From Lytechinus pictus (taxonomy: Eukaryota): a stretch of 64,000 nucleotides of DNA. Position numbers and translations under genes: made by a program. Within the stretch, counting starts at the first letter, position 1. Every line of letters starts with the position of its first letter. The stretch lies in NCBI RefSeq assembly GCF_037042905.1, contig NC_087246.1, positions 34,224,001 through 34,288,000 on the forward strand. Direction: 5' to 3'. Below, piece by piece: positions 1 to 64,000 of this stretch. Below the pieces are notes generated by a model that saw nothing but the letters and a program-made list of their open reading frames with translations, made no database searches and had not been told where the DNA came from.

Positions 1-1563
1 TGTGGGAGAATCATTTTAATTATGGTCCATAAACTAATCTAACTATTTCTATTTAAGTCTTTTTGTATTCGAACAACTCCTCCCCCTAAAAACGCGTATA
101 ATTGTCATTTTAGGTGAATAATACACACGAAGGCGATAATTGTTGGGTTGTTGAGTTGGGTTGGGTATATATAGATGATTACCTTTAAGTTATAAATACA
201 TGCAAGATTTGGAGAAAGTTAAATGTTTAGCTTAATGAATTACATTCTCTCTCTTGCAGTGTGCATCTGTAGGCCTGTTCGTTTCCTGAATTCATGTTAA
301 GAGTGGCAATAAATTGGTTTACAAAAAGACATGGTTGGCCAATATAGGCCTAATAGCTATATACAATTCATATTATAAAACCATTATTTCAAAAAATGTA
401 TTGAATGAGCCTGTACCACCGATAATTATGTTAAATAAAGATGTATTCATTTTGAAAGCTAAGAATGTATAACAGCAAATATACACCTTTAAAAAAAAGA
501 AACCCATCATATACATTATTGGCTACTATACGCATGATACTATTGTGATTTAAGTCTTTCTCTTTCATTTTCCCCTGAAAAATAGTTGATTTTCTTATTT
601 TTCATGTTTTGCATTTTATCTAAAGAAATATCTTTTCATCAAGATCTTTACATCACATCTCATTATTTAGATCATTAGATCGATAATTTTACATTAATAT
701 TTTCTTTGCATTTTAATAAGTGTTAAATTACTTCAGACTGTGATGTATTATGATACAAACAAGAAAAATATTATTTTATTTATTCATCGCCATTTTTAAT
801 TTTGACCCTAATTTAGCGAAATGAATTGAAGATATTTATCTTAATTTGACGTCATTTTCCTTTATAAGAAATATGTTGAACGAGTGAATTTACGCATAAA
901 ATGAGAATATTATTTTCAGGATATCACTGAGGTCACCCAAAATATGGGGGAAACTTACATTCTCTCCAGTTCATTCAATTCCTAAAACAGACAAAGAGTG
1001 AATATTTTTACCCCTCAAGTGTAAAATCAATTAAAAATTACTTTATCACTTACTTTATTTTTTTATTCAATTTAATCAAATCACTTTCCTTATCTGCTGT
1101 TTCGATTGAAATCAGGTTTTAATTATTTTCTCTTTTTTTAAGGGGATAACTATTTTGACTAAACTATTAATTCTAGATTCAGAAATCACATTCGTTTTTA
1201 GACTCCACTTATGTTTTTATCCAAGTAACATTATTTTTATCAAAATGATTACATCATTGCTTGCTTGCATTTGAATACTTATATGACGATAATACTATGC
1301 TATAAACGTTTGTGTAAATAATATATTATATGAGAATGACTGTGTTTATAAACTTATAAACCAATAAGAAGTACTATTTATGATATTAAAACAAGTATTT
1401 GAAGTTCTTTACTTACAAAATATAAAAACACTAAAAAAATATTTTTGTGGTATTTGTGTGTTTATTTCTTTCCATTCTTGAAGTTTCGTTCGACCATGGA
1501 CCTACTGTCAGAGTCGCAGGTCCATGGTTCGACAGCCAGAACTGTGCGACATCCAACAAACTA

Positions 1564-1919
1564 GGGGCGTTTCATGAAACTGTTCGTATGAGTGAAATGT
1601 ACACAGATGATACATCGGATTTCAGCTTATACATGGGCCCCATCTTACAAAGAGTTGTGATTGATCCTAATGCAAATTTGTTCAATATATTTTCTAGTAT
1701 ATTCTTACATTCTCTTGAAGATTCAGTGTCATTCTTTTTGTTTATTAAAAGGATTGAGATTATTTCCGGTAGAAAAAATTATGTCATCATGGTTATGGAT
1801 GGATTTCCATATACATTTGAGATTGATTGGATTAATCGTAACTCTTTGTAAAACAGGGCCCGGATTAAGAATGCGATTTATCACACGAGGAAGTTTCAAA
1901 CGGCTTCATGAAACGGCAC
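1564..1919. mobile_element. Degenerate MITE (GGGGCGTTTCATGAAAC...CTTCATGAAACGGCAC) hosting a nested MITE
   Basis: Imperfect inverted termini at ~1564 and ~1904-1919; interrupted by the element at 1635-1861. Confidence 0.45.
1635..1861. mobile_element. MITE, GGGCCC-ended (PIF/Harbinger-like), family copy 1
   Basis: TIR GGGCCCCATCTTACAAAGAGTT / AACTCTTTGTAAAACAGGGCCC; homologous copy at 6725-6997. Confidence 0.7.
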
Positions 1920-1970
1920 TGGTATAGGTGTGGCATAAAGCTGTTCGCCCGCTGTTCGTATATAAGTTAA

Positions 1971-2583
1971 AGGTGTGCTCCAGGCTGAAAATAATATGAT
2001 TTGAACGGTCAGATAAAGAAAAATCAGACAAACAAAACACTGAAAATTTGATCAAAATCGGACAAGGAATACTAATAATAAAGTATATAGCATTCTAAAG
2101 ATTTTCATTATTCCGCGGAAGCAGTTCTCGACATGTCTTCATGAATATTCAATGAGCAAATTCTTGATGATGTCATATCCCCACTTGTTCTTTTGTATTT
2201 TATCATAGGAAATTAGGTTTATTCAAAATTTGTCCTTCAAGAACAAAAAAAAATTGAATGACAACTGATCTAGTGCATTACATATCATGCTGCAACACAT
2301 TTCATTACAAGAAAGACGTATCATTCCCAAATCTATGAAAAAATAAACAATTATGATTTCATGTAATAACATACGAAAGAGGAAAGTTGGGATGTGACAT
2401 AATTAGCCCACCTATATTCATGACGACGTGCATATAACTATTTCCACAATATATTGCTAAGCTTTAACATTCAATAACTTCGCTATTTGTTATCAGATTT
2501 TGATGAAATTTTCAGCATTTTGCTCTGTGAATTTTACTCTATTTATTTAGATGAAAAACATTATCAGCCCGGAGTACCCCCCT
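1971..2583. mobile_element. TTAA-targeting MITE (Kolobok/T2-like, AGG...CCT ends)
   Basis: TTAA|AGG...CCT|TTAA ends; subterminal inverted blocks CTGAAAATTTGATCAAAATCGG / CAGATTTTGATGAAATTTTCAG; related to 7379-7970. Confidence 0.75.
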
Positions 2584-3581
2584 TTAAGAGCGATTTTACA
2601 AACGGCTGAGGACTTTTCTTGTTCTAAATACTCCATGTAGCTGACTTAGCACATGAGAGAATGTCCTAGTTGTTCGTTAGGTCTTTCACAACTTTCGGAA
2701 CAGCTTCATGGAACGATCCAGATATCTTATTAGGTATATACCTAAAACAATCTTATCACCCTGGCTTGGACAAGTTCTTCATAAGTTCATCCGACAGTGA
2801 TTCGAGAAGATGACATCCTTTCTTCATGCCGCATTATGAAACGCCTTGATAATTAAATAACAAAAAGATAACGGCGTGAGATGAATTCAGCTGTTCAATG
2901 TATTATTATCTGTATTGCTTTGATCACATTGAGTTTTGGTTCCCATATACTTTCCAAACAATGATGTTTAATAAAAACATGAAAGTTGAGGCATTTGAAG
3001 AGAAGCCCTATATACCATCCATGATATTTTCCTAAAATATCATAAATGAATATACAAACTCATAATACTTCTGCTCATCTATCCAATTAGTGGAATCTCG
3101 CTTTAAGTATCCCCATCTGTTCTGATAGCATCTTTGAATCTCTTTAACGATCCATCCAGAACCTCCTTCTCCTCCATGATCAAGGTCGCATTCAAGTTAA
3201 AAAACAAAAGACAGACCCCTTCCTTCATCACCTTTAATTAATCTGTCGAATTCATCTCACCCGATACATCCAAGTGGCGCTATTTATTGATGTATGTGCA
3301 GGGGGGAATTTGAACTATGTGCGATTGAATGAAAGGTATGTTGGGAACATAGTGGCTCATCAGAATTGGGCTGTTTTGCTTGATACTTTTTTTTGGTAAA
3401 CTCGATGTGATGACAGAAATGTGGAAAAGCAAAGGTGGATGAGAAAAGAAAGCAAGGCAGAAAGGAAACAAACAGATTAGATGTAGATAATGATTTTTTA
3501 AAACATGAAACATGAAACAAAACGGAGAAAATGGAGTATACTGATAAAGGGGCGTCTGCACAGGGGAGAACTAGATACATT

Positions 3582-3902
3582 GGCCCGTATTCTGAAGTCA
3601 GGTTTAACTTAGACCACGGTCTAACTCTGTACTACAATTATGGGAAGCCAAAAAATGAAAAAACAAGTTTATATTTTATATTTCTTATGTTTAATATTTT
3701 TGTTTCTTTTTGCTTTCATAATCATGATAATCAAGAAAATACTTCAGTTATCATTCCCAGAAAATTATGAACAATTTGGGTATCATATGAATTAATAAAT
3801 TGAATGTTTACTGTTAGGGATTCGTGCCCCAATTGGCTCTCCATACTTAAACCACAACTTTAAACCAGGGTTTAATTTAAACTCGACTTCAGAATACGGG
3901 CT
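3582..3902. mobile_element. MITE with GGCCCGTATTCTGAAGTC TIR (Harbinger-like)
   Basis: Terminal inverted repeats; homologous copies at 14211-14503 and 14528-14844. Confidence 0.75.
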
Positions 3903-6724
3903 AGTATCTTGGTGGTGATTTTTTCTTCTTCCCATGATTTTTTTTTCTTCGCGTAAAAAATAAAGAAAAAAAAAACAGGAGAGGAAAGAAATAGCATTGG
4001 AAATGGAAGGCTGTGTCATGGACCTACCAAACATCCCTATCACTGAAAAAAGCAAAATGACGTTATTTATTTTGTCTTGCCCCCCCCCCCCCCCCTTCAT
4101 CTTGAATTACACTGATACCACTCTTGATTTCAATCGCTGACATTCAATCGGTGTTTGGATAATTTAAAACAGAAAAAATGAAAATGCTACGAAAATGTAA
4201 GGAATATTCCAAAAAAGTTTGATCTACTTTTAGATTGAAAGGATGCCATTGGCATTCATTCTGATGAGTAGACAAACAGCATTTAAAAAACCCACAAATT
4301 TTATTCTTTCACGTTCAGAGGCTCAGTGTGTTGTCATCATGGTCATGGTTATGTTTGAAAGAAAAAAAAAATTAGGTTTCAGAAGGGCACCTCCAGAGTG
4401 GGGGAAGCAGGGACGACCACCTCCCGTGATTTTCAAGTAGTGGGAAAAAAGAGAGAGAAAAAATAGGGGGGAAAAGTCGAGTGTATAAAGTATGTGTAGT
4501 GTAACTTTATCGTATAAAACCCCCTATAATTCAAATGACATAACATGATATCCTTTCTTGGATCATTTTGGCCCCCTTATCAAAATAACATATCGCCCCT
4601 GGTAGGTTTGTAGAGAGAAAGAAAGGAGGAAGGACGAGAGGGAGAGGAAAGAGAAAAACAGAGACAGACAGACTGACAGAAAGAGAGGTACAGTGAGAGA
4701 ATGGGGTGAAAAAGGGGGTCAGGGTTGTTGGAAAGAATGAGGCTTTGTATGGGGGGGGGTAGAAAAATATAATCATTCATTGGAACTCTTAATCAAAATA
4801 ATAGAGATGATTCAATTCAAATGACATGAAGTTTATTAGATTGGTGTTAATTAAGCGCTGATCACATTCGATCTAGCATGCTATTTCGGACAGCCGTCTG
4901 CTCTGTGGGGTGCTGACGGACACATTCTAACATCGACTTTTTTATGCTTTAATGTATTGTCATGTGGAAAAGGGGAGGGGGCACCCCACATCGTCTCATA
5001 AAAATATCCCAACGCCCCACCAGAACCCCTATATACCCGAATTAATATCACATCCCTTCAGTAATGTCTGTTGATGCGTAGCGTTGGCTTACAGCTTTGC
5101 TGATGTAGTTTGCTCAACCTGTATTGTAATTAGGTTAAACACACATCTAAATGGATGTAATATTAAACGTGGGATCAAATTATGGTATATATTGCTTACT
5201 TTGTATTTCATTCCTTGCTAGGCGTATACATGGTGTGAGAGTATTTGATTTGGGCTTGTATGTTTTGATACGATAACGATTGTTCAAACAAAAACCTGTT
5301 TAGAAATATCACTCTGATAAGCGCTGCATAAAATCCGAGTTTTATTATCATTGACGAAATGACGAAAACTAAGCATTTTTTATAGGCATGAACAGAAATG
5401 AAGTACTTGTATTGCAAGTCAAAAAATGTATGAGTTCACGCAAGGGAATATTGTTCTTCTTCACTTTCTAGAATGCATGAATCATTATGATCATGTTTTT
5501 AGTCAAATCATACCATTAAACTTCTGCATGCCATTCGTAAAAAAAGGACATTCTTATTTTTGCAGGTCTAAATGTTATTTTGAATGACTATAAAATGAAT
5601 TTCATTTAAAGACATCAACACATCTCTTTTTACCCATTTAAAAGCAGTCTGGAGAATTTTATAGATATTTAGATTAACTAAATGTTTACACTTGCTATAT
5701 ACGGGGACGAACATTTCTAAGCAATGACAAGTTGTTCAAACAGTATACATGTATTTTGATATACGGTTTAGATATATCTTAAAATACCCTATTATAGAGT
5801 TTCTGTTCGCAATGGTATTACAGTGTGTGTTTATCACTTCAAATTAGGAAATACCATCTTGAGAAGATATGAACTCATCGCACATCTTTGTGCCAGCATT
5901 CAGAGGCGCATAGTATGGAAAGGGGTGTTCATTTTCCATGTTACAAAAAAAAAACAGAGGAAAAAAAATGAAGGTGAAAAGGGAAAAGGAAGAAAGAATG
6001 GTATTGAGAATAGATCGCAATATCGTAAAACATTAAGAAAAGTGAATGAAGTAACTTTCAGATTCTCTTGCATCTTTTCTATCAATATAACTACGTGTAA
6101 CACTGGCATTCTCAGAAATGCCTTTTCGAAAAAAAAAAGGACAGAAATAACATCTACTCCAACATTTAAACAACACTGATTGAAAAAAATAACACATCAA
6201 CATAATCTCATTTGTATCTTATAATAACCAAAATTCTTTTCAGGTGTACAAATGTGTACACATAATTACAGGCAAAGGTAAAATTCCCGTTTGATCAGCA
6301 AAATCATGAATATACAATCATCGAAAATATTTCAAATGAAATTGGGCGTGCTTTAAGATTCCAATGTAACCTTTTGAATATAGTTGATGCACTTGTATAA
6401 CTCGTTATCTTGACTAATGTCTCCGACATGGTACTCGCCGGGGGGGGGGGGGGGGGGCATGGGGCAACCCCTCTATACATTTACGATTCTTCATATAGTA
6501 GGAGGGGGCGTACAAAGAAGCAAGAAGAGTATAAAAATGAGTGGTCTAAGCCATCATCATTTCAGCCATGTTCTGCCCACTGCAAGGTGAATGCCTCCTC
6601 AAGTTGGTAGTGTAACTCTATTGCCACTGTCATGACTGTTGTTCAACTGAAGATAAAACCACTGCCATTTATGTCGTATTGCCACCCCCAACTATACATC
6701 CTGGTTCCGCCCTCGCGTGCCCCA

Positions 6725-6997
6725 GGGCCCCATCTTACAAAGAGTTGTGATTGATCTGATCAACCACAACTATGATGGCAAGCAACATCAAAATATAAAA
6801 TGCAAATTTGTTCAACATATTTTCCAGATATATGATGTATACTCATACATTCATTGTTCTCTTGGAGATTCAGTGTGATTCTTTTTATTTACTAAGGATA
6901 TTGTGCAAATTTCCTGTATTGAAAATTATGGAATGGATGGATTTCCATACAGTTGAGATTGATTAGATCAATCTTAACTCTTTGTAAGACGGGCCCC
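6725..6997. mobile_element. MITE, GGGCCC-ended, family copy 2
   Basis: ~45-bp imperfect TIRs; homologous to 1635-1861. Confidence 0.75.
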
Positions 6998-7378
6998 GGG
7001 TCTCAGGTGTTGTCCTCGGGCTGGCATCTTAAGTCCTTTCGCAGTATCCACAAGTGCCTCATAATTGTTACGTCATAAATATAACTTTCTAAGTTGTGAA
7101 TTAATCATGCACCCACACACTCAGATTGAAAGAATGAAACGATTCTAGACTATTGAATGTTCCATAATTCATTCTTTTGATTGCATAATGTAAAACGATA
7201 AAAGGGCAACTTGTTATTTTAAAGAAAGAAAGAAAATTATAGATTTTAAGAAAAGTATCACAATGGGTGGGGGCGCCCCTGTTAAAGAAGTGAAAAATGG
7301 GTAAATCGATTTAAAAAAGGAAGAATTTATAAAGTGAAGTATGTGTCGTGTAACTCTATATTATACCCCTATTTTTAA

Positions 7379-7970
7379 AGGACAAGTCCACCCCAACAAA
7401 AAGTTGATTTGAATAAAAAGAGAAAAATCCAACAAGCATAACACTGAAAATTTCATCAAAATCGGATGTAAAATAAGAAAGTTATGACATTTCAAAGTTT
7501 CGCTTAATTTCACAAAACAATTATATGCACATCCTGGTGGGTATGTAAATGAGAAGACTGTGACGTCATCCACTCACTATTTCTTTTGTATTTTATTATA
7601 TGAAATATGAAATATTCAAATTTTCTCCTCATTGTCAAGTGATACAACAATTAATTCCTCCCTGAACGTGTGGAATTAGCATTTTAATACTATATGGTCC
7701 AGTCAAGTTGGTCCTTATTGTCAAATCTGTAACAAATTAAATATTGTATAATTCAAACAATAAAAAACAAAAGAAATAGTGAGTGATTGACATCATCGAC
7801 TGACTCACCTAGTTATGCATATCACTGTTTTGTGAAAAATAAGCGAAAATTTAAAATGTCATAACTTTCTTATTTTACATCCGATTTTGATGAAATTTTC
7901 AGCACTATGCTAGTTTGATTTTTTTCTCTATTTATTCAAGTCAGCATTTTTCCTGTGGTGGACTTGACCT
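7379..7970. mobile_element. TTAA-targeting MITE (Kolobok/T2-like)
   Basis: TTAA TSD; AGGACAAGTCCACC / GGTGGACTTGACCT TIR; long (~200 bp) imperfect inverted arms. Confidence 0.8.
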
Positions 7971-9554
7971 TTAAATTGGGAGGTCATATTTCCCCTATAT
8001 AACCCCCTCCCCCGACGCTGTCACTGGGCACAGCCCCATATTCACTTTATAGATCCACAACCCTTAACATGGGTTGCTGAATATAGAGGCCAGTCCATAC
8101 CGGCATAGCATTACAATCAACACGGTCAACAGGCATTGATCGATTTAAAATCAACTATAAATAGGAGTTGGACTCCCTTGAAATACACATTAGGAATGTT
8201 TCATTTATGAATCTTTTTATTTCTCCTCCATAACCCGTCTTTCGCTCATCTTTTTTTCATTTACTTTAAGTATGCTGAGATATTAGTGGTGTTGTTTCAT
8301 AAATTCTTGCAGTATTAGAAAGTTTGAGAGTAGATTTTTTTTGGAAAAGGGGATTGGAGGGAGTGATTCCATTTCCTACATGTTGCAGTGGATTGCTATA
8401 GATTTTAATATATATAGAAGCATGACAATAAAAACTGATTTTCTCGGCTTATAGATCTTTGTGTACCAGCCCCTTGTTAAATTTTACTGCCCTTCATGAA
8501 CTAATATGATCAAGCCCAATATTGACAAGAGAAGATAAACCATCTCCCCTTAAAGTCTTTTTAATTTTCACTTGTTCCTCGTGACGGATTAGGCCATGAT
8601 CCGCGCTGGAGTCCTCGGGGATTTATGAGAAATCACACCAATTAAAATGTCCTAACTTAATGTCATAAGCATAACTCCCTGCTCAACATGGAAATGGTAG
8701 GGTAATATTCAGCCGGTGTCTTTGAGGGGTGGGAATGGTTGTGAGGCAAACCGGACAAATATTCAGGAAATTGAAATGATTAACAAATAATAATAACAAT
8801 AATACGACCTTGTAAAGTATTCCTGAGTGTGTTCATATCTAACGCTGATGTTGGATAAAATTTTGTGATACATTTAGTTTCATTGGATTATAATAGTAAA
8901 TTGAATACAAATATATGAATTGAGGAAGATAGAAAAGATAGAGAGGGTGAGAGGGTGTATGTGTGTGTATGAGTGAGAAAGAGACAGAAATAGTGGAGAA
9001 AGGTAAATATATGCGAGAGAAAGTGGGGGAAAACAAGAGAAGACATTTACGTGTGTGTGTGTGTGTGTGGGTGGGTATGTGTATGTATATACAGTACATG
9101 CATGAATACTAAATAGGCCTAAATTTTAATATAACACCCCCATATGGAGTCATAAACTTTTTTATCTTTGAAAATTAGTCTATATCGCTATTGAAACATT
9201 ATGGTAAATTTCACAACTTTCCGAATCATCTTGCATATACCCCGTTTTGATAATGAGGTCACTCACCCCATTGCCTCCCAAGACGCCCCCGCGGTCTTTC
9301 CATCTCCAAATTGCTTCGGGTGACTTGCTCGCGTGGATACTCACTCGTTACGCCTCTCGGATCAAGTGAAGAATACCTGGGGTTTTCTACGTCGTGGAAT
9401 GTTTATGGAAAATGTCATCGCAAATTTAGGCCGCCAAGAAAAATATAATTAAGTGGATGACAGTCCTTGATTGGTATGTATTTATACAGAGAGACCCACA
9501 ACCGATCGACAAATCTTCCTTGAGAATGGCAAACATGCTGTCACTCTGTTAGCC

Positions 9555-9570
9555 CTAGTAGGGGGCAGCA
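9555..9570 (+). promoter_or_regulatory. Candidate CTCF-binding motif CTAGTAGGGGGCAGCA
   Basis: One mismatch to the CCAGYAGRKGGCRSY core, in non-repetitive DNA; motif match only. Confidence 0.3.
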
Positions 9571-10110
9571 AATTCCCTTCTTCGTCATGTATCAGTTTCA
9601 TAACAAGGTTTGTGGGTTATCTCGCCTTTTTGTTAGATTAATTTTTAAGACCTGTCTCATCTTTGAAGTGATTTCCGTGAATTTATTCTTAAAAAAAGGA
9701 GGGGGGACGATAATAGAATGCATTTAATTATAAAAAAACGCGTGATGTCGATGAGAATAGTCACTCAAACCAATTAAAGGATGAAAAACTAATATCCACT
9801 AAAATCATTAATCGTTTGCACGGATATGAATTAATATATACATTTTAACTGGTGTAATATCTCAGTGAAAGTTGTTCCATAACTGTCTTTGATTTAAGTC
9901 GTGAATAAAAGGGGACCAAAGATAAAAGCTTAGGGCACTCCAATTCACGAGTACTTTTGTAATTGCGGATTTTTCTTGTGCAATAGATTAGTTAAACTTG
10001 ACTTGCAAATTATATGAAAATGATTCCAATCTTTCATGTTCATTTTGTTTTTAGTCGACACCATTACCAGATGTAAGATGTCATGTTCAGTCATCACAAC
10101 GAACCTTGTA

Positions 10111-10336
10111 CACTGTAAAAAAAATATTGGGTAAAATGCTAACCAGCATGAGGGTAATTATGTGCCCAACCAATTTTGGGCCGTATTTTACCCAATGAGT
10201 AAGTTAAAAAAATATAAGCAGGAATTACTTTAGTAATAAACACTGGATAAATAGAAATGCCGAAAAGAAATGCCAAATATTGGTTGGACACATATTTACC
10301 CTCACGGAGCATTTTTGCCCAATATTTTATAGAGTG
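10111..10336. mobile_element. CACT-ended MITE (CMC/EnSpm-like), copy 1
   Basis: TA|CACTGTAAAA...TATAGAGTG|TA; internal inverted GAGGGTAATTATGTG-type blocks; copies at 22857 and 60958. Confidence 0.7.
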
Positions 10337-10820
10337 TAGAATAACAAAGGCTTAGGTTAATTCGGATGATATACCATCACTCGGTATGGAACCCCCCCCC
10401 CCCCTTCCCCTTGGCTTGGCTGCGACTTAATCGGTCATCCCTTTAAATTGTACAGTTCCAACTTCAATCATGGCAAGGAGAAGCCGTGACATAGCCCTTA
10501 GCAAACCTGATACCCCTGCGTCACACTCCATTAAACTCGCCGACTTGTCCCATCACCTCGCCCCAGTCTTTTACCTGAATTGTAATCACGTGACAAACAG
10601 CCTGTAGCACGTGGTTTCCGGTTACAACTTTGCGTTTTGTCATTCCGCGCGCGTATTCGGCTGAGCAAGTCGGGTCGATCGCGTTTTCTCGAGAAGCGAT
10701 CGGGGGAAGCGAATTGTTTTTGGAGGGGCGGAAGAAGGGGAAGACTAGGGTATATTGCCTTATTGGGCTAAAATATTGATAGCTTTACTTTTACTTGTTC
10801 AAAATGTATAGGCTCCAGCA

Positions 10821-11008
10821 GGCGTGATGCTACAGAGAGGGAAAGGGATTGGGCCTATAGGGCTAAGGCTCCCACCCCAAGGGCCGATAGGAACGATTTT
10901 GAAGAGGGGGTGCTGGTTTGGAAAAAAAATTACAACCTTAAAAAAAATAGCATACCAACCTTATTTCGAGGGGATTTTGAGTATGTTGTATAACATCCGC
11001 ATCACGCC
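10821..11008. mobile_element. Short non-autonomous DNA element
   Basis: 10-bp TIR GGCGTGATGC / GCATCACGCC. Confidence 0.4.
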
Positions 11009-14000
11009 CAGGAAAATTCTACAAAATCTCCGCTTCCCATCTCCATACGTACATCCCCATCCCTCAATGATCGGCAATGGTCACAATTATCACGTTTAAT
11101 CGAAATTAGCTATGGTAAATGTATATATATAACATAAAATAAATATATATATCTTTCTTTCGTTTTGTGAATGCCATGTTTTGACCAAGTAATTTTAGAT
11201 GACATTTTTTTAGACTTTCTGACACAGATAGCCAAATTGTGAACTACATTGTCGATTTTACTGCAAGAAACTTATCTAAAAAGATATGTAAACTTGTGTA
11301 TACTAGTGTATGAAGGGTTCAGCCCAAATTTGCTTAACCCTATTGCAGGTCACCCGATATTATTACTAGTATGTGGTTCATCTGTTTAAATGCAATCCTC
11401 ACAAGTGACACGACTGTCACCGCCTCTGTCTGAAGGCGGTGCGTGTATGTCTACCCCACACACTCTACTCCCAAACTGCTCACGGCTCGACATCCATCGG
11501 CCTAATTGACACCCGATATCCTCCGATCGATACTATCAATAAATGCCGCGCGCAATCAGGGCGCACACACGTTGAGTGCTCCATGCGCAGCGAGAGCTAC
11601 CAAAATTACGTTCCCATAGCTGCTTACACGCGAGGAAGGTCAGCAATGATTATGCATTTTTAAATCCATATTTTTCTTCAAATATGGTAGAGCAGTAATG
11701 ATGCACTTTAGTCGCCCTTTAAACTGCAATCCCATGATAAATGAAGAAAGTTTAATTACAATATTTGTAAAACCAGCGCTATAAGTAAGCATTGGGAACG
11801 TAGCTTTGATGTGATCATAGAATTACATGCGGATGGTAGGCTAGCTGTGTTAGAATATGAGCCTGAGGACTAAGTATTGGATACATTTGGAAACGTGTTT
11901 GGAAGCACGGGCAGGCATTTTTCCAGGGGTAAAAAGCACTTCCAATTTGAGATCCTTTCACTGGTTTCAGCTATCCATTTTCGTAAACAAGCCTTCCCCA
12001 CTTACCTTATATACAACCAGGATTCTTTAAAGGTACCCGTTATCTGGCGCTGAAATGGATTTGATTATTGTTGAACGAGCACGCTTTCAAAGTTGTTTTT
12101 AGCGAGTTCTTCTGTTAGGCCTTTGCACAGATAAATGTCAACAAAATTTTTGTGTAATGCATATGCTATTTCTCTGTCCAAAAGTTTGAAAAAAAAAGCA
12201 AATAAGTAAAAATTTATTTGCTAAAACATTTATAAGGAATGAATAGTGTAATAAACACACACTCACATCCCAATATATATATAATTATGTTTATATACGT
12301 ATAGATCCATATATTCATCATGTCCATATGAATTATGTGTTAGTAAGTAAACTTAGAAGCCAAGTTGGATGAATGTTTGAGGAATTTTGACGAAAATATT
12401 ACAATTTTTAATTCAACCTTCTCTTCATTCTTGTTTGCCTGGAATTATCAAATAATCTCTCGAATATCAAAAGATAACTCTGAAAAGGTTGTGAAGCAAT
12501 TTATCGATACAAAGATTGGATAGTTGGATACTTCTAGGCCTATATAATAATAGTCTACTTCTCCTTGGCTCGGTGAATCAAATTTAAGGTGCAAAACATA
12601 TATAACCCTGTTCACGGCTGTAAACTGCGCACGAGCAGAAAAAGGTAATTGGAGACAACCATGAAGGTGGCTTTCAAATTCACTGACATAGGCATTTGTG
12701 ATTTGATGATTATTCATGTATTCCTTTCAAAATATTTATCGCATCCAAGCTAAAGAGTAATAAATAGAGCCTTCATAATCACTGGTATTTGACAGTAGCC
12801 TAAACAATAGTCAAATGTGCCAAAGGCAGACAATAAAACAGATTTCCAAACTTTATACCTGATGTACTATTCTAGTCACCTGGTCTATACAATGCCTTTT
12901 GTTCTTAGAATTTGAATACTCTACCGGTAAAGTTTACGCAACATCTACATTTGAAAATGATAGTGCTTATCCTAATGAAAAATCACAAAGGTCATTTGAG
13001 AAAAGTTGATCATGAGCTAACCATGAACTGGCTTATTATGAGCGGTCATTGGGCGGTTGATGTGCCACTGCGCCCCGGTAGTATGTCCCCTTCTTGCCCG
13101 CCCTTCATTCCTCGAACATCACATCCTTCCTATCTAAGAAGTCATTGTCTACCTTCCATCCTACACCATGCAGGGTATTAGATTGATATAGCATACCAGT
13201 CTCGTTAATCTTCTTTGCTTTCATACCACCATCCATTATGCTACGGTCAGATCAACGAAACAAACTCCAAAACGATCAATGATAGGTCATAGGAAATAAC
13301 GTGATATAGCTTTGATCGGCATTTCGTCTTCGACGATCGGTGCGACCTCTCTGCCTGCTTGGCGTGACGAAAAGACATATATCCTTTCTAATAACTTTAC
13401 TAATGTGTTTCCTTCGTGAGCCAAAAGAATTATCGGCATCCAGGCCGGTGCCTCGTCGGGTATACTGTATAGGCCTTCTTTTTGCTGGAGTATCATTTCC
13501 CACTGTCATAATCAACCCATTCAATTCACATAGGTTTTTAACATAGCGATTGGATTTAAGATTTCAGAATGACCGTCAGTCCTAAATTGGACTATATTAT
13601 TTATTGTAGTTTCTCGCAGTACGTATGACTTAATAATTTGTAAACAATGACAATTTTAAAGCATACCCTTTGATAATAATTGATTTCAATTAAGCACTTT
13701 TCACCAAATTTAGAACATATTGTTATAAACATTCATAAAAAAGGGATAAAAATTATATATATTTTTGACATCTAACTTATGGAAGATTAGAATGCTTTAC
13801 TTTATACCTGACTTAACTCACCCCCCCCCCTTTTTTTAAGTGAGGGCCTTAAACATTTATATCATTTATGGAAAGGTGAATAGTGCCTTTAAGAAGATTC
13901 TTTTCATTCCGCTAATGTGCATCTCTGATATAAGTTGATAATATAACCTAGCGATCGATTTCAAGTACGTCAAGTATTGTTTGGTTGTTCCAAGTGCCTC

Positions 14001-14210
14001 TTCAGATTCTTAACGTGATCTCGCCTTCTCAAGGTATCCAGGGGTCATCTTCACACTGGCCACATGTCAACCTCTACCTTCCTTATTTACAGGGGCAACT
14101 GAACTGATTTGAAAATGGGAGGGGCTGAGCTGAAAGTGTGTGTGCGGGGAGTGGGGTACGTGCTTGACCATGCTAAAAATCATAAATCCCCTACTGGAAA
14201 AGAACACAGT

Positions 14211-14503
14211 GGCCCGTATTCTGAAGTCAGGTTTAACTTAGACCATGGTCTAACTCTGTGTTAAAATTATGGGAAGCCAAAAGTTTTATTAAGTTGTATG
14301 TTTCTGATGTTTACTGTGCTCTTTCCTGATTCATCGATAGTGAATACAATAATCTATTTATATTTCCTACACAATTATGAATGATCAGAGAGGTGAAATA
14401 TTATATCACTACTGTTAGTGATTTATGTAACAATTGGCTATCCATACTTAAACCACAACTTTAAACCTGAGTTAAATTTAAACCCGACTTCAGAATACGA
14501 GCC
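14211..14503 (+). mobile_element. GGCCCGTATTCTGAAGTC-TIR MITE, nested
   Basis: TIRs; AGT TSD on both sides; same orientation as 3582-3902. Confidence 0.8.
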
Positions 14504-14527
14504 AGTGTCTCACAGTGTGATCACAGT

Positions 14528-14844
14528 GGCCCGTATTCTGCAGTCGGGTTTAATTCAAACTCTGGTTTTAAGTTGTGGATTAACTATGGAAAGCCAGTTG
14601 TTACATAAATCTCTAACAGTAGAGGTTCTCAATGAATCAGCTCATTTGACTCCAAAACCATTATTAACTGCCTGGGAAGGATAAGTATAACAATAATTGT
14701 CTTCACCATTAAATAATTAGTGAAGAGCACAGTTTACATGAGAAGCATTCACTGTAAACAAAATTTTGACACGTTTGTTTTCCTATAATTTTAGCACAGA
14801 GTTAGACCATGGTCTAAGTTAAACCCGACTTCAGAATACTGGCC
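14528..14844 (-). mobile_element. GGCCCGTATTCTGAAGTC-TIR MITE, nested, inverted
   Basis: TIRs; AGT TSD; opposite orientation to the neighbouring copy. Confidence 0.8.
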
Positions 14845-16402
14845 AGTGTGTTCACATAGTGGACTGTGTAAAAATATCATTCACGCTTTTAAAGTGCTCA
14901 AATTCAACAGTGTGAAGATATCTTCACACTGTGGACACCTCGACAGTGTGACTGTTCACAGCGTGTCCAAGAAGTGGATTAAGTAAAATATGTGATCCAT
15001 ACTGTGAACACACTGAGGAACACAGCGTTCCTTCCAGGAGGGTCAGACAGTCATTTTAAAGATTTGTACTGAACTACTGAATCTCATTCTTTTTTTTGCA
15101 GGAGTTTCTGCATTTTATTCATAAATCAATAATAATTCATTATTGATAATTCATCCCGATAGGCTGAAGGTTTAAACCATTTTAACGAATTTCGACATGG
15201 GAATTCCTGCCTTGGATCCACTTGCATGCACCAACAGGGTACCCCCAACATGTCACCCTTTCATTGAAATTGTATGCAACATTTCCTTTATTCTTGATAG
15301 GAATGTCTCCGGCATGTATAAGTGGGCCACTCGAAACCTGATGAATTTCAACCATGAACATAATTCGCCCCACCTTTTCCACATAAAATGCATCATTATA
15401 TTGAACAGTGGTAAGACTGGACAATCTTTTCGAGTCTTGTATAAGTATATATTTCATATCTATTCATAACTTTTCACTTACTCCCGAACAAAATATTTAC
15501 CTATCAACCCTTTGCCAGAGTTTGCGCACAGTCACACCCCACACACGCATGTGATGTTGTGACTACATCGGTACATCGTTGATTGCTAATACCAGTGCCC
15601 ATCTCTCAGCTGTCGCCGAGTTGCCCGGGGGAGAGTAAGCTGTAGTTGGTGGAGACGCGTTTTTAAACGAACGCCCAAACATTGACTTTCACTTATCGTT
15701 GTTTGCAAAGATTACAATCGTACAACAGGAACCTTAAAGATCCCTGGCGTCGATATGTCACACCTATCCCTATCTTGGTTAGACGTGTCCTGAAGGGTGT
15801 CTTCAAATATCTTTGGGTCATGTAACATACCTTTCTTGTCAACTCGACGCTGTGCCATCCATTTCCTGACACGCGGAAGTAATGTCTGTCGTATAAATAA
15901 ACCAGAATACTTAAAGATGACGAGAAAATGGGCTGACAAGGAACATGTATGTTTGTTGGATAAAATAACACCAAATGCTGTGTGAATCTTAGAAATATTT
16001 GTGCATATTTATCACTGCATGAAACAGGCGCCGGTAAGACCGAGCATGTCTCTTGTTTTTTAAACATAAAGAGTAGCAATTACTTTCATTATCGCGATTG
16101 AAGCCGTGTGAGTTACTGTGACGATGACTATAGTGCCTATTAAAAAAAACTTTCTTGCAATAGTTACGTCATCAATGGTAAAATATGCATTATATTATTT
16201 CGGATTGTGTTAGAAACATAAAGAAACTTCGTTACCATGGTTAAGCCTACAGAGTAACAGCCATATCCCAGTTACAGTGGTTACCTCATGGTTGAGTAAA
16301 GATTATCGTAAGAAGATGGGGGTAAATATGAGAAAGATGTGGAGCGGAAGGAAGTAGTCGAAGAAAAGGAGGGCGACGATTGCACGGGGTGCTAATGTGT
16401 GA

Positions 16403-16640
16403 ATGATGTAATGGAGATGATGATGATGATAATGATGATGGTAATGATGGTTATAGTGTGTGATGGTGTTGGTTGGTATTGGTGGTGGTGGTGATGATGG
16501 GGATAATGATGGTAGTAATGATGATGATCATGATGATTGTGATGGTGGTGATGATGATGATGATGGTGATGATGGTGGTGGTGTTGGTTGTGGTATTGAC
16601 GATAATGTATACGATGGTGGAGATGGTATGATTGTTACAT
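16403..16640. repeat. Degenerate (GAT)n/(GGT)n microsatellite
   Basis: Visible trinucleotide runs. Confidence 0.85.
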
Positions 16641-17824
16641 GATTGTGATACCATGCTATCAACATGATCAAGGTATGCTAATAAGATATCACAAGATAAA
16701 GAAAATAATGCAATATCATATATAAGAACACAATTAAAATCACCAGTTAATCATGTTTCATTGAGCTTAATCTAGCATTCCTACCGTAATTGAGCCTACC
16801 TTTTAATTTGTCCTCCAAATTATTATTCATGCGCTCTTTTAATGGACAATCTAATTCTATTCGAGTAAAAAAACATGGATAGAATATATACGTGACGTGT
16901 ATTGGGGCAGGGGAATTGCTAGAGCCGTTGGCACATGTTTTTGTTTTCAAATTGTTCCAGACAATATATCAGAAGAGATCCATTAACGCTTACATGGTGC
17001 TGGCTCCATCCCGTGATTTATTTTTACTATTACCTCCATTCATAGCCAAATGTTGTTTTAAGATCATTGATATTGAAACATAATTAAAGATAATAATGAT
17101 TATGTTTACAGTTAGGAACTTTCAGTAAGCGTCCTGACTGAAAGTCTTCAGAGACATTGCCTCAAGGAGCTTGGTGTTGTCGTGTCTCTTTATATAGTTC
17201 TCTTGGGTTATTTGGAGGCGGTACAATGATAAATTATCTGAATACTGGAGATTCGTGGTTCGAATTACACCTATATAACGATAACATTTATGGTCGGCTC
17301 CCAGACGTAAATAATCATATCTGATTGATACTCGTCTGTAAAAACCAAAATACACAAATACGCAGCCTCACACACGCACGCGCGCACACGCACACATACC
17401 CACCACCACACACTCACATACCACACACACACCCACACACCCTCTCACACACACACTTGCATTTGCAGTGACGCCATATTACAATTGCACGATTAGCCAC
17501 GATTGAAAGTAGATATCCAATCTTGTAAAAAAAATTGTAGGACACTTTCCCATTAAGTAGATTGGCAGGAATCATATGATACTGTATATATCCGATAGGA
17601 ACTAATGAGTTTCGACATGAGATAGCGCCCAATTCATTACCGAAAATTAGTTCATCGCAATCACGACAATCGCAGATAAACTCTTCCAACAAATGTTTCC
17701 ATTCATCATGATTATTATTTTCATTCACGTTATGATTGGGACGAATAGGAAACGTGTGGTTCTGTGGTCACTTATATAGGACGTCAAGGCCAGATACAAT
17801 TCAAATTTTCTGTTCATGTGGAGA

Positions 17825-17915
17825 TAATAATAATAATAATGATAATAATAACGGTATATTTACCCAGGGTAGCCACTTCAGTTCCGAAAACTATTCTCCC
17901 AGTGGGCCCTGCTAT
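17825..17915 (-). mobile_element. 3' tail fragment of a SINE/LINE ending in (TTA)n
   Basis: (AAT)n run adjoining a short GC-richer structured segment. Confidence 0.35.
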
Positions 17916-19327
17916 TATTAGGAGAAAAAAAATAAATGAATGGAAATGACATATTGAGCCATAAATATTGGTTTTAAAATATATGATACTCTATATCTTT
18001 CACCAGTATTAACGATAGAATAAATATTGCCTTGAAAAGCTTATATTAAGATGTCCCGTGCAGAAATACAATGATGTTTTGATATACTTATGGAACATTT
18101 TTTTTGTCATCACATACGATTATCAATGCGATTCCCAACCTAAACTTCCAGCAGATCTTCACAAGTGTTTTCTCAGAAATCTATATTCAATGTGTTACTA
18201 ACTTCTTCTATTTTCTAAATTATTTCGTTGTCTTTTGGGGTCACATTCGAGATATTGTTGGTTTTTTTAAATTTCATTTTTGATTACCTTGGCAGCATGT
18301 TCATCAGCAACCTCGCTTTATAATATCAATATTTCGGTATATTTCAATTGAATTCTCATGTTTTAGGCAGACCAGAGCTCTGTTTGTTTCTCTTTTCCGA
18401 TCTCTTTTATTACAATGTACATGGAATCCAAACCATAATCGTTAGTGCGACGCGAGACCGATACGAACCACGTGATCACTCATCTCCACAAATGTTTGTG
18501 GAATACCGCAGTTGCATTGCGGATCTCAGTTATTTGCATTTTCAATTTCTAGGCAATTTACGTTCCGGTTATGGGATGATTGGAAAGAAATTGAAACAAG
18601 AATCATATGAGATTCTTTCATATTTGGGAGGCCGGGTTTGAGGGATGAATTTATCCATTACGAAACCCCCAAATTTCAATGCATGTGGAATGCACTTTTG
18701 GTCACCGTTATAGACAGAATGTGAACTAGATCTAGGGCGATTCCATCTCGTCTTGCATATTTATCGCAATTAGTTTAAGTACTTGTAGGTTGTTAATGAC
18801 AGAAATATATGAAATATTTGTGAAGAGGGTACACATACCGTTATATTGCCTCTAACAAAGAAAGTATTTTTTATTATTATCGTGCTCTTACTTTTCACAA
18901 TGTGAAAAGTATTCTCATTGAAATTCTCATCTAAATTTTCGGCTTTTATAGGCCGATATAAATTCACCCATTAAGAGATATTTTTTTTTCTTAAGCTGGG
19001 CCACTGTACTGAATATACAAAGAGTTAAGTGGTGAAGTCTAAAAAAAGAAACAAATTGAGGATAGTCCTGTACATATATATAGCAGCAAAGCTAATGCAA
19101 AACTGTATCTTATTTTTTTATGAAGAGGTTCTCTCTGTCATTATTTGGTTTTTATTGCCCCCAGACTCCTTCCAAAAATATGATAAGCAAAAAAGGGGGA
19201 AATCACCCCACAACGCTTAATATTTATCTTCAAGTGTTGACAACATACGTGGATATATATACCAAGTGTGACGTAGACAATCAACGTAATTATACAAAGT
19301 TAAAGCTCGCAGATCGTGAAATTTGAA

Positions 19328-19434
19328 TTAATAATAATAATAACATAGGGTATTTATATTGCGCACATATCCACCTTGTATAGGTGCTCAAGGCGCTCCT
19401 ATATTACCCGGCTAAGCTAGGCGTTCAAAGCGCA
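19328..19434 (-). mobile_element. 3' end of an L2-type SINE/LINE
   Basis: Minus strand reads GAGCGCCTTGAGCACC...GTGCGCAATATAAATACC...(TTA)n, typical of L2-dependent tails. Confidence 0.5.
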
Positions 19435-22167
19435 ATTATGTTAGATTATAACGGCCTACAAATGTGCACTAATGTATCTTCTGTATAAAGCTGTGGCAAA
19501 GTTCAAAGCTAAAATCAATAGCCCTGGATCCAACTTGCAAACTAACCAGACCAGTTAGAAACCAAAGAAGCCACCGTTTCGCTAAATTCTTCTATCAACA
19601 TAATAACATGTAATAAACGGCGTGTCCTTAAGACGAGAGTGGCATACGTTCGCAGGTGTTTCCTTTCCTCGTATGTAGATCTCCATTTTATACCCCATCG
19701 CTCCAAAATGGGTTATTTGAGTAGATCGGTCAATATTTTAGGGGCAATTTGGGAGAAATATCGATGAGAGAAGGTACATTTACCGAGGAACGCTTGGGCA
19801 CTCGGGATTTAATAAAATGGAGGCGCAGCAAGCTGTTACGTTAACTATTCCCAATTTTCCGACTCATCCTTTTGAATATCAAGCTTGCACGCAGTCTTGG
19901 CTCCGAATTCATTTTACGAATATGAGTTTCGAAATGAATTGTACATTTTGCCTCTATGCAAGAGTGTTTTCCCTTTTTATAAACTGCAAAATCAATTTAA
20001 AACTGGACAGTTTTGATGTAGGTATAAGGGATCGTGTATTTTATACATTGATTGTATATGTTTTTATATTTATTATTGTAAACTCACATCTTTAGTCTTT
20101 GGTCTAATTGAATTACTAGTAGTACAATGTAACAAGTTGATGTTATGTTATGTTATGTATGCAAATGACTTCTTCTTAGTGCTATATATTATAGAGATGA
20201 AATGGAGGCATAAAATAATAACCACCCCCCAAAAAAAGATTAGATAAATTTTGAGCAAATTATCTGCAGAATACTGGTTTGTAGAATAAGTTATTCAGCA
20301 TTGAACGTGCAAGTGAAGGAGGCAATTTCAGGGAAACTCAGACAATGAAATGAAATACGAAATTAGGAATGAGAATATTTTCCCCTCAACATATTTAGTG
20401 ATATTTTGTCTATTACTCTTCTAAGGGTGCGTTTAGGCGCCACTTTTTTACCCTAGAATCATGATTTGAATCATGATTCAAATCATGATTCTGCAGAATA
20501 CGAAGCAATAAGCTTATTGAAACTTCCTGGGTTGAGGGGGAGGGAGGGGGTATACATCCATACAAGCCAAACTTACTATTTTTTAGCACTACCCTTCTAT
20601 CTTTCTTCCTCTTCACATAATACAGGCTGCGGGAAATCCAGCGGAGGGGAGGGGGGTATTGTACGGTCCCTCTGCATGGGAGCCACTTTCGGGGTGGGGT
20701 TAAAAGGGAAAAGAGTATGGAAAGGAAAATGGGAAGAAAAGGGAGAGAAGAAAAATGCAAAGGACCTTTACCAGAGTCAAAGATTTCGAAAGGGTGCTGA
20801 TACTTCGGGTGCCCTTTGCACATGCATGAGAAGTTTGGAACTGTGGAAGATCCTACAAAGGCACTATCTTTGACCCCCTTGGTCTCTGTCTCTCTCCCTC
20901 TCTCTATCTTTCTCTCTGTTTTTGTTTGTCTCTCCCATTGTCTCACTCTTTGTCGTAATGTATCTCTCCGTCTCTCTCTATGTACCTACTGTATTCCCTA
21001 TTTCCCCTGTATCTGTCTTCCGCCCTTTCTCTCAGTCGCCCTTAAAAACTTTGCCACCCCTTCTTCTTGGACATGATGGTATGAAGACTTCTCAATCCCA
21101 GGGTTCATACGAGCACAGTCATATCCCGAACCATTTCCCGCCAAACCGAGCCAATAAAACTCACCCGTGTTCATGCATGTCGTCTGCTTAATATTGTATC
21201 CATTCACGCGTCAAAGAAACGGCGGAAAACATGGAAGATTTATGACACAGGAATTCGTGTTTTTTCTTATAAACCTTAGAAGAAGAGAGTTGGACTCGCA
21301 TCTGGGTGACAGCTTTATCATGTAGGCATGAAGTATCAGAAAATGTGTGAGTGCCATGTGTAGCAATGTTTCCTATCCTTCTGAAGGCCAGGGTTGATAC
21401 GGTGTATATTGATTTTACACAGAAAACAACACATGCATCTCCACCTTCTAAAGCCATTAATCTTCTTTTATCTGTTCACCTTACAGTTTTGCACTTATTT
21501 CTCTGTCTACGAATTGCGCTTGTGTGTAAGAGGATCACAACAGTGATGTATCTTCATGATAAACTTTAGTTCTGTTATTATTCATATGGAATTATTGAAT
21601 AAACTCATACGACGTGATTTAGTTGAAAATTGTTAATATTGCATAAAAAAAATTGCTGAAGATAATAAATCACCAAATGAAAGTAAATTAATGCAATTCA
21701 TCTGAAGTCACATATGCACTGCTCAAAGAAAAAAAAAAGAAGAAGACCAAGCACGCTTTGTTGACCCTACCGTATCGACTACATGAATTTGTAATTGAAA
21801 ATGATGGCATCTAAAGTTTTTGAAGCTGAACCATTTCATTGAATGAGCCTATTTCGAATGCACGTATTCGTAGATGTTGTATAATCATCATCCCGAATCT
21901 TTCTAGATTACGTTTATTCCACAATTCAATTTCATGATTATCATTTACGTAGAGAGAATGAGAACATGGCCTACGGGAGAAACCTTATAAAGACCTATTT
22001 TATTTAGACCGTAGTAGAATGATAAAAATCATATTTTGTGAGTTGTGACAGATTTTCAAACAATATATATAAAGAATATTCGTACTGTACCATTCTCGTT
22101 TTCATATCTTTTTTGGGGGAAACAGCGACAAGCTACCCCCCCCCCCATCTACACGCCAGTGCCTCCC

Positions 22168-22296
22168 ATCTTTCGCCTTAATTATTGATGGAAAGATGCA
22201 ACACCCGTCAGTGGATAGTAAGATCTACCCTCAACTATCTTCCGCCTTGTTGATGGAAAGATGTAACGCCCGTCATCAATGGATAGTAAGATCTAA
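22168..22296. repeat. Local tandem duplication, ~65-bp unit x2
   Basis: TTGATGGAAAGATG-AAC-CCCGTCA...TGGATAGTAAGATCTA occurs twice. Confidence 0.7.
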
Positions 22297-22856
22297 CTCA
22301 TCGGTTGTAGTCATATTGAGCAGCATCTCCAATGCCCCCAGGCCTAATTCGAGTAATTGAATCAGATTTGACCTTCATAAGTCATTCGACCTTGACTGAC
22401 TCGATCACGATGTATGATTACTATTCCATCGACTGATTACGGTGCCAAGTAGCCTACCCTCGCAGTCAGATAAAATAATGTAGGTAAGTAATCCCAAATG
22501 CGATCCCGATTCCATGCAAGTAAAAACAACATCCATAATCATCTTGTGAAGACGTATTTTGAAGAGGTTAAGACAGAGATACCAAAGAGCTGACCTCCTC
22601 TATACTCGGATTTTAAGACTGTTTAAAATGAATTTACAGTCATGGAATATTCAGAGGCAGTGTGATCCATGTATCTCCTGATTCGAATAACGCGAGAGAG
22701 AAACAGAGAAAGGGAGGGGGGGGAGTGGGAGGGGGTTGTCATTTCAAAATTATAAAACAGTATCTTTTTTATTTTGCAGACAATATACCTGATTAAAAAT
22801 TCGAGAATAAAATAGTTCCAAAATATAGCATTACAAATTTAGTTGCTCGGCAACCA

Positions 22857-23108
22857 CACTCTAAAAAAAATTGGGTAAAAGTGCTCCATGAGGGTAATTA
22901 TGTGTCCAACCAACATTGGGCATTTCTTTTGGGCATGTTTATTTATCAAGTGTGATGAAAATTTGCCCATTCTAAAGTAATTGCTGCCTATTTTTTAACC
23001 TTACTGGACAATATGCTTTCCGCATTGGGTAAAATACTGCCCCAAATTTTTAGGATACATAATTACCATCATGCTGGTTAAAACGTTACCCAATATTTTT
23101 TCACAATG
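22857..23108. mobile_element. CACT-ended MITE, copy 2
   Basis: Homologous to 10111-10336 (inverted) and 60958-61213. Confidence 0.7.
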
Positions 23109-23706
23109 AAGGTAGATTGGGAATTCAAGGCAGATGATTTGTGTTCGTAAACACAGGATTTTTAAAATGAAGGAACATTATTTCGGAGTTAGGTACCAAA
23201 TTTTGAATACAAAATCAAATTCAAATCAAATTATGTTTATTCATATTCATTTTCTTTAGAAATTCAATTTGATACGGGGGGGGGGGGCATGCATGAGCCC
23301 TACGTCCCGACAGCTACGCCATTGATTTCTGGGAAATAATGGATACATTGAACCTTATTGGTCTTTCATTACGTAGTCTGACACAAGTATACCTACTTCC
23401 GGTCTTCTGGGAATGCAATCAGCATCTTCAAATACTAAGTCAAATATCTTCTCACGCTAGTGGTGCAAATACGGGACACTGGTTCGAAACGTTTGACAGA
23501 GTATAGATAAGAGTGGGGTACGAAATGGCGACAGAGAGAAACGGAGAGAAAATGAAAAGGAAATAATGTCATATTTTTTAAATGAAGGGGAGATAGATAA
23601 AGAAAGAGAGAGAGAGGGTGGAGGGGAGGGGAAGGGATGAAAGAGGGAGGGAGGGAGAAGCGACGAGAGAGGGAGGTGTATCTGCTTCTGTCTCCCTATC
23701 TCTTGA

Positions 23707-23901
23707 GGTGCCGTGGCCGAGTGGTCTAAGGCGCCTGGCTATACATGGAAAGTCCGGGGTTCGATCCCCGGCCGCGGCACCTATGCCCGTGAGCAAGGCA
23801 TTTAATCTACAATGCTCTTTTATCATGCTTTCAAATAAATGGAAATGCTATATGCATTATTGGAAACTAGATGTGCACTTGTTTAAAAAAAAAAAAAAAA
23901 A
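23707..23901 (+). mobile_element. tRNA-derived SINE
   Basis: A box TGGCCGAGTGG, B box GGTTCGATCCC, SINE body GCCCGTGAGCAAGGCATTTAA, poly(A) tail. Confidence 0.8.
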
Positions 23902-24091
23902 TCTCTCTCAATTTCTAGGGGAGGGCATTATGCAAGTCGTCGAACATTTTGTATCGCAGACTACTTGGAATAAGGCCATACAGGCTTCTTCTACGGCACA
24001 ACTGATTTCAAAACAATACCAAAAAAAGTTCTTCCTGTATATTCGATAGATAAAAGTCACTGCAGTAGATTCAATGAAAAAAATAAAGTGT

Positions 24092-24163
24092 TAGCAGAGC
24101 GAGGTTTCGATCCTCGGACCTCTGGGTTATGGGCCCAGCACGCTTCCGCTGCGCCACTCTGCT
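24092..24163 (-). tRNA. tRNA-iMet (CAT), consensus
   Basis: AGCAGAGTGGCGCAGCGGAAGCGTGCTGGGCCCATAACCCAGAGGTCCGAGGATCGAAACCTCGCTCTGCTA; A1:U72, A54/A60, C33 and three G:C anticodon-stem pairs are eukaryotic initiator hallmarks. Confidence 0.95.
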
Positions 24164-24425
24164 TCACGGTAAGTCCCCTAGTATCTTCACATAATGAACC
24201 CAGTTTAATGATCATGAGAAAAATCTCTAAGAACGAATGAAATGACAGCAAGAAACAATTAAAAACATATATAGCAGAGCGAACCTTTAAAAGACTTCTC
24301 ATTAATGGGCTAGAGCAATTTTGCTTTTATAATGAAGAATATTTTGTATTAGAAAATCAAGCAAAAGAAATAGACTTCCTTTCATTTTAATCAAAAAATT
24401 AAACGAAAAAAAATCATAGGCCTTC

Positions 24426-24497
24426 TAGCAGAGCGAGGTTTCGATCCTCGGACCTCTGGGTTATGGGCCCAGCACGCTTCCGCTGCGCCACTCTGCT
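24426..24497 (-). tRNA. tRNA-iMet (CAT), consensus
   Basis: Identical to array consensus. Confidence 0.95.
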
Positions 24498-24715
24498 TCC
24501 CGATATATACTACTCTCTTTTCATAATGATTCAATTTTTATCAATTATGAAAACGATGTAAAGGAGTGAATGAAAGGGCAACAAGGAACAATTGAAAAAA
24601 ATACAGATTTAGCAGAGCGACTTTGCAAAATACTCCCCATACATGGACCAAAGCATCGCTAATTTGCTTCTATATATATGCATGATGAACAGTGCTTAGA
24701 AAATCACGCAAAAAT

Positions 24716-26899
24716 TCAGATATTCAGATATTCAGATATTCAAAATTTATTGTCATGCTCAAAAATAAAAATTACATTGGCACAAAAATCATATTCCGGC
24801 TGTTGGTATACAAAGAACAATATATAACATATAATAAATAAATTACAAAAATAATGGCATTAAATAATATACAAAGCAAAAATTACACAAAGACCTAATA
24901 CTAACCCAGAACAATATGATACCCTGCAAGGGCAGCTGCACTGAAAACTTTACCTGGTGCCGAGGGGGGAAATGCCTCGAGCACGGTGCCAGTCCAACAC
25001 ATCCATGGGCCCCGGTTCGACATTGAAACAATCACAACACATCACACTACAAAAACACAAAAAACCCATCCACACCACACCATGCCGATAAACACACCCC
25101 CAAAACTCCACACCAAAAACACACCACACACCACAGAAACATCTCACACCACAACACAACACACCATACCAACCCACACTACACACTACAAGTCATCGAT
25201 AACAATGATGTCGAAACGGCACCCATCCAGTGCTGGACACCACCACCACGCCCGGCGGTCCCCCCTCAGGACCAAGCAGCATTGCCTCAGCACAGCCGCC
25301 CCCGCAACGTATAAAAGTAATATAGCATGACAATTAAGTACAATACAAGAAATCAATTGGATTAAAATACATGTTGGAGTAAGTACTTGGCGGTATTTCG
25401 GTTTCAGTTTGAAGGGTATTGCCCACTAACAAAACAATATTGCACATGATATAAATTTAAGGGGGGGGGGGGGGGCTCATCGTTTAAACTCTGCATTGTA
25501 CAGAACCATTGCATTTGTGAGGAAAGAACATCTAAACCTACTAGTCCTTATTCTTGGTAACCGGATCCGCCCAGACCTATTAAAAACTACAAAGTCATGG
25601 AGGGGATGGGTATCGTCTCTGATGATACTATGTAGCTTATCCAAGACTGCTTTGTAAGCTATGTCTTCCAACTGGGGTATTGGCAAACCTATCACTTTAC
25701 TGGCATTTTTTATTGCCTTGCTCAGCCTATCCTTATTCTGGGAAGTTAGACCAAAAAACCAGATAGCACAGGAAAAAGAAATGATAGGTTTGATCAAACT
25801 TTCAAAACAGAACAGAAGAGTCTCTCTTTTGACGCTGAAAGATTTCAACTTCCTCAGAAAGTATACTCTCTGGTTCGCCTTTGAGACAATTTTTTGAGTG
25901 TTAACATTCCAGTTCAGATCATTATCTATGTGGGTGCCAAGATATTTGTATTCTGACACTATCTCAATTTCATCTTGATCAATGACAATTGGGCAAGGGT
26001 CATAATTCTTTTTCCGAAAATCCACTATCATTTCTTTTGTTTTCTTAGTGTTTAACAACAATGACATCTGTTTGCAACTTGCAACAAAATCAGCTACCTT
26101 ATTCCTGTACTCAACTTCATTATTGTCTTTAACTAGTCCAATTATACATGTGTCATCTGCATATTTAACTACCTTACAGTGTTCTGTATTAGACTGATTA
26201 TCTGAATCGCTTGTGAAAAGAGTATACAACATTGGCGACAATACACAACCTTGCGGAGTGCCTGTGTTGAGAATTTTTTCTTCAGAGAGCACATCCCCCA
26301 TTCTTACTCTTTGGGGCCTATTTGTCATGAAATCTCCTATCCATAGTAAAAGCCGTGGGTTGACATTCATGTCATACAGCTTTCTAATCAACATGTGAGG
26401 TACAATAGTGTTGAAAGCCGACGTGAAATCTGCAAACAAAATTCTAACATATGTAAGTGGTTTGTCAAGATGACCTAATACAGTGTGAGTCAAAAAAGCA
26501 CATGCATCTTCAACACCCCTGTTATCTTGATATGCAAACTGAAGTGGGTCCACAATGTTCTTTGTTTCTTCCTTTAAAATATCTCTAACAACCTTTTCAA
26601 AACATTTCATAATCACAGGTGTTAAAGCTATAGGTCTGAAATCATTTAACTGCCTTGGTTTGGCAACTTTGGGTACAGGGGATATAATGGCAGATTTCCA
26701 CAACAATGGAATTGTGTGCGAGTCTAATGACCATTGGAATAATCGACTAAAAATGCCACACAACTGTTGACTACATGATTTTAACATTCTTCCGCCTAAC
26801 CCATCTGGGCCTGTTGCTTTACTACTCTTTATTGACTTAAGCACCTTCCTAACAACCTCTTCAGTAATAACATTCCTGTCTTGCTCTGTTACATGACCT
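24716..26899 (-). mobile_element. 5'-truncated non-LTR retrotransposon, Rex1/Babar-like
   Basis: RT ORF; 3' end AATAAA followed by (TGAATATC)n tail; AAAAT TSD at 24711-24715 and 26900-26904; empty site visible in paralogous spacers (e.g. ~29502-29520). Confidence 0.9.
24919..25312 (-). other. Long imperfect RNA hairpin in the LINE 3' UTR (two ~105-nt arms, ~185-nt GU-rich loop)
   Basis: 24919-25023 is inverted-homologous to 25208-25312; most differences give G-U pairs only on the sense (minus) strand. Confidence 0.8.
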
Positions 26900-26919
26900 A
26901 AAATAGACTTTACTTCCAT
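25477..26919 (-). CDS. LINE reverse transcriptase (endonuclease missing; first ~7 codons come from the host spacer)
   Basis: 480-aa open frame with KATGPDG, LNDFRPIALT, DPLQFAY, ADFTSAFNTI, GTPQGCVLSP, KYADD and YKYLG motifs. Confidence 0.85.
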   Translation of the reverse strand: MEVKSILGHVTEQDRNVITEEVVRKVLKSIKSSKATGPDGLGGRMLKSCSQQLCGIFSRLFQWSLDSHTIPLLWKSAIISPVPKVAKPRQLNDFRPIALTPVIMKCFEKVVRDILKEETKNIVDPLQFAYQDNRGVEDACAFLTHTVLGHLDKPLTYVRILFADFTSAFNTIVPHMLIRKLYDMNVNPRLLLWIGDFMTNRPQRVRMGDVLSEEKILNTGTPQGCVLSPMLYTLFTSDSDNQSNTEHCKVVKYADDTCIIGLVKDNNEVEYRNKVADFVASCKQMSLLLNTKKTKEMIVDFRKKNYDPCPIVIDQDEIEIVSEYKYLGTHIDNDLNWNVNTQKIVSKANQRVYFLRKLKSFSVKRETLLFCFESLIKPIISFSCAIWFFGLTSQNKDRLSKAIKNASKVIGLPIPQLEDIAYKAVLDKLHSIIRDDTHPLHDFVVFNRSGRIRLPRIRTSRFRCSFLTNAMVLYNAEFKR

Positions 26920-27173
26920 TTTAATCGAAAATTATTATGAAGACACATTGCGATTACAGTATCAATAATGAAAAGGAACTCTAAGAATGAATGGAATGAC
27001 AAGAAACAATCAAAAAATAATAATTTAGCAAAACTATTTTGTATTCATGGGCCCAAGCACCCTAGAGCCATTTTGCTTTTATATTGAACAATAACTTGTA
27101 CTAGAAAATCATGCACAAGAAATAGACATCCTTCCAGTTTAGTTGAATATATTAAAAACGAGAAAAAATGTAT

Positions 27174-27215
27174 TAGCAAAGGTTTTGGTACTCTGACGTC
27201 TGGGTTTACTCTGCT
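27174..27215 (-). pseudogene. Internally deleted tRNA-iMet pseudogene
   Basis: Keeps both acceptor ends and a degenerate T arm; lacks D arm and anticodon. Confidence 0.7.
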
Positions 27216-27449
27216 TTACCAATTTTTTTGTCCTCCCAATTTGATTTAAACCATATTATCTATATGAGGGGAATAACATTAAAATAACAAGTAATTCTAT
27301 GAACAAAGTGAGCAGAGCGAAGTTTCAAAGGACTTTTCATGTATTTGCCGAGTTCATGTCCTATGCGTATAACTTTGCTTCTTTAACAACCGGAATTTTG
27401 ATGAAAAATGTTATACGTCGATGATAAAAACAAAAGAAAGAAAATATAT

Positions 27450-27521
27450 TAGCAGAGCGAGGTTTCGATCCTCGGACCTCTGGGTTATGGGCCCAGCACG
27501 CTTCCGCTGCGCCACTCTGCT
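27450..27521 (-). tRNA. tRNA-iMet (CAT), consensus
   Basis: Identical to consensus. Confidence 0.95.
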
Positions 27522-27765
27522 TCACGATAAATGCCAGGTTCTTTCATCATGATTCCAATTATGAGGATAATCTGTACAAATGAATGACAAACAAGAGACA
27601 ACTTCAAAACAAATTTAGCAGAGCGATACTTCAAGACTTTTTATAGCCAAGCGCAGCAATATTTTTCTTCTATGTATATAATGAACACTGCTAACAAAAT
27701 CATGCAAATAAAAAGACTTTTCTTCCTTTTTTAATCGTAAATATGAACGAAACCAAAAATGGTAT

Positions 27766-27837
27766 TAGCAGAGCGAGGTTTCGATCCTCGGACCTCTGGG
27801 TTATGGGCCCAGCACGCTTCCGCTGCGCCACTCTGCT
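27766..27837 (-). tRNA. tRNA-iMet (CAT), consensus
   Basis: Identical to consensus. Confidence 0.95.
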
Positions 27838-28104
27838 TCATGGTAAGTACCCGAGTATCTTTTCATGAACCAATTTTAATGATCATGAGAATAATCTCTA
27901 AGAACGAATAAAATTACCCTGAGAAACAAATAAAAACAAATTTAGCAGAGCGAATATTTAAAAGACTTCTCATTCATGGGCCAATGCAGAGCCATTTTGG
28001 TTTTATAATGAAGATTATTTTGTATTCGAAAATTATGCAAAACAAATACATTTTCTATCATTTAAATCAAAAATATTAAACGAAAAAAAAAACAACAATC
28101 AGAA

Positions 28105-28176
28105 TAGCAGAGCGAGGTTTCGATCCTCGGACCTCTGGGTTATGGGCCCAGCACGCTTCCGCTGCGCCACTCTGCT
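28105..28176 (-). tRNA. tRNA-iMet (CAT), consensus
   Basis: Identical to consensus. Confidence 0.95.
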
Positions 28177-28653
28177 TCGCGGTAACTGGAGTATCTTTTC
28201 ATAATGATTAAATTTTAGCAATCATGAAAACAACGTAAAGGAGCTAATGAAAGGGCAACAAGGAACAATTAATAAACAAATTTAGCAGAGCGACTTTGCA
28301 AAATACTCCTCGTACATGGACCAATGCATCGCTAGTTTGCTTCTATATACGCATATTGATCAGTGCTTAGAAAATCATGCAAAGATAGACTTTACTTCCA
28401 TTTTAATTGAAAATTATTATGAAGACACATTGCTATTACAGTATTAATAATGAGAAGGAACTCTAAGAATGAATGGAATGACAAGAAACAATTAAAAATA
28501 ATAATAATGCAAAACTATTTTTTATTCATGGGCCCAAGCACCCTAAAGCCATTTTGCCTTTATATTGAACAATAACTTGTACTAGAAAATCATGCACAAG
28601 AAATATACATCCTTCCAGTTTAGTTGAAAATATTATAACGATAAAAAATGTAT

Positions 28654-28695
28654 TAGCAAAGGTTTTGAAACTCTGACGTCTGGGTTTACTCTGCT
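28654..28695 (-). pseudogene. Internally deleted tRNA-iMet pseudogene
   Basis: Same deletion as 27174. Confidence 0.7.
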
Positions 28696-28933
28696 TTACC
28701 AATTTTTTTTTGTCCTCCCAATTTGATATAAACCATATTATCTATATGAGGGGAATAAAATTAAAATAACAAGTAATTTTATAAACAAAGTGAGCAGAGC
28801 GAAGTTTCAAAGGACTTTTCATTAATTGGCCAAGTATACATGTCCTATGCGTAACTTTGCTTCTTTAACAACCGGAATTTTGATGAAAAATGTTAAACGT
28901 CGATTCGATAAACCCAAAGGAAAGAAAATATAT

Positions 28934-29005
28934 TAGCATAGCGAGGTTTCGATCCTCGGACCTCTGGGTTATGGGCCCAGCACGCTTCCGCTGCGCCACT
29001 CTGCT
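28934..29005 (-). tRNA. tRNA-iMet (CAT), C68A variant
   Basis: One acceptor-stem mismatch. Confidence 0.88.
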
Positions 29006-29222
29006 TCATTGGAATTACTGGGATATCTCCACACAAATCAATGTAATTGAGAAGGAATGAGATGAAAATAAATAGTTACAAAAAAGTACATTTAGCAGAT
29101 TAGATTTCTCATTCATGGCTCAATATTTTTTTGCGTAACTTTTTTCTAATAAGTCAAAAGAAATATGACTATTTCTTTTCAATTAAATATATCAAACGAT
29201 CGGTTAAGAAAACAAAATATGT

Positions 29223-29294
29223 TAGCAGAGCGAGGTTTCGATCCTCGGACCTCTGGGTTATGGGCACAGCACGCTTCCGCTGCGCCACTCTGCT
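29223..29294 (-). tRNA. tRNA-iMet (CAT), G30U variant
   Basis: One anticodon-stem mismatch. Confidence 0.85.
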
Positions 29295-29782
29295 TCCCGA
29301 TAAATACTACTCTCTTTCCATAATGATTCCATTTTAACAATTATGAAAACGATGTAAAGGAGTGAATGAAAGGGCAACAAGGAACAATTGAAAAAAATAC
29401 AAATTTAGCAGAGCGACTTTGAAAAAATACTCCCCATACATGGACCAAAGCATCGCTAATTTGCTTCTATATATATGCATGATGAACAGTGCTTAGAAAA
29501 TCACGCAAAAATAGACTTTACTTCCATTTTAATCGAAAATTATTATGAAGACACATTGCGATTACAGTATCAATAATGAGAAGGAACTCTAAGAATGAAT
29601 GGAATGACAAGAAACAATCAAAAAATAATAATTTAGCAAAACTATTTTGTATTCATGGGCCCAAGCACCCTAAAGCCATTTTGCCTTTATATTGAACAAT
29701 AACTTGTACTAGAAAATCATGCACAAGAAATAGACATCCTTCCAGTTTAGTTGAATATATTAAAAACGAGAAAAAAATGTAT

Positions 29783-29824
29783 TAGCAAAGGTTTTGGTAC
29801 TCTGACGTCTGGGTTTACTCTGCT
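29783..29824 (-). pseudogene. Internally deleted tRNA-iMet pseudogene
   Basis: Same deletion as 27174. Confidence 0.7.
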
Positions 29825-30058
29825 TTACCAATTTTTTTGTCCCCCCCCCCCAATTTAATTTAAACCATATTATCTATAAGAGGGGAATACAATTAAAATA
29901 ACAACTAATTTCATGAACAAAGTGAGCAGAGCGAAGTTTCAAAGGACTTTTCATGTATTTGCCGAGTTCATGTCCTATGCGTTTTGCTTCTTTAACAACC
30001 GGAATTTTGATGAAAAATGTTATACGTCGATGATAAAAACAAAACAAAGAAAATATAT

Positions 30059-30130
30059 TAGCAGAGCGAGGTTTCGATCCTCGGACCGCTGGGTTATGGG
30101 CCCAGCACGTTTCCGCTGCGCCACTCTGCT
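30059..30130 (-). tRNA. tRNA-iMet (CAT), G22A+A44C variant
   Basis: Two substitutions. Confidence 0.85.
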
Positions 30131-30365
30131 TCATTGGAATTACTAGGATATCTCCACACAATTTAATGTAAATGAGAAGGAATGAGATGAAAATAAATAA
30201 ATAGTTACAAAAAAAAGTACATTTAGCAGATTAGATTTCTCATTCATGGCTGAATATAACTTAGTCGTTTTTGCCTAACTTATTTTTTAATAAGTCAAAA
30301 GAAATATAATGTTATTCATTTTCAATTGAATATATCAAACGATCGGTAAAGAGGAAAAGATATGT

Positions 30366-30437
30366 TAGCAGAGCGAGGTTTCGATCCTCGGACCTCTGGG
30401 TTATGGGCCCAGCACGCTTCCGCTGCGCCACTCTGCT
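30366..30437 (-). tRNA. tRNA-iMet (CAT), consensus
   Basis: Identical to consensus. Confidence 0.95.
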
Positions 30438-30675
30438 TTTTTGGAATTACTAGGATATCTCCACATAATTCAATGGAAATGATAATTATATACGAAGGAA
30501 TTAAATGAAAATAAATAGTTACGAACATACATTTAGCAGATTAGATTTCTCATTCATGGCTGAATATAACTTAGTCGTTTTTGCCTAACTTATTTTCTAT
30601 TAAGTCAAAAGAAATAAAATGTTATTCATTTTCAGTTGAATATATCAAACGATCGGTAAAGAGGAAAAAATATGT

Positions 30676-30747
30676 TAGCAGAGCGAGGTTTCGATCCTCG
30701 GACCTCTGGGTTATGGGCCCAGCACGCTTCCGCTGCGCCACTCTGCT
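30676..30747 (-). tRNA. tRNA-iMet (CAT), consensus
   Basis: Identical to consensus. Confidence 0.95.
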
Positions 30748-30991
30748 TCACGATAAATGCTATGTACTTTTCATCATGATTTTAATTATTAGAATAATCT
30801 GTACAAATGAATGACAACAAATTACAACTTCAAAACAAATTAAGCAGAGCGATACTTTAAGCCTTTATGTAGCCCAGCGCAGCGATATTTTGCTTCTGTG
30901 TATATAATGAACAGTGCTTAAAAAATCATGCAAATAAATAAACTTTTCTTCCTTTTTTAATCGAAAATATGAACGAAATAAAACATGGTAT

Positions 30992-31063
30992 TAGCAGAGC
31001 GAGGTTTCGATCCTCGGACCTCTGGGTTATGGGCCCAGCACGCTTCCGCTGCGCCACTCTGCT
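30992..31063 (-). tRNA. tRNA-iMet (CAT), consensus
   Basis: Identical to consensus. Confidence 0.95.
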
Positions 31064-31311
31064 TTTTTGGAATTACTGGGATATCTCCACATAATTCAAT
31101 GGAAATGATAATTCCCGGCGGTGATAATTATATACGAAGGAACGAAATAAAAATAAATAGTTACGAAAACATACATTTAGCTGATTAGATTTCTCATTCA
31201 TGGCTGAATATAACTTAGTCATTTTTGCGTAACTTTTTTCTATTTCTATAAGTCAAAAGAAATATAATACTATTCATTTTCAATTAAATATCGGTACAGA
31301 GGAAAAAACGT

Positions 31312-31383
31312 TAGCAGAGCGAGGTTTCGATCCTCGGACCTCTGGGTTATGGGCCCAGCACGCTTCCGCTGCGCCACTCTGCT
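31312..31383 (-). tRNA. tRNA-iMet (CAT), consensus
   Basis: Identical to consensus. Confidence 0.95.
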
Positions 31384-31626
31384 TCACGATAAATGCCAGG
31401 TTCTTTCATCATGATTCCAATTATGAGGATAATCTGTACAAATGAATGACATCAAGAAACAACTTCAAAACAAATTTAGCAGAGCGATACTTCAAGACTT
31501 TTTATAGCCAAGCGCAGCAATATTTTTCTTCTATGTATATAATGAACACTGCTAACAAAATCATGCAAATAAAAAGACTTTTCTTCCTTTTTTAATCGTA
31601 AATATGAACGAAACCAAAAATGGTAT

Positions 31627-31698
31627 TAGCAGAGCGAGGTTTCGATCCTCGGACCTCTGGGTTATGGGCCCAGCACGCTTCCGCTGCGCCACTCTGCT
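31627..31698 (-). tRNA. tRNA-iMet (CAT), consensus
   Basis: Identical to consensus. Confidence 0.95.
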
Positions 31699-31965
31699 TC
31701 ATGGTAAGTACCCGAGTATCTTTTCATGAACCAATTTTAATGATCATGAGAATAATCTCTAAGAACGAATAAAATTACCCTGAGAAACAAATAAAAACAA
31801 ATTTAGCAGAGCGAATATTTAAAAGACTTCTCATTCATGGGCCAATGCAGAGCCATTTTGGTTTTATAATGAAGATTATTTTGTATTCGAAAATTATGCA
31901 AAACAAATACATTTTCTATCATTTAAATCAAAAATATTAAACGAAAAAAAAAACAACAATCAGAA

Positions 31966-32037
31966 TAGCAGAGCGAGGTTTCGATCCTCGGACCTCTGGG
32001 TTATGGGCCCAGCACGCTTCCGCTGCGCCACTCTGCT
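31966..32037 (-). tRNA. tRNA-iMet (CAT), consensus
   Basis: Identical to consensus. Confidence 0.95.
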
Positions 32038-32514
32038 TCGCGGTAACTGGAGTATCTTTTCATAATGATTAAATTTTAGCAATCATGAAAACAACGTAAA
32101 GGAGCTAATGAAAGGGCAACAAGGAACAATTAATAAACAAATTTAGCAGAGCGACTTTGCAAAATACTCCTCGTACATGGACCAATGCATCGCTAGTTTG
32201 CTTCTATATATGCATGATGAACAGTGCTTAGAAAATCATGCAAAGATAGACTTTACTTCCATTTTAATTGAAAATTATTATGAAGACACATTGCTATTAC
32301 AGTATTAATAATGAGAAGGAACTCTAAGAATGAATGGAATGACAAGAAACAATTAAAAATAATAATAATGCAAAACTATTTTTTATTCATGGGCCCAAGC
32401 ACCCTAAAGCCATTTTGCCTTTATATTGAACAATAACTTGTACTAGAAAATCATGCACAAGAAATATACATCCTTCCAGTTTAGTTGAAAATATTATAAC
32501 GATAAAAAATGTAT

Positions 32515-32556
32515 TAGCAAAGGTTTTGAAACTCTGACGTCTGGGTTTACTCTGCT
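32515..32556 (-). pseudogene. Internally deleted tRNA-iMet pseudogene
   Basis: Same deletion as 27174. Confidence 0.7.
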
Positions 32557-32794
32557 TTACCAATTTTTTTTTGTCCTCCCAATTTGATATAAACCATATT
32601 ATCTATATGAGGGGAATAAAATTAAAATAACAAGTAATTTTATAAACAAAGTGAGCAGAGCGAAGTTTCAAAGGACTTTTCATTAATTGGCCAAGTATAC
32701 ATGTCCTATGCGTAACTTTGCTTCTTTAACAACCGGAATTTTGATGAAAAGTGTTAAACGTCGATTCGATAAACCCAAAGGAAAGAAAATATAT

Positions 32795-32866
32795 TAGCAT
32801 AGCGAGGTTTCGATCCTCGGACCTCTGGGTTATGGGCCCAGCACGCTTCCGCTGCGCCACTCTGCT
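32795..32866 (-). tRNA. tRNA-iMet (CAT), C68A variant
   Basis: HOR paralogue of 28934. Confidence 0.88.
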
Positions 32867-33083
32867 TCATTGGAATTACTGGGATATCTCCACACAAATC
32901 AATGTAATTGAGAAGGAATGAGATGAAAATAAATAGTTACAAAAAAGTACATTTAGCAGATTAGATTTCTCATTCATGGCTCAATATTTTTTTGCGTAAC
33001 TTTTTTCTAATAAGTCAAAAGAAATATGACTATTTCTTTTCAATTAAATATATCAAACGATCGGTTAAGAAAACAAAATATGT

Positions 33084-33155
33084 TAGCAGAGCGAGGTTTC
33101 GATCCTCGGACCTCTGGGTTATGGGCACAGCACGCTTCCGCTGCGCCACTCTGCT
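33084..33155 (-). tRNA. tRNA-iMet (CAT), G30U variant
   Basis: HOR paralogue of 29223. Confidence 0.85.
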
Positions 33156-33643
33156 TCCCGATAAATACTACTCTCTTTCCATAATGATTCCATTTTAACA
33201 ATTATGAAAACGATGTAAAGGAGTGAATGAAAGGGCAACAAGGAACAATTGAAAAAAATACAAATTTAGCAGAGCGACTTTGAAAAAATACTCCCCATAC
33301 ATGGACCAAAGCATCGCTAATTTGCTTCTATATATATGCATGATGAACAGTGCTTAGAAAATCACGCAAAAATAGACTTTACTTCCATTTTAATCGAAAA
33401 TTATTATGAAGACACATTGCGATTACAGTATCAATAATGAGAAGGAACTCTAAGAATGAATGGAATGACAAGAAACAATCAAAAAATAATAATTTAGCAA
33501 AACTATTTTGTATTCATGGGCCCAAGCACCCTAAAGCCATTTTGCCTTTATATTGAACAATAACTTGTACTAGAAAATCATGCACAAGAAATAGACATCC
33601 TTCCAGTTTAGTTGAATATATTAAAAACGAGAAAAAAATGTAT

Positions 33644-33685
33644 TAGCAAAGGTTTTGGTACTCTGACGTCTGGGTTTACTCTGCT
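33644..33685 (-). pseudogene. Internally deleted tRNA-iMet pseudogene
   Basis: Same deletion as 27174. Confidence 0.7.
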
Positions 33686-33918
33686 TTACCAATTTTTTTG
33701 TCCCCCCCCCCAATTTAATTTAAACCATATTATCTATAAGAGGGGAATACAATTAAAATAACAACTAATTTCATGAACAAAGTGAGCAGAGCGAAGTTTC
33801 AAAGGACTTTTCATGTATTTGCCGAGTTCATGTCCTATGCGTTTTGCTTCTTTAACAACCGGAATTTTGATGAAAAATGTTATACGTCGATGATAAAAAC
33901 AAAACAAAGAAAATATAT

Positions 33919-33990
33919 TAGCAGAGCGAGGTTTCGATCCTCGGACCGCTGGGTTATGGGCCCAGCACGTTTCCGCTGCGCCACTCTGCT
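33919..33990 (-). tRNA. tRNA-iMet (CAT), G22A+A44C variant
   Basis: HOR paralogue of 30059. Confidence 0.85.
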
Positions 33991-34225
33991 TCATTGGAAT
34001 TACTAGGATATCTCCACACAATTTAATGTAAATGAGAAGGAATGAGATGAAAATAAATAAATAGTTACAAAAAAAAGTACATTTAGCAGATTAGATTTCT
34101 CATTCATGGCTGAATATAACTTAGTCGTTTTTGCCTAACTTATTTTTTAATAAGTCAAAAGAAATATAATGTTATTCATTTTCAATTGAATATATCAAAC
34201 GATCGGTAAAGAGGAAAAGATATGT

Positions 34226-34297
34226 TAGCAGAGCGAGGTTTCGATCCTCGGACCTCTGGGTTATGGGCCCAGCACGCTTCCGCTGCGCCACTCTGCT
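34226..34297 (-). tRNA. tRNA-iMet (CAT), consensus
   Basis: Identical to consensus. Confidence 0.95.
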
Positions 34298-34535
34298 TTT
34301 TTGGAATTACTAGGATATCTCCACATAATTCAATGGAAATGATAATTATATACGAAGGAATTAAATGAAAATAAATAGTTACGAACATACATTTAGCAGA
34401 TTAGATTTCTCATTCATGGCTGAATATAACTTAGTCGTTTTTGCCTAACTTATTTTCTATTAAGTCAAAAGAAATAAAATGTTATTCATTTTCAGTTGAA
34501 TATATCAAACGATCGGTAAAGAGGAAAAAATATGT

Positions 34536-34607
34536 TAGCAGAGCGAGGTTTCGATCCTCGGACCTCTGGGTTATGGGCCCAGCACGCTTCCGCTGCGCCA
34601 CTCTGCT
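34536..34607 (-). tRNA. tRNA-iMet (CAT), consensus
   Basis: Identical to consensus. Confidence 0.95.
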
Positions 34608-34851
34608 TCACGATAAATGCTATGTACTTTTCATCATGATTTTAATTATTAGAATAATCTGTACAAATGAATGACAACAAATTACAACTTCAAAACAAAT
34701 TAAGCAGAGCGATACTTTAAGCCTTTATGTAGCCCAGCGCAGCGATATTTTGCTTCTGTGTATATAATGAACAGTGCTTAAAAAATCATGCAAATAAATA
34801 AACTTTTCTTCCTTTTTTAATCGAAAATATGAACGAAATAAAACATGGTAT

Positions 34852-34923
34852 TAGCAGAGCGAGGTTTCGATCCTCGGACCTCTGGGTTATGGGCCCAGCA
34901 CGCTTCCGCTGCGCCACTCTGCT
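34852..34923 (-). tRNA. tRNA-iMet (CAT), consensus
   Basis: Identical to consensus. Confidence 0.95.
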
Positions 34924-35171
34924 TTTTTGGAATTACTGGGATATCTCCACATAATTCAATGGAAATGATAATTCCCGGCGGTGATAATTATATACGAAGG
35001 AACGAAATAAAAATAAATAGTTACGAAAACATACATTTAGCTGATTAGATTTCTCATTCATGGCTGAATATAACTTAGTCATTTTTGCGTAACTTTTTTC
35101 TATTTCTATAAGTCAAAAGAAATATAATACTATTCATTTTCAATTAAATATCGGTACAGAGGAAAAAACGT

Positions 35172-35243
35172 TAGCAGAGCGAGGTTTCGATCCTCGGACC
35201 TCTGGGTTATGGGCCCAGCACGCTTCCGCTGCGCCACTCTGCT
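35172..35243 (-). tRNA. tRNA-iMet (CAT), consensus
   Basis: Identical to consensus. Confidence 0.95.
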
Positions 35244-35486
35244 TCACGATAAATGCCAGGTTCTTTCATCATGATTCCAATTATGAGGATAATCTGTACA
35301 AATGAATGACATAAAGAAACAACTTCAAAACAAATTTAGCAGAGCGATACTTCAAGACTTTTTATAGCCAAGCGCAGCAATATTTTTCTTCTATGTATAT
35401 AATGAACACTGCTAACAAAATCATGCAAATAAAAAGAATTTTCTTTATTTTCTAATCGAAAATATGAACGAAACCAAAAATGGTAT

Positions 35487-35558
35487 TAGCAGAGCGAGGT
35501 TTCGATCCTCGGACCTCTGGGTTATGGGCCCAGCACGCTTCCGCTGCGCCACTCTGCT
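35487..35558 (-). tRNA. tRNA-iMet (CAT), consensus
   Basis: Identical to consensus. Confidence 0.95.
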
Positions 35559-35806
35559 TTTTTGGAATTACTGGGATATCTCCACATAATTCAATGGAAA
35601 TGATAATTCCCGGCGGTGATAATTATATACGAAGGAACGAAATAAAAATAAATAGTTACGAAAACATACATTTAGCTGATTAGATTTCTCATTCATGGCT
35701 GAATATAACTTAGTCATTTTTGCGTAACTTTTTTCTATTTTTATAAGTCAAAAGAAATATAATACTATTCATTTTCAATTAAATATCGGTACAGAGGAAA
35801 AAACGT

Positions 35807-35878
35807 TAGCAGAGCGAGGTTTCGATCTTCGGACCTCTGGGTTATGGGCCCAGCACGCTTCTGCTGCGCCACTCTGCT
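35807..35878 (-). tRNA. tRNA-iMet (CAT), G18A+G52A variant (possibly impaired)
   Basis: Changes at conserved G18 and in the T stem. Confidence 0.7.
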
Positions 35879-36147
35879 TCATGGTAAGTACCCGAGTATC
35901 TTTTCATAATGAACCGATGTTAATGTTCATGATAATAATCTCTAAGAACAAATAAAATTACCCTGAGAAACAAATAAAAGCAAATTTAGCAGAGCGAATC
36001 TTCAAAAGACTTCTCATTCATGGGCCAATGCCGAGCCATTTTGCTTTTATAATGAAGATTATTTTGTATTCGAAAATTATGCAAAACAAATACATTTCCT
36101 ATCATTTAATTCGAAAATATTAAACGAAAAAACAACAACAATCAAAA

Positions 36148-36219
36148 TAGCAGAGCGAGGTTTCGATCCTCGGACCTCTGGGTTATGGGCCCAGCACGGT
36201 TCCGCTGCGCCACTCTGCT
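36148..36219 (-). tRNA. tRNA-iMet (CAT), G22C variant
   Basis: One D-stem mismatch. Confidence 0.85.
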
Positions 36220-36697
36220 TCGCGGTAACTGGTGTATTTTTTCATAATGATTAAATTTTAGCAAATATGAAAACAACGTAAAGGAGCCAATGAAAGGGCA
36301 ACAAGGAACAATTAATAAACAAATTTAGCAGAGCGACTTTGCAAAATACTCCTCGTACATGGACCAATGCATCGCTAGTTTGCTTCTATATACGCATATT
36401 GATCAGTGCTTAGAAAACCATGCAAAAATAGACTTTACTTCCATTTTAATCGAAAATTATTATGAAGACACATTGCGATTACAGTATCAATAATGAAAAG
36501 GAACTCTAAGAATGAATGGAATGACAAGAAACAATCAAAAAATAATAATTTAGCAAAACTATTTTGTATTCATGGGCCCAAGCACCCTAGAGCCATTTTG
36601 CTTTTATATTGAACAATAACTTGTACTAGAAAATCATGCACAAGAAATAGACATCCTTCCAGTTTAGTTGAAAATATTATAACGAGAAAAAATGTAT

Positions 36698-36739
36698 TAG
36701 CAAAGGTTTTGATACTCTGACGTCTGGGTTTACTCTGCT
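36698..36739 (-). pseudogene. Internally deleted tRNA-iMet pseudogene
   Basis: Same deletion as 27174. Confidence 0.7.
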
Positions 36740-36967
36740 TTACCAATTTTTTTTTAGTCCTCCCAATTTAATTTAAACCATTGGGAGTGGAATAAACTGA
36801 AATAAAAAATAATTTTCTAAACAAAGTAAGCAGAGCAAAGTTTCAAAAGACTTCATTTATTGGCCAAGTATACATGTCCTGTGCGTAAGTTTGCTTCTTT
36901 AACAACAGGAATTTTGATGAAAAATGTTAAACGTCGATTCGATAAAAACAAAAGAAGGAAAATATAT

Positions 36968-37039
36968 TAGCAGAGCGAGGTTTCGATCCTCGGACCTATG
37001 AGTTATGGGCACAGCACGCTTCCGCTGCGCCACTCTGCT
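36968..37039 (-). tRNA. tRNA-iMet (CAT), G30U+C40U+G43U variant (likely non-functional)
   Basis: Two anticodon-stem pairs broken. Confidence 0.6.
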
Positions 37040-37277
37040 TTATTGGAATTATTTGGATATCTTCACATAATTCAATGTAAATGATAATTATATACGAAGG
37101 AATGAAATGAAAATAAATAGTTACGAACATACATTTAGCAGATTAGATTTCTCATTCATGGCTGAATATAACTTAGTCGTTTTTGCCTAACTTAGTTTCT
37201 AATAAGTCAAAAGAAATATAATGTTGTTCATTTTCAATTGAATATATCAAACGATCGGTAAAGAGGAAAAAATATGT

Positions 37278-37349
37278 TAGCAGAGCGAGGTTTCGATCCT
37301 CGGACCTCTGGGTTATGGGCCCAGCACGCTTCCGCTGCGCCACTCTGCT
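37278..37349 (-). tRNA. tRNA-iMet (CAT), consensus
   Basis: Identical to consensus. Confidence 0.95.
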
Positions 37350-37593
37350 TCACGATAAATGCCAGGTTCTTTCATCATGATTCCAATTATGAGGATAATC
37401 TGTACAAATGAATGACAAACAAGAAACAACTTCAAAACAAATTTAGCAGAGCGATACTTCAAGACTTTTTATAGCCAAGCGCAGCAATATTTTTCTTCTA
37501 TGTATATAATGAACACTGCTAACAAAATCATGCAAATAAAAAGACTTTTCTTTCTTTTTTAATCGAAAATATGAACGAAACCAAAAATGGTAT

Positions 37594-37665
37594 TAGCAGA
37601 GCGAGGTTTCGATCCTCGGACCTCTGGGTTATGGGCCCAGCACGCTTCCGCTGCGCCACTCTGCT
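37594..37665 (-). tRNA. tRNA-iMet (CAT), consensus
   Basis: Identical to consensus. Confidence 0.95.
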
Positions 37666-37913
37666 TCATGGTAAGTACCCGAGTATCTTTTCATGAACCA
37701 ATTTTAATGATCATGAGAATAATCTCTAAGAACGAATAAAATTACCCTGAGAAACAAATAAAAACAAATTTAGCAGAGCGAATATTTAAAAGACTTCTCA
37801 TTCATGGGCCAATGCAGAGCCATTTATTTTGTATTCGAAAATTATGCAAAACAAATACATTTTCTATCATTTAAATCAAAAATATTAAACGAAAAAAACA
37901 ACAACAATCAAAA

Positions 37914-37985
37914 TAGCAGAGCGAGGTTTCGATCCTCGGACCTCTGGGTTATGGGCCCAGCACGCTTCCGCTGCGCCACTCTGCT
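37914..37985 (-). tRNA. tRNA-iMet (CAT), consensus
   Basis: Identical to consensus. Confidence 0.95.
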
Positions 37986-38462
37986 TCGCGGTAACTGGAG
38001 TATCTTTTCATAATGATTAAATTTTAGCAATCATGAAAACAACGTAAAGGAGCTAATGAAAGGGCAACAAGGAACAATTAATAAACAAATTTAGCAGAGC
38101 GACTTTGCAAAATACTCCTCGTACATGGACCAATGCATCGCTAGTTTGCTTCTATATACGCATATTGATCAGTGCTGAGAAAATCATGGAAAGATAGACT
38201 TTACTTCCATTTTAATTGAAAATTATTATGAAGACACATTACTATTACAGTATTAATAATGAGAAGGAACTCTAAGAATGAATGGAATGACAAGAAACAA
38301 TTAAAAATAATAATAATGCAAAACTATTTTTTATTCATGGGCCCAAGCACCCTAAAGCCATTTTGCCTTTATATTGAACAATAACTTGTACTAGAAAATC
38401 ATGCACAAGAAATATACATCCTTCCAGTTTAGTTGAAAATATTATAACGATAAAAAATGTAT

Positions 38463-38504
38463 TAGCAAAGGTTTTGATACTCTGACGTCTGGGTTTACTC
38501 TGCT
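38463..38504 (-). pseudogene. Internally deleted tRNA-iMet pseudogene
   Basis: Same deletion as 27174. Confidence 0.7.
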
Positions 38505-38741
38505 TTACCAATTTTTTTTGTCCTCCCAATTTGATTTAAACCATATTATCTATATGAGGGGAATAACATTAAAATAACAACTAATTTTATAAACAAAGTG
38601 AGCAGAGCGAAGTTTCAAAGGACTTTTCATTAATTGGCCAAGTATACATGTCCTATGCGTAACTTTGCTTCTTTAACAACCGGAATTTTGATGAAAAATG
38701 TTAAACGTCGATTCGATAAACCCAAAGGAAAGAAAATATAT

Positions 38742-38813
38742 TAGCATAGCGAGGTTTCGATCCTCGGACCTCTGGGTTATGGGCCCAGCACGCTTCCGCT
38801 GCGCCACTCTGCT
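38742..38813 (-). tRNA. tRNA-iMet (CAT), C68A variant
   Basis: Third copy of this variant. Confidence 0.88.
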
Positions 38814-39028
38814 TCATTGGAATTACTGGGATATCTCCACACAAATCAATGTAAATGAGAAGGAATGAGATGAAAATAAATAGTTACAAAAAAGTACATT
38901 TAGCAGATTAGATTTCTCATTCATGGCTCAATATTTTTTTGCGTAACTTTTTTCTAATAAGTCAAAAGAAATATGACTATTTCTTTTCAATTAAATATAT
39001 TAAACGATCGGTTAAGAAAACAATATGT

Positions 39029-39100
39029 TAGCAGAGCGAGGTTTCGATCCTCGGACCTCTGGGTTATGGGCACAGCACGCTTCCGCTGCGCCACTTTGCT
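39029..39100 (-). tRNA. tRNA-iMet (CAT), G30U+G5A variant
   Basis: Anticodon- and acceptor-stem mismatches. Confidence 0.75.
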
Positions 39101-39586
39101 TCCCGATAAATACTACTCTCTTTCCATAATGATTCCATTTTAACAATTATGAAAACGATGTAAAGGAGTGAATGAAAGGGCAACAAGGAACAATTGAAAA
39201 AAATACAAATTTAGCAGAGCGACTTTGAAAAAATACTCCCCATACATGGACCAAAGCATCGCTAATTTGCTTCTATATATATGCATGATGAACAGTGCTT
39301 AGAAAATCACGCAAAAATAGACTTTACTTCCATTCTAATCGAAAATTATTATGAAGACACATTGCGATTACAGTATCAATAATGAGAAGGAACTCTAAGA
39401 ATGAATGGAATGACAAGAAACAATCAAAAAATAATAATTTAGCAAAACTATTTTGTATTCATGGGCCCAAGCACCCTAGAGCCATTTTGCTTTTATATTG
39501 AACAATAACTTGTACTAGAAAATCATGCACAAGAAATAGACATCCTTCCAGTTTAGTTGAAAATATTATAACGATAAAAAATGTAT

Positions 39587-39628
39587 TAGCAAAGGTTTTG
39601 ATACTCTGACGTCTGGGTTTACTCTGAT
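39587..39628 (-). pseudogene. Internally deleted tRNA-iMet pseudogene
   Basis: Same deletion as 27174. Confidence 0.7.
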
Positions 39629-39863
39629 TTACCAATTTTAGTTGTCCTCCCAATTTGATTTAAACCATATTATCTATATGAGGGGAATAAAATTAAAATA
39701 ACAAGTAATTTTATAAACAAAGTGAGCAGAGCGAAGTTTCAAAGGACTTTTCATGTATTTGCCGAGTTCATGTCCTATGCGTATAACTTTGCTTCTTTAA
39801 CAACCGGAATTTTGATGAAAAATGTTATACGTCGATGATAAAAACAAAAGAAAGAAAATATAT

Positions 39864-39935
39864 TAGCAGAGCGAGGTTTCGATCCTCGGACCTCTGGGTT
39901 ATGGGCCCAGCACGCTTCCGCTGCGCCACTCTGCT
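39864..39935 (-). tRNA. tRNA-iMet (CAT), consensus
   Basis: Identical to consensus. Confidence 0.95.
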
Positions 39936-40009
39936 TTATTGGAATTACTGGGATATCTCCACACAATTCAATGTAAATGAGAAGGAATGAGATGAAAATA
40001 AATAAAAAA

Positions 40010-40029
40010 TTCTGCTGCGCCACTCTGCT
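40010..40029 (-). pseudogene. 5' 20-nt remnant of tRNA-iMet left by a deletion
   Basis: TTCTGCTGCGCCACTCTGCT followed by a normal upstream spacer. Confidence 0.75.
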
Positions 40030-40268
40030 TCACGATAAATGCTAGCTTCTTTTCATCATGATTGCAATTATTATAGAATAATCTGTACAATGAATGACAA
40101 GAAACAACTTCAAAACAAATTTGGCAGAGTGATACTTCAAGACTTTTATAGCCCAGCGCAGCAATATTTTACTTCTATGTATATAATGAACAATGCATGC
40201 AAAATCATGCAAATAAATAGACTTTTCTTCCCTTTTTTAATCGAAAATATGAAGGGAAAAAATGGTAT

Positions 40269-40340
40269 TAGCAGAGCGAGGTTTCGATCCTCGGACCTCT
40301 GGGTTATGGGCCCAGCACGCTTCCGCTGCGCCACTCTGCT
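40269..40340 (-). tRNA. tRNA-iMet (CAT), consensus
   Basis: Identical to consensus. Confidence 0.95.
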
Positions 40341-40577
40341 TTATTGGAATTATAGGGATATCTCCAGATAATTCAATGTAAATTATAATTATATCAAAAG
40401 TAATAAAATGAAAATAAATAATTACGAAAGCATACATTTAGCAGAATAGATTTCGCATTGTTCAATATAACTTAGTCATTTTTGCGTAACTTTTTTCTAA
40501 TAAGTCAAAAGAAGTTACTTCTTTTCAATTAACATGATCAAATATATCAAATGACCAGTAAAGTGGAAAAAATATGT

Positions 40578-40649
40578 TAGCAGAGCGAGGTTTCGATCCT
40601 CGGATCTCTGGGTTATGGGCCCAGCACGCTTCCGCTGCGCCACTCTGCT
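40578..40649 (-). tRNA. tRNA-iMet (CAT), G46A variant
   Basis: One variable-loop change. Confidence 0.9.
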
Positions 40650-40888
40650 TCACATAAAATGTCTGTCTCTTTTCATCATGATTCCAATTATGAGAATAAT
40701 CTGTACAAATGAATGACAAGAAACAACTTCAAAACAAATTTGGCAGAGTGATACTTCAAGACTTTTATAGCCCAGCGAAGCAATGCTTTAGTTTTATATA
40801 TATAATGAACAATGTTTGCAAAATCATGCAAATAAAGAGAATTTTCTCCCCTTTTTAAACTAAAATATAAAGCAAAAAAAAAAGGTAT

Positions 40889-40960
40889 TAGCAGAGCGAG
40901 GTTTCGATCCTCGGACCTCTGGGTTATGGGCCCAGCACGCTTCCGCTGCGCCACTCTGCT
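40889..40960 (-). tRNA. tRNA-iMet (CAT), consensus
   Basis: Identical to consensus. Confidence 0.95.
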
Positions 40961-41197
40961 TTATTGGAATTATAGGGATATCTCCAGATAATTCAATGTT
41001 AATGATAATTATATCAAAAGGAATAAAATGAAAATAAATAATTACGAAAGCATACACTTAGCAGAATAGATTTCGCATTGTTCAATATAACTTAGTCATT
41101 TTTGCATAACTCTTTTCTAATACGTAAAAAGAAGTAACTTCTTTCCAATTAACATGATTAAATATATCAAACGACCAGTAAAGGGGAGACAATATGT

Positions 41198-41269
41198 TAG
41201 CAGAGCGAGGTTTCGATCCTCGGACCTCTGGGTTATGGGCCCAGCACGCTTCCGCTGCGCCACTCTGCT
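41198..41269 (-). tRNA. tRNA-iMet (CAT), consensus
   Basis: Identical to consensus. Confidence 0.95.
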
Positions 41270-41403
41270 TCATGAGAAATACGATGATACCTCCACATAA
41301 TTTAATGTAAATGATAATTATACATGTATAAGAAGGAATGGAATGAAAATAATTAGTTGCGAAAACTTACATTTAGCAGAATAGATTTCGCATTGCTCAA
41401 TAT

Positions 41404-41645
41404 TACATACACGCGTTATAGCATATCCATATCCCCTCCTCCTCCGTCTCATTACTTTACTATGAATTTTGTTATGAATTGAATTGACTCGTTATAATCC
41501 ATGTGCATATTATCTCTTTACTTTATGTTTGTTTATGTATATTCATTTTATTTTACCCTGTACACTGTTCGTCTAGAACAGATAACCTGGGCGCATTGTA
41601 ATTGTTTCCCTTTTTATCAATAAAAGGTGATTTATAATATATGTA
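41404..41645 (+). mobile_element. Foreign insertion in an array spacer, probable LINE 3' UTR fragment
   Basis: Non-spacer T-rich sequence with AATAAA near its end; absent from paralogous spacers. Confidence 0.45.
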
Positions 41646-41706
41646 TAATGCAAATACTATTTTCTTCCTTTTTTTAATCGAACATTATTAACGAAATAAA
41701 GTGTAT

Positions 41707-41778
41707 TAGCAGAGCGAGGTTTCGATCCTCGGACATCTGGGTTATGGGCCCAGCACGCTTCCGCTGCGCCACTCTGCT
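41707..41778 (-). tRNA. tRNA-iMet (CAT), G45U variant
   Basis: One variable-loop change. Confidence 0.9.
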
Positions 41779-42032
41779 TCGCAATAAATGCCAGGTTCTT
41801 TTCATCATGATTCCAATTATGAGAATAATCGGTAAAAACGATGGACAACATGAAACATTTAAAACAAACTTAGCAAAGTGATACTTCAAGACTTTTTATT
41901 CATTAGCCAGCGCAGCAATATTTTGCTTCTACATATATATATTTAACAGTGCTTTAAAAATGCTTTAAAAATAATGCAAATAAATAGATTTTTCTTCATT
42001 TTTTTAATCGAAAATATCAACGAAAAATGTAT

Positions 42033-42104
42033 TAGCAGAGCGAGGTTTCGATCCTCGTACCTCTGGGTTATGGGCCCAGCACGATTCCGCTGCGCCACTC
42101 TGCT
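42033..42104 (-). tRNA. tRNA-iMet (CAT), G22U+C48A variant
   Basis: D-stem and tertiary 15:48 pairs disrupted. Confidence 0.7.
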
Positions 42105-42373
42105 GCATGTTAAGTACAAGAGTATCTTTTCATAATAAACCAATTTTAATGATCATGGGCATAACCTCTAAGAATGAATAAAATTACCGCTAGAAACAAA
42201 TAAAAATAAATCTAGCAGAGCGAATCTTCAAAAGACTTCTCATTTATGGGGCAATGCAGAGCCATTTTGCTTTTATAATGAAGATTATTTTGTATTAGAA
42301 AATTGTGCAAAACAAATACATTTCCTATCATTTTAATCGAAAATATTAGACGAAAAAACAACAACAATCAAAT

Positions 42374-42445
42374 AAGCAGAGCAATGTTTCGATCCTCGGA
42401 CCTCTGGATTATGGGCGCAGCACTCTTCCGCTGCCCCACAATGCT
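42374..42445 (-). pseudogene. tRNA-iMet pseudogene
   Basis: ~9 substitutions breaking all four stems. Confidence 0.8.
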
Positions 42446-42599
42446 TAACGATAAATACCAGTCTCTTTTTTATAATGATTTCAATTATAAGAATATCTGT
42501 AAAAACGATGGACAACAAGAAACAATTAAAAACAAATTTAGCAGAGTGATACTTCAAGACTTTTTATTCAGTTGCTAGCGCAGAAATATTTTGCTTCTA

Positions 42600-42763
42600 C
42601 ACTGTAAAAAATGAAGTGCTAATTCAGCACTTAAAGTGCTTGTATAGTGACTGCTCTACGAGTGCTGATTTTCTAGTTTAAATTTGAACTAAAAAATCAG
42701 CGCTCGAAGTGCAGTCACTATGCAAGCACTGTAAGTGCTAAATTAGCACTTCATTTTTTTACA

Positions 42764-42766
<3 letters not shown>
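42600..42766. mobile_element. Palindromic CACTGTAAAA-TIR MITE followed by (TA)n
   Basis: Near-complete inverted repeat; absent from paralogous spacers; (TA)n at ~42769-42826. Confidence 0.85.
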
Positions 42767-42829
<63 letters not shown>

Positions 42830-42886
42830 TGCAAATAGACTTTTCTTCCTTTTTTTAATCGAACATATTAACAAAAAAAGGTGTAT

Positions 42887-42958
42887 TAGCAGAGGGAGGT
42901 TTCGATCCTCGGACATGTGGGTTATGGGCCCTGCACCCTTCCGCTTGGCCACTCTGCT
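42887..42958 (-). pseudogene. tRNA-iMet pseudogene
   Basis: ~7 substitutions (G65C, G45U, G43C, U28A, C23G, C13A, G12C). Confidence 0.75.
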
Positions 42959-43403
42959 TTAGTGGAATGACTGGGATATCTTCACATAATTCAATGTAAA
43001 TGATAATAATATAAGAAAGAATGAAATGAAAATAAATAGTTACGAAAACATACATTTAGCAGATTAGATTTCTCATTCATCGCTGAATATAAAACTTAGT
43101 CATTTTTGCGTAGATTTTTTTTCTTCCAATATGTCAAAAGAAATACACTACTCAAAAAAAGTTAAGGACCACTTTTTAAAACGTACATAAAGATTTTATA
43201 CAAGGTGTTTTATTTCTGGAAATACCTCAGTACAACTGTCCTAAATGTCCTTAAACACGCTGTAATCAATTTCACGCATGGGTGGTTTCAGTTGTTGCAC
43301 AATGTCTCTCGCATCACTGCACATCCTGAAAAGTGGGCCCCGAGGGGTATCAGCTACCGACATGAAGTGGTAAAAACGAATGTCTGAGTGTCTTTCAGGC
43401 AGT

Positions 43404-44425
43404 TCAGTAACGAGTGTGACCACCTCCTGCAGCAATAACGGCTTCACAGCGCTGTCTCATGGAGCTGATGAGGCGATTGATGTCTCTGACGTCCAGTGCA
43501 TCCCATGCAGCCTCCAGAGCCACACCCAGCTGCTGCAGTCCAAGTGGATGGGCTTCGAGCTGCTCGAGACTCCTCCCCATCATGTCCCAGACGTGCTCTA
43601 TCGGGTTTAAGTCCGGGGACCTCGCTGGCCACTCCATACGCTCAATCCCCTGGCCCTCAAGGAACTCGGTCACCACCCAAGCTCGGTGGGCACGGGCATT
43701 GTCATCCATGAAAATGATGTTTTGTCCCACATTTTCTGCAAATGGCACCACTATAGGTTCAAGGACCTCATCCCTGTACCTCACTCCTGTCATTGCTCCC
43801 CCTGGGACCACGTAGAGACGAGTACGGTTGGCGTAGGTGATGCCTCCCCACACCATGACGCTGCCCCCCCCCATAACGGTCATGTTCTGCAATACAGGGG
43901 TCTGCAAATCTCTCTCCTGGTCGCCTCCAGACTCTCGAACGTCCATCATTGTGGTCAAGGGAAAATCTGCTCTCATCTGTGAACAGAACTCTACGCCATT
44001 GCTGTCTGGTCCATCTGACATGCTCCCGGGCCCAGTTGAGACGAATTCTTCTGTGAGCAGGGGTGAGTGGGACACACTGAGCTGGCCGTCTGGCATGCAT
44101 ATTGGCTCTGTGAAGTCGGTTACGGATTGTTTGAGTGGAAACAATCACTCCAGTTGCTGCAGCGAAGTCATTGTTGAGGCGGCGTGCACTGTGAAAGCGG
44201 TTGCGGAGGCTGAGATTCGTCAAGTAGCGATCATCTCTAGGGGTTGTCGAAACTGGTCGGCCACTGCGGGGTCTCTCGGAGTATAGCCCTGTCTCTCGGT
44301 GTCTTTGATTTGCTCTGCTAATGACACTGTGCCATCATTCTGGCTACTCTTCGCTGACTGAGGCCAGCTTCCAGCATCCCTAGGGCTCTGGCTACATCTG
44401 TTTCACTTAGGTGGTGTCTTGGCAT
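43404..44425 (-). pseudogene. Tc1 transposase with two frameshifts
   Basis: MPRHHLS...RSGRP (HTH), VLFTDESRF, SVMVWG, MDDNA-34aa-NPIE; frameshifts near 44333 and in the G9 run at 43864-43872. Confidence 0.9.
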
Positions 44426-44815
44426 TGCTGTTGTAGGCAAGTTGTTGATTGTACAGACTAAAGACGGAAAATGCTTTGGAAGACACTTGTCTTATGGCCC
44501 ACTGCAATGATGCCAGAGACATCATGAAAGAACTGCATGTGTGAAATTGATGTCATTGTGTTTGATGGCATTCTGGACAGCTGTATCTTGGCATTGCTAT
44601 TGTCAGCAAGTTGTTGATTGTAGAGACTAAAGACAGAAAATGCTTTGGAAGCCACTTTTGTACGGGCACATTGCAATGATGCAAGAGACATGAAAGAACT
44701 GCATGTGTGAAATTGATTTCATTGTGTTTGATGGCATCCTGGACAGCTGTATCTTGGCATTGCTGTTGTCAGCAATTTGTTGATTGTAGAGACTAAAGAC
44801 AGAAAATGCATTTGA
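44418..44815. repeat. ~167-bp tandem repeat (2.4 copies) in the Tc1 5' region
   Basis: TCTTGGCATTGCT...AGACTAAAGAC...AAATGC recurs at 44418, 44587 and 44752. Confidence 0.85.
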
Positions 44816-45092
44816 ATCCACATTTGTACCACTTCACAATGGGCCCACTTTTCAGGATATGCAATAATGCGAGAGACATCATGCAACAACTGAAACCACC
44901 CATGTGTGAAATTGTTACAGGGTGTTTGAGGAGATTCAAGACAGCCATATTCGGGTATTTCTAGAAATACAACACCCGGTTTGAAAATTGTATACACACA
45001 TTAAAAAGTGGTCCTTAACTTTTTTTGAGTAGTGTATGTTATTCCTTTTCAATTGAATATTACAAAAGATCGGTTAAGAGGAAATAGTATGT

Positions 45093-45164
45093 TAGCAGAG
45101 CGAGGTTTCGATCCTCGGACCTCTGGGTTATGGGCCCAGCACGCTTCCGCTGCGCCACTCTGCT
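45093..45164 (-). tRNA. tRNA-iMet (CAT), consensus
   Basis: Identical to consensus. Confidence 0.95.
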
Positions 45165-45408
45165 TCACGATAAATGCAAGTTTCTTTTCATCATGATTGC
45201 AATTATGAGAATAATATGTACAAATGAATGACAACAAGTAACAACTTCAAAACAAATTTAGCAGACGGATACTTCAAGACTTTCTATAGCCCAGCGCAGC
45301 AATATTTTGCTTCTATGTATATAATGAACAGTGCTTACAAAATCATGCAAATGAATAGACTTTTCTTCCTTTTTTAATCGAAAATATGAACGAAACCAAA
45401 AATGGTAT

Positions 45409-45480
45409 TAGCAGAGCGAGGTTTCGATCCTCGGACCTCTGGGTTATGGGCCCAGCACGCTTCCGCTGCGCCACTCTGCT
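45409..45480 (-). tRNA. tRNA-iMet (CAT), consensus
   Basis: Identical to consensus. Confidence 0.95.
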
Positions 45481-45724
45481 TCACGATAAATGCAAGTTTC
45501 TTTTCATCATGATTGCAATTATGAGAATAATATGTACAAATGAATGACAACAAGTAACAACTTCAAAACAAATTTAGCAGACTGATACTTCAAGACTTTC
45601 TATAGCCCAGCGCAGCAATATTTTGCTTCTATGTATATAATGAACAGTGCTTACAAAATCATGCAAATGAATAGACTTTTCTTCCCTTTTTAATCGAAAA
45701 TATGAACGAAACAAAAAATGGTAT

Positions 45725-45796
45725 TAGCAGAGCGAGGTTTCGATCCTCGGACCTCTGGGTTATGGGCCCAGCACGCTTCCGCTGCGCCACTCTGCT
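45725..45796 (-). tRNA. tRNA-iMet (CAT), consensus
   Basis: Identical to consensus. Confidence 0.95.
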
Positions 45797-45982
45797 TTAC
45801 GATAATGTCGAAGATACCTCCACATAATTCAATGTTAATGATAATTTTATAAGAAGGAATGAAATGAAAATAAATAGTTGCGAAAACATACATTTAGCAG
45901 AATAGATTTTTCACTCATGCCTCAATATAACTCAGTCATTTTTGCGTAACTTTTTTTTCTCCAATAAATCAAAAGAAATATG

Positions 45983-46138
45983 GGGCCTGTTTCATACAGG
46001 ACTTACAACTGTTGTAACTTTGTTATTATGACAACTACCATAGAAACCTTGATTCTGATTGGCTGCCGAGCCCTGTTACCATGGTAGTTGTCATAATGGC
46101 AAAGTTAAAAAGTTGTAAGTCCTTTATGAAACGGGTCC
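45983..46138. mobile_element. Palindromic MITE (Harbinger-like) in an array spacer
   Basis: GGGCCTGTTTCATA / TATGAAACGGGTCC TIR, ~60-bp inverted arms, ATG TSD. Confidence 0.8.
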
Positions 46139-46199
46139 ATGATGCTACTTCTTTTCAATTAAATATATTAAACGACCAGTAAAGAGGAAAAAAATATAT

Positions 46200-46271
46200 T
46201 AGCAGAGCGAGGTTTCGATTCTCGGACCTCTTGGTCGTGGGCCCAGCACGCTTCCGCCGCGCCACTCTGCT
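46200..46271 (-). pseudogene. tRNA-iMet-derived copy with anticodon CAC (probable pseudogene)
   Basis: U36C, A37G, C41A, A14G, G53A. Confidence 0.7.
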
Positions 46272-46516
46272 TTTTGGGAATTACTGGGATATCTCCACAT
46301 AATTCAATGTAAATGATAATTATATAAGAATATGAGGAATAACGTGAAAATAAATAGTTGCGAAATCATACATATAGCAGGTCAGATTTCTTATTCATGG
46401 GTCAATATAACTTAGTCATTTTTGCTTAACTTTGTTTCTAATAAGTCAAGATATATGACTTTATTCCTTTTCAATCAAATATATTAAACCACCAGTAAAA
46501 AGGAAAAAATATATAC

Positions 46517-46588
46517 TAGCAGAGCGAGGTTTCGATCCTCGGACCTCTGGGTTATGGGCCCAGCACGCTTCCGCTGCGCCACTCTGCT
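46517..46588 (-). tRNA. tRNA-iMet (CAT), consensus
   Basis: Identical to consensus. Confidence 0.95.
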
Positions 46589-46770
46589 TCATTGGAATTT
46601 CAATGAATCCTCCACATAATTCAATGTAAATGATAAAAGATTTCGCATTCAACGGTCAATATAACTTAGTCATTTTGCATAACTTCATTTTATTAAGTCA
46701 AAGGAAATATGATGTTATTTCTTTTTAATCAAAAATATTAAACCACCAGTAAAGAGGAAAAAATATATAT

Positions 46771-46842
46771 TAGCAGAGGGAGGTTTCGATCCTCGGACCT
46801 CTGGGTTATGGGCCCAGCACGCTTCCGCTGCGCCACTCTGCT
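46771..46842 (-). tRNA. tRNA-iMet (CAT), G65C variant
   Basis: One T-stem mismatch. Confidence 0.85.
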
Positions 46843-47080
46843 TCATGAGAAATACAAAGATATCTCCACATAATTCAATGTAAATGATAATTATATAAGA
46901 AGGAATGAAATGAAAATAAAGTTGCGAAAACATACATTTAGCAGAATAGATTTCGCATTCAACGGTCAATATAACTAAGTCATTTTGCGTAACTTTGTTT
47001 TTATTAAGTCAAAAGAAATATGGCGTTATATATTTTCAATTTAATATATTAAACGATCAGTAAAGATGAAAAAAATATGT

Positions 47081-47152
47081 TAGCAGAGCGAGGTTTCGAT
47101 CCTCGGACCTCTGGGTTATGGGCCCAGCACGCTTCCACTGCGCCACTCTGCT
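47081..47152 (-). tRNA. tRNA-iMet (CAT), C16U variant
   Basis: D-loop change. Confidence 0.92.
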
Positions 47153-47340
47153 TCACGATAAATACCATCTCTTTTCATAATGATTGCAATTATGAGAATA
47201 ATCTGTTAAAACAATGGACAACAAGAAACAATTCAAAAAAATTAGCAGAGTGATTCTTTAAGACTTTTTATTCATTATCTAGCGCAGAAATACTTCCTTT
47301 TTTAACTGAACATAATTTTATTAACGAAAAAAGGGTGTAT

Positions 47341-47412
47341 TAGCAGAGCGAGGTTTCGATCCTCGGCCCTCTGGGTTATGGGCCCAGCACGCTTCCGCTG
47401 CGCCACTCTGCT
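47341..47412 (-). tRNA. tRNA-iMet (CAT), U47G variant
   Basis: Variable-loop change. Confidence 0.9.
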
Positions 47413-47601
47413 TCACGATAAATACCAGTCTCTTTTCATAATGATTGCAATTATGAGAATAATCTGTAAAAACAATGGACAACAAGAAACAATTAAAAAA
47501 AATTAGCAGAGTGATACTTTAAGACTTTTTATTCATTATCTAGCGCAGAAATACTTCCTTTTTTAACTGAACATAAGTTTATTAACGAAAAAAAAGTGTA
47601 T

Positions 47602-47673
47602 TAGCAGAGCGAGGTTTCGATCCTCGGACCTCTGGGTTATGGGCCCAGCACGCTTCCGCTGCACCACTCTGCT
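47602..47673 (-). tRNA. tRNA-iMet (CAT), C11U variant
   Basis: U11-G24 wobble retained. Confidence 0.9.
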
Positions 47674-47857
47674 TCACACGGCTATTGATCAGTAATAACA
47701 TGGTTTTAAATAAAATCATCTTCGGGTATAACATTATGGCCATCTTTTTTCTAATACTACAATTGTATTCAAATCCATTCTGCCACCCACCTTGTTATGA
47801 ATAAAATATGGGTAGGAAAGCTCGATATTATCCTCCAGTTCTAAAAATTATTTTGGA

Positions 47858-48200
47858 GAGGAGCCGTGGTGTAGTGGTTCTGACTCTCGCCTTGTAAACA
47901 GAGTGTCGTTTGTTCGAATCCCACCGCGGTCTGACGTTCTTTGGCAAGGCGTTAATTCACACTTTGCCACACTCGACCCAGGTGCGAAATGGGTACCCGG
48001 TAGGATGTAGCTTGTCCAGTACTGTGTGCGCGTCACCGGCGACTGACTGGAATACTCCCCAGGGAGAGGAGGATGTGCACACATTGTGTGCGGGAATGAC
48101 TGATTGAATCCAATGACCGGGGTAATAATATATCTGTAAAGCGCTTAGACACGTCGTTCCGATGTATTAAGCGCTAATAAAAAAGCGGGTTATTACTATT
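47858..48200 (+). mobile_element. tRNA-derived SINE with a Nin/Deu-like central domain and L2-type tail
   Basis: A box TGGTGTAGTGG, B box GTTCGAATCCC, CACTCGACCCAGGTGCGAAATGGGTACC, tail TGTAAAGCGCTTAG...TAAGCGCTAATAAAA...TTATTA. Confidence 0.85.
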
Positions 48201-48267
48201 TTAATACGATTTAATCAAATAATTTATCATTTCCTTTTAACATGTCTGATAAAAAACCCTGTGTCGA

Positions 48268-48614
48268 GGAAAAACTTTGAATTTCCTTAAAATAAAATTT
48301 ACAGAAATCATTAATGCGTGTTTTGGCATTATAATTTTTTTAATAACTATTGAAATGTACCAGCATTATCGTAAAGTAGTCAACGGAATATCTAATTTGA
48401 ATATTGTAGATTGCTCTACCCTGCGGTAAATAACTGATAATTTCTTTTTAATCCCTGGGTAAAGGAAAAACTTTGATTTCCCCAAAATATAATACAGAAA
48501 TAATTAATTCGTGTATTGGCATTATGTCCTTTTTTAAACAATGAAATGTACCAGCATTATCTTGATATAGTCAATAGAATATTTCCATTTTATTATTGTA
48601 GATTCCTCTACCCT
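48268..48614. repeat. Diverged tandem duplication, ~196-bp period
   Basis: GGAAAAACTTTGA...GAAATGTACCAGCATTATC...ATTGTAGATT-CTCTACCCT occurs twice. Confidence 0.75.
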
Positions 48615-49634
48615 ACCATTCTTATAGAAACACTTTCTATCAAACAGTACTCTAATAACGAAAATAGCAGGTCCTATATTGGTTGATATCAATAGATACA
48701 GTTCCCACTTGAAAAATTAATGAAATGAAGGCTTTCAAAATAAGAAAAGAATTACAGAAAAAAAGGGAAGGTCGTGCATTCAAAAGATATATTCGCCGGT
48801 CGCTGTATCATACGAGGCACTCGGGAATATCTGGGTGAAATGCATAATGGATAATAAACTTATATCAAATTGCAGAAGAAGTGGGTTAGGGCACTCACCG
48901 TACGTACTGTCGATTGGTTTTCTCTATTTAGGATGTGACATAGATTCTATACCAGGGACAAAAGAATAAAAGATGACCGGGAAACTCTGGACAGGGAGTA
49001 CCTCCCACCTCCCTGCACTGACGCTATGAGGTAAAAAATAAATACAAATATTTTTATGCTCACTTGTAAATAAATCAACATTATGAATTTAAATGTTATG
49101 CAAATTTTGAAGGAATAAAGGGCTACTCCAGACTGAATATATAATCATTTGATTTTGATGAATAGAGGAAACGTACATAAATAACCACAAAAATGCATCT
49201 GAACTGAGTAAAATATAACGAAGTTATGAAATTTGATGTTTTGGATATTTCGAGTGAAACAGTTATATGAATGTCATTTTCAATATTCAATAAACAGGTT
49301 AAATATGTTATTATCATTATCATTATTATCATTATAAGAACTGGTTATTTTAGAGGCATCCAGTCCTGCGTTTAGAACTAACTTTTAGTACCCTTAGGTA
49401 ACAGTTTACCCATCGGATATACATGGCGACACGCATACAGCCGTTCACCGCGGAATGATTGAAAAACTGAGAGCTAAGATTCGATGACACTGTTCTTTAT
49501 TATCTGGTTTCGATGGAATTTCCTCGGTGTTTTTCAGGATTCGTGAATTTATCTAGAAGATTGATAATAGCAGCAATATCCTTCATAAAATGTATGAGGC
49601 AAGTTAATACATACAATTTGACGGATATAGATAA

Positions 49635-50060
49635 TTGTCTTGACCTTGCTTATCTTCCTGATCTTATCATTCTTTCTGTTTTGTCTAGGTCCAGGTCTTG
49701 TTCTTATTCTAGCACTTTTCGTGCTCTTGTTCTTGTTCAAGTTATTCTTGTCATTTTGTGTTGGAACTTAATCCTGCAGACCTATTTGTTATTGTTGTTC
49801 TTATACGTGTTCATGGTCTTGTTGTCCCTCTGTTCCTATTCTTGATCTTGGTCTTGTTATCCTTCTTTCTCTTGTCCTAGCTCTTGTTCTCTGTCTTGAA
49901 GTTTTTTTCTTTACTTGTACTTGATGTTCCTTAATTATTTTTTTTTGCATTTGCATTCTTTTAATAATTTCATGTCAAAAAATTCGCTGCTCCTGTTTTT
50001 GTCCTTGTTCGGGCTATTGCTCACATTCCACACCTTGTTCTTATTGGTGTTCTTATTCAT
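49635..50060. repeat. Low-complexity (TCTTGT)-like tract
   Basis: Degenerate hexamer repeats. Confidence 0.6.
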
Positions 50061-52307
50061 CATGGCGACTGGTGGTAAAGGTAGGACGAGGTGACTTTAT
50101 GGAGCCTCATCAAAGAGTCAAGCTCATCATATTTCATAATTTATTCGCAGTGGTTGACTACGTGACGACCCCATAAGTCACGTTTTAATCACCCGCGCAC
50201 CCTTTACGACCAAAACATCTGTTCTTCGCTTAGCTGCTGGCATATATTCCCTGGTGATTTACGCTCAACCAGGCGCCTCCTAACTACCACAATGATGTAA
50301 AACTCATCTTTCTTTAAAAACAAAATGAAAGGTGAATTCTTCCATGGGCTTCGCGGATTAATGAAGACTGGAGTTCTGGGGTGCCTGCTTTGCTCTTTTA
50401 ATTACATGTATTTGATTCTGTCTATCAATTTCCTAGGATCATTATAAGTCATGAGCACACTTTTGTCATGTTCGTCACAATAAGGAGCTTTAGATTCCGC
50501 AAAACCTATAGCCCATGATGCGGTTCTAGCTTCTCCTCCTGATCCATGCGCAGTAAGCCTGATTTCCCAAATTCAGAATCATGGATGAGAAATCCGAAGC
50601 TTCATGATGATGAAAAGGACGGACAGAGAGGAATAAATACATTAATGTTTTACTTCGCAAGGGACATGAAGGATAACGACTGCTCTAATCCTTTGGACCA
50701 TTTCTTAGACCTGGATTATTTCTGAGACAAAGTTGCTGTGAAAGGGATCGTCATGGCTTGTGCATCTTGCATTTCGGTCAAGACAATGGGATACAACGAT
50801 AATAATTACAATATTTTTTGTCAGACGTTTATTCCAAATTATTTTAATATGCTTAACACCATCTAGTTTCTATTCGAACTTCCACGATACAGAAACTTCA
50901 ATATGTGGGGATTATGTAATTTGATGTCGATGATTTCTTAATAAAGATTAATGAAATGTTCTGTTAGGTTCTCAATTTCACACCAAAAGTGTCACCGCTC
51001 TGCCACTCATTAATACCTTGCTACGTGTTCCAGTTTTAGCCTCTAGTTTCTGACTACTAGTACCGCCCTTTCATGCGACCCTATGCACTCTGCAAGAAGC
51101 CAAGGTAACCACATCATGTAGTAGATTTATGGTTAATACCAATTGGAAAGGAAAGTGAAGCCCCCTTTATTACCCTCGATAAAGAGTTCCGGTGATTAAT
51201 AAACGATTGGCCCAATATTATTAGATTAGACATGATTTTACACAGACCACGTGATATCTGATGACGTCATGATCTGTCCAACTTGATGTTTCGCCATGGT
51301 TACGTCTCTTAAACAAATGGCCACTGTAATATGTTTTAACAGAATAAGAGATAACGCAGGCCACAACCTATTTTTATAAGGTTATTTAATGAGTTCATTC
51401 TCTAAATATGAACAAAAAATAGAATGAGTTCATATCTTCCTAAGATTAAAGGAGAAGAGAAAGAAGTATGAAACATAGAGGAGAGCCACGTGGGAAAATG
51501 GAGAACATCAGAAATTAAGAGAGGGAAATAAATGGAAAACCTTAGACCATAATAATTAAACGCAATTAACGTATATTCCATCGATTTAGATCAACGACAA
51601 AAAAGAAATGAATTAGCCTGAGTATTGTTGTATAAGGGATATTACATTATCTGGGAAACGTTAATGAAATGATTTCAAATATGCACCGTGATCGAGTGAC
51701 CGATGGTCGATATGGCGGGGATGGGGTGAGGGCATGGTCCTCCTACACAACCCCTTCTATTTACAGTGTATACTTTTTTTTACGTGTGTGTCGATGAACA
51801 GCCCAGGCGCGAGAGGATTTTTCATAACCTTATACACAGTGGAAATACACCATGGTTCAAAACCGATGTACCTCATTTCAGCACGATCGGTAGACCAATC
51901 GGATGAAAGGTTAACAACCTTTGTATGAGGATAAACTTATCAAAGTGACGACATGGCCAAAGCAAAGGCTGTCCTACATACTCCATTAATTATCTAAGTT
52001 TATTACGACGCCTCGTAAAACCTCAAGAATTAATGGACTTGCAGGAGTGAAGACCTCAGTCGAAACTTGATTATAGCAAGTGAACGATAGAGAGAATATC
52101 CTATTCACTGAACGAGTTTCAACAGTCTTTCTTTTCATTTTGGCTTAAATACGGTTAAATTTTTTTTCTTTGCGTGAAAGAATATATGATAAGAAACGAA
52201 ATGATTCTGAATTCCAACTTTATTGTCACGCTGGATTTTTGATAGAGCTATCTTGATTTGGTAATTGTACGAGTAATGTACTGTCAGACAAAAGAAAATA
52301 TAAACAT

Positions 52308-52379
52308 TGGCACAGCGAGAATTAGACCCTTCCACCATAAGGTTATTGGACCATCACGTTTTTGCTGCACCACCTCCCA
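52308..52379 (-). pseudogene. Highly decayed orphan tRNA-iMet relic
   Basis: Ungapped colinear match (about two-thirds identity by eye) to the array gene, with a spacer-like A-rich flank. Confidence 0.6.
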
Positions 52380-54896
52380 CCTTGAAATTTTTTGTAGGTT
52401 TCATCGTATTCAAAGAAGAATAAAAGATTAAATGCCAGCAAACAGCGATGATAATGCTATAATGTAAAGCGCCGATAAAAGAAAAGTTTTCGCTTAATAT
52501 TTCTTTCTGTAACCACGGTAATAAAGTATGTCTGTATCGTTATAGAGGGACGGTGTATACTCCTGCAACCTCTGAAGAATTTTATTTATTCGATATTCGA
52601 AAATGAAAAGAAACACGACAAGACAGCATAATGACAAAACAGTCATCTTCCTGACTTAACAACAGGTGTTCTCTGGTTTCTACGACACAAAAGAAGAAAA
52701 ATACTAATCTCTGCAAACTATTCAGAAACGAATGCTCCAAATCGATTAGACATTATCTTCAGCATCAAACAGAGTCTTTTATTATTTAGGTTGTGGAAAG
52801 AAACGCATCCAGCACGAATCAATCTGTTTTTAACCAGTCTTCATCCGATCTCAAGGGCCTTGACCGCATGGAATGCTGCCTGAAGGCCTCAAGAGAAAGG
52901 GTCACTGGCTGGTCGTCATAAGATGCGGTTTATAAGAGCGGAACGCTTTCATGGCGGGCTTTTGACATGCAATCTTTCAAAGTTTTTGACAAGTGTTGTC
53001 CGTCTAGTCTGGCGAAGCTTATAAATGGTTCTAGTGTTCCATGAAAGGTCTCAGTCAAGGCTCTGACATCTTCATCATTAGAATCTCGTAAAACTCTGGG
53101 GAATACCAAATGTCCATCTCTGGTAGCCACAAGATTTCTTTCCAGAGATGAGTGTTTCATGAATGAAAAAGGGATCCCAACTCAACAAACAACTGGAATA
53201 CATAGCAAGCCGAATGTCTCTCTTTAACAAAAACAAAATGCATATTTGAAACATGAAAGCGTCGAGTTGAAAATAACATACTTCCTGTGAGTATGTGATT
53301 TATGAACATCAATATTTTGTCTCGATCCATTTAAAAAATCCCTTTCTCCCTATTCTCCTCTTCACCCTCCTCTTATACTCTCTACCTCCCTTTCCAATCT
53401 CTTGATGAATTTATTCTTTCATTCCGTTTCCTCTTTTGCTTTTTTTACTCTTTCATGTCACATATCTCATCTCTCTCTCTTCTTCTTTTTTAATCTCTCT
53501 CTCTTATTCACTCCATAATGCTACTCATTTCCCTTCTATATAATTAATTCTATTTCGACCCCCCCCCCTTTTGCTCTGTCACCCCACGCACCTGCATAAT
53601 CCCTCTTTCTTGTCATTACATTCTGATTTACTACTTTCGGTCGTTTAGCCCCGTTCTCTTACACGCTCTTCGTTTCTCTTTCATAGATTCTGTTTTAATA
53701 TTTTAATCTAAGGAAGATATGTACTTATTTTAGTAAATCATGATTTGTTTTTTTAAATCAAGCCCAGAATAAAATCAAATAAAATGGCTAAGATCGTACT
53801 AAGCCATGTCTGACCTTAAACATATGTCTTTCATATCGGTCATGCATTAATAGGTCAGCCGTGGTTTTTATTGGTCGCTCACTGGGAGATCTTTCGTTTG
53901 ACCGCTGCCATAGTTGTCCACTTTTGGTCTATAACGTTGACACTGCGGGGTTTCCATTCTACTGTATTTGTGAGGGTGTGAGAGGGTATGTGGGGTTGTT
54001 TGTGGGTGTGTGGTGGTGTGTCTCTGTGCGGGCGTTTTAACATGAACCCTAACACGGTATTACAGACATAACTACAAGTTAATTTTGCTAACGTCAATCT
54101 AGGACGTGACCGGGGCTTGAGCCTTGAACCTTGAATTTTCGGTCCGACGCGCTGGTAAAAATATATTATATCTGAACCGCAATATACTTTTGCCCCGCAA
54201 ATATACATTAGCGGAACTTTGGAGGAGGGAGGGGGTGAAGTTCATTTTAATGGTTACACATCTAAGACATTGGACAAGCATATGCATAATACATGCATGG
54301 ATGTCGTGTGGAGATAATAGCTCTCAGTACTAATGGCTATTGTTTGAGGCCCACGTAGGTGTAATTCCAGTATCAGAGATAGTTTTTAAGTCATACCCTT
54401 TCACAGCCAATTGAACTATTCGGCAAGCTCAGAGATGTTCTTAATGAACAGTGACACTGAAAGAGAGTGAGAAGGAAGAGGCTGAAATGAAATGTAAATA
54501 GTCGGTCTCCTAACGATCCATTAGTCAGTTATAATTCAGTTGGTACATATTTCTTGGATCACTCCATTGTTCACAAAATAGAAGACTGATAGGCATAACA
54601 GGATGGAGAAAGCATAGTAAGGAATAAGGCAGTTGTAAGTGCACGTTCTTTCCTATACCTTTCATAATAACTCTGAATTAAAATAGTTGTCAAGTCCCTC
54701 AAGAAATTCAGAATAAGTGGAATGGAATCTTCAATCAAAACACTTATAAATTTATATAGACAGGATAGAATGTGCCTGAATAGCTCAACAAGGTGAACTC
54801 ATGACAACATAATGTATATTTTCTTTCGTATTTTACTTTTCTTTTACTATTATTATTATTATTTTACAAAATGAGCATCATTAGTATTATATTGAT

Positions 54897-54990
54897 TGCA
54901 TCATCACCAACATCATCAATCATCATCATCATCATCGTCATCACCATCATCATCATCATCGTCATCACCATCATCATCATCATCATCATC
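54897..54990. repeat. (CAT)n microsatellite
   Basis: Visible repeat next to a gap. Confidence 0.9.
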
Positions 54991-55019
54991 AGCTACTAGC
55001 TACTTCTATTACTACTTAC

Positions 55020-55288
55020 NNNNNNNNNNNNNNNNNNNNNNNNNNNNNNNNNNNNNNNNNNNNNNNNNNNNNNNNNNNNNNNNNNNNNNNNNNNNNNNNN
55101 NNNNNNNNNNNNNNNNNNNNNNNNNNNNNNNNNNNNNNNNNNNNNNNNNNNNNNNNNNNNNNNNNNNNNNNNNNNNNNNNNNNNNNNNNNNNNNNNNNNN
55201 NNNNNNNNNNNNNNNNNNNNNNNNNNNNNNNNNNNNNNNNNNNNNNNNNNNNNNNNNNNNNNNNNNNNNNNNNNNNNNNNNNNNNNNN
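55020..55288. other. Assembly gap
   Basis: Run of N. Confidence 1.
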
Positions 55289-58200
55289 TACTACTTTTAT
55301 ATTCCTATAGGGCGCTTCGATGTAGCCCATCTCCACACAGAAGCAACAAAGCGATTCAGAAATCCGCGGTTCAAGCCCTGCAGGGTTCATGTCTCTCGGT
55401 TGTTGACGTCGTTGGCCGGCCCTCAGACGTCGATGATCATATCTGACTGATGCATGTCTGTAAAGAAATGATCAAGGACACACCCTCACAAAATTCACAC
55501 ATCCACACACCCCATTTAACAAAAATGTCACCCTTTTACAAGAATTCGCCAAAAATGTTGAGTTAAACTAAAATATAATGAAATTACACAACCATTCTAC
55601 CATGGAGCTATTAATAGCTCTATGATTCTACTCTCATCCTAATAGAGCTAGAGAATGAAAGAAAAGAAGGCAATATAAATTATATTTGTATTAAGAGTTT
55701 TCACTTTGGAAATCAATGGAGCGAAATTCAATAAATTGCATCAACATATAAAAGTAGAAGAATCTCAAGAGGGGAATATTGTCCGGTGCAAAACGATCCC
55801 ATGGCTGGGAATGATGTATGAATGTGGATTTGTTTAAGTGGTTTAAGTGCAGAGTTAGAGGATAATTGGCTCGTAGCAGCTTGACTATCTATCAAGCAAA
55901 TGGCGCCTATATTACATGACTTCCGCCAAGCTGCAAAGATGGATTGCTAACAAACTACGGTCACTATGAAATACGAATTACTTAACTTTGATAGAATACC
56001 TTTTTATTTTGATCGATTAAAAAGTACTCTGAGATAAAATAAATAGGCATATAAAAACATGGGTCAAATCAGTGCATTTTTACTATTCACGATTTGTGTC
56101 TAATCTGCTGCTCGCTTATAATATGCGCTCATTTTGAGCGCTTTATCTTCTTTGCCATTCACATTTTTATAACATAAAAATCTGTAATACATATTGAGGC
56201 AAACATCATTAAATTTCTGACATCGTTTGACAAATTTTCCGAGTTTACGAAGACTCATACTTTTTAAATCTAAAAATCAGAATATCTAAAATACAGTGTT
56301 GTGGTGTCTTTTCTGCAGTTGCCATAACTGATAGAGATTGATGTTTATTTTTTTTTCAATTAGAAGTACTGTTGTACTGTGTGATGGTATCCTTTAATAT
56401 GTACACTATCATAGTCGACAAATTCAGACTCAATTCTTTTCAAAAGAATGTATATGTGTTCAACTGATGTTTATCAGTTTTATGATTCATGAAGGTGATG
56501 ATGACGGGGATTTTTTTATTTTATTCATACAATTTGACAAGTTTTACTCGTTACATGAACGGATCTAGACCATAATGATTGAAATACAGCCCTTCAATGG
56601 AGATAAAAGATGATATCCTATCATGAATGTAACACACTCAAGTTCTTTGCACTCTTCGGTGAGCGGAAGGGTCACAAAGCAAACTTCTGTATCAATCATC
56701 ATCTCTGTATATGTTAGGCGTTGAGCTGGTAGACGCCCCTATGTACACCTGTTCATGGGTTTCATGTAGAGCAATGTGAAACGAACAGAGAAACGACAGT
56801 TGTGAGGCATAGATCATGGTCAGGGATGGCGGCGGGATTACTCCATTCTTTGAGGGGCTAATACCACATCCCTATTGGATTAAAAGCCCCAAATACAAAA
56901 TGAAACCCGCTTTGTCTGCGATATACTCTTGCAAGTGACAAATGACTCGGGGATTGGAACTTATTCGTTTCTTTTTGCGGTCTTGAATTTTTCGAGCCGT
57001 CGTTTGAACGGTGGCAGACGAATTTCTGCCTAACTCTACATATCCGAGTTACTTCCTTTTCAGTGTGTCAAGCTTGTCCTTATTTGTTAACGTTAAGTAT
57101 GAAAATGTTGAATTAAACAAGAATTGGGGAGAAAAGAGAACATGCATTTTTGTTTGGTACAGCTTTCGTGATTTTCGTGAAAAATCATATTTCTCTTTAC
57201 ACATCGTTGCTCAGAATTTACGTACTGTTTTATTTTTATTCACCCCCAAACTCAACCAAATATTGGCTAACCCTGTTTTCACGGTGTTAGAGCGTATCTT
57301 ACCGTTTGCTTATCCAATGTATTGAGGTATTTTATCCCAATTCTTACAGTCTGTCTGTCCCCCTCTCTTCCAATCTCTCTTCACTCCCGTTCCCTTTCTC
57401 TCTCTCTCTCACACCTTTTCTCTTTCTATGTCTATTTCCCGCATCGGTTCTCTGCTTCCACTGTCTTGATCTCAATGAGCAGCTTCTTGAAACCGTTGCA
57501 GAAAAGTTGCGATTTGTTACATGAAAAAACAAAAGACAACTCTCCAATATTTGATTCTTATTATCAATTAAATTCAATTTGGTTTACGTGTGTTTCATTG
57601 CAGCTCTTTCTTCAAGGGGTTGGATAGAAAGTCTGATGAAAAAGAATCATCCCTTGCTTTTATATATACATGTCCCATTGAATAAAAATCAATAATCTCT
57701 AATCCCCATCAATATCAGAAAGTGAGTGCTGTGTAATTCAATCAGTGATGATGTATTACACTTTGACCCACAGTGTACCAATAATAGTATCACATCTGTT
57801 GATTGTAATCTATTTACCAAAGCTGTTGCAATAATATTTTCATATTATATCGACTGACTATATGCTGAGAGATCCAACACGTTCTCTATGCATAGTTATC
57901 TGTTTTTAAGGGCTCCGAATTATTTTGTATTCAGCGATTACCAAAATTGTATACAAAATATCATAAATCTATTGTGAATGAAGATTAGTTAGCACGTTCT
58001 GAAGACGAAAAGAAGAAACTAATTATATTATATAATTTCATACTTTTTTCAAAAGCATTTCCCCTTTACTGAAGATTTTTTTTTATTTTTTTTTATTTTA
58101 CTGTCACAATATTGTATAATATTAATGTATACTACATTTTTACTACAATACTACTCTATAACAAGCTAACAGAATGAATATTACCCGACCAAATTAGAAA

Positions 58201-58717
58201 TCCGAAGCTTTACCAATGTGTGACTTAAAATGCACCTCTTGCGAGTATTCCACAATCACATCCCATGCATCGTACAGTCCCTGCTCGATCCGTGTTAAGC
58301 AAGCAATTATTAAAAGGTACCTTTACCGAGACCTTCGGAGCCTTCATAAAATAAAGTTTGCATTGGAAGAGTGGTGTGAAAAAAGGGGGAAAGTAACGTG
58401 ACATGGTCAAACCAAACATGGAGACAAAAAATGGGGGTTTCTTTACTTTTCGAGAATGTCAGCAGCGCAGGTATGAATATTTATAGTGTATCGTGTTTCC
58501 GCCCAACATGAGCCCATGTTGTGACAATGCATTTTCTTCAAGTGGTAGCGTCTCTGAAGGCATGGTTAGCAAACAGAACACGAGACGAGGGCGCGAAAAT
58601 ACCAGGAGCAAAAATGAGGGAGAAGCTGTAAATATTTATGATGATATGGTATTTCAATATAAGCTTTGTCCTTGTAACTTGATCTGGTGCCGATTAGTGG
58701 AACGAGCGATGCACGAT

Positions 58718-58889
58718 NNNNNNNNNNNNNNNNNNNNNNNNNNNNNNNNNNNNNNNNNNNNNNNNNNNNNNNNNNNNNNNNNNNNNNNNNNNNNNNNNNN
58801 NNNNNNNNNNNNNNNNNNNNNNNNNNNNNNNNNNNNNNNNNNNNNNNNNNNNNNNNNNNNNNNNNNNNNNNNNNNNNNNNNNNNNNNNN
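58718..58889. other. Assembly gap followed by (GAA)n
   Basis: Run of N. Confidence 1.
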
Positions 58890-60957
58890 GAAGATTGAAG
58901 AAGAAGAAGAAAAAAGAAGAAGAAAAAAAGAAGGAGAAGAAGAAGAAGAATTTCAGGGAAAAGCGTTAAAAAAGTGAAATTAAATGTGAAGGAGAGAGAA
59001 GGGGGATTAATCACGATCACTTAAAAAACATCTATATAGATTGTCTTTTTCTTTATTAAACTTATATTTCATTCAAATATCTATTTATCCTAACACTGAC
59101 GTTGATTCTTTCTTTTTTGGCAAAATGAAATCGAATCGAAAATTTGAACTAAGCCTCAATATAATTTTGTTGGTTTGCACAGTGATTGCAGGCGACAAAA
59201 AAAAAGAAGGTTAATCATGATGATGTCGAGAGATGAGTGATATCCTATTAGAACCAGAGGGGAAGAAGAGCAGGACGAGGTGAACCAGAGCAGAACATTG
59301 GAAATTATTATTGGGAACTTAAATAGACACACTACAAGAGAGAGAGAGAGAGAGAGGGGGAGAGAGAGAGGGGGGATGGGGGGAGAAGGGGGGTTAAGAG
59401 GGTGAGGGGAGAGATAAATTGAAATAAAGAGAGGGGGAAAAGAGAGAGCAACAAAAAAGGATGGGTAGAATGAGAGGGGCGAGGTGGGATGCAAGAGATA
59501 TAGACAGCGACAGATATATAGGGAGAAAGAGAAATCCAGAGAGATATGGACAGATAGTATGAAAGAGATAGAGGAGTTAAAGGTTGGTAGATTAAGGGGG
59601 GGGGGGACAGGGAGATATATATATTTTCGACTCGAATGGAGAGAAGTAGTTTATTGGTTTATCGGTATGCTTTGGGGATTACAAGGTCAGATGTACTTAT
59701 AATATCAACACAATTTTTCAAGAAATGAATGTTGCTTCAAATCCCCGCTATAGTAATCTTAAAGTGCCAAACTGCGGATATATCAAGGATGTACATTTGT
59801 GTTTTTTTTTCCAGGGGGACAAAGTGTTGCAAATGTTCGTAAAGTTATATCTGCTAGTGAACAAAGTGACTTAGCTATTCAGGAGCTGGTACACATTTTA
59901 GGGAGATTAATGTGACAAACTTAAGTATAAAACGTACATGTAAAACAAATTTCAGAGGAAGGGGCACTTGCCTCCACTTCACTCCATCGAGCGTTTTGGT
60001 TAGCTATTGAAAGTGTTTTAGAGAAAATTTATCATATTATTTTTCCTGTCTCTCGTACCTTCTTCCACACTTACCGTGACCCCTCAATTTGAAAACTCAA
60101 CAACACACATGTTCTAATCAATTTACAGCTGCTTTAAAAAAGCATATTAATTAAAGATTTGTGTAAACTGGAGTTTTGCAGTGTGATAATATTTTGATTT
60201 TGATTTTTTATAAATGAGTGAACAGCATTGATCAGAATGGTATTGGCGTCCGTTTGCATCCATGGCATTTGAGGACAACAACACGATAATGTTGAAATTA
60301 CAATGTGTGAGAAGTGCGACGATATTGGTTAAAGAAAAAAACAAGTATATTTAGGGAAAATATTTCCGTTATAGAAAGCCCAAATAAAAATATGTTGGAG
60401 AATGGTTTGTTTGAGAATGCCATAACATTAAACCCAAACATTAGGTAAAATCACTATGACTTTTGATACCTTCACTCTACAGTGCGAAGGAAATAAAGCA
60501 CTCAGATATAAATCTCTCTCTGTATTTATCAGCTCATAAAGCTTTATCTCAGGTTCCTCTATTTACCTCGCAAATCCCTCGCAATTCGTTAAGGGCCGTG
60601 CTTTTAAAGCTAATACACCCCGATACTTTGCATAAATCTATCTGGGAAAACGCCGCGTAAAACTTATCTCTAAACGACGCCACTGGGGTCCGCTGCCCTG
60701 TATGCTTTCGTTCAATAAAAGTGAAATATAAGATTCCGATTGATAAAAGGCTCATCGCTGGAGCTTTTAGCTAAAATTGCCTCGGACGTGTCTGCACTCG
60801 AGGATAGGATTGTCGCCATTGCCACATTCTTCCAAGAGGATTTGTGAAAATGGCCTGTGCTTTTGGTGAGTATGACGTGCGCCCGACCAAGTAAGTGGTG
60901 AAAATCAAACAATGAACTGGTATTTTATCAATAATTGGGTCGTAATGACATCATATA

Positions 60958-61213
60958 CACTAAAAAAAAAAAATGGGTAAAAGTGCTCCATGAGGGTAAT
61001 TATGTGTCCTACCAACATTAAGTATTTCTTATGGGCATTTTTATTCAACCAGTGCGATGAAAATTTTGCCCATTCTAAAGTAATTGCTGCTTATTTTTTT
61101 AACCTTACTGGACAATATGCTTCCCGCAGTGGGTAAAATGCTGCTCAAAATTGGTTGGACACATAGTTACCCTCGTGGTGATAAAAGTTTTACACAATAT
61201 TTTTTTTACATTG
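60958..61213. mobile_element. CACT-ended MITE, copy 3
   Basis: Homologous to 22857-23108. Confidence 0.7.
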
Positions 61214-62959
61214 TCGGTCAATCCTCACCAATATTTTCTGTCAATCACGCATTTGCCAAGAAATTGATCAAGGATCTAGTCGTGGCCGACACTTTCCCTG
61301 TGGACTTTTTCAAAGTGATTCGGCCCAAGGCCGGCAAAATGTGGACTCGAGACCAAATCTATCCCTGACGATGCCTGTTTTTAACAGTGCATTTCCTCAT
61401 ATTTCAATAAAAAAATACGCAAGGATTCGGAGAGTTTAATATTTGCATTATCTGCATTTACAATTCTCTAAATAACTGTGTCCTTTCATCTATTAAAAAA
61501 AAAGAAAATCAAAACAAAAACAACAACATTGATCATAGAGAACGAGAGAAACGATTCTGAAGGATAAAAAAGACCATCCCCTTTCTCTTTTCTGGTCGAT
61601 GTTGCAAGATTTCAACTGAATGATTTAAAGCTTTATAATGCAAAAGCGACGCAGGTTGACGTTTCATTTCCGGTGGTTCAGAATTCATTTGCATTCATTA
61701 CATTTTTTCCGTCGAAATGGTCAAATAAAGATATTTGTTGCCATTTCGTTGATAAATGCAAATAGATTCAATAGCGCATATATTTAGCGGAATACCCAAT
61801 TAACATAGATCACGATACTTTGATTATAGTCCAACAGGTTGTCATCTGTGTTTGTATTCTTTTTAAATAACTCTTTAAAAGAAACCGTATAAAAGTGCTG
61901 AAACTTTAAAAAAGATTATATTTCAAAATTACCATTATATAATTCTTTGAATAAATAAATTTGTGTATCTAGAAGATAATTCCCATAGGCCCCTATTTGT
62001 GAATATCATCTTTCCATTTGGCAAGGGGGGGGGGGGCGAATTGCAAATATCAACACACTAAATAAGTAGAGACAAATAAGAACGAAGATTAATTCTTTTG
62101 ACATGTAATTCAAATCTCGGTGACCCATCATTCGCTCCTGCAACAAACTCCCGTGTTTTAATATCAGATTACATAGATAGGGTTTGGATTTGTACCAGGA
62201 TTAGGGTTTTTGGTTAGGTTTCAATCCTGGCTTAATGGCCAAATGTCATGTAATCCACTTTAGTGTCAGTGTGAATAAGCCTTGAAGATGGAGAAAGAAT
62301 GTACCTCGGGCTTATTATCGAAGCAAGGGCGAACTGAACGGATGGAGTGGAGCGAAGAAGGGCCCCCACTTGAGTTGTAGCCGGTAGGGGGTGCACACCC
62401 TCAAAAAACCATCTGGCGGCGTAGTTTGATAAATAGGAGTCCCCGCTTTATTGAATTAAGCGTTATAGATCCTCTCCCAGCGTGCATACGTGAGATAATG
62501 CAATTCGATCTCCGGTTGCGCTTATCCCATGAGTGTGTGTGGGTGATCAAGTGTGGGATGTGTGCGCATGTGCGCTATCGGATTATCGTACGGATCATCC
62601 TTCTTGTATTCAAGTAGATTTGAATGCAGACACAAGTCATGTTATTTGATTCAAATATATGGATATTAACCTCATTAAAAGGTCGCACATGACTTTGAAT
62701 GAAAAAGCCTTTATTCTATGATTTCATCTCTCAGAATAACAAATGTGTTAAATCCACTGCATATTTTTATTAATTGACCTATGATTTAAACAATCCATCG
62801 AGGCTTTCTTGGAAGTGCCGTGGTCATCTGTCTAACTATTTTGACTCTTGGATGTGGGTTAAAACTTCAACCTTCGGCCATTGAGGTTGTTTGGAATGCT
62901 TTTCCGATAACGATCTACAGTAGATGGGAACTTACTACGTAATATCGAACGCGCTGAGA

Positions 62960-63185
62960 TGATGCTGATTTTTACGATTATTCTGATGATTCTTATTATT
63001 ACTATTATAATTAACATTGTTATCATTCTCATTATCACCAGTACTTTTAATGTTGTAATCGTTGTTGTAGTAAATATTATCATCATTATCGCCATCATTG
63101 TTATTATTATTATTGTTATTACTATAATTACGACCACTATTATCAGCATCAGAGCCATTATCATTTCTATTATTACTATTGCTAT
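62960..63185. repeat. Degenerate (ATT/ATC)n microsatellite bracketed by ~45-bp direct repeats
   Basis: CGATCTACAGTAGAT-GGAACT at ~62911 and ~63231. Confidence 0.8.
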
Positions 63186-64000
63186 GCAATTACAACAAAC
63201 ATCATCACTGTTTGAATGCATTTCCTCTTACGATCTACAGTAGATCGGAACTCCCTACTCAATTAATACCAATATCCCTGCTGAAAAGTACAAAGTAGTG
63301 TCATGCAGTGTGATTAGACTCTGCTCACAGTGTGTTTACACTTTTGACTACACAGAGATGTAATTGTTGAAATGCTCAAATATAACACATTAGAATTATT
63401 GTACTTTATGTTGTTTCTAGCATGGATATAGGCTTGCCTCCTGATAACTGGATATTTTTTGTGACGTGAAAAGAACTCTTACATATACATGGTTCAATCA
63501 CTGTCTTGAAGAATGAGGTCTAGTGCACTTTCCGTTATTCCTCCTCCTCCTCTGAAAGAAAAAAAAAACAGCACCCACCAGGTAAAGCAGAAAGAGCAAC
63601 CAGTTGCGTTTCAAATAGGAACTTAATACCCCCTTCTCCATTTGCAAGAGTCGGGTGAGTGGAAAGCGGGTAAGAATTTGGTATATGATCTTGGTAGGGG
63701 TGTATCAGTTCACCTCTCCCACTCCCTGGCGATTAAGGTAGGCGGTTAACATAGTTCCCATTAGGTCAACCGTGATCCCTTTATAGACACATGATCCAGC
63801 TGGGAGACGTGGCTATACTGTTGTAACGGCAATTCGCTGCTGCGTCGCCGCGCCGTATCATGAAGAACATTAAAGTACCAATGTCATACTGCCATGTTAG
63901 ATGCCGAGCTCACAATTCATGAGCAGACAAGGCTTACGACGTGCTCTGAAAGATAGCCTCGAGGTGAAGTCAGCCCCTGATTTACCGCCAATTTAAGCAA

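What the first reader, a model, noticed from the sequence alone, without database searches (positions are those of the whole stretch)
24092..47673. Pure initiator-tRNA-Met mega-array: 48 co-oriented copies in 23.6 kb
Seen: a single tRNA species, 27 copies identical while spacers have diverged into about five types. That contrast implies selection or gene-restricted conversion. Established: tRNA-iMet supplies the eIF2 ternary complex, and tDNA clusters can act as TFIIIC barriers. Inference: a high-output locus (for example for oocyte or embryo stockpiling) and/or a chromatin boundary, probably copy-number variable.
Basis: partly seen in the sequence, partly recalled or inferred. Interest (0 to 1): 0.7.

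Follow-up and report, generated by a model that had tools for sequence, protein, structure and literature searches.

The report
Tandem array of initiator tRNA genes
A 23.6-kb stretch of this animal genome really does hold 48 head-to-tail copies of the initiator methionine tRNA gene, about two thirds of all such genes in the genome. It is an ordinary kind of locally amplified tRNA gene cluster, kept intact by selection on the gene, and the same genome holds an even larger lysine tRNA array.

Summary
There are 48 minus-strand initiator tRNA-Met copies at 24092-47673, 27 of them identical, no other tRNA species in the window, and five main spacer types plus singletons.

The array grew by local tandem duplication. 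A 3,862-bp block of nine genes is repeated at 99.6% identity, with older blocks at 97%, 96% and 91%. The spacers occur nowhere else in the 812-Mb genome, so this is not a mobile element. Two young transposons interrupt the array.

After discounting recent duplicates, 19 of 34 independent unit lineages still carry the perfect gene. Flanks differ by about 37% and genes by 1.5-2.6%, and conservation stops within 10 nt of the gene. This points to purifying selection. Damaging variants inherited through block duplications were not erased, so rapid gene-restricted conversion is unlikely. Sixteen copies have broken stems, and the spacers hold dead tRNA relics, which fits birth-and-death turnover.

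46 of 48 copies have a T-run terminator. Genome-wide there are about 71 such genes: 48 here, 22 on C10 and 1 on C20. A 76-copy tRNA-Lys array on C4 shows the layout is a habit of this genome.

Verdict: a new member of a known kind, of modest interest.

The parts
24092..47673 (-). Whole array: 48 co-oriented initiator tRNA-Met genes. Typical units are 254-341 bp, and some spacers of about 830 bp hold dead tRNA relics.
24092..24163 (-). Reference copy of the 72-nt gene, one of the 27 identical copies. It has anticodon CAU, an A1:U72 pair, three G:C pairs in the anticodon stem and a T loop with A54 and A60.
   Evidence: (57.1 bits)
27440..31301 (-). Higher-order repeat, copy A: a 3,862-bp block with nine genes (copies 3-11).
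   Evidence: 27440-31699 against 31302-35559 is 99.58% identical over 4,260 bp
31302..35163 (-). Higher-order repeat, copy B (copies 12-20). It differs from A by 16 substitutions, none of them in a tRNA.
37260..40006 (-). Older partial copy of the block (copies 26-31), 97.3% identical to block A.
24716..26899 (-). Inserted 5'-truncated non-LTR retrotransposon. Its reverse transcriptase ORF lies at 25477-26919.
   Evidence: RVT_1, E 2.5e-30; 98-99% identical copies on other contigs
43153..45035 (-). Inserted Tc1/mariner DNA transposon with terminal inverted repeats of about 195 bp.
   Evidence: DDE_3, HTH_Tnp_Tc3_2; dozens of 99% identical copies
42375..42958 (-). Two decayed gene copies next to the mariner insertion: 42375-42445 with 9 differences and 42887-42958 with 7.
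46200..46271 (-). Decayed copy with 5 differences, including changes to the anticodon.
46771..47673 (-). Edge of the array: four copies (45-48), each with its own single substitution.
24272..24282 (-). Example of the relic of a tRNA 3' end followed by a T-run. Such a relic sits about 100-120 nt upstream of the live gene in most units.
40014..40029 (-). Isolated 16-nt fragment of the tRNA 5' end, a scar of a rearrangement.

Best explanation
This is a locally amplified battery of RNA polymerase III genes for the cytoplasmic initiator tRNA-Met. Each unit of about 310 bp is a self-contained type-2 transcription unit, with internal A and B boxes and a T-run terminator a few bases after the gene.

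The array grew and keeps turning over by unequal crossing-over or replication slippage between units. This duplicates single units and multi-unit blocks; the youngest event is a 3.86-kb block of nine genes. Purifying selection on the tRNA sequence keeps most gene bodies perfect while the spacers drift freely. Selection per copy is weak, so damaged copies persist for a while, get duplicated along with their neighbours, and finally decay into the relics seen in the spacers. This is a birth-and-death process.

Shown here: the anatomy, the duplication layers, the restriction of conservation to the gene, the locus-specific spacers, and the share of the genome's initiator genes held here (48 of about 71; 27 of 43 perfect copies). 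Inferred, not shown: that the copies are transcribed and that the array is a main source of initiator tRNA.
For: Identity as initiator tRNA: CAU anticodon, cloverleaf score of 57 bits, A1:U72, GGG/CCC in the anticodon stem and a T loop with A54/A60.

Pol III signals: 46 of 48 copies have T4 or longer within 30 nt downstream, at a median distance of 7 nt, against 36% at random positions.

Local duplication: blocks at 99.6%, 97.3%, 95.8% and 91% identity. The spacers match only this array in the whole genome.

Constraint on the gene:
- Mean pairwise difference is 0.374 in the flanks and 0.026 in the gene.
- On the flank tree there are 4.69 parsimony steps per site in the flanks and 0.56 in the gene.
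- The first 10 nt on either side differ by 0.38, against 0.015 inside the gene.
- 19 of 34 lineages defined at under 5% flank distance hold a perfect gene, and the median flank distance among perfect copies is 0.39.
- In the recent block comparisons the gene shows 11/1512 differences and the spacers 151/7040 (p = 4e-5).

The same gene sequence is kept at C10 (15 perfect copies) and C20 (1 copy), among unrelated spacers.

Death side of the process: 16 copies have broken stem pairs, the spacers hold relics, and two young transposons have inserted.
Against: A third of the copies carry stem-breaking changes, so the working copy number is at most about 32. Short conversion tracts limited by homology to the 72-bp gene would also give sharp boundaries, so conversion cannot be excluded as a contributor. 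The pooled recent-rate test reuses block A in all three comparisons, so its p-value is optimistic. The flank alignments are gappy, so the absolute flank distances are rough. Copy number rests on one assembly.
Confidence: 0.8

Rival explanations
1. Concerted evolution by gene conversion confined to the 72-bp gene, rather than selection, keeps the copies identical.
For: Conversion needs homology, so between units with diverged spacers the tracts would naturally end at the gene borders. This matches the sharp borders seen. G29T occurs in copy 25, whose flanks belong to a different spacer family from copies 7, 16 and 30. That could reflect a conversion or a recurrent mutation.
Against: Damaging variants were inherited through block duplications and remain unrepaired at 0.4-3% spacer divergence. 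Each of the four edge copies keeps a private change. Relics of dead copies lying about 110 nt from live genes were not rescued. The sequence is identical on three different contigs with unrelated spacers.
Confidence: 0.15
2. The copy number is inflated by assembly error, for example the 99.6% identical blocks A and B being one block, or two haplotypes joined in tandem.
For: Blocks A and B differ by only 16 substitutions and 2 gap columns in 4,260 bp. Arrays of this kind are hard to assemble, and no reads could be laid.
Against: The join is in phase with the unit pattern, and the blocks carry fixed differences. Even if one block were removed, 39 copies would remain. Older blocks at 97%, 96% and 91% show that the same process has acted repeatedly. 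There are no N runs inside the array.
Confidence: 0.08
3. The array is mostly a silent, satellite-like graveyard. The working initiator genes are those on C10 and C20.
For: 16 of 48 copies have broken stems. Two transposons have inserted and been tolerated. There is no expression evidence.
Against: Silent copies would drift like their spacers. Instead 19 independent lineages keep the perfect gene while their flanks differ by about 39%, and terminators are retained in 46 of 48 copies.
Confidence: 0.07
4. The main role of the array is architectural: a TFIIIC-bound chromatin boundary rather than a source of tRNA.
For: tDNA repeats have been proposed as boundary elements, for example the human 1q23.3 tRNA repeat (PMC4041453, abstract). 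48 B boxes lie within 24 kb.
Against: A boundary needs only the B box, yet the whole 72-nt gene is conserved, including the acceptor and anticodon stems. No Pfam-recognisable coding sequence was found in the window flanks that might need separating. Nothing here tests binding.
Confidence: 0.1
5. The units are copies of a tRNA-carrying mobile element, as other tRNA arrays in this genome were judged to be in earlier notes of this scan.
For: Earlier notes describe tandem, tRNA-bearing retroelement arrays in the same genome.
Against: A short spacer and a long spacer both match only this array in 812 Mb, and do not match even the C10 initiator cluster. No unit-like DNA lies outside 24092-47673.
Confidence: 0.02

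Closest known systems
Homogeneous tandem tDNA clusters of eukaryotes, as defined by Bermudez-Santana et al. 2010 (PMC2888827)
   Same: Adjacent tDNAs lie less than 1 kb apart, belong to the same isoacceptor family and run in parallel. That survey found such clusters to be common in several lineages.
   Different: This is a long example for a single species of tRNA. It is the initiator, and it holds about two thirds of that gene family. Sea urchins are not mentioned in that paper.
Human 1q23.3 tRNA variable-number tandem repeat (PMC4041453)
   Same: A tandemly repeated unit carrying tRNA genes, unstable in copy number and proposed as a boundary element.
   Different: According to that paper's abstract, the human unit is 7.3 kb, GC-rich and binds CTCF. 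Here the units are about 310 bp and AT-rich, with one gene each. Copy-number variation is only inferred here.
Entamoeba tRNA gene arrays (PMC2652664)
   Same: tRNA genes are organised as long tandem arrays with fast-evolving spacers.
   Different: [quoted passage not shown]
Xenopus laevis 3.18-kb tDNA repeat and oocyte-type 5S genes; sea urchin early histone gene repeats (from my own knowledge, not checked here)
   Same: Tandem amplification of small, highly demanded genes in animals with large eggs. As I recall, the Xenopus tDNA repeat includes initiator tRNA genes.
   Different: Those repeats are heterotypic or have known stage-specific expression. No expression data exist here.
tRNA-Lys array of the same genome, C4:9700711-9737965
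   Same: It has the same build: 76 co-oriented copies, units of about 470 bp and a 3.97-kb higher-order repeat at 98.7% identity.
   Different: It mixes two anticodons (61 UUU, 15 CUU) and has 31 distinct gene sequences, so it is less uniform than the initiator array.

Membership tests
Eukaryotic cytoplasmic initiator tRNA-Met gene | tRNA cloverleaf with a CAU anticodon | tested here: met
   ARAGORN. Rfam RF00005 scores 57.1 bits against a gathering score of 29. All 21 stem pairs are canonical.
Eukaryotic cytoplasmic initiator tRNA-Met gene | A1:U72 pair at the end of the acceptor stem | tested here: met
   The first pair is A-T in the reference copy.
Eukaryotic cytoplasmic initiator tRNA-Met gene | Three consecutive G:C pairs at the bottom of the anticodon stem | tested here: met
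   GGG at linear positions 28-30 pairs with CCC at 38-40.
Eukaryotic cytoplasmic initiator tRNA-Met gene | T loop with A54 and A60 in place of T54 and a pyrimidine at 60 | tested here: met
   The T loop reads ATCGAAA. That these positions define initiators is from my own knowledge.
Eukaryotic cytoplasmic initiator tRNA-Met gene | Charged with Met and used by eIF2 for initiation | not testable with these tools
   This needs biochemistry.
Type-2 RNA polymerase III transcription unit | Internal A box and B box | tested here: met
   Read from the sequence: TGGCGCAGCGG at positions 8-18 and GGATCGAAACC at 51-61. The consensus is from my own knowledge.
Type-2 RNA polymerase III transcription unit | Run of four or more T shortly after the gene | tested here: met
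   46 of 48 copies have one, at a median of 7 nt downstream, against a background of 36%.
Type-2 RNA polymerase III transcription unit | Pol III/TFIIIC occupancy and pre-tRNA transcripts | not testable with these tools
Homogeneous tandem tDNA cluster (PMC2888827) | Neighbouring tDNAs under 1000 nt apart, same isoacceptor family, parallel orientation | tested here: met
   45 of 47 intervals are under 1 kb. The two exceptions, 3024 and 2206 bp, are transposon insertions. All copies are Met-CAU on the minus strand.
tRNA-derived SINE or mobile tandem retroelement | Copies of the unit dispersed through the genome | tested here: not met
   The spacers match only this array.
Array homogenised by gene conversion (concerted evolution) | Variants erased or spread independently of the flank genealogy | tested here: inconclusive
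   Shared damaging variants follow the block genealogy and persist, which argues against fast conversion. One variant, G29T in copy 25, is discordant.
tDNA chromatin barrier or insulator | TFIIIC binding and measurable barrier activity | not testable with these tools
   No chromatin data are available.

The most novel reading that the evidence does not exclude
The initiator array here and the tRNA-Lys array on C4 may be a dedicated, stage-specific (oocyte or early-embryo) set of tRNA genes, regulated separately from the irregular C10 cluster. That would parallel oocyte-type 5S genes in frogs and early histone repeats in sea urchins. The unit-specific leaders would make such a switch directly measurable.
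Probability: 0.15. Interest if true: 0.55.

Novelty: new member of a known kind. Interest (0 to 1): 0.3.

Why it matters
The array gives a clean natural example of how a multi-copy tRNA family is maintained. Nested duplication layers, inherited damaged copies and dead relics let selection be separated from conversion within a single locus. About 70 of the roughly 71 initiator genes sit in two clusters whose spacers differ, so leader and trailer sequencing could tell which cluster feeds which tissue or stage. Beyond that, it is an annotation fact, not a new mechanism.

Tried and rejected
Mobile-element origin: rejected, because the spacers are unique to the locus.

A conserved upstream control element: the tRNA-3'-end-like block about 110 nt upstream looked striking. 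However, its parsimony steps (1-5 per column) are no lower than those of its 5'-flank surroundings, and it is absent from the C10 and C20 flanks. I read it as a relic of a dead gene.

A shared motif at about -30 between the C2, C10 and C20 flanks: only the GA dinucleotide just before the gene is common to all three, so I make no claim.

A gradient of extra mutation next to the genes, as a possible signature of germline transcription: no clear gradient was seen.

Flanking genes: 17 open reading frames from the window were scanned in two Pfam calls. Only the transposon proteins gave a significant Pfam match.

Species: earlier notes of this scan call the genome a painted sea urchin. I could not verify this independently.

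Literature: I found no paper on sea urchin tRNA arrays in the library.
Full report
**Observation.** ARAGORN reports 45 tRNA genes in the window, all on the minus strand between 24092 and 47673. 44 are Met-CAU, and one is called Tyr only because a damaged anticodon stem shifts the fold. Rfam finds 46 tRNA matches above its gathering score and no other RNA family. A blastn scan with one copy finds 48 near-full-length copies. This count includes three decayed ones at 42375, 42887 and 46200 with 9, 7 and 5 differences. Exactly 27 copies are identical. No other tRNA species lies in the 64-kb window.

**Initiator identity.** The 72-nt gene has all 21 stem pairs canonical. It has an A1:U72 pair, GGG/CCC in the anticodon stem and a T loop reading ATCGAAA, which gives A54 and A60. 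By my knowledge of the family, these are the marks of a eukaryotic cytoplasmic initiator and not an elongator tRNA-Met. The internal A and B boxes are readable in the sequence. 46 of 48 copies have a run of four or more T starting within 30 nt after the gene, at a median of 7 nt. Only 36% of random positions in the array show this.

**Architecture.** Unit spacing is mostly 254-341 bp, with some spacers of about 830 bp.
- The array is built of nested duplications. 27440-31699 matches 31302-35559 at 99.58% over 4,260 bp with a shift of 3,862 bp, which is a block of nine genes. Older copies of the block are 97.3%, 95.8% and about 91% identical.
- Clustering the flanks at under 20% distance gives five large spacer families plus ten singletons. 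Writing the five families as B to F, the youngest block reads E-C-B-D-B-D-D-E-F, twice.
- Most units carry a short relic of a tRNA 3' end followed by a T-run, about 100-120 nt upstream of the live gene. The long spacers hold two or three such relics, and a 16-nt 5' fragment lies at 40014-40029.
- Two stretches are foreign. 24716-26899 is a 5'-truncated non-LTR retrotransposon with an RVT_1 domain. 43153-45035 is a Tc1/mariner element with DDE_3 and HTH_Tnp_Tc3_2 domains. Both have many 98-99% identical copies elsewhere in the genome, so they inserted recently into an existing array.
- No unit-like DNA lies outside the array.

**Origin.** A short spacer and a long spacer, searched against the whole 812-Mb assembly, match only this array. 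The units are therefore not a dispersed mobile element. Earlier notes of this scan had judged other tRNA arrays in this genome to be mobile elements. This array grew in place.

**Selection or conversion.**
- The mean pairwise difference is 0.374 in 250 nt of flank and 0.026 in the gene.
- On a tree built from the flanks, the flanks need 4.69 parsimony steps per site and the gene 0.56. About half of the gene's 40 steps fall in the three decayed copies.
- Among the other 45 copies, the first 10 nt on either side of the gene already differ by 0.38, against 0.015 inside it. Conservation is therefore confined to the gene.
- Grouping units whose flanks differ by under 5% removes the recent duplicates. 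This leaves 34 lineages, 19 of which carry the perfect gene. The median flank distance among the 27 perfect copies is 0.39.
- In the young blocks alone, the genes show 11 differences in 1,512 sites and the spacers 151 in 7,040, a ratio of about 0.34 (p = 4e-5). The three comparisons share block A, so this p-value is optimistic.
- The same gene sequence is kept in 15 copies on C10 and one on C20. The C2 spacers have no match there.
- Variants that break stem pairs sit at corresponding positions of the duplicated blocks. These are C67A in copies 6, 15 and 29, G29T in copies 7, 16 and 30, and G21A+A43C in copies 8 and 17. They were copied with their blocks and have not been repaired since.

Together this favours purifying selection on the tRNA sequence, with weak selection per copy. 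It argues against fast gene-restricted conversion. Short tracts limited by homology cannot be excluded as a minor contributor.

**State of the copies.** 27 copies are perfect. Five change only a loop position, a variable-region position or a wobble pair. 16 have at least one broken stem pair. The four copies at the high-coordinate edge each carry a private change, and the most decayed copies flank the mariner insertion. The picture is birth by unequal exchange and death by mutation.

**Genome context.** The window is C2:34224001-34288000 of an assembly of 811.7 Mb in 368 contigs.
- A 29-nt pattern from the T arm and acceptor end, allowing up to 2 mismatches, occurs 70 times and its reversed control 0 times. 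47 hits are in this array, 22 are on C10:7141768-7157222 and one is on C20. Adding the most decayed copy here gives 48 in the array.
- The array thus holds about 48 of 71 initiator genes and 27 of 43 perfect ones.
- The C10 cluster is irregular, with spacing of 325-1383 bp, and is split into six minus-strand and fifteen plus-strand full-length copies facing away from each other.
- A family search with RF00005 led to C4:9700711-9737965. That stretch holds 76 co-oriented tRNA-Lys genes with a 3.97-kb higher-order repeat at 98.7% identity.
- Large single-species tandem arrays are therefore a habit of this genome, not something peculiar to the initiator tRNA.

**What could not be tested.** Transcription, stage specificity, Pol III/TFIIIC occupancy, barrier activity and copy-number variation all remain untested. 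The N runs at 55020-55288 and 58718-58889 lie outside the array and were left alone. The species name (painted sea urchin) comes only from earlier unchecked notes.

**Comparison with the known.** Homogeneous, parallel tDNA clusters are a described feature of many eukaryotic genomes (PMC2888827). tRNA-bearing tandem repeats are known in humans (PMC4041453) and Entamoeba (PMC2652664). This locus meets the definition of a homogeneous tDNA cluster. It is a long example that carries the initiator and holds most of that gene family. I found no paper describing it or any sea urchin tRNA array in the library searched.

**Verdict.** This is a real and well-built feature. The 'conversion' half is not supported as the main force. 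The functional ideas (stockpiling, boundary) are untested and are made less specific by the Lys array. It is a new member of a known kind, of modest interest.

Noticed in passing
G000:C10:7141768-7157222 (L003, L002, L004): A second initiator tRNA-Met cluster with 21 full copies plus one half copy, 15 of them perfect. Spacing is irregular, with six full-length copies on the minus strand followed by fifteen on the plus strand, facing away from each other. Its spacers are unrelated to those of the C2 array.
   Followed up: partly
L004:2151-2222 (C10:7157151-7157222): The last copy of the C10 cluster is an otherwise perfect initiator tRNA body whose anticodon is CAC instead of CAT, so ARAGORN calls it Val. 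It is probably a decaying edge copy. If expressed, it would be an initiator-shaped tRNA that reads GUG.
   Followed up: partly
G000:C4:9700711-9737965 (L006-L009): 76 co-oriented tRNA-Lys genes (61 UUU, 15 CUU; 31 distinct sequences) in 37 kb. Units are about 470 bp, with a 3,974-bp higher-order repeat at 98.7% identity.
   Followed up: partly
L005:2736-2807 (C20:12053736-12053807): A lone, perfect initiator tRNA-Met gene with its own T-run terminator. It is the only copy found outside the two clusters.
   Followed up: partly
window 43153-45035: A Tc1/mariner element with terminal inverted repeats of about 195 bp. It has dozens of 99% identical full-length and internally deleted copies across the genome, so the family looks recently active.
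   Followed up: partly
window 25477-26919 (-): The reverse-transcriptase ORF of the inserted non-LTR element also matches Pfam ALKBH8_N (PF09004, E 8.7e-08) just after the RVT_1 domain. Other copies in the genome share the 3' end and are truncated at the 5' end.
   Followed up: no
window 24272-24282, and the same position in most units: A relic of a tRNA 3' end plus T-run lies about 100-120 nt upstream of each live gene. This suggests that the present unit of about 310 bp descends from a pair of shorter units, one of which died.
   Followed up: partly
window 55020-55288 and 58718-58889: Two N runs of 269 and 172 bases lie in the flank beyond the high-coordinate end of the array, outside the array. 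They were left untouched.
   Followed up: no

What the first reader, a model, noticed from the sequence alone, without database searches (positions are those of the whole stretch)
24919..25312. Strand-specific ~100-bp G-U-rich RNA duplex in the retrotransposon 3' UTR
Seen: plus-strand ATACCCTGCAAGGGCAGCTGCACTGAAA...CGAGGGGGGA...GTCCAACAC...ATGGGCCCCGGTTCGACAT (24919-25023) aligns with the reverse complement of 25208-25312 (ATACGTTGCGGGGGCGGCTGTGCTGAGG...TGAGGGGGGA...GTCCAGCAC...ATGGGTGCCGTTTCGACAT). About 16 transition differences, as far as I could align by eye, all fall in the direction that gives G-U wobbles in the element's sense RNA and A-C mismatches on the other strand. Neutral decay of a DNA inverted repeat would not be so one-sided. 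The loop is a ~185-nt almost purely G/U tract. Inference: a selected RNA structure, possibly for RT cis-recognition, export or stability, or a duplex that avoids Dicer/ADAR sensing. I know of no such element described for Rex1/Babar 3' UTRs.
Basis: partly seen in the sequence, partly recalled or inferred. Interest (0 to 1): 0.8.

Follow-up and report, generated by a model that had tools for sequence, protein, structure and literature searches.

The report
Wobble-rich RNA hairpin in LINE tail
A jumping gene (LINE retrotransposon) carries in its 3' untranslated region a roughly 100-base-pair hairpin that folds well only as the element's own RNA; every subfamily in this genome has it, so it is probably a long version of the 3' hairpins already known from such elements.

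Summary
Window 24919-25023 and 25208-25312 are an imperfect inverted repeat around a 184-nt loop that is 87% G+U on the minus strand. The minus strand is the sense strand of a 5'-truncated APE+RT LINE.

- **Asymmetry:** a strand-neutral alignment of the two arms gives 15 transitions that form G.U in the sense RNA and 2 that form A.C. The arms alone fold at about -141 kcal/mol (sense) and -94 (antisense).
- **Not a private insertion:** all 16 aligned copies carry the hairpin with the same asymmetry, including one only 70% identical. No copies exist outside the LINE.
- **Selection:** changes shared by subfamilies mostly keep pairing, through C-G/U.G/U-A chains. Single-copy (post-insertion) transitions at Watson-Crick pairs keep or break pairing 15:15.
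- **Editing not supported:** single-copy A>G is no more frequent than T>C, and 8 of 14 switching pairs involve C/U changes.
- **Truncation points:** 5' truncations cluster at the 3' base of the stem, as if the reverse transcriptase stalls there.

My best reading is a cis-acting RNA structure kept by selection on the transcript. Its function is inferred, not shown. Full covariation is not above controls, cross-species data could not be fetched, and RNA-seq was too sparse. The Rex1/Babar label is untested. This is a new variant of a known kind, of moderate interest.

The parts
24714..26901 (-). 5'-truncated copy of an APE+RT LINE (about 2.2 kb)
   Evidence: 99.5% identical over 2182 nt to a longer copy, L061. 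That copy has an uninterrupted 976-aa ORF with Exo_endo_phos (weak hit), RVT_1 and ALKBH8_N-like domains.
25477..26901 (-). C-terminal part of the RT ORF, with TGA stop at 25479-25477
   Evidence: RVT_1 E=2.5e-30. The ORF's ATG at 26919 lies in flanking DNA beyond the limit of homology.
25461..25475 (-). C15 tract directly after the stop codon
   Evidence: Seen. Present in all copies that reach it, with a length of 6-16 C.
25324..25337 (-). 5' strand of a predicted long-range closing helix (UUAAUUGUCAUGCU)
   Evidence: Inverted repeat I4, 13 of 14 complementary. Paired in both the MFE and the centroid of the whole UTR. Invariant in the copies that reach it.
25208..25312 (-). 5' arm of the giant hairpin in the sense RNA
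25024..25207 (-). 184-nt loop, 87% G+U; the fastest-evolving part of the UTR
   Evidence: Composition. 11% fixed young-versus-old differences, against 3-6% elsewhere in the UTR.
24919..25023 (-). 3' arm of the giant hairpin
   Evidence: 5' truncation points of other copies cluster in its lower 30 nt.
24761..24918 (-). Conserved AU-rich distal 3' UTR
   Evidence: 2.9% fixed divergence between subfamilies. Largely conserved even in L054.
24746..24760 (-). GAGCAUGACAAUAAA motif: 3' strand of the closing helix, containing AAUAAA
   Evidence: CAUGACAAUAAA also precedes the tail of a related family, L068.
24714..24740 (-). Octamer microsatellite tail (AAUAUCUG)3 plus AAU
   Evidence: (D4). The repeat number varies between copies.

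Best explanation
The hairpin is a structural module of this LINE family's 3' UTR that forms in the sense transcript. It has about 79 base pairs in a 105-nt stem, and about a quarter of them are G.U. Selection on the RNA of the active lineage has kept it: transitions that turn Watson-Crick pairs into G.U, or G.U back into Watson-Crick, are tolerated, while changes that give A.C are removed. This makes the duplex stable only on the sense strand. The antisense RNA and the first-strand cDNA fold much less well, and folded as single-stranded DNA both strands are far weaker. Inferred, not shown: the hairpin and a predicted 11-14-bp closing helix fold the roughly 760-nt UTR so that the stop codon lies near the conserved 3' end (CAUGACAAUAAA plus octamer repeats). 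That would help the element's own protein assemble on, or recognise, its template in cis, as proposed for the smaller 3' hairpins of CR1/L2-type LINEs. A side effect is that reverse transcription often aborts on entering the stem.
For: - Every UTR-bearing copy has the hairpin: 16 aligned copies, 70-100% identical.
- The G.U-type to A.C-type ratio is 15-22 to 0-5 in every copy, and sense is 24-52 kcal/mol more stable than antisense, typically about 45.
- 96.7% of pair cells are canonical in the sense strand, 74.6% in the antisense, and 42-49% with slid partners.
- Of 17 paired positions with variants shared by subfamilies, 15 show only pair-preserving variants. These include the chains C-G/U.G/U-A at 16/503, 103/432 and 121/413, and A-U/U.U/U-A at 57/464.
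- Single-copy transitions at Watson-Crick pairs keep or break pairing 15:15. Shared versus single-copy keep/break is 15/3 against 24/33, Fisher p=0.003.
- Arms and flanks differ 3-6% between subfamilies; the loop differs 11%.
- Eight of 24 5' truncation points fall within q533-569, at the 3' base of the stem (p=9e-5 against uniform, p=0.003 against the local neighbourhood). Five were checked at the junction.
- A related family with 54% amino-acid identity has a 25-bp hairpin about 75 nt after its stop codon, and the same pre-tail motif.
- The young copies are 99-100% identical, and sense-oriented RNA-seq reads match the ORF at 99% or more.
Against: - The number of pairs with double-sided changes (4) is no higher than in slid-partner controls (2-4).
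- The pair list came from RNAalifold on the same alignment, which favours pair-keeping shared changes. Restricted to transitions at Watson-Crick pairs, the shared/private contrast is not significant (4/1 against 15/15, p=0.35).
- One shared G>A in the young subfamily breaks a likely C-G pair.
- The stems are no more conserved than the flanking UTR.
- All copies descend from one ancestor, so the asymmetry is in effect a single observation.
- No data from other species and no structure probing were available. RNA-seq coverage over the hairpin was close to zero.
- The hairpin sits about 200 nt upstream of where RT-recognition hairpins are usually placed.
Confidence: 0.5

Rival explanations
1. The pattern is an RNA-editing footprint. 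An originally perfect inverted duplication formed long dsRNA in the transcript. ADAR-type A-to-I editing turned A-U into G.U and A.C into G-C, and retrotransposition fixed the edits. This would give one-sided wobbles without any selection for structure.
For: The mechanism predicts many G.U pairs and almost no A.C. Young versus old subfamilies show 11 A>G among 53 A, against 6 G>A among 139 G. The G of G.U pairs has a 5' G less often than the G of G-C pairs (5/19 against 20/43), and 10 of 19 have a 3' G.
Against: With L054 as outgroup, the young branch has A>G 6, T>C 6, G>A 4 and C>T 2, which is not hyperediting. Single-copy changes are strand-symmetric: A>G 5.2 and T>C 6.2 per 1000 base-copies. 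Eight of 14 switching pairs involve C/U changes, including U>C, which ADAR cannot make. The neighbour preference is not significant. Seventeen A-U pairs remain. No RNA-DNA differences beyond variants of other copies were seen.
Confidence: 0.15
2. The hairpin is a neutral relic. An inverted duplication (for example an RT snap-back) or a captured palindromic element sits in a tolerant part of the UTR. The asymmetry arose once by chance in the common ancestor, and all copies inherited it.
For: All copies share ancestry, so the bias is one event. Double-sided covariation is not above controls. The stems evolve at the same rate as the flanks. A close protein relative (68% identity) shows no comparable hairpin in the 291 nt after its stop codon.
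Against: The chance of 15:2 is about 0.001. Pairing has been kept through about 30% sequence divergence. Neutral single-copy transitions break pairs half the time. No independent copies of the arms exist outside the LINE.
Confidence: 0.15
3. The hairpin interacts with host RNA pathways. It could be a source of, or a decoy for, small RNAs (Dicer hairpin-RNA). Or it could be a dsRNA- and UG-binding-protein platform (Staufen-type, TDP-43/CELF-type) that controls the stability or location of the transcript, with wobbles tuning how well it is recognised.
For: It is a long, imperfect A-form duplex with a UG-rich loop. RNA-seq coverage drops over the hairpin in the run that covers the ORF, which could mean cleavage.
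Against: No small-RNA data were available. There is no Rfam match. The coverage drop rests on a few dozen reads and could equally reflect library bias against stable or low-complexity RNA.
Confidence: 0.1

Closest known systems
CR1-type LINE 3' structure (hairpin plus 8-bp microsatellite), proposed as the RT recognition site (Suh 2015, as cited in PMC8665684)
   Same: Single APE+RT ORF. The 3' UTR ends in an octamer microsatellite. A stable RNA hairpin in the 3' UTR is conserved within the family.
   Different: The CR1 hairpin is short and lies directly upstream of the microsatellite. Here the stem is about 100 bp with a 184-nt loop and ends about 150 nt before the pre-tail motif. The octamer is AAUAUCUG, not AUUCURUG. 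Only a weak helix (-5 kcal/mol consensus) is predicted next to the tail.
Stringent-type fish L2 LINEs (UnaL2, ZfL2), whose ORF2 protein recognises a 3'-tail stem-loop (PMC4176376)
   Same: A LINE with a conserved 3' UTR and a repeat tail, where an RNA stem-loop is the cis signal for its own RT.
   Different: Those stem-loops are small and lie in the terminal ~60 nt. No binding or retrotransposition assay exists for this element.
Rex1/Babar LINEs of teleosts (PMC6274825)
   Same: APE upstream of RT, frequent 5' truncation, and a conserved 3' UTR followed by oligonucleotide tandem repeats.
   Different: Clade membership was not tested. The best named teleost proteins are only 41-46% identical. 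No long hairpin is described in the Rex1 review that was read.

Membership tests
CR1/Rex1-type LINE with a 3' hairpin and microsatellite | Single ORF with an APE endonuclease and a reverse transcriptase | tested here: met
   L061 has a 976-aa ORF with RVT_1 at E=1e-29. Exo_endo_phos scores E=1.9e-4, 21.7 bits, below the 24.5-bit cut-off, so the APE call is weak.
CR1/Rex1-type LINE with a 3' hairpin and microsatellite | 3' end made of tandem oligonucleotide repeats of variable number | tested here: met
   (AAUAUCUG)n with 1-3 or more units in different copies.
CR1/Rex1-type LINE with a 3' hairpin and microsatellite | Stable hairpin immediately upstream of the microsatellite | tested here: inconclusive
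   Only a weak consensus helix is predicted next to the tail (-5 kcal/mol). The strong hairpin lies about 150-550 nt upstream. A predicted closing helix uses the pre-tail motif.
CR1/Rex1-type LINE with a 3' hairpin and microsatellite | Phylogenetic placement of the RT inside the Rex1/Babar (or CR1) clade | not testable with these tools
   No reference set of classified LINE RTs was available. Database names are generic.
CR1/Rex1-type LINE with a 3' hairpin and microsatellite | The hairpin is bound by, or required for, the element's own RT | not testable with these tools
   This needs a binding assay or a retrotransposition assay.
ADAR hyperediting footprint fixed by retrotransposition | Excess of A>G over T>C on the sense strand among copies | tested here: not met
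   5.2 against 6.2 per 1000 base-copies for single-copy changes. Young branch A>G 6 against T>C 6.
ADAR hyperediting footprint fixed by retrotransposition | 5' neighbour preference (G disfavoured) at the edited sites | tested here: inconclusive
   5/19 against 20/43 with a 5' G; not significant.
MITE or foldback element inserted in the UTR | Independent copies of the inverted-repeat unit outside the host element | tested here: not met
   A genome search with the hairpin returned only copies or fragments of this LINE, plus weak GT-rich matches to the loop alone.
Known structured RNA family or pre-miRNA | Match to a curated covariance model | tested here: not met
   No Rfam hit at E<=1 on either strand.

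The most novel reading that the evidence does not exclude
The LINE has evolved an 'RNA-only' duplex. It is a 100-bp helix so rich in wobbles that it folds well only as sense RNA. That could give a cis signal or scaffold for its own RT, keep the cDNA and the genomic DNA free of a stable palindrome, and blunt recognition by Dicer or ADAR. The price would be frequent RT arrest at the base of the stem, which would also limit the number of full-length copies.
Probability: 0.12. Interest if true: 0.7.

Novelty: new variant of a known kind. Interest (0 to 1): 0.4.

Why it matters
How stringent-type LINEs recognise their own RNA is still understood from only a few small 3' stem-loops. This family is low-copy and apparently still active, and its giant, strand-specific hairpin leaves a readable trace in the genome: the truncation points. 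That makes it a workable case for asking how RNA structure in the template shapes RT processivity, 5' truncation and cis-preference. If the hairpin turns out to be only a tolerated relic, it remains a clean example of G.U/A.C asymmetry revealing the transcribed strand of a repeat.

Tried and rejected
1. **ADAR hyperediting.** It looked attractive from the raw young-versus-old counts. It weakened after polarising with L054, after the single-copy spectrum and after the neighbour test.
2. **Cross-species comparison.**
   - The two best long contigs (P0003, P0004) gave no DNA.
   - The UTR of the 68%-identical relative (L064) shows no significant similarity to this UTR with the hairpin interior removed: score 160.5 against shuffles 154.8 +/- 8.2. 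An apparent shared 'AUAC...GUAU' stem base is therefore only anecdotal.
   - The hairpin of the 56%-identical relative (L070) is not more stable than shuffles, z=-1.2.
   - L071 showed nothing comparable.
3. **RNA-seq.** Only 22-41 reads per run were laid. The differences seen travel in blocks that match older copies, so they are not editing. Coverage over the hairpin is too low to interpret.
4. **Loop as a decayed part of the palindrome.** The purine/pyrimidine self-complementarity is only z=2.4, which is inconclusive.
5. **Double-sided covariation.** The count is not above slid-partner controls.
6. **Whole-UTR z-score.** It is uninformative (+0.5, 20 shuffles), because G/U-rich shuffles fold well.
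8. **Element-wide G/T mutation bias.** Rejected: ORF third positions show almost no skew.

Full report
**What is there.**
- The plus-strand segments 24919-25023 and 25208-25312 form an imperfect inverted repeat around a 184-nt spacer.
- The region lies downstream of a minus-strand ORF (25477-26919) with an RVT_1 domain (E=2.5e-30).
- It lies upstream, in minus-strand terms, of three AAUAUCUG repeats at 24740-24717.
- The relevant RNA is therefore the minus strand. The hairpin occupies nt 169-562 of a roughly 760-nt 3' UTR.
- The window copy is 5'-truncated at about 26901. It is 99.5% identical over 2182 nt to a longer copy (L061), which has an uninterrupted 976-aa ORF with a weak APE endonuclease match plus RT.

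**Is the asymmetry real?**
- A scoring scheme that treats all mismatches alike aligns the two arms with 71 matches, 15 transitions that give G.U in the sense RNA, 2 that give A.C, 13 transversions and 8 gap columns. The binomial p is 0.0012.
- The 431-nt region folds at -158.5 kcal/mol on the minus strand and -96.6 on the plus strand. The arms joined by a tetraloop give -141 and -94.
- With DNA parameters both strands are much weaker: -59 and -45.
- One caveat applies. Z-scores against dinucleotide shuffles are similar for the two strands, and uninformative for the whole UTR, because G/U-rich shuffles also fold well.
- The loop is 87% G+U, not purely G/U.

**Family-wide, not private.**
- The genome (812 Mb) holds at least 43 matches to this UTR. 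A young group is 93-100% identical, and older groups are 78-87% identical.
- A search with an older hairpin added one copy at 70% identity (L054) and two half copies.
- Every copy that spans the region has the hairpin. No copies of the arms exist outside the LINE, which refutes the 'private MITE' alternative.
- In all 16 aligned copies the G.U-type to A.C-type ratio is 15-22 to 0-5, and the sense fold is 24-52 kcal/mol more stable than the antisense, typically about 45.
- RNAalifold predicts a 79-pair main stem. 96.7% of cells are canonical in the sense strand, 74.6% in the antisense, and 42-49% when partners are slid by 1-3 columns.

**Selection or mutation bias?** Three tests were run.
1. 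*Shared versus single-copy changes.* Variants seen in one copy are mostly neutral decay after insertion. At Watson-Crick pairs their transitions keep or break pairing 15:15. Variants shared by subfamilies reflect the active lineage. Of 17 paired positions with shared variants, 15 show only pair-preserving ones. These include the chains C-G/U.G/U-A at three pairs and A-U/U.U/U-A at one. Overall keep/break is 15/3 for shared and 24/33 for single-copy changes (p=0.003). This is weakened in three ways. The pair list was derived from the same alignment. The contrast restricted to transitions at Watson-Crick pairs is not significant (p=0.35). The count of double-sided changes (4) is no higher than in slid controls.
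2. *RNA editing.* ADAR acting on a long duplex would also give G.U without A.C, and raw young-versus-old counts looked A>G-rich. With L054 as outgroup, however, the young branch has A>G 6, T>C 6, G>A 4 and C>T 2. Eight of 14 switching pairs involve C/U changes, including U>C. Single-copy changes are strand-symmetric, with A>G 5.2 and T>C 6.2 per 1000 base-copies. The 5'-neighbour test is not significant. Editing is therefore not needed and not supported, although a small contribution cannot be excluded.
3. *General composition bias.* ORF third positions show almost no G/T skew, so the bias is local to the hairpin.

Between subfamilies the arms differ by 4-6%, the flanks by about 3% and the loop by 11%.

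**A trace of the structure in vivo?**
- The 5' ends of truncated copies cluster at UTR positions 533-569. This is where a reverse transcriptase coming from the 3' end enters the stem.
- Eight of 24 truncation points lie in these 37 nt (p=9e-5 against a uniform spread, p=0.003 against the neighbouring 193 nt).
- Five of the eight were verified at the junction, and one pair of loci was collapsed as a duplicate.
- This fits RT arrest at a folded template, but three of the eight points rest only on where the alignments end.

**Context and architecture.**
- The UTR starts with a C tract (15 C here).
- An 11-14-bp complementarity joins a segment 11 nt before the hairpin to the GAGCAUGACAAUAAA motif just before the tail. 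It is predicted in both the MFE and the centroid of the whole UTR.
- A related family in the same genome (54% amino-acid identity, L068) has a near-perfect 25-bp hairpin about 75 nt after its stop codon. It has the same CAUGACAAUAAA motif before a (GAAUU)n tail, and a comparable predicted closing helix.
- The distal 200 nt are AU-rich, strongly conserved and only weakly structured.

**Comparison with known systems.**
- CR1-type LINEs are described as having a 3' hairpin plus an 8-bp microsatellite, hypothesised to be the RT recognition site (PMC8665684).
- Zebrafish L2 ORF2 proteins recognise their own 3'-tail stem-loops (PMC4176376).
- Rex1 has a conserved 3' UTR followed by oligonucleotide repeats (PMC6274825).
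- This element shares that general plan. Its hairpin differs in being several times longer, carrying a large UG-rich loop, and lying upstream of the terminal region.
- Rfam has no match.
- The Rex1/Babar label could not be tested. The nearest proteins are unnamed (68% and 56% identity), and named teleost RTs are 41-46% identical.

**What failed.**
- Cross-species DNA was mostly unavailable or uninformative.
- RNA-seq gave only 22-41 reads per run. Sense-oriented reads at 99% identity or more cover the ORF in one run, but hardly any reads cover the hairpin. The mismatches seen belong to older copies.
- Further genome fetches were blocked.

**Verdict.** The most likely explanation is a conserved sense-RNA hairpin maintained by selection on the transcript, with a cis role in the element's RNP or template recognition (function inferred; confidence about 0.5). 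It is a new, unusually large variant of the known LINE 3' UTR hairpins and is moderately interesting.

Noticed in passing
window 25324-25337 and 24746-24759: A 14-nt complementarity (13 of 14) joins a segment just upstream of the hairpin to the pre-tail motif GAGCAUGACAAUAAA. It is paired in both the MFE and the centroid of the whole UTR. A related family (L068) shows an analogous predicted helix.
   Followed up: partly
window 25461-25475: A homopolymer C tract (15 C in the sense strand) lies directly after the stop codon. It is present in all copies that reach it, with variable length (6-16 C).
   Followed up: no
L068:1160-1290 (G000:C14, about 14494660-14494790): A related LINE family (54% amino-acid identity) has a 25-bp near-perfect hairpin in its 3' UTR and a (GAATT)n tail preceded by CATGACAATAAA. 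The family has about 40 copies at 78-100% identity.
   Followed up: partly
L020 and L021 (G000:C8, about 5.41 and 5.61 Mb): Two older copies share an identical insertion of roughly 290 nt in the distal UTR. It carries a tRNA-like GGTTCGAACCC box, so it is probably a SINE. The two loci look like a segmental duplication.
   Followed up: no
window 24088-24715 and about 27433-28386; also window about 45088-47677: The DNA on both sides of the LINE belongs to one repeat family. That family is also arrayed in tandem on G000:C10 at about 7.14-7.16 Mb, so the LINE inserted into a repeat array.
   Followed up: no
window 24836-25003 and 25172-25339: In two RNA-seq runs, reads in the orientation opposite to the element carry the variants of an older subfamily. 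An older copy elsewhere is probably transcribed antisense, perhaps inside a host gene.
   Followed up: no
window 24986-25330 (+): The 114-aa GTG ORF on the plus strand runs through the CA-rich antisense of the loop and is almost certainly spurious.
   Followed up: no
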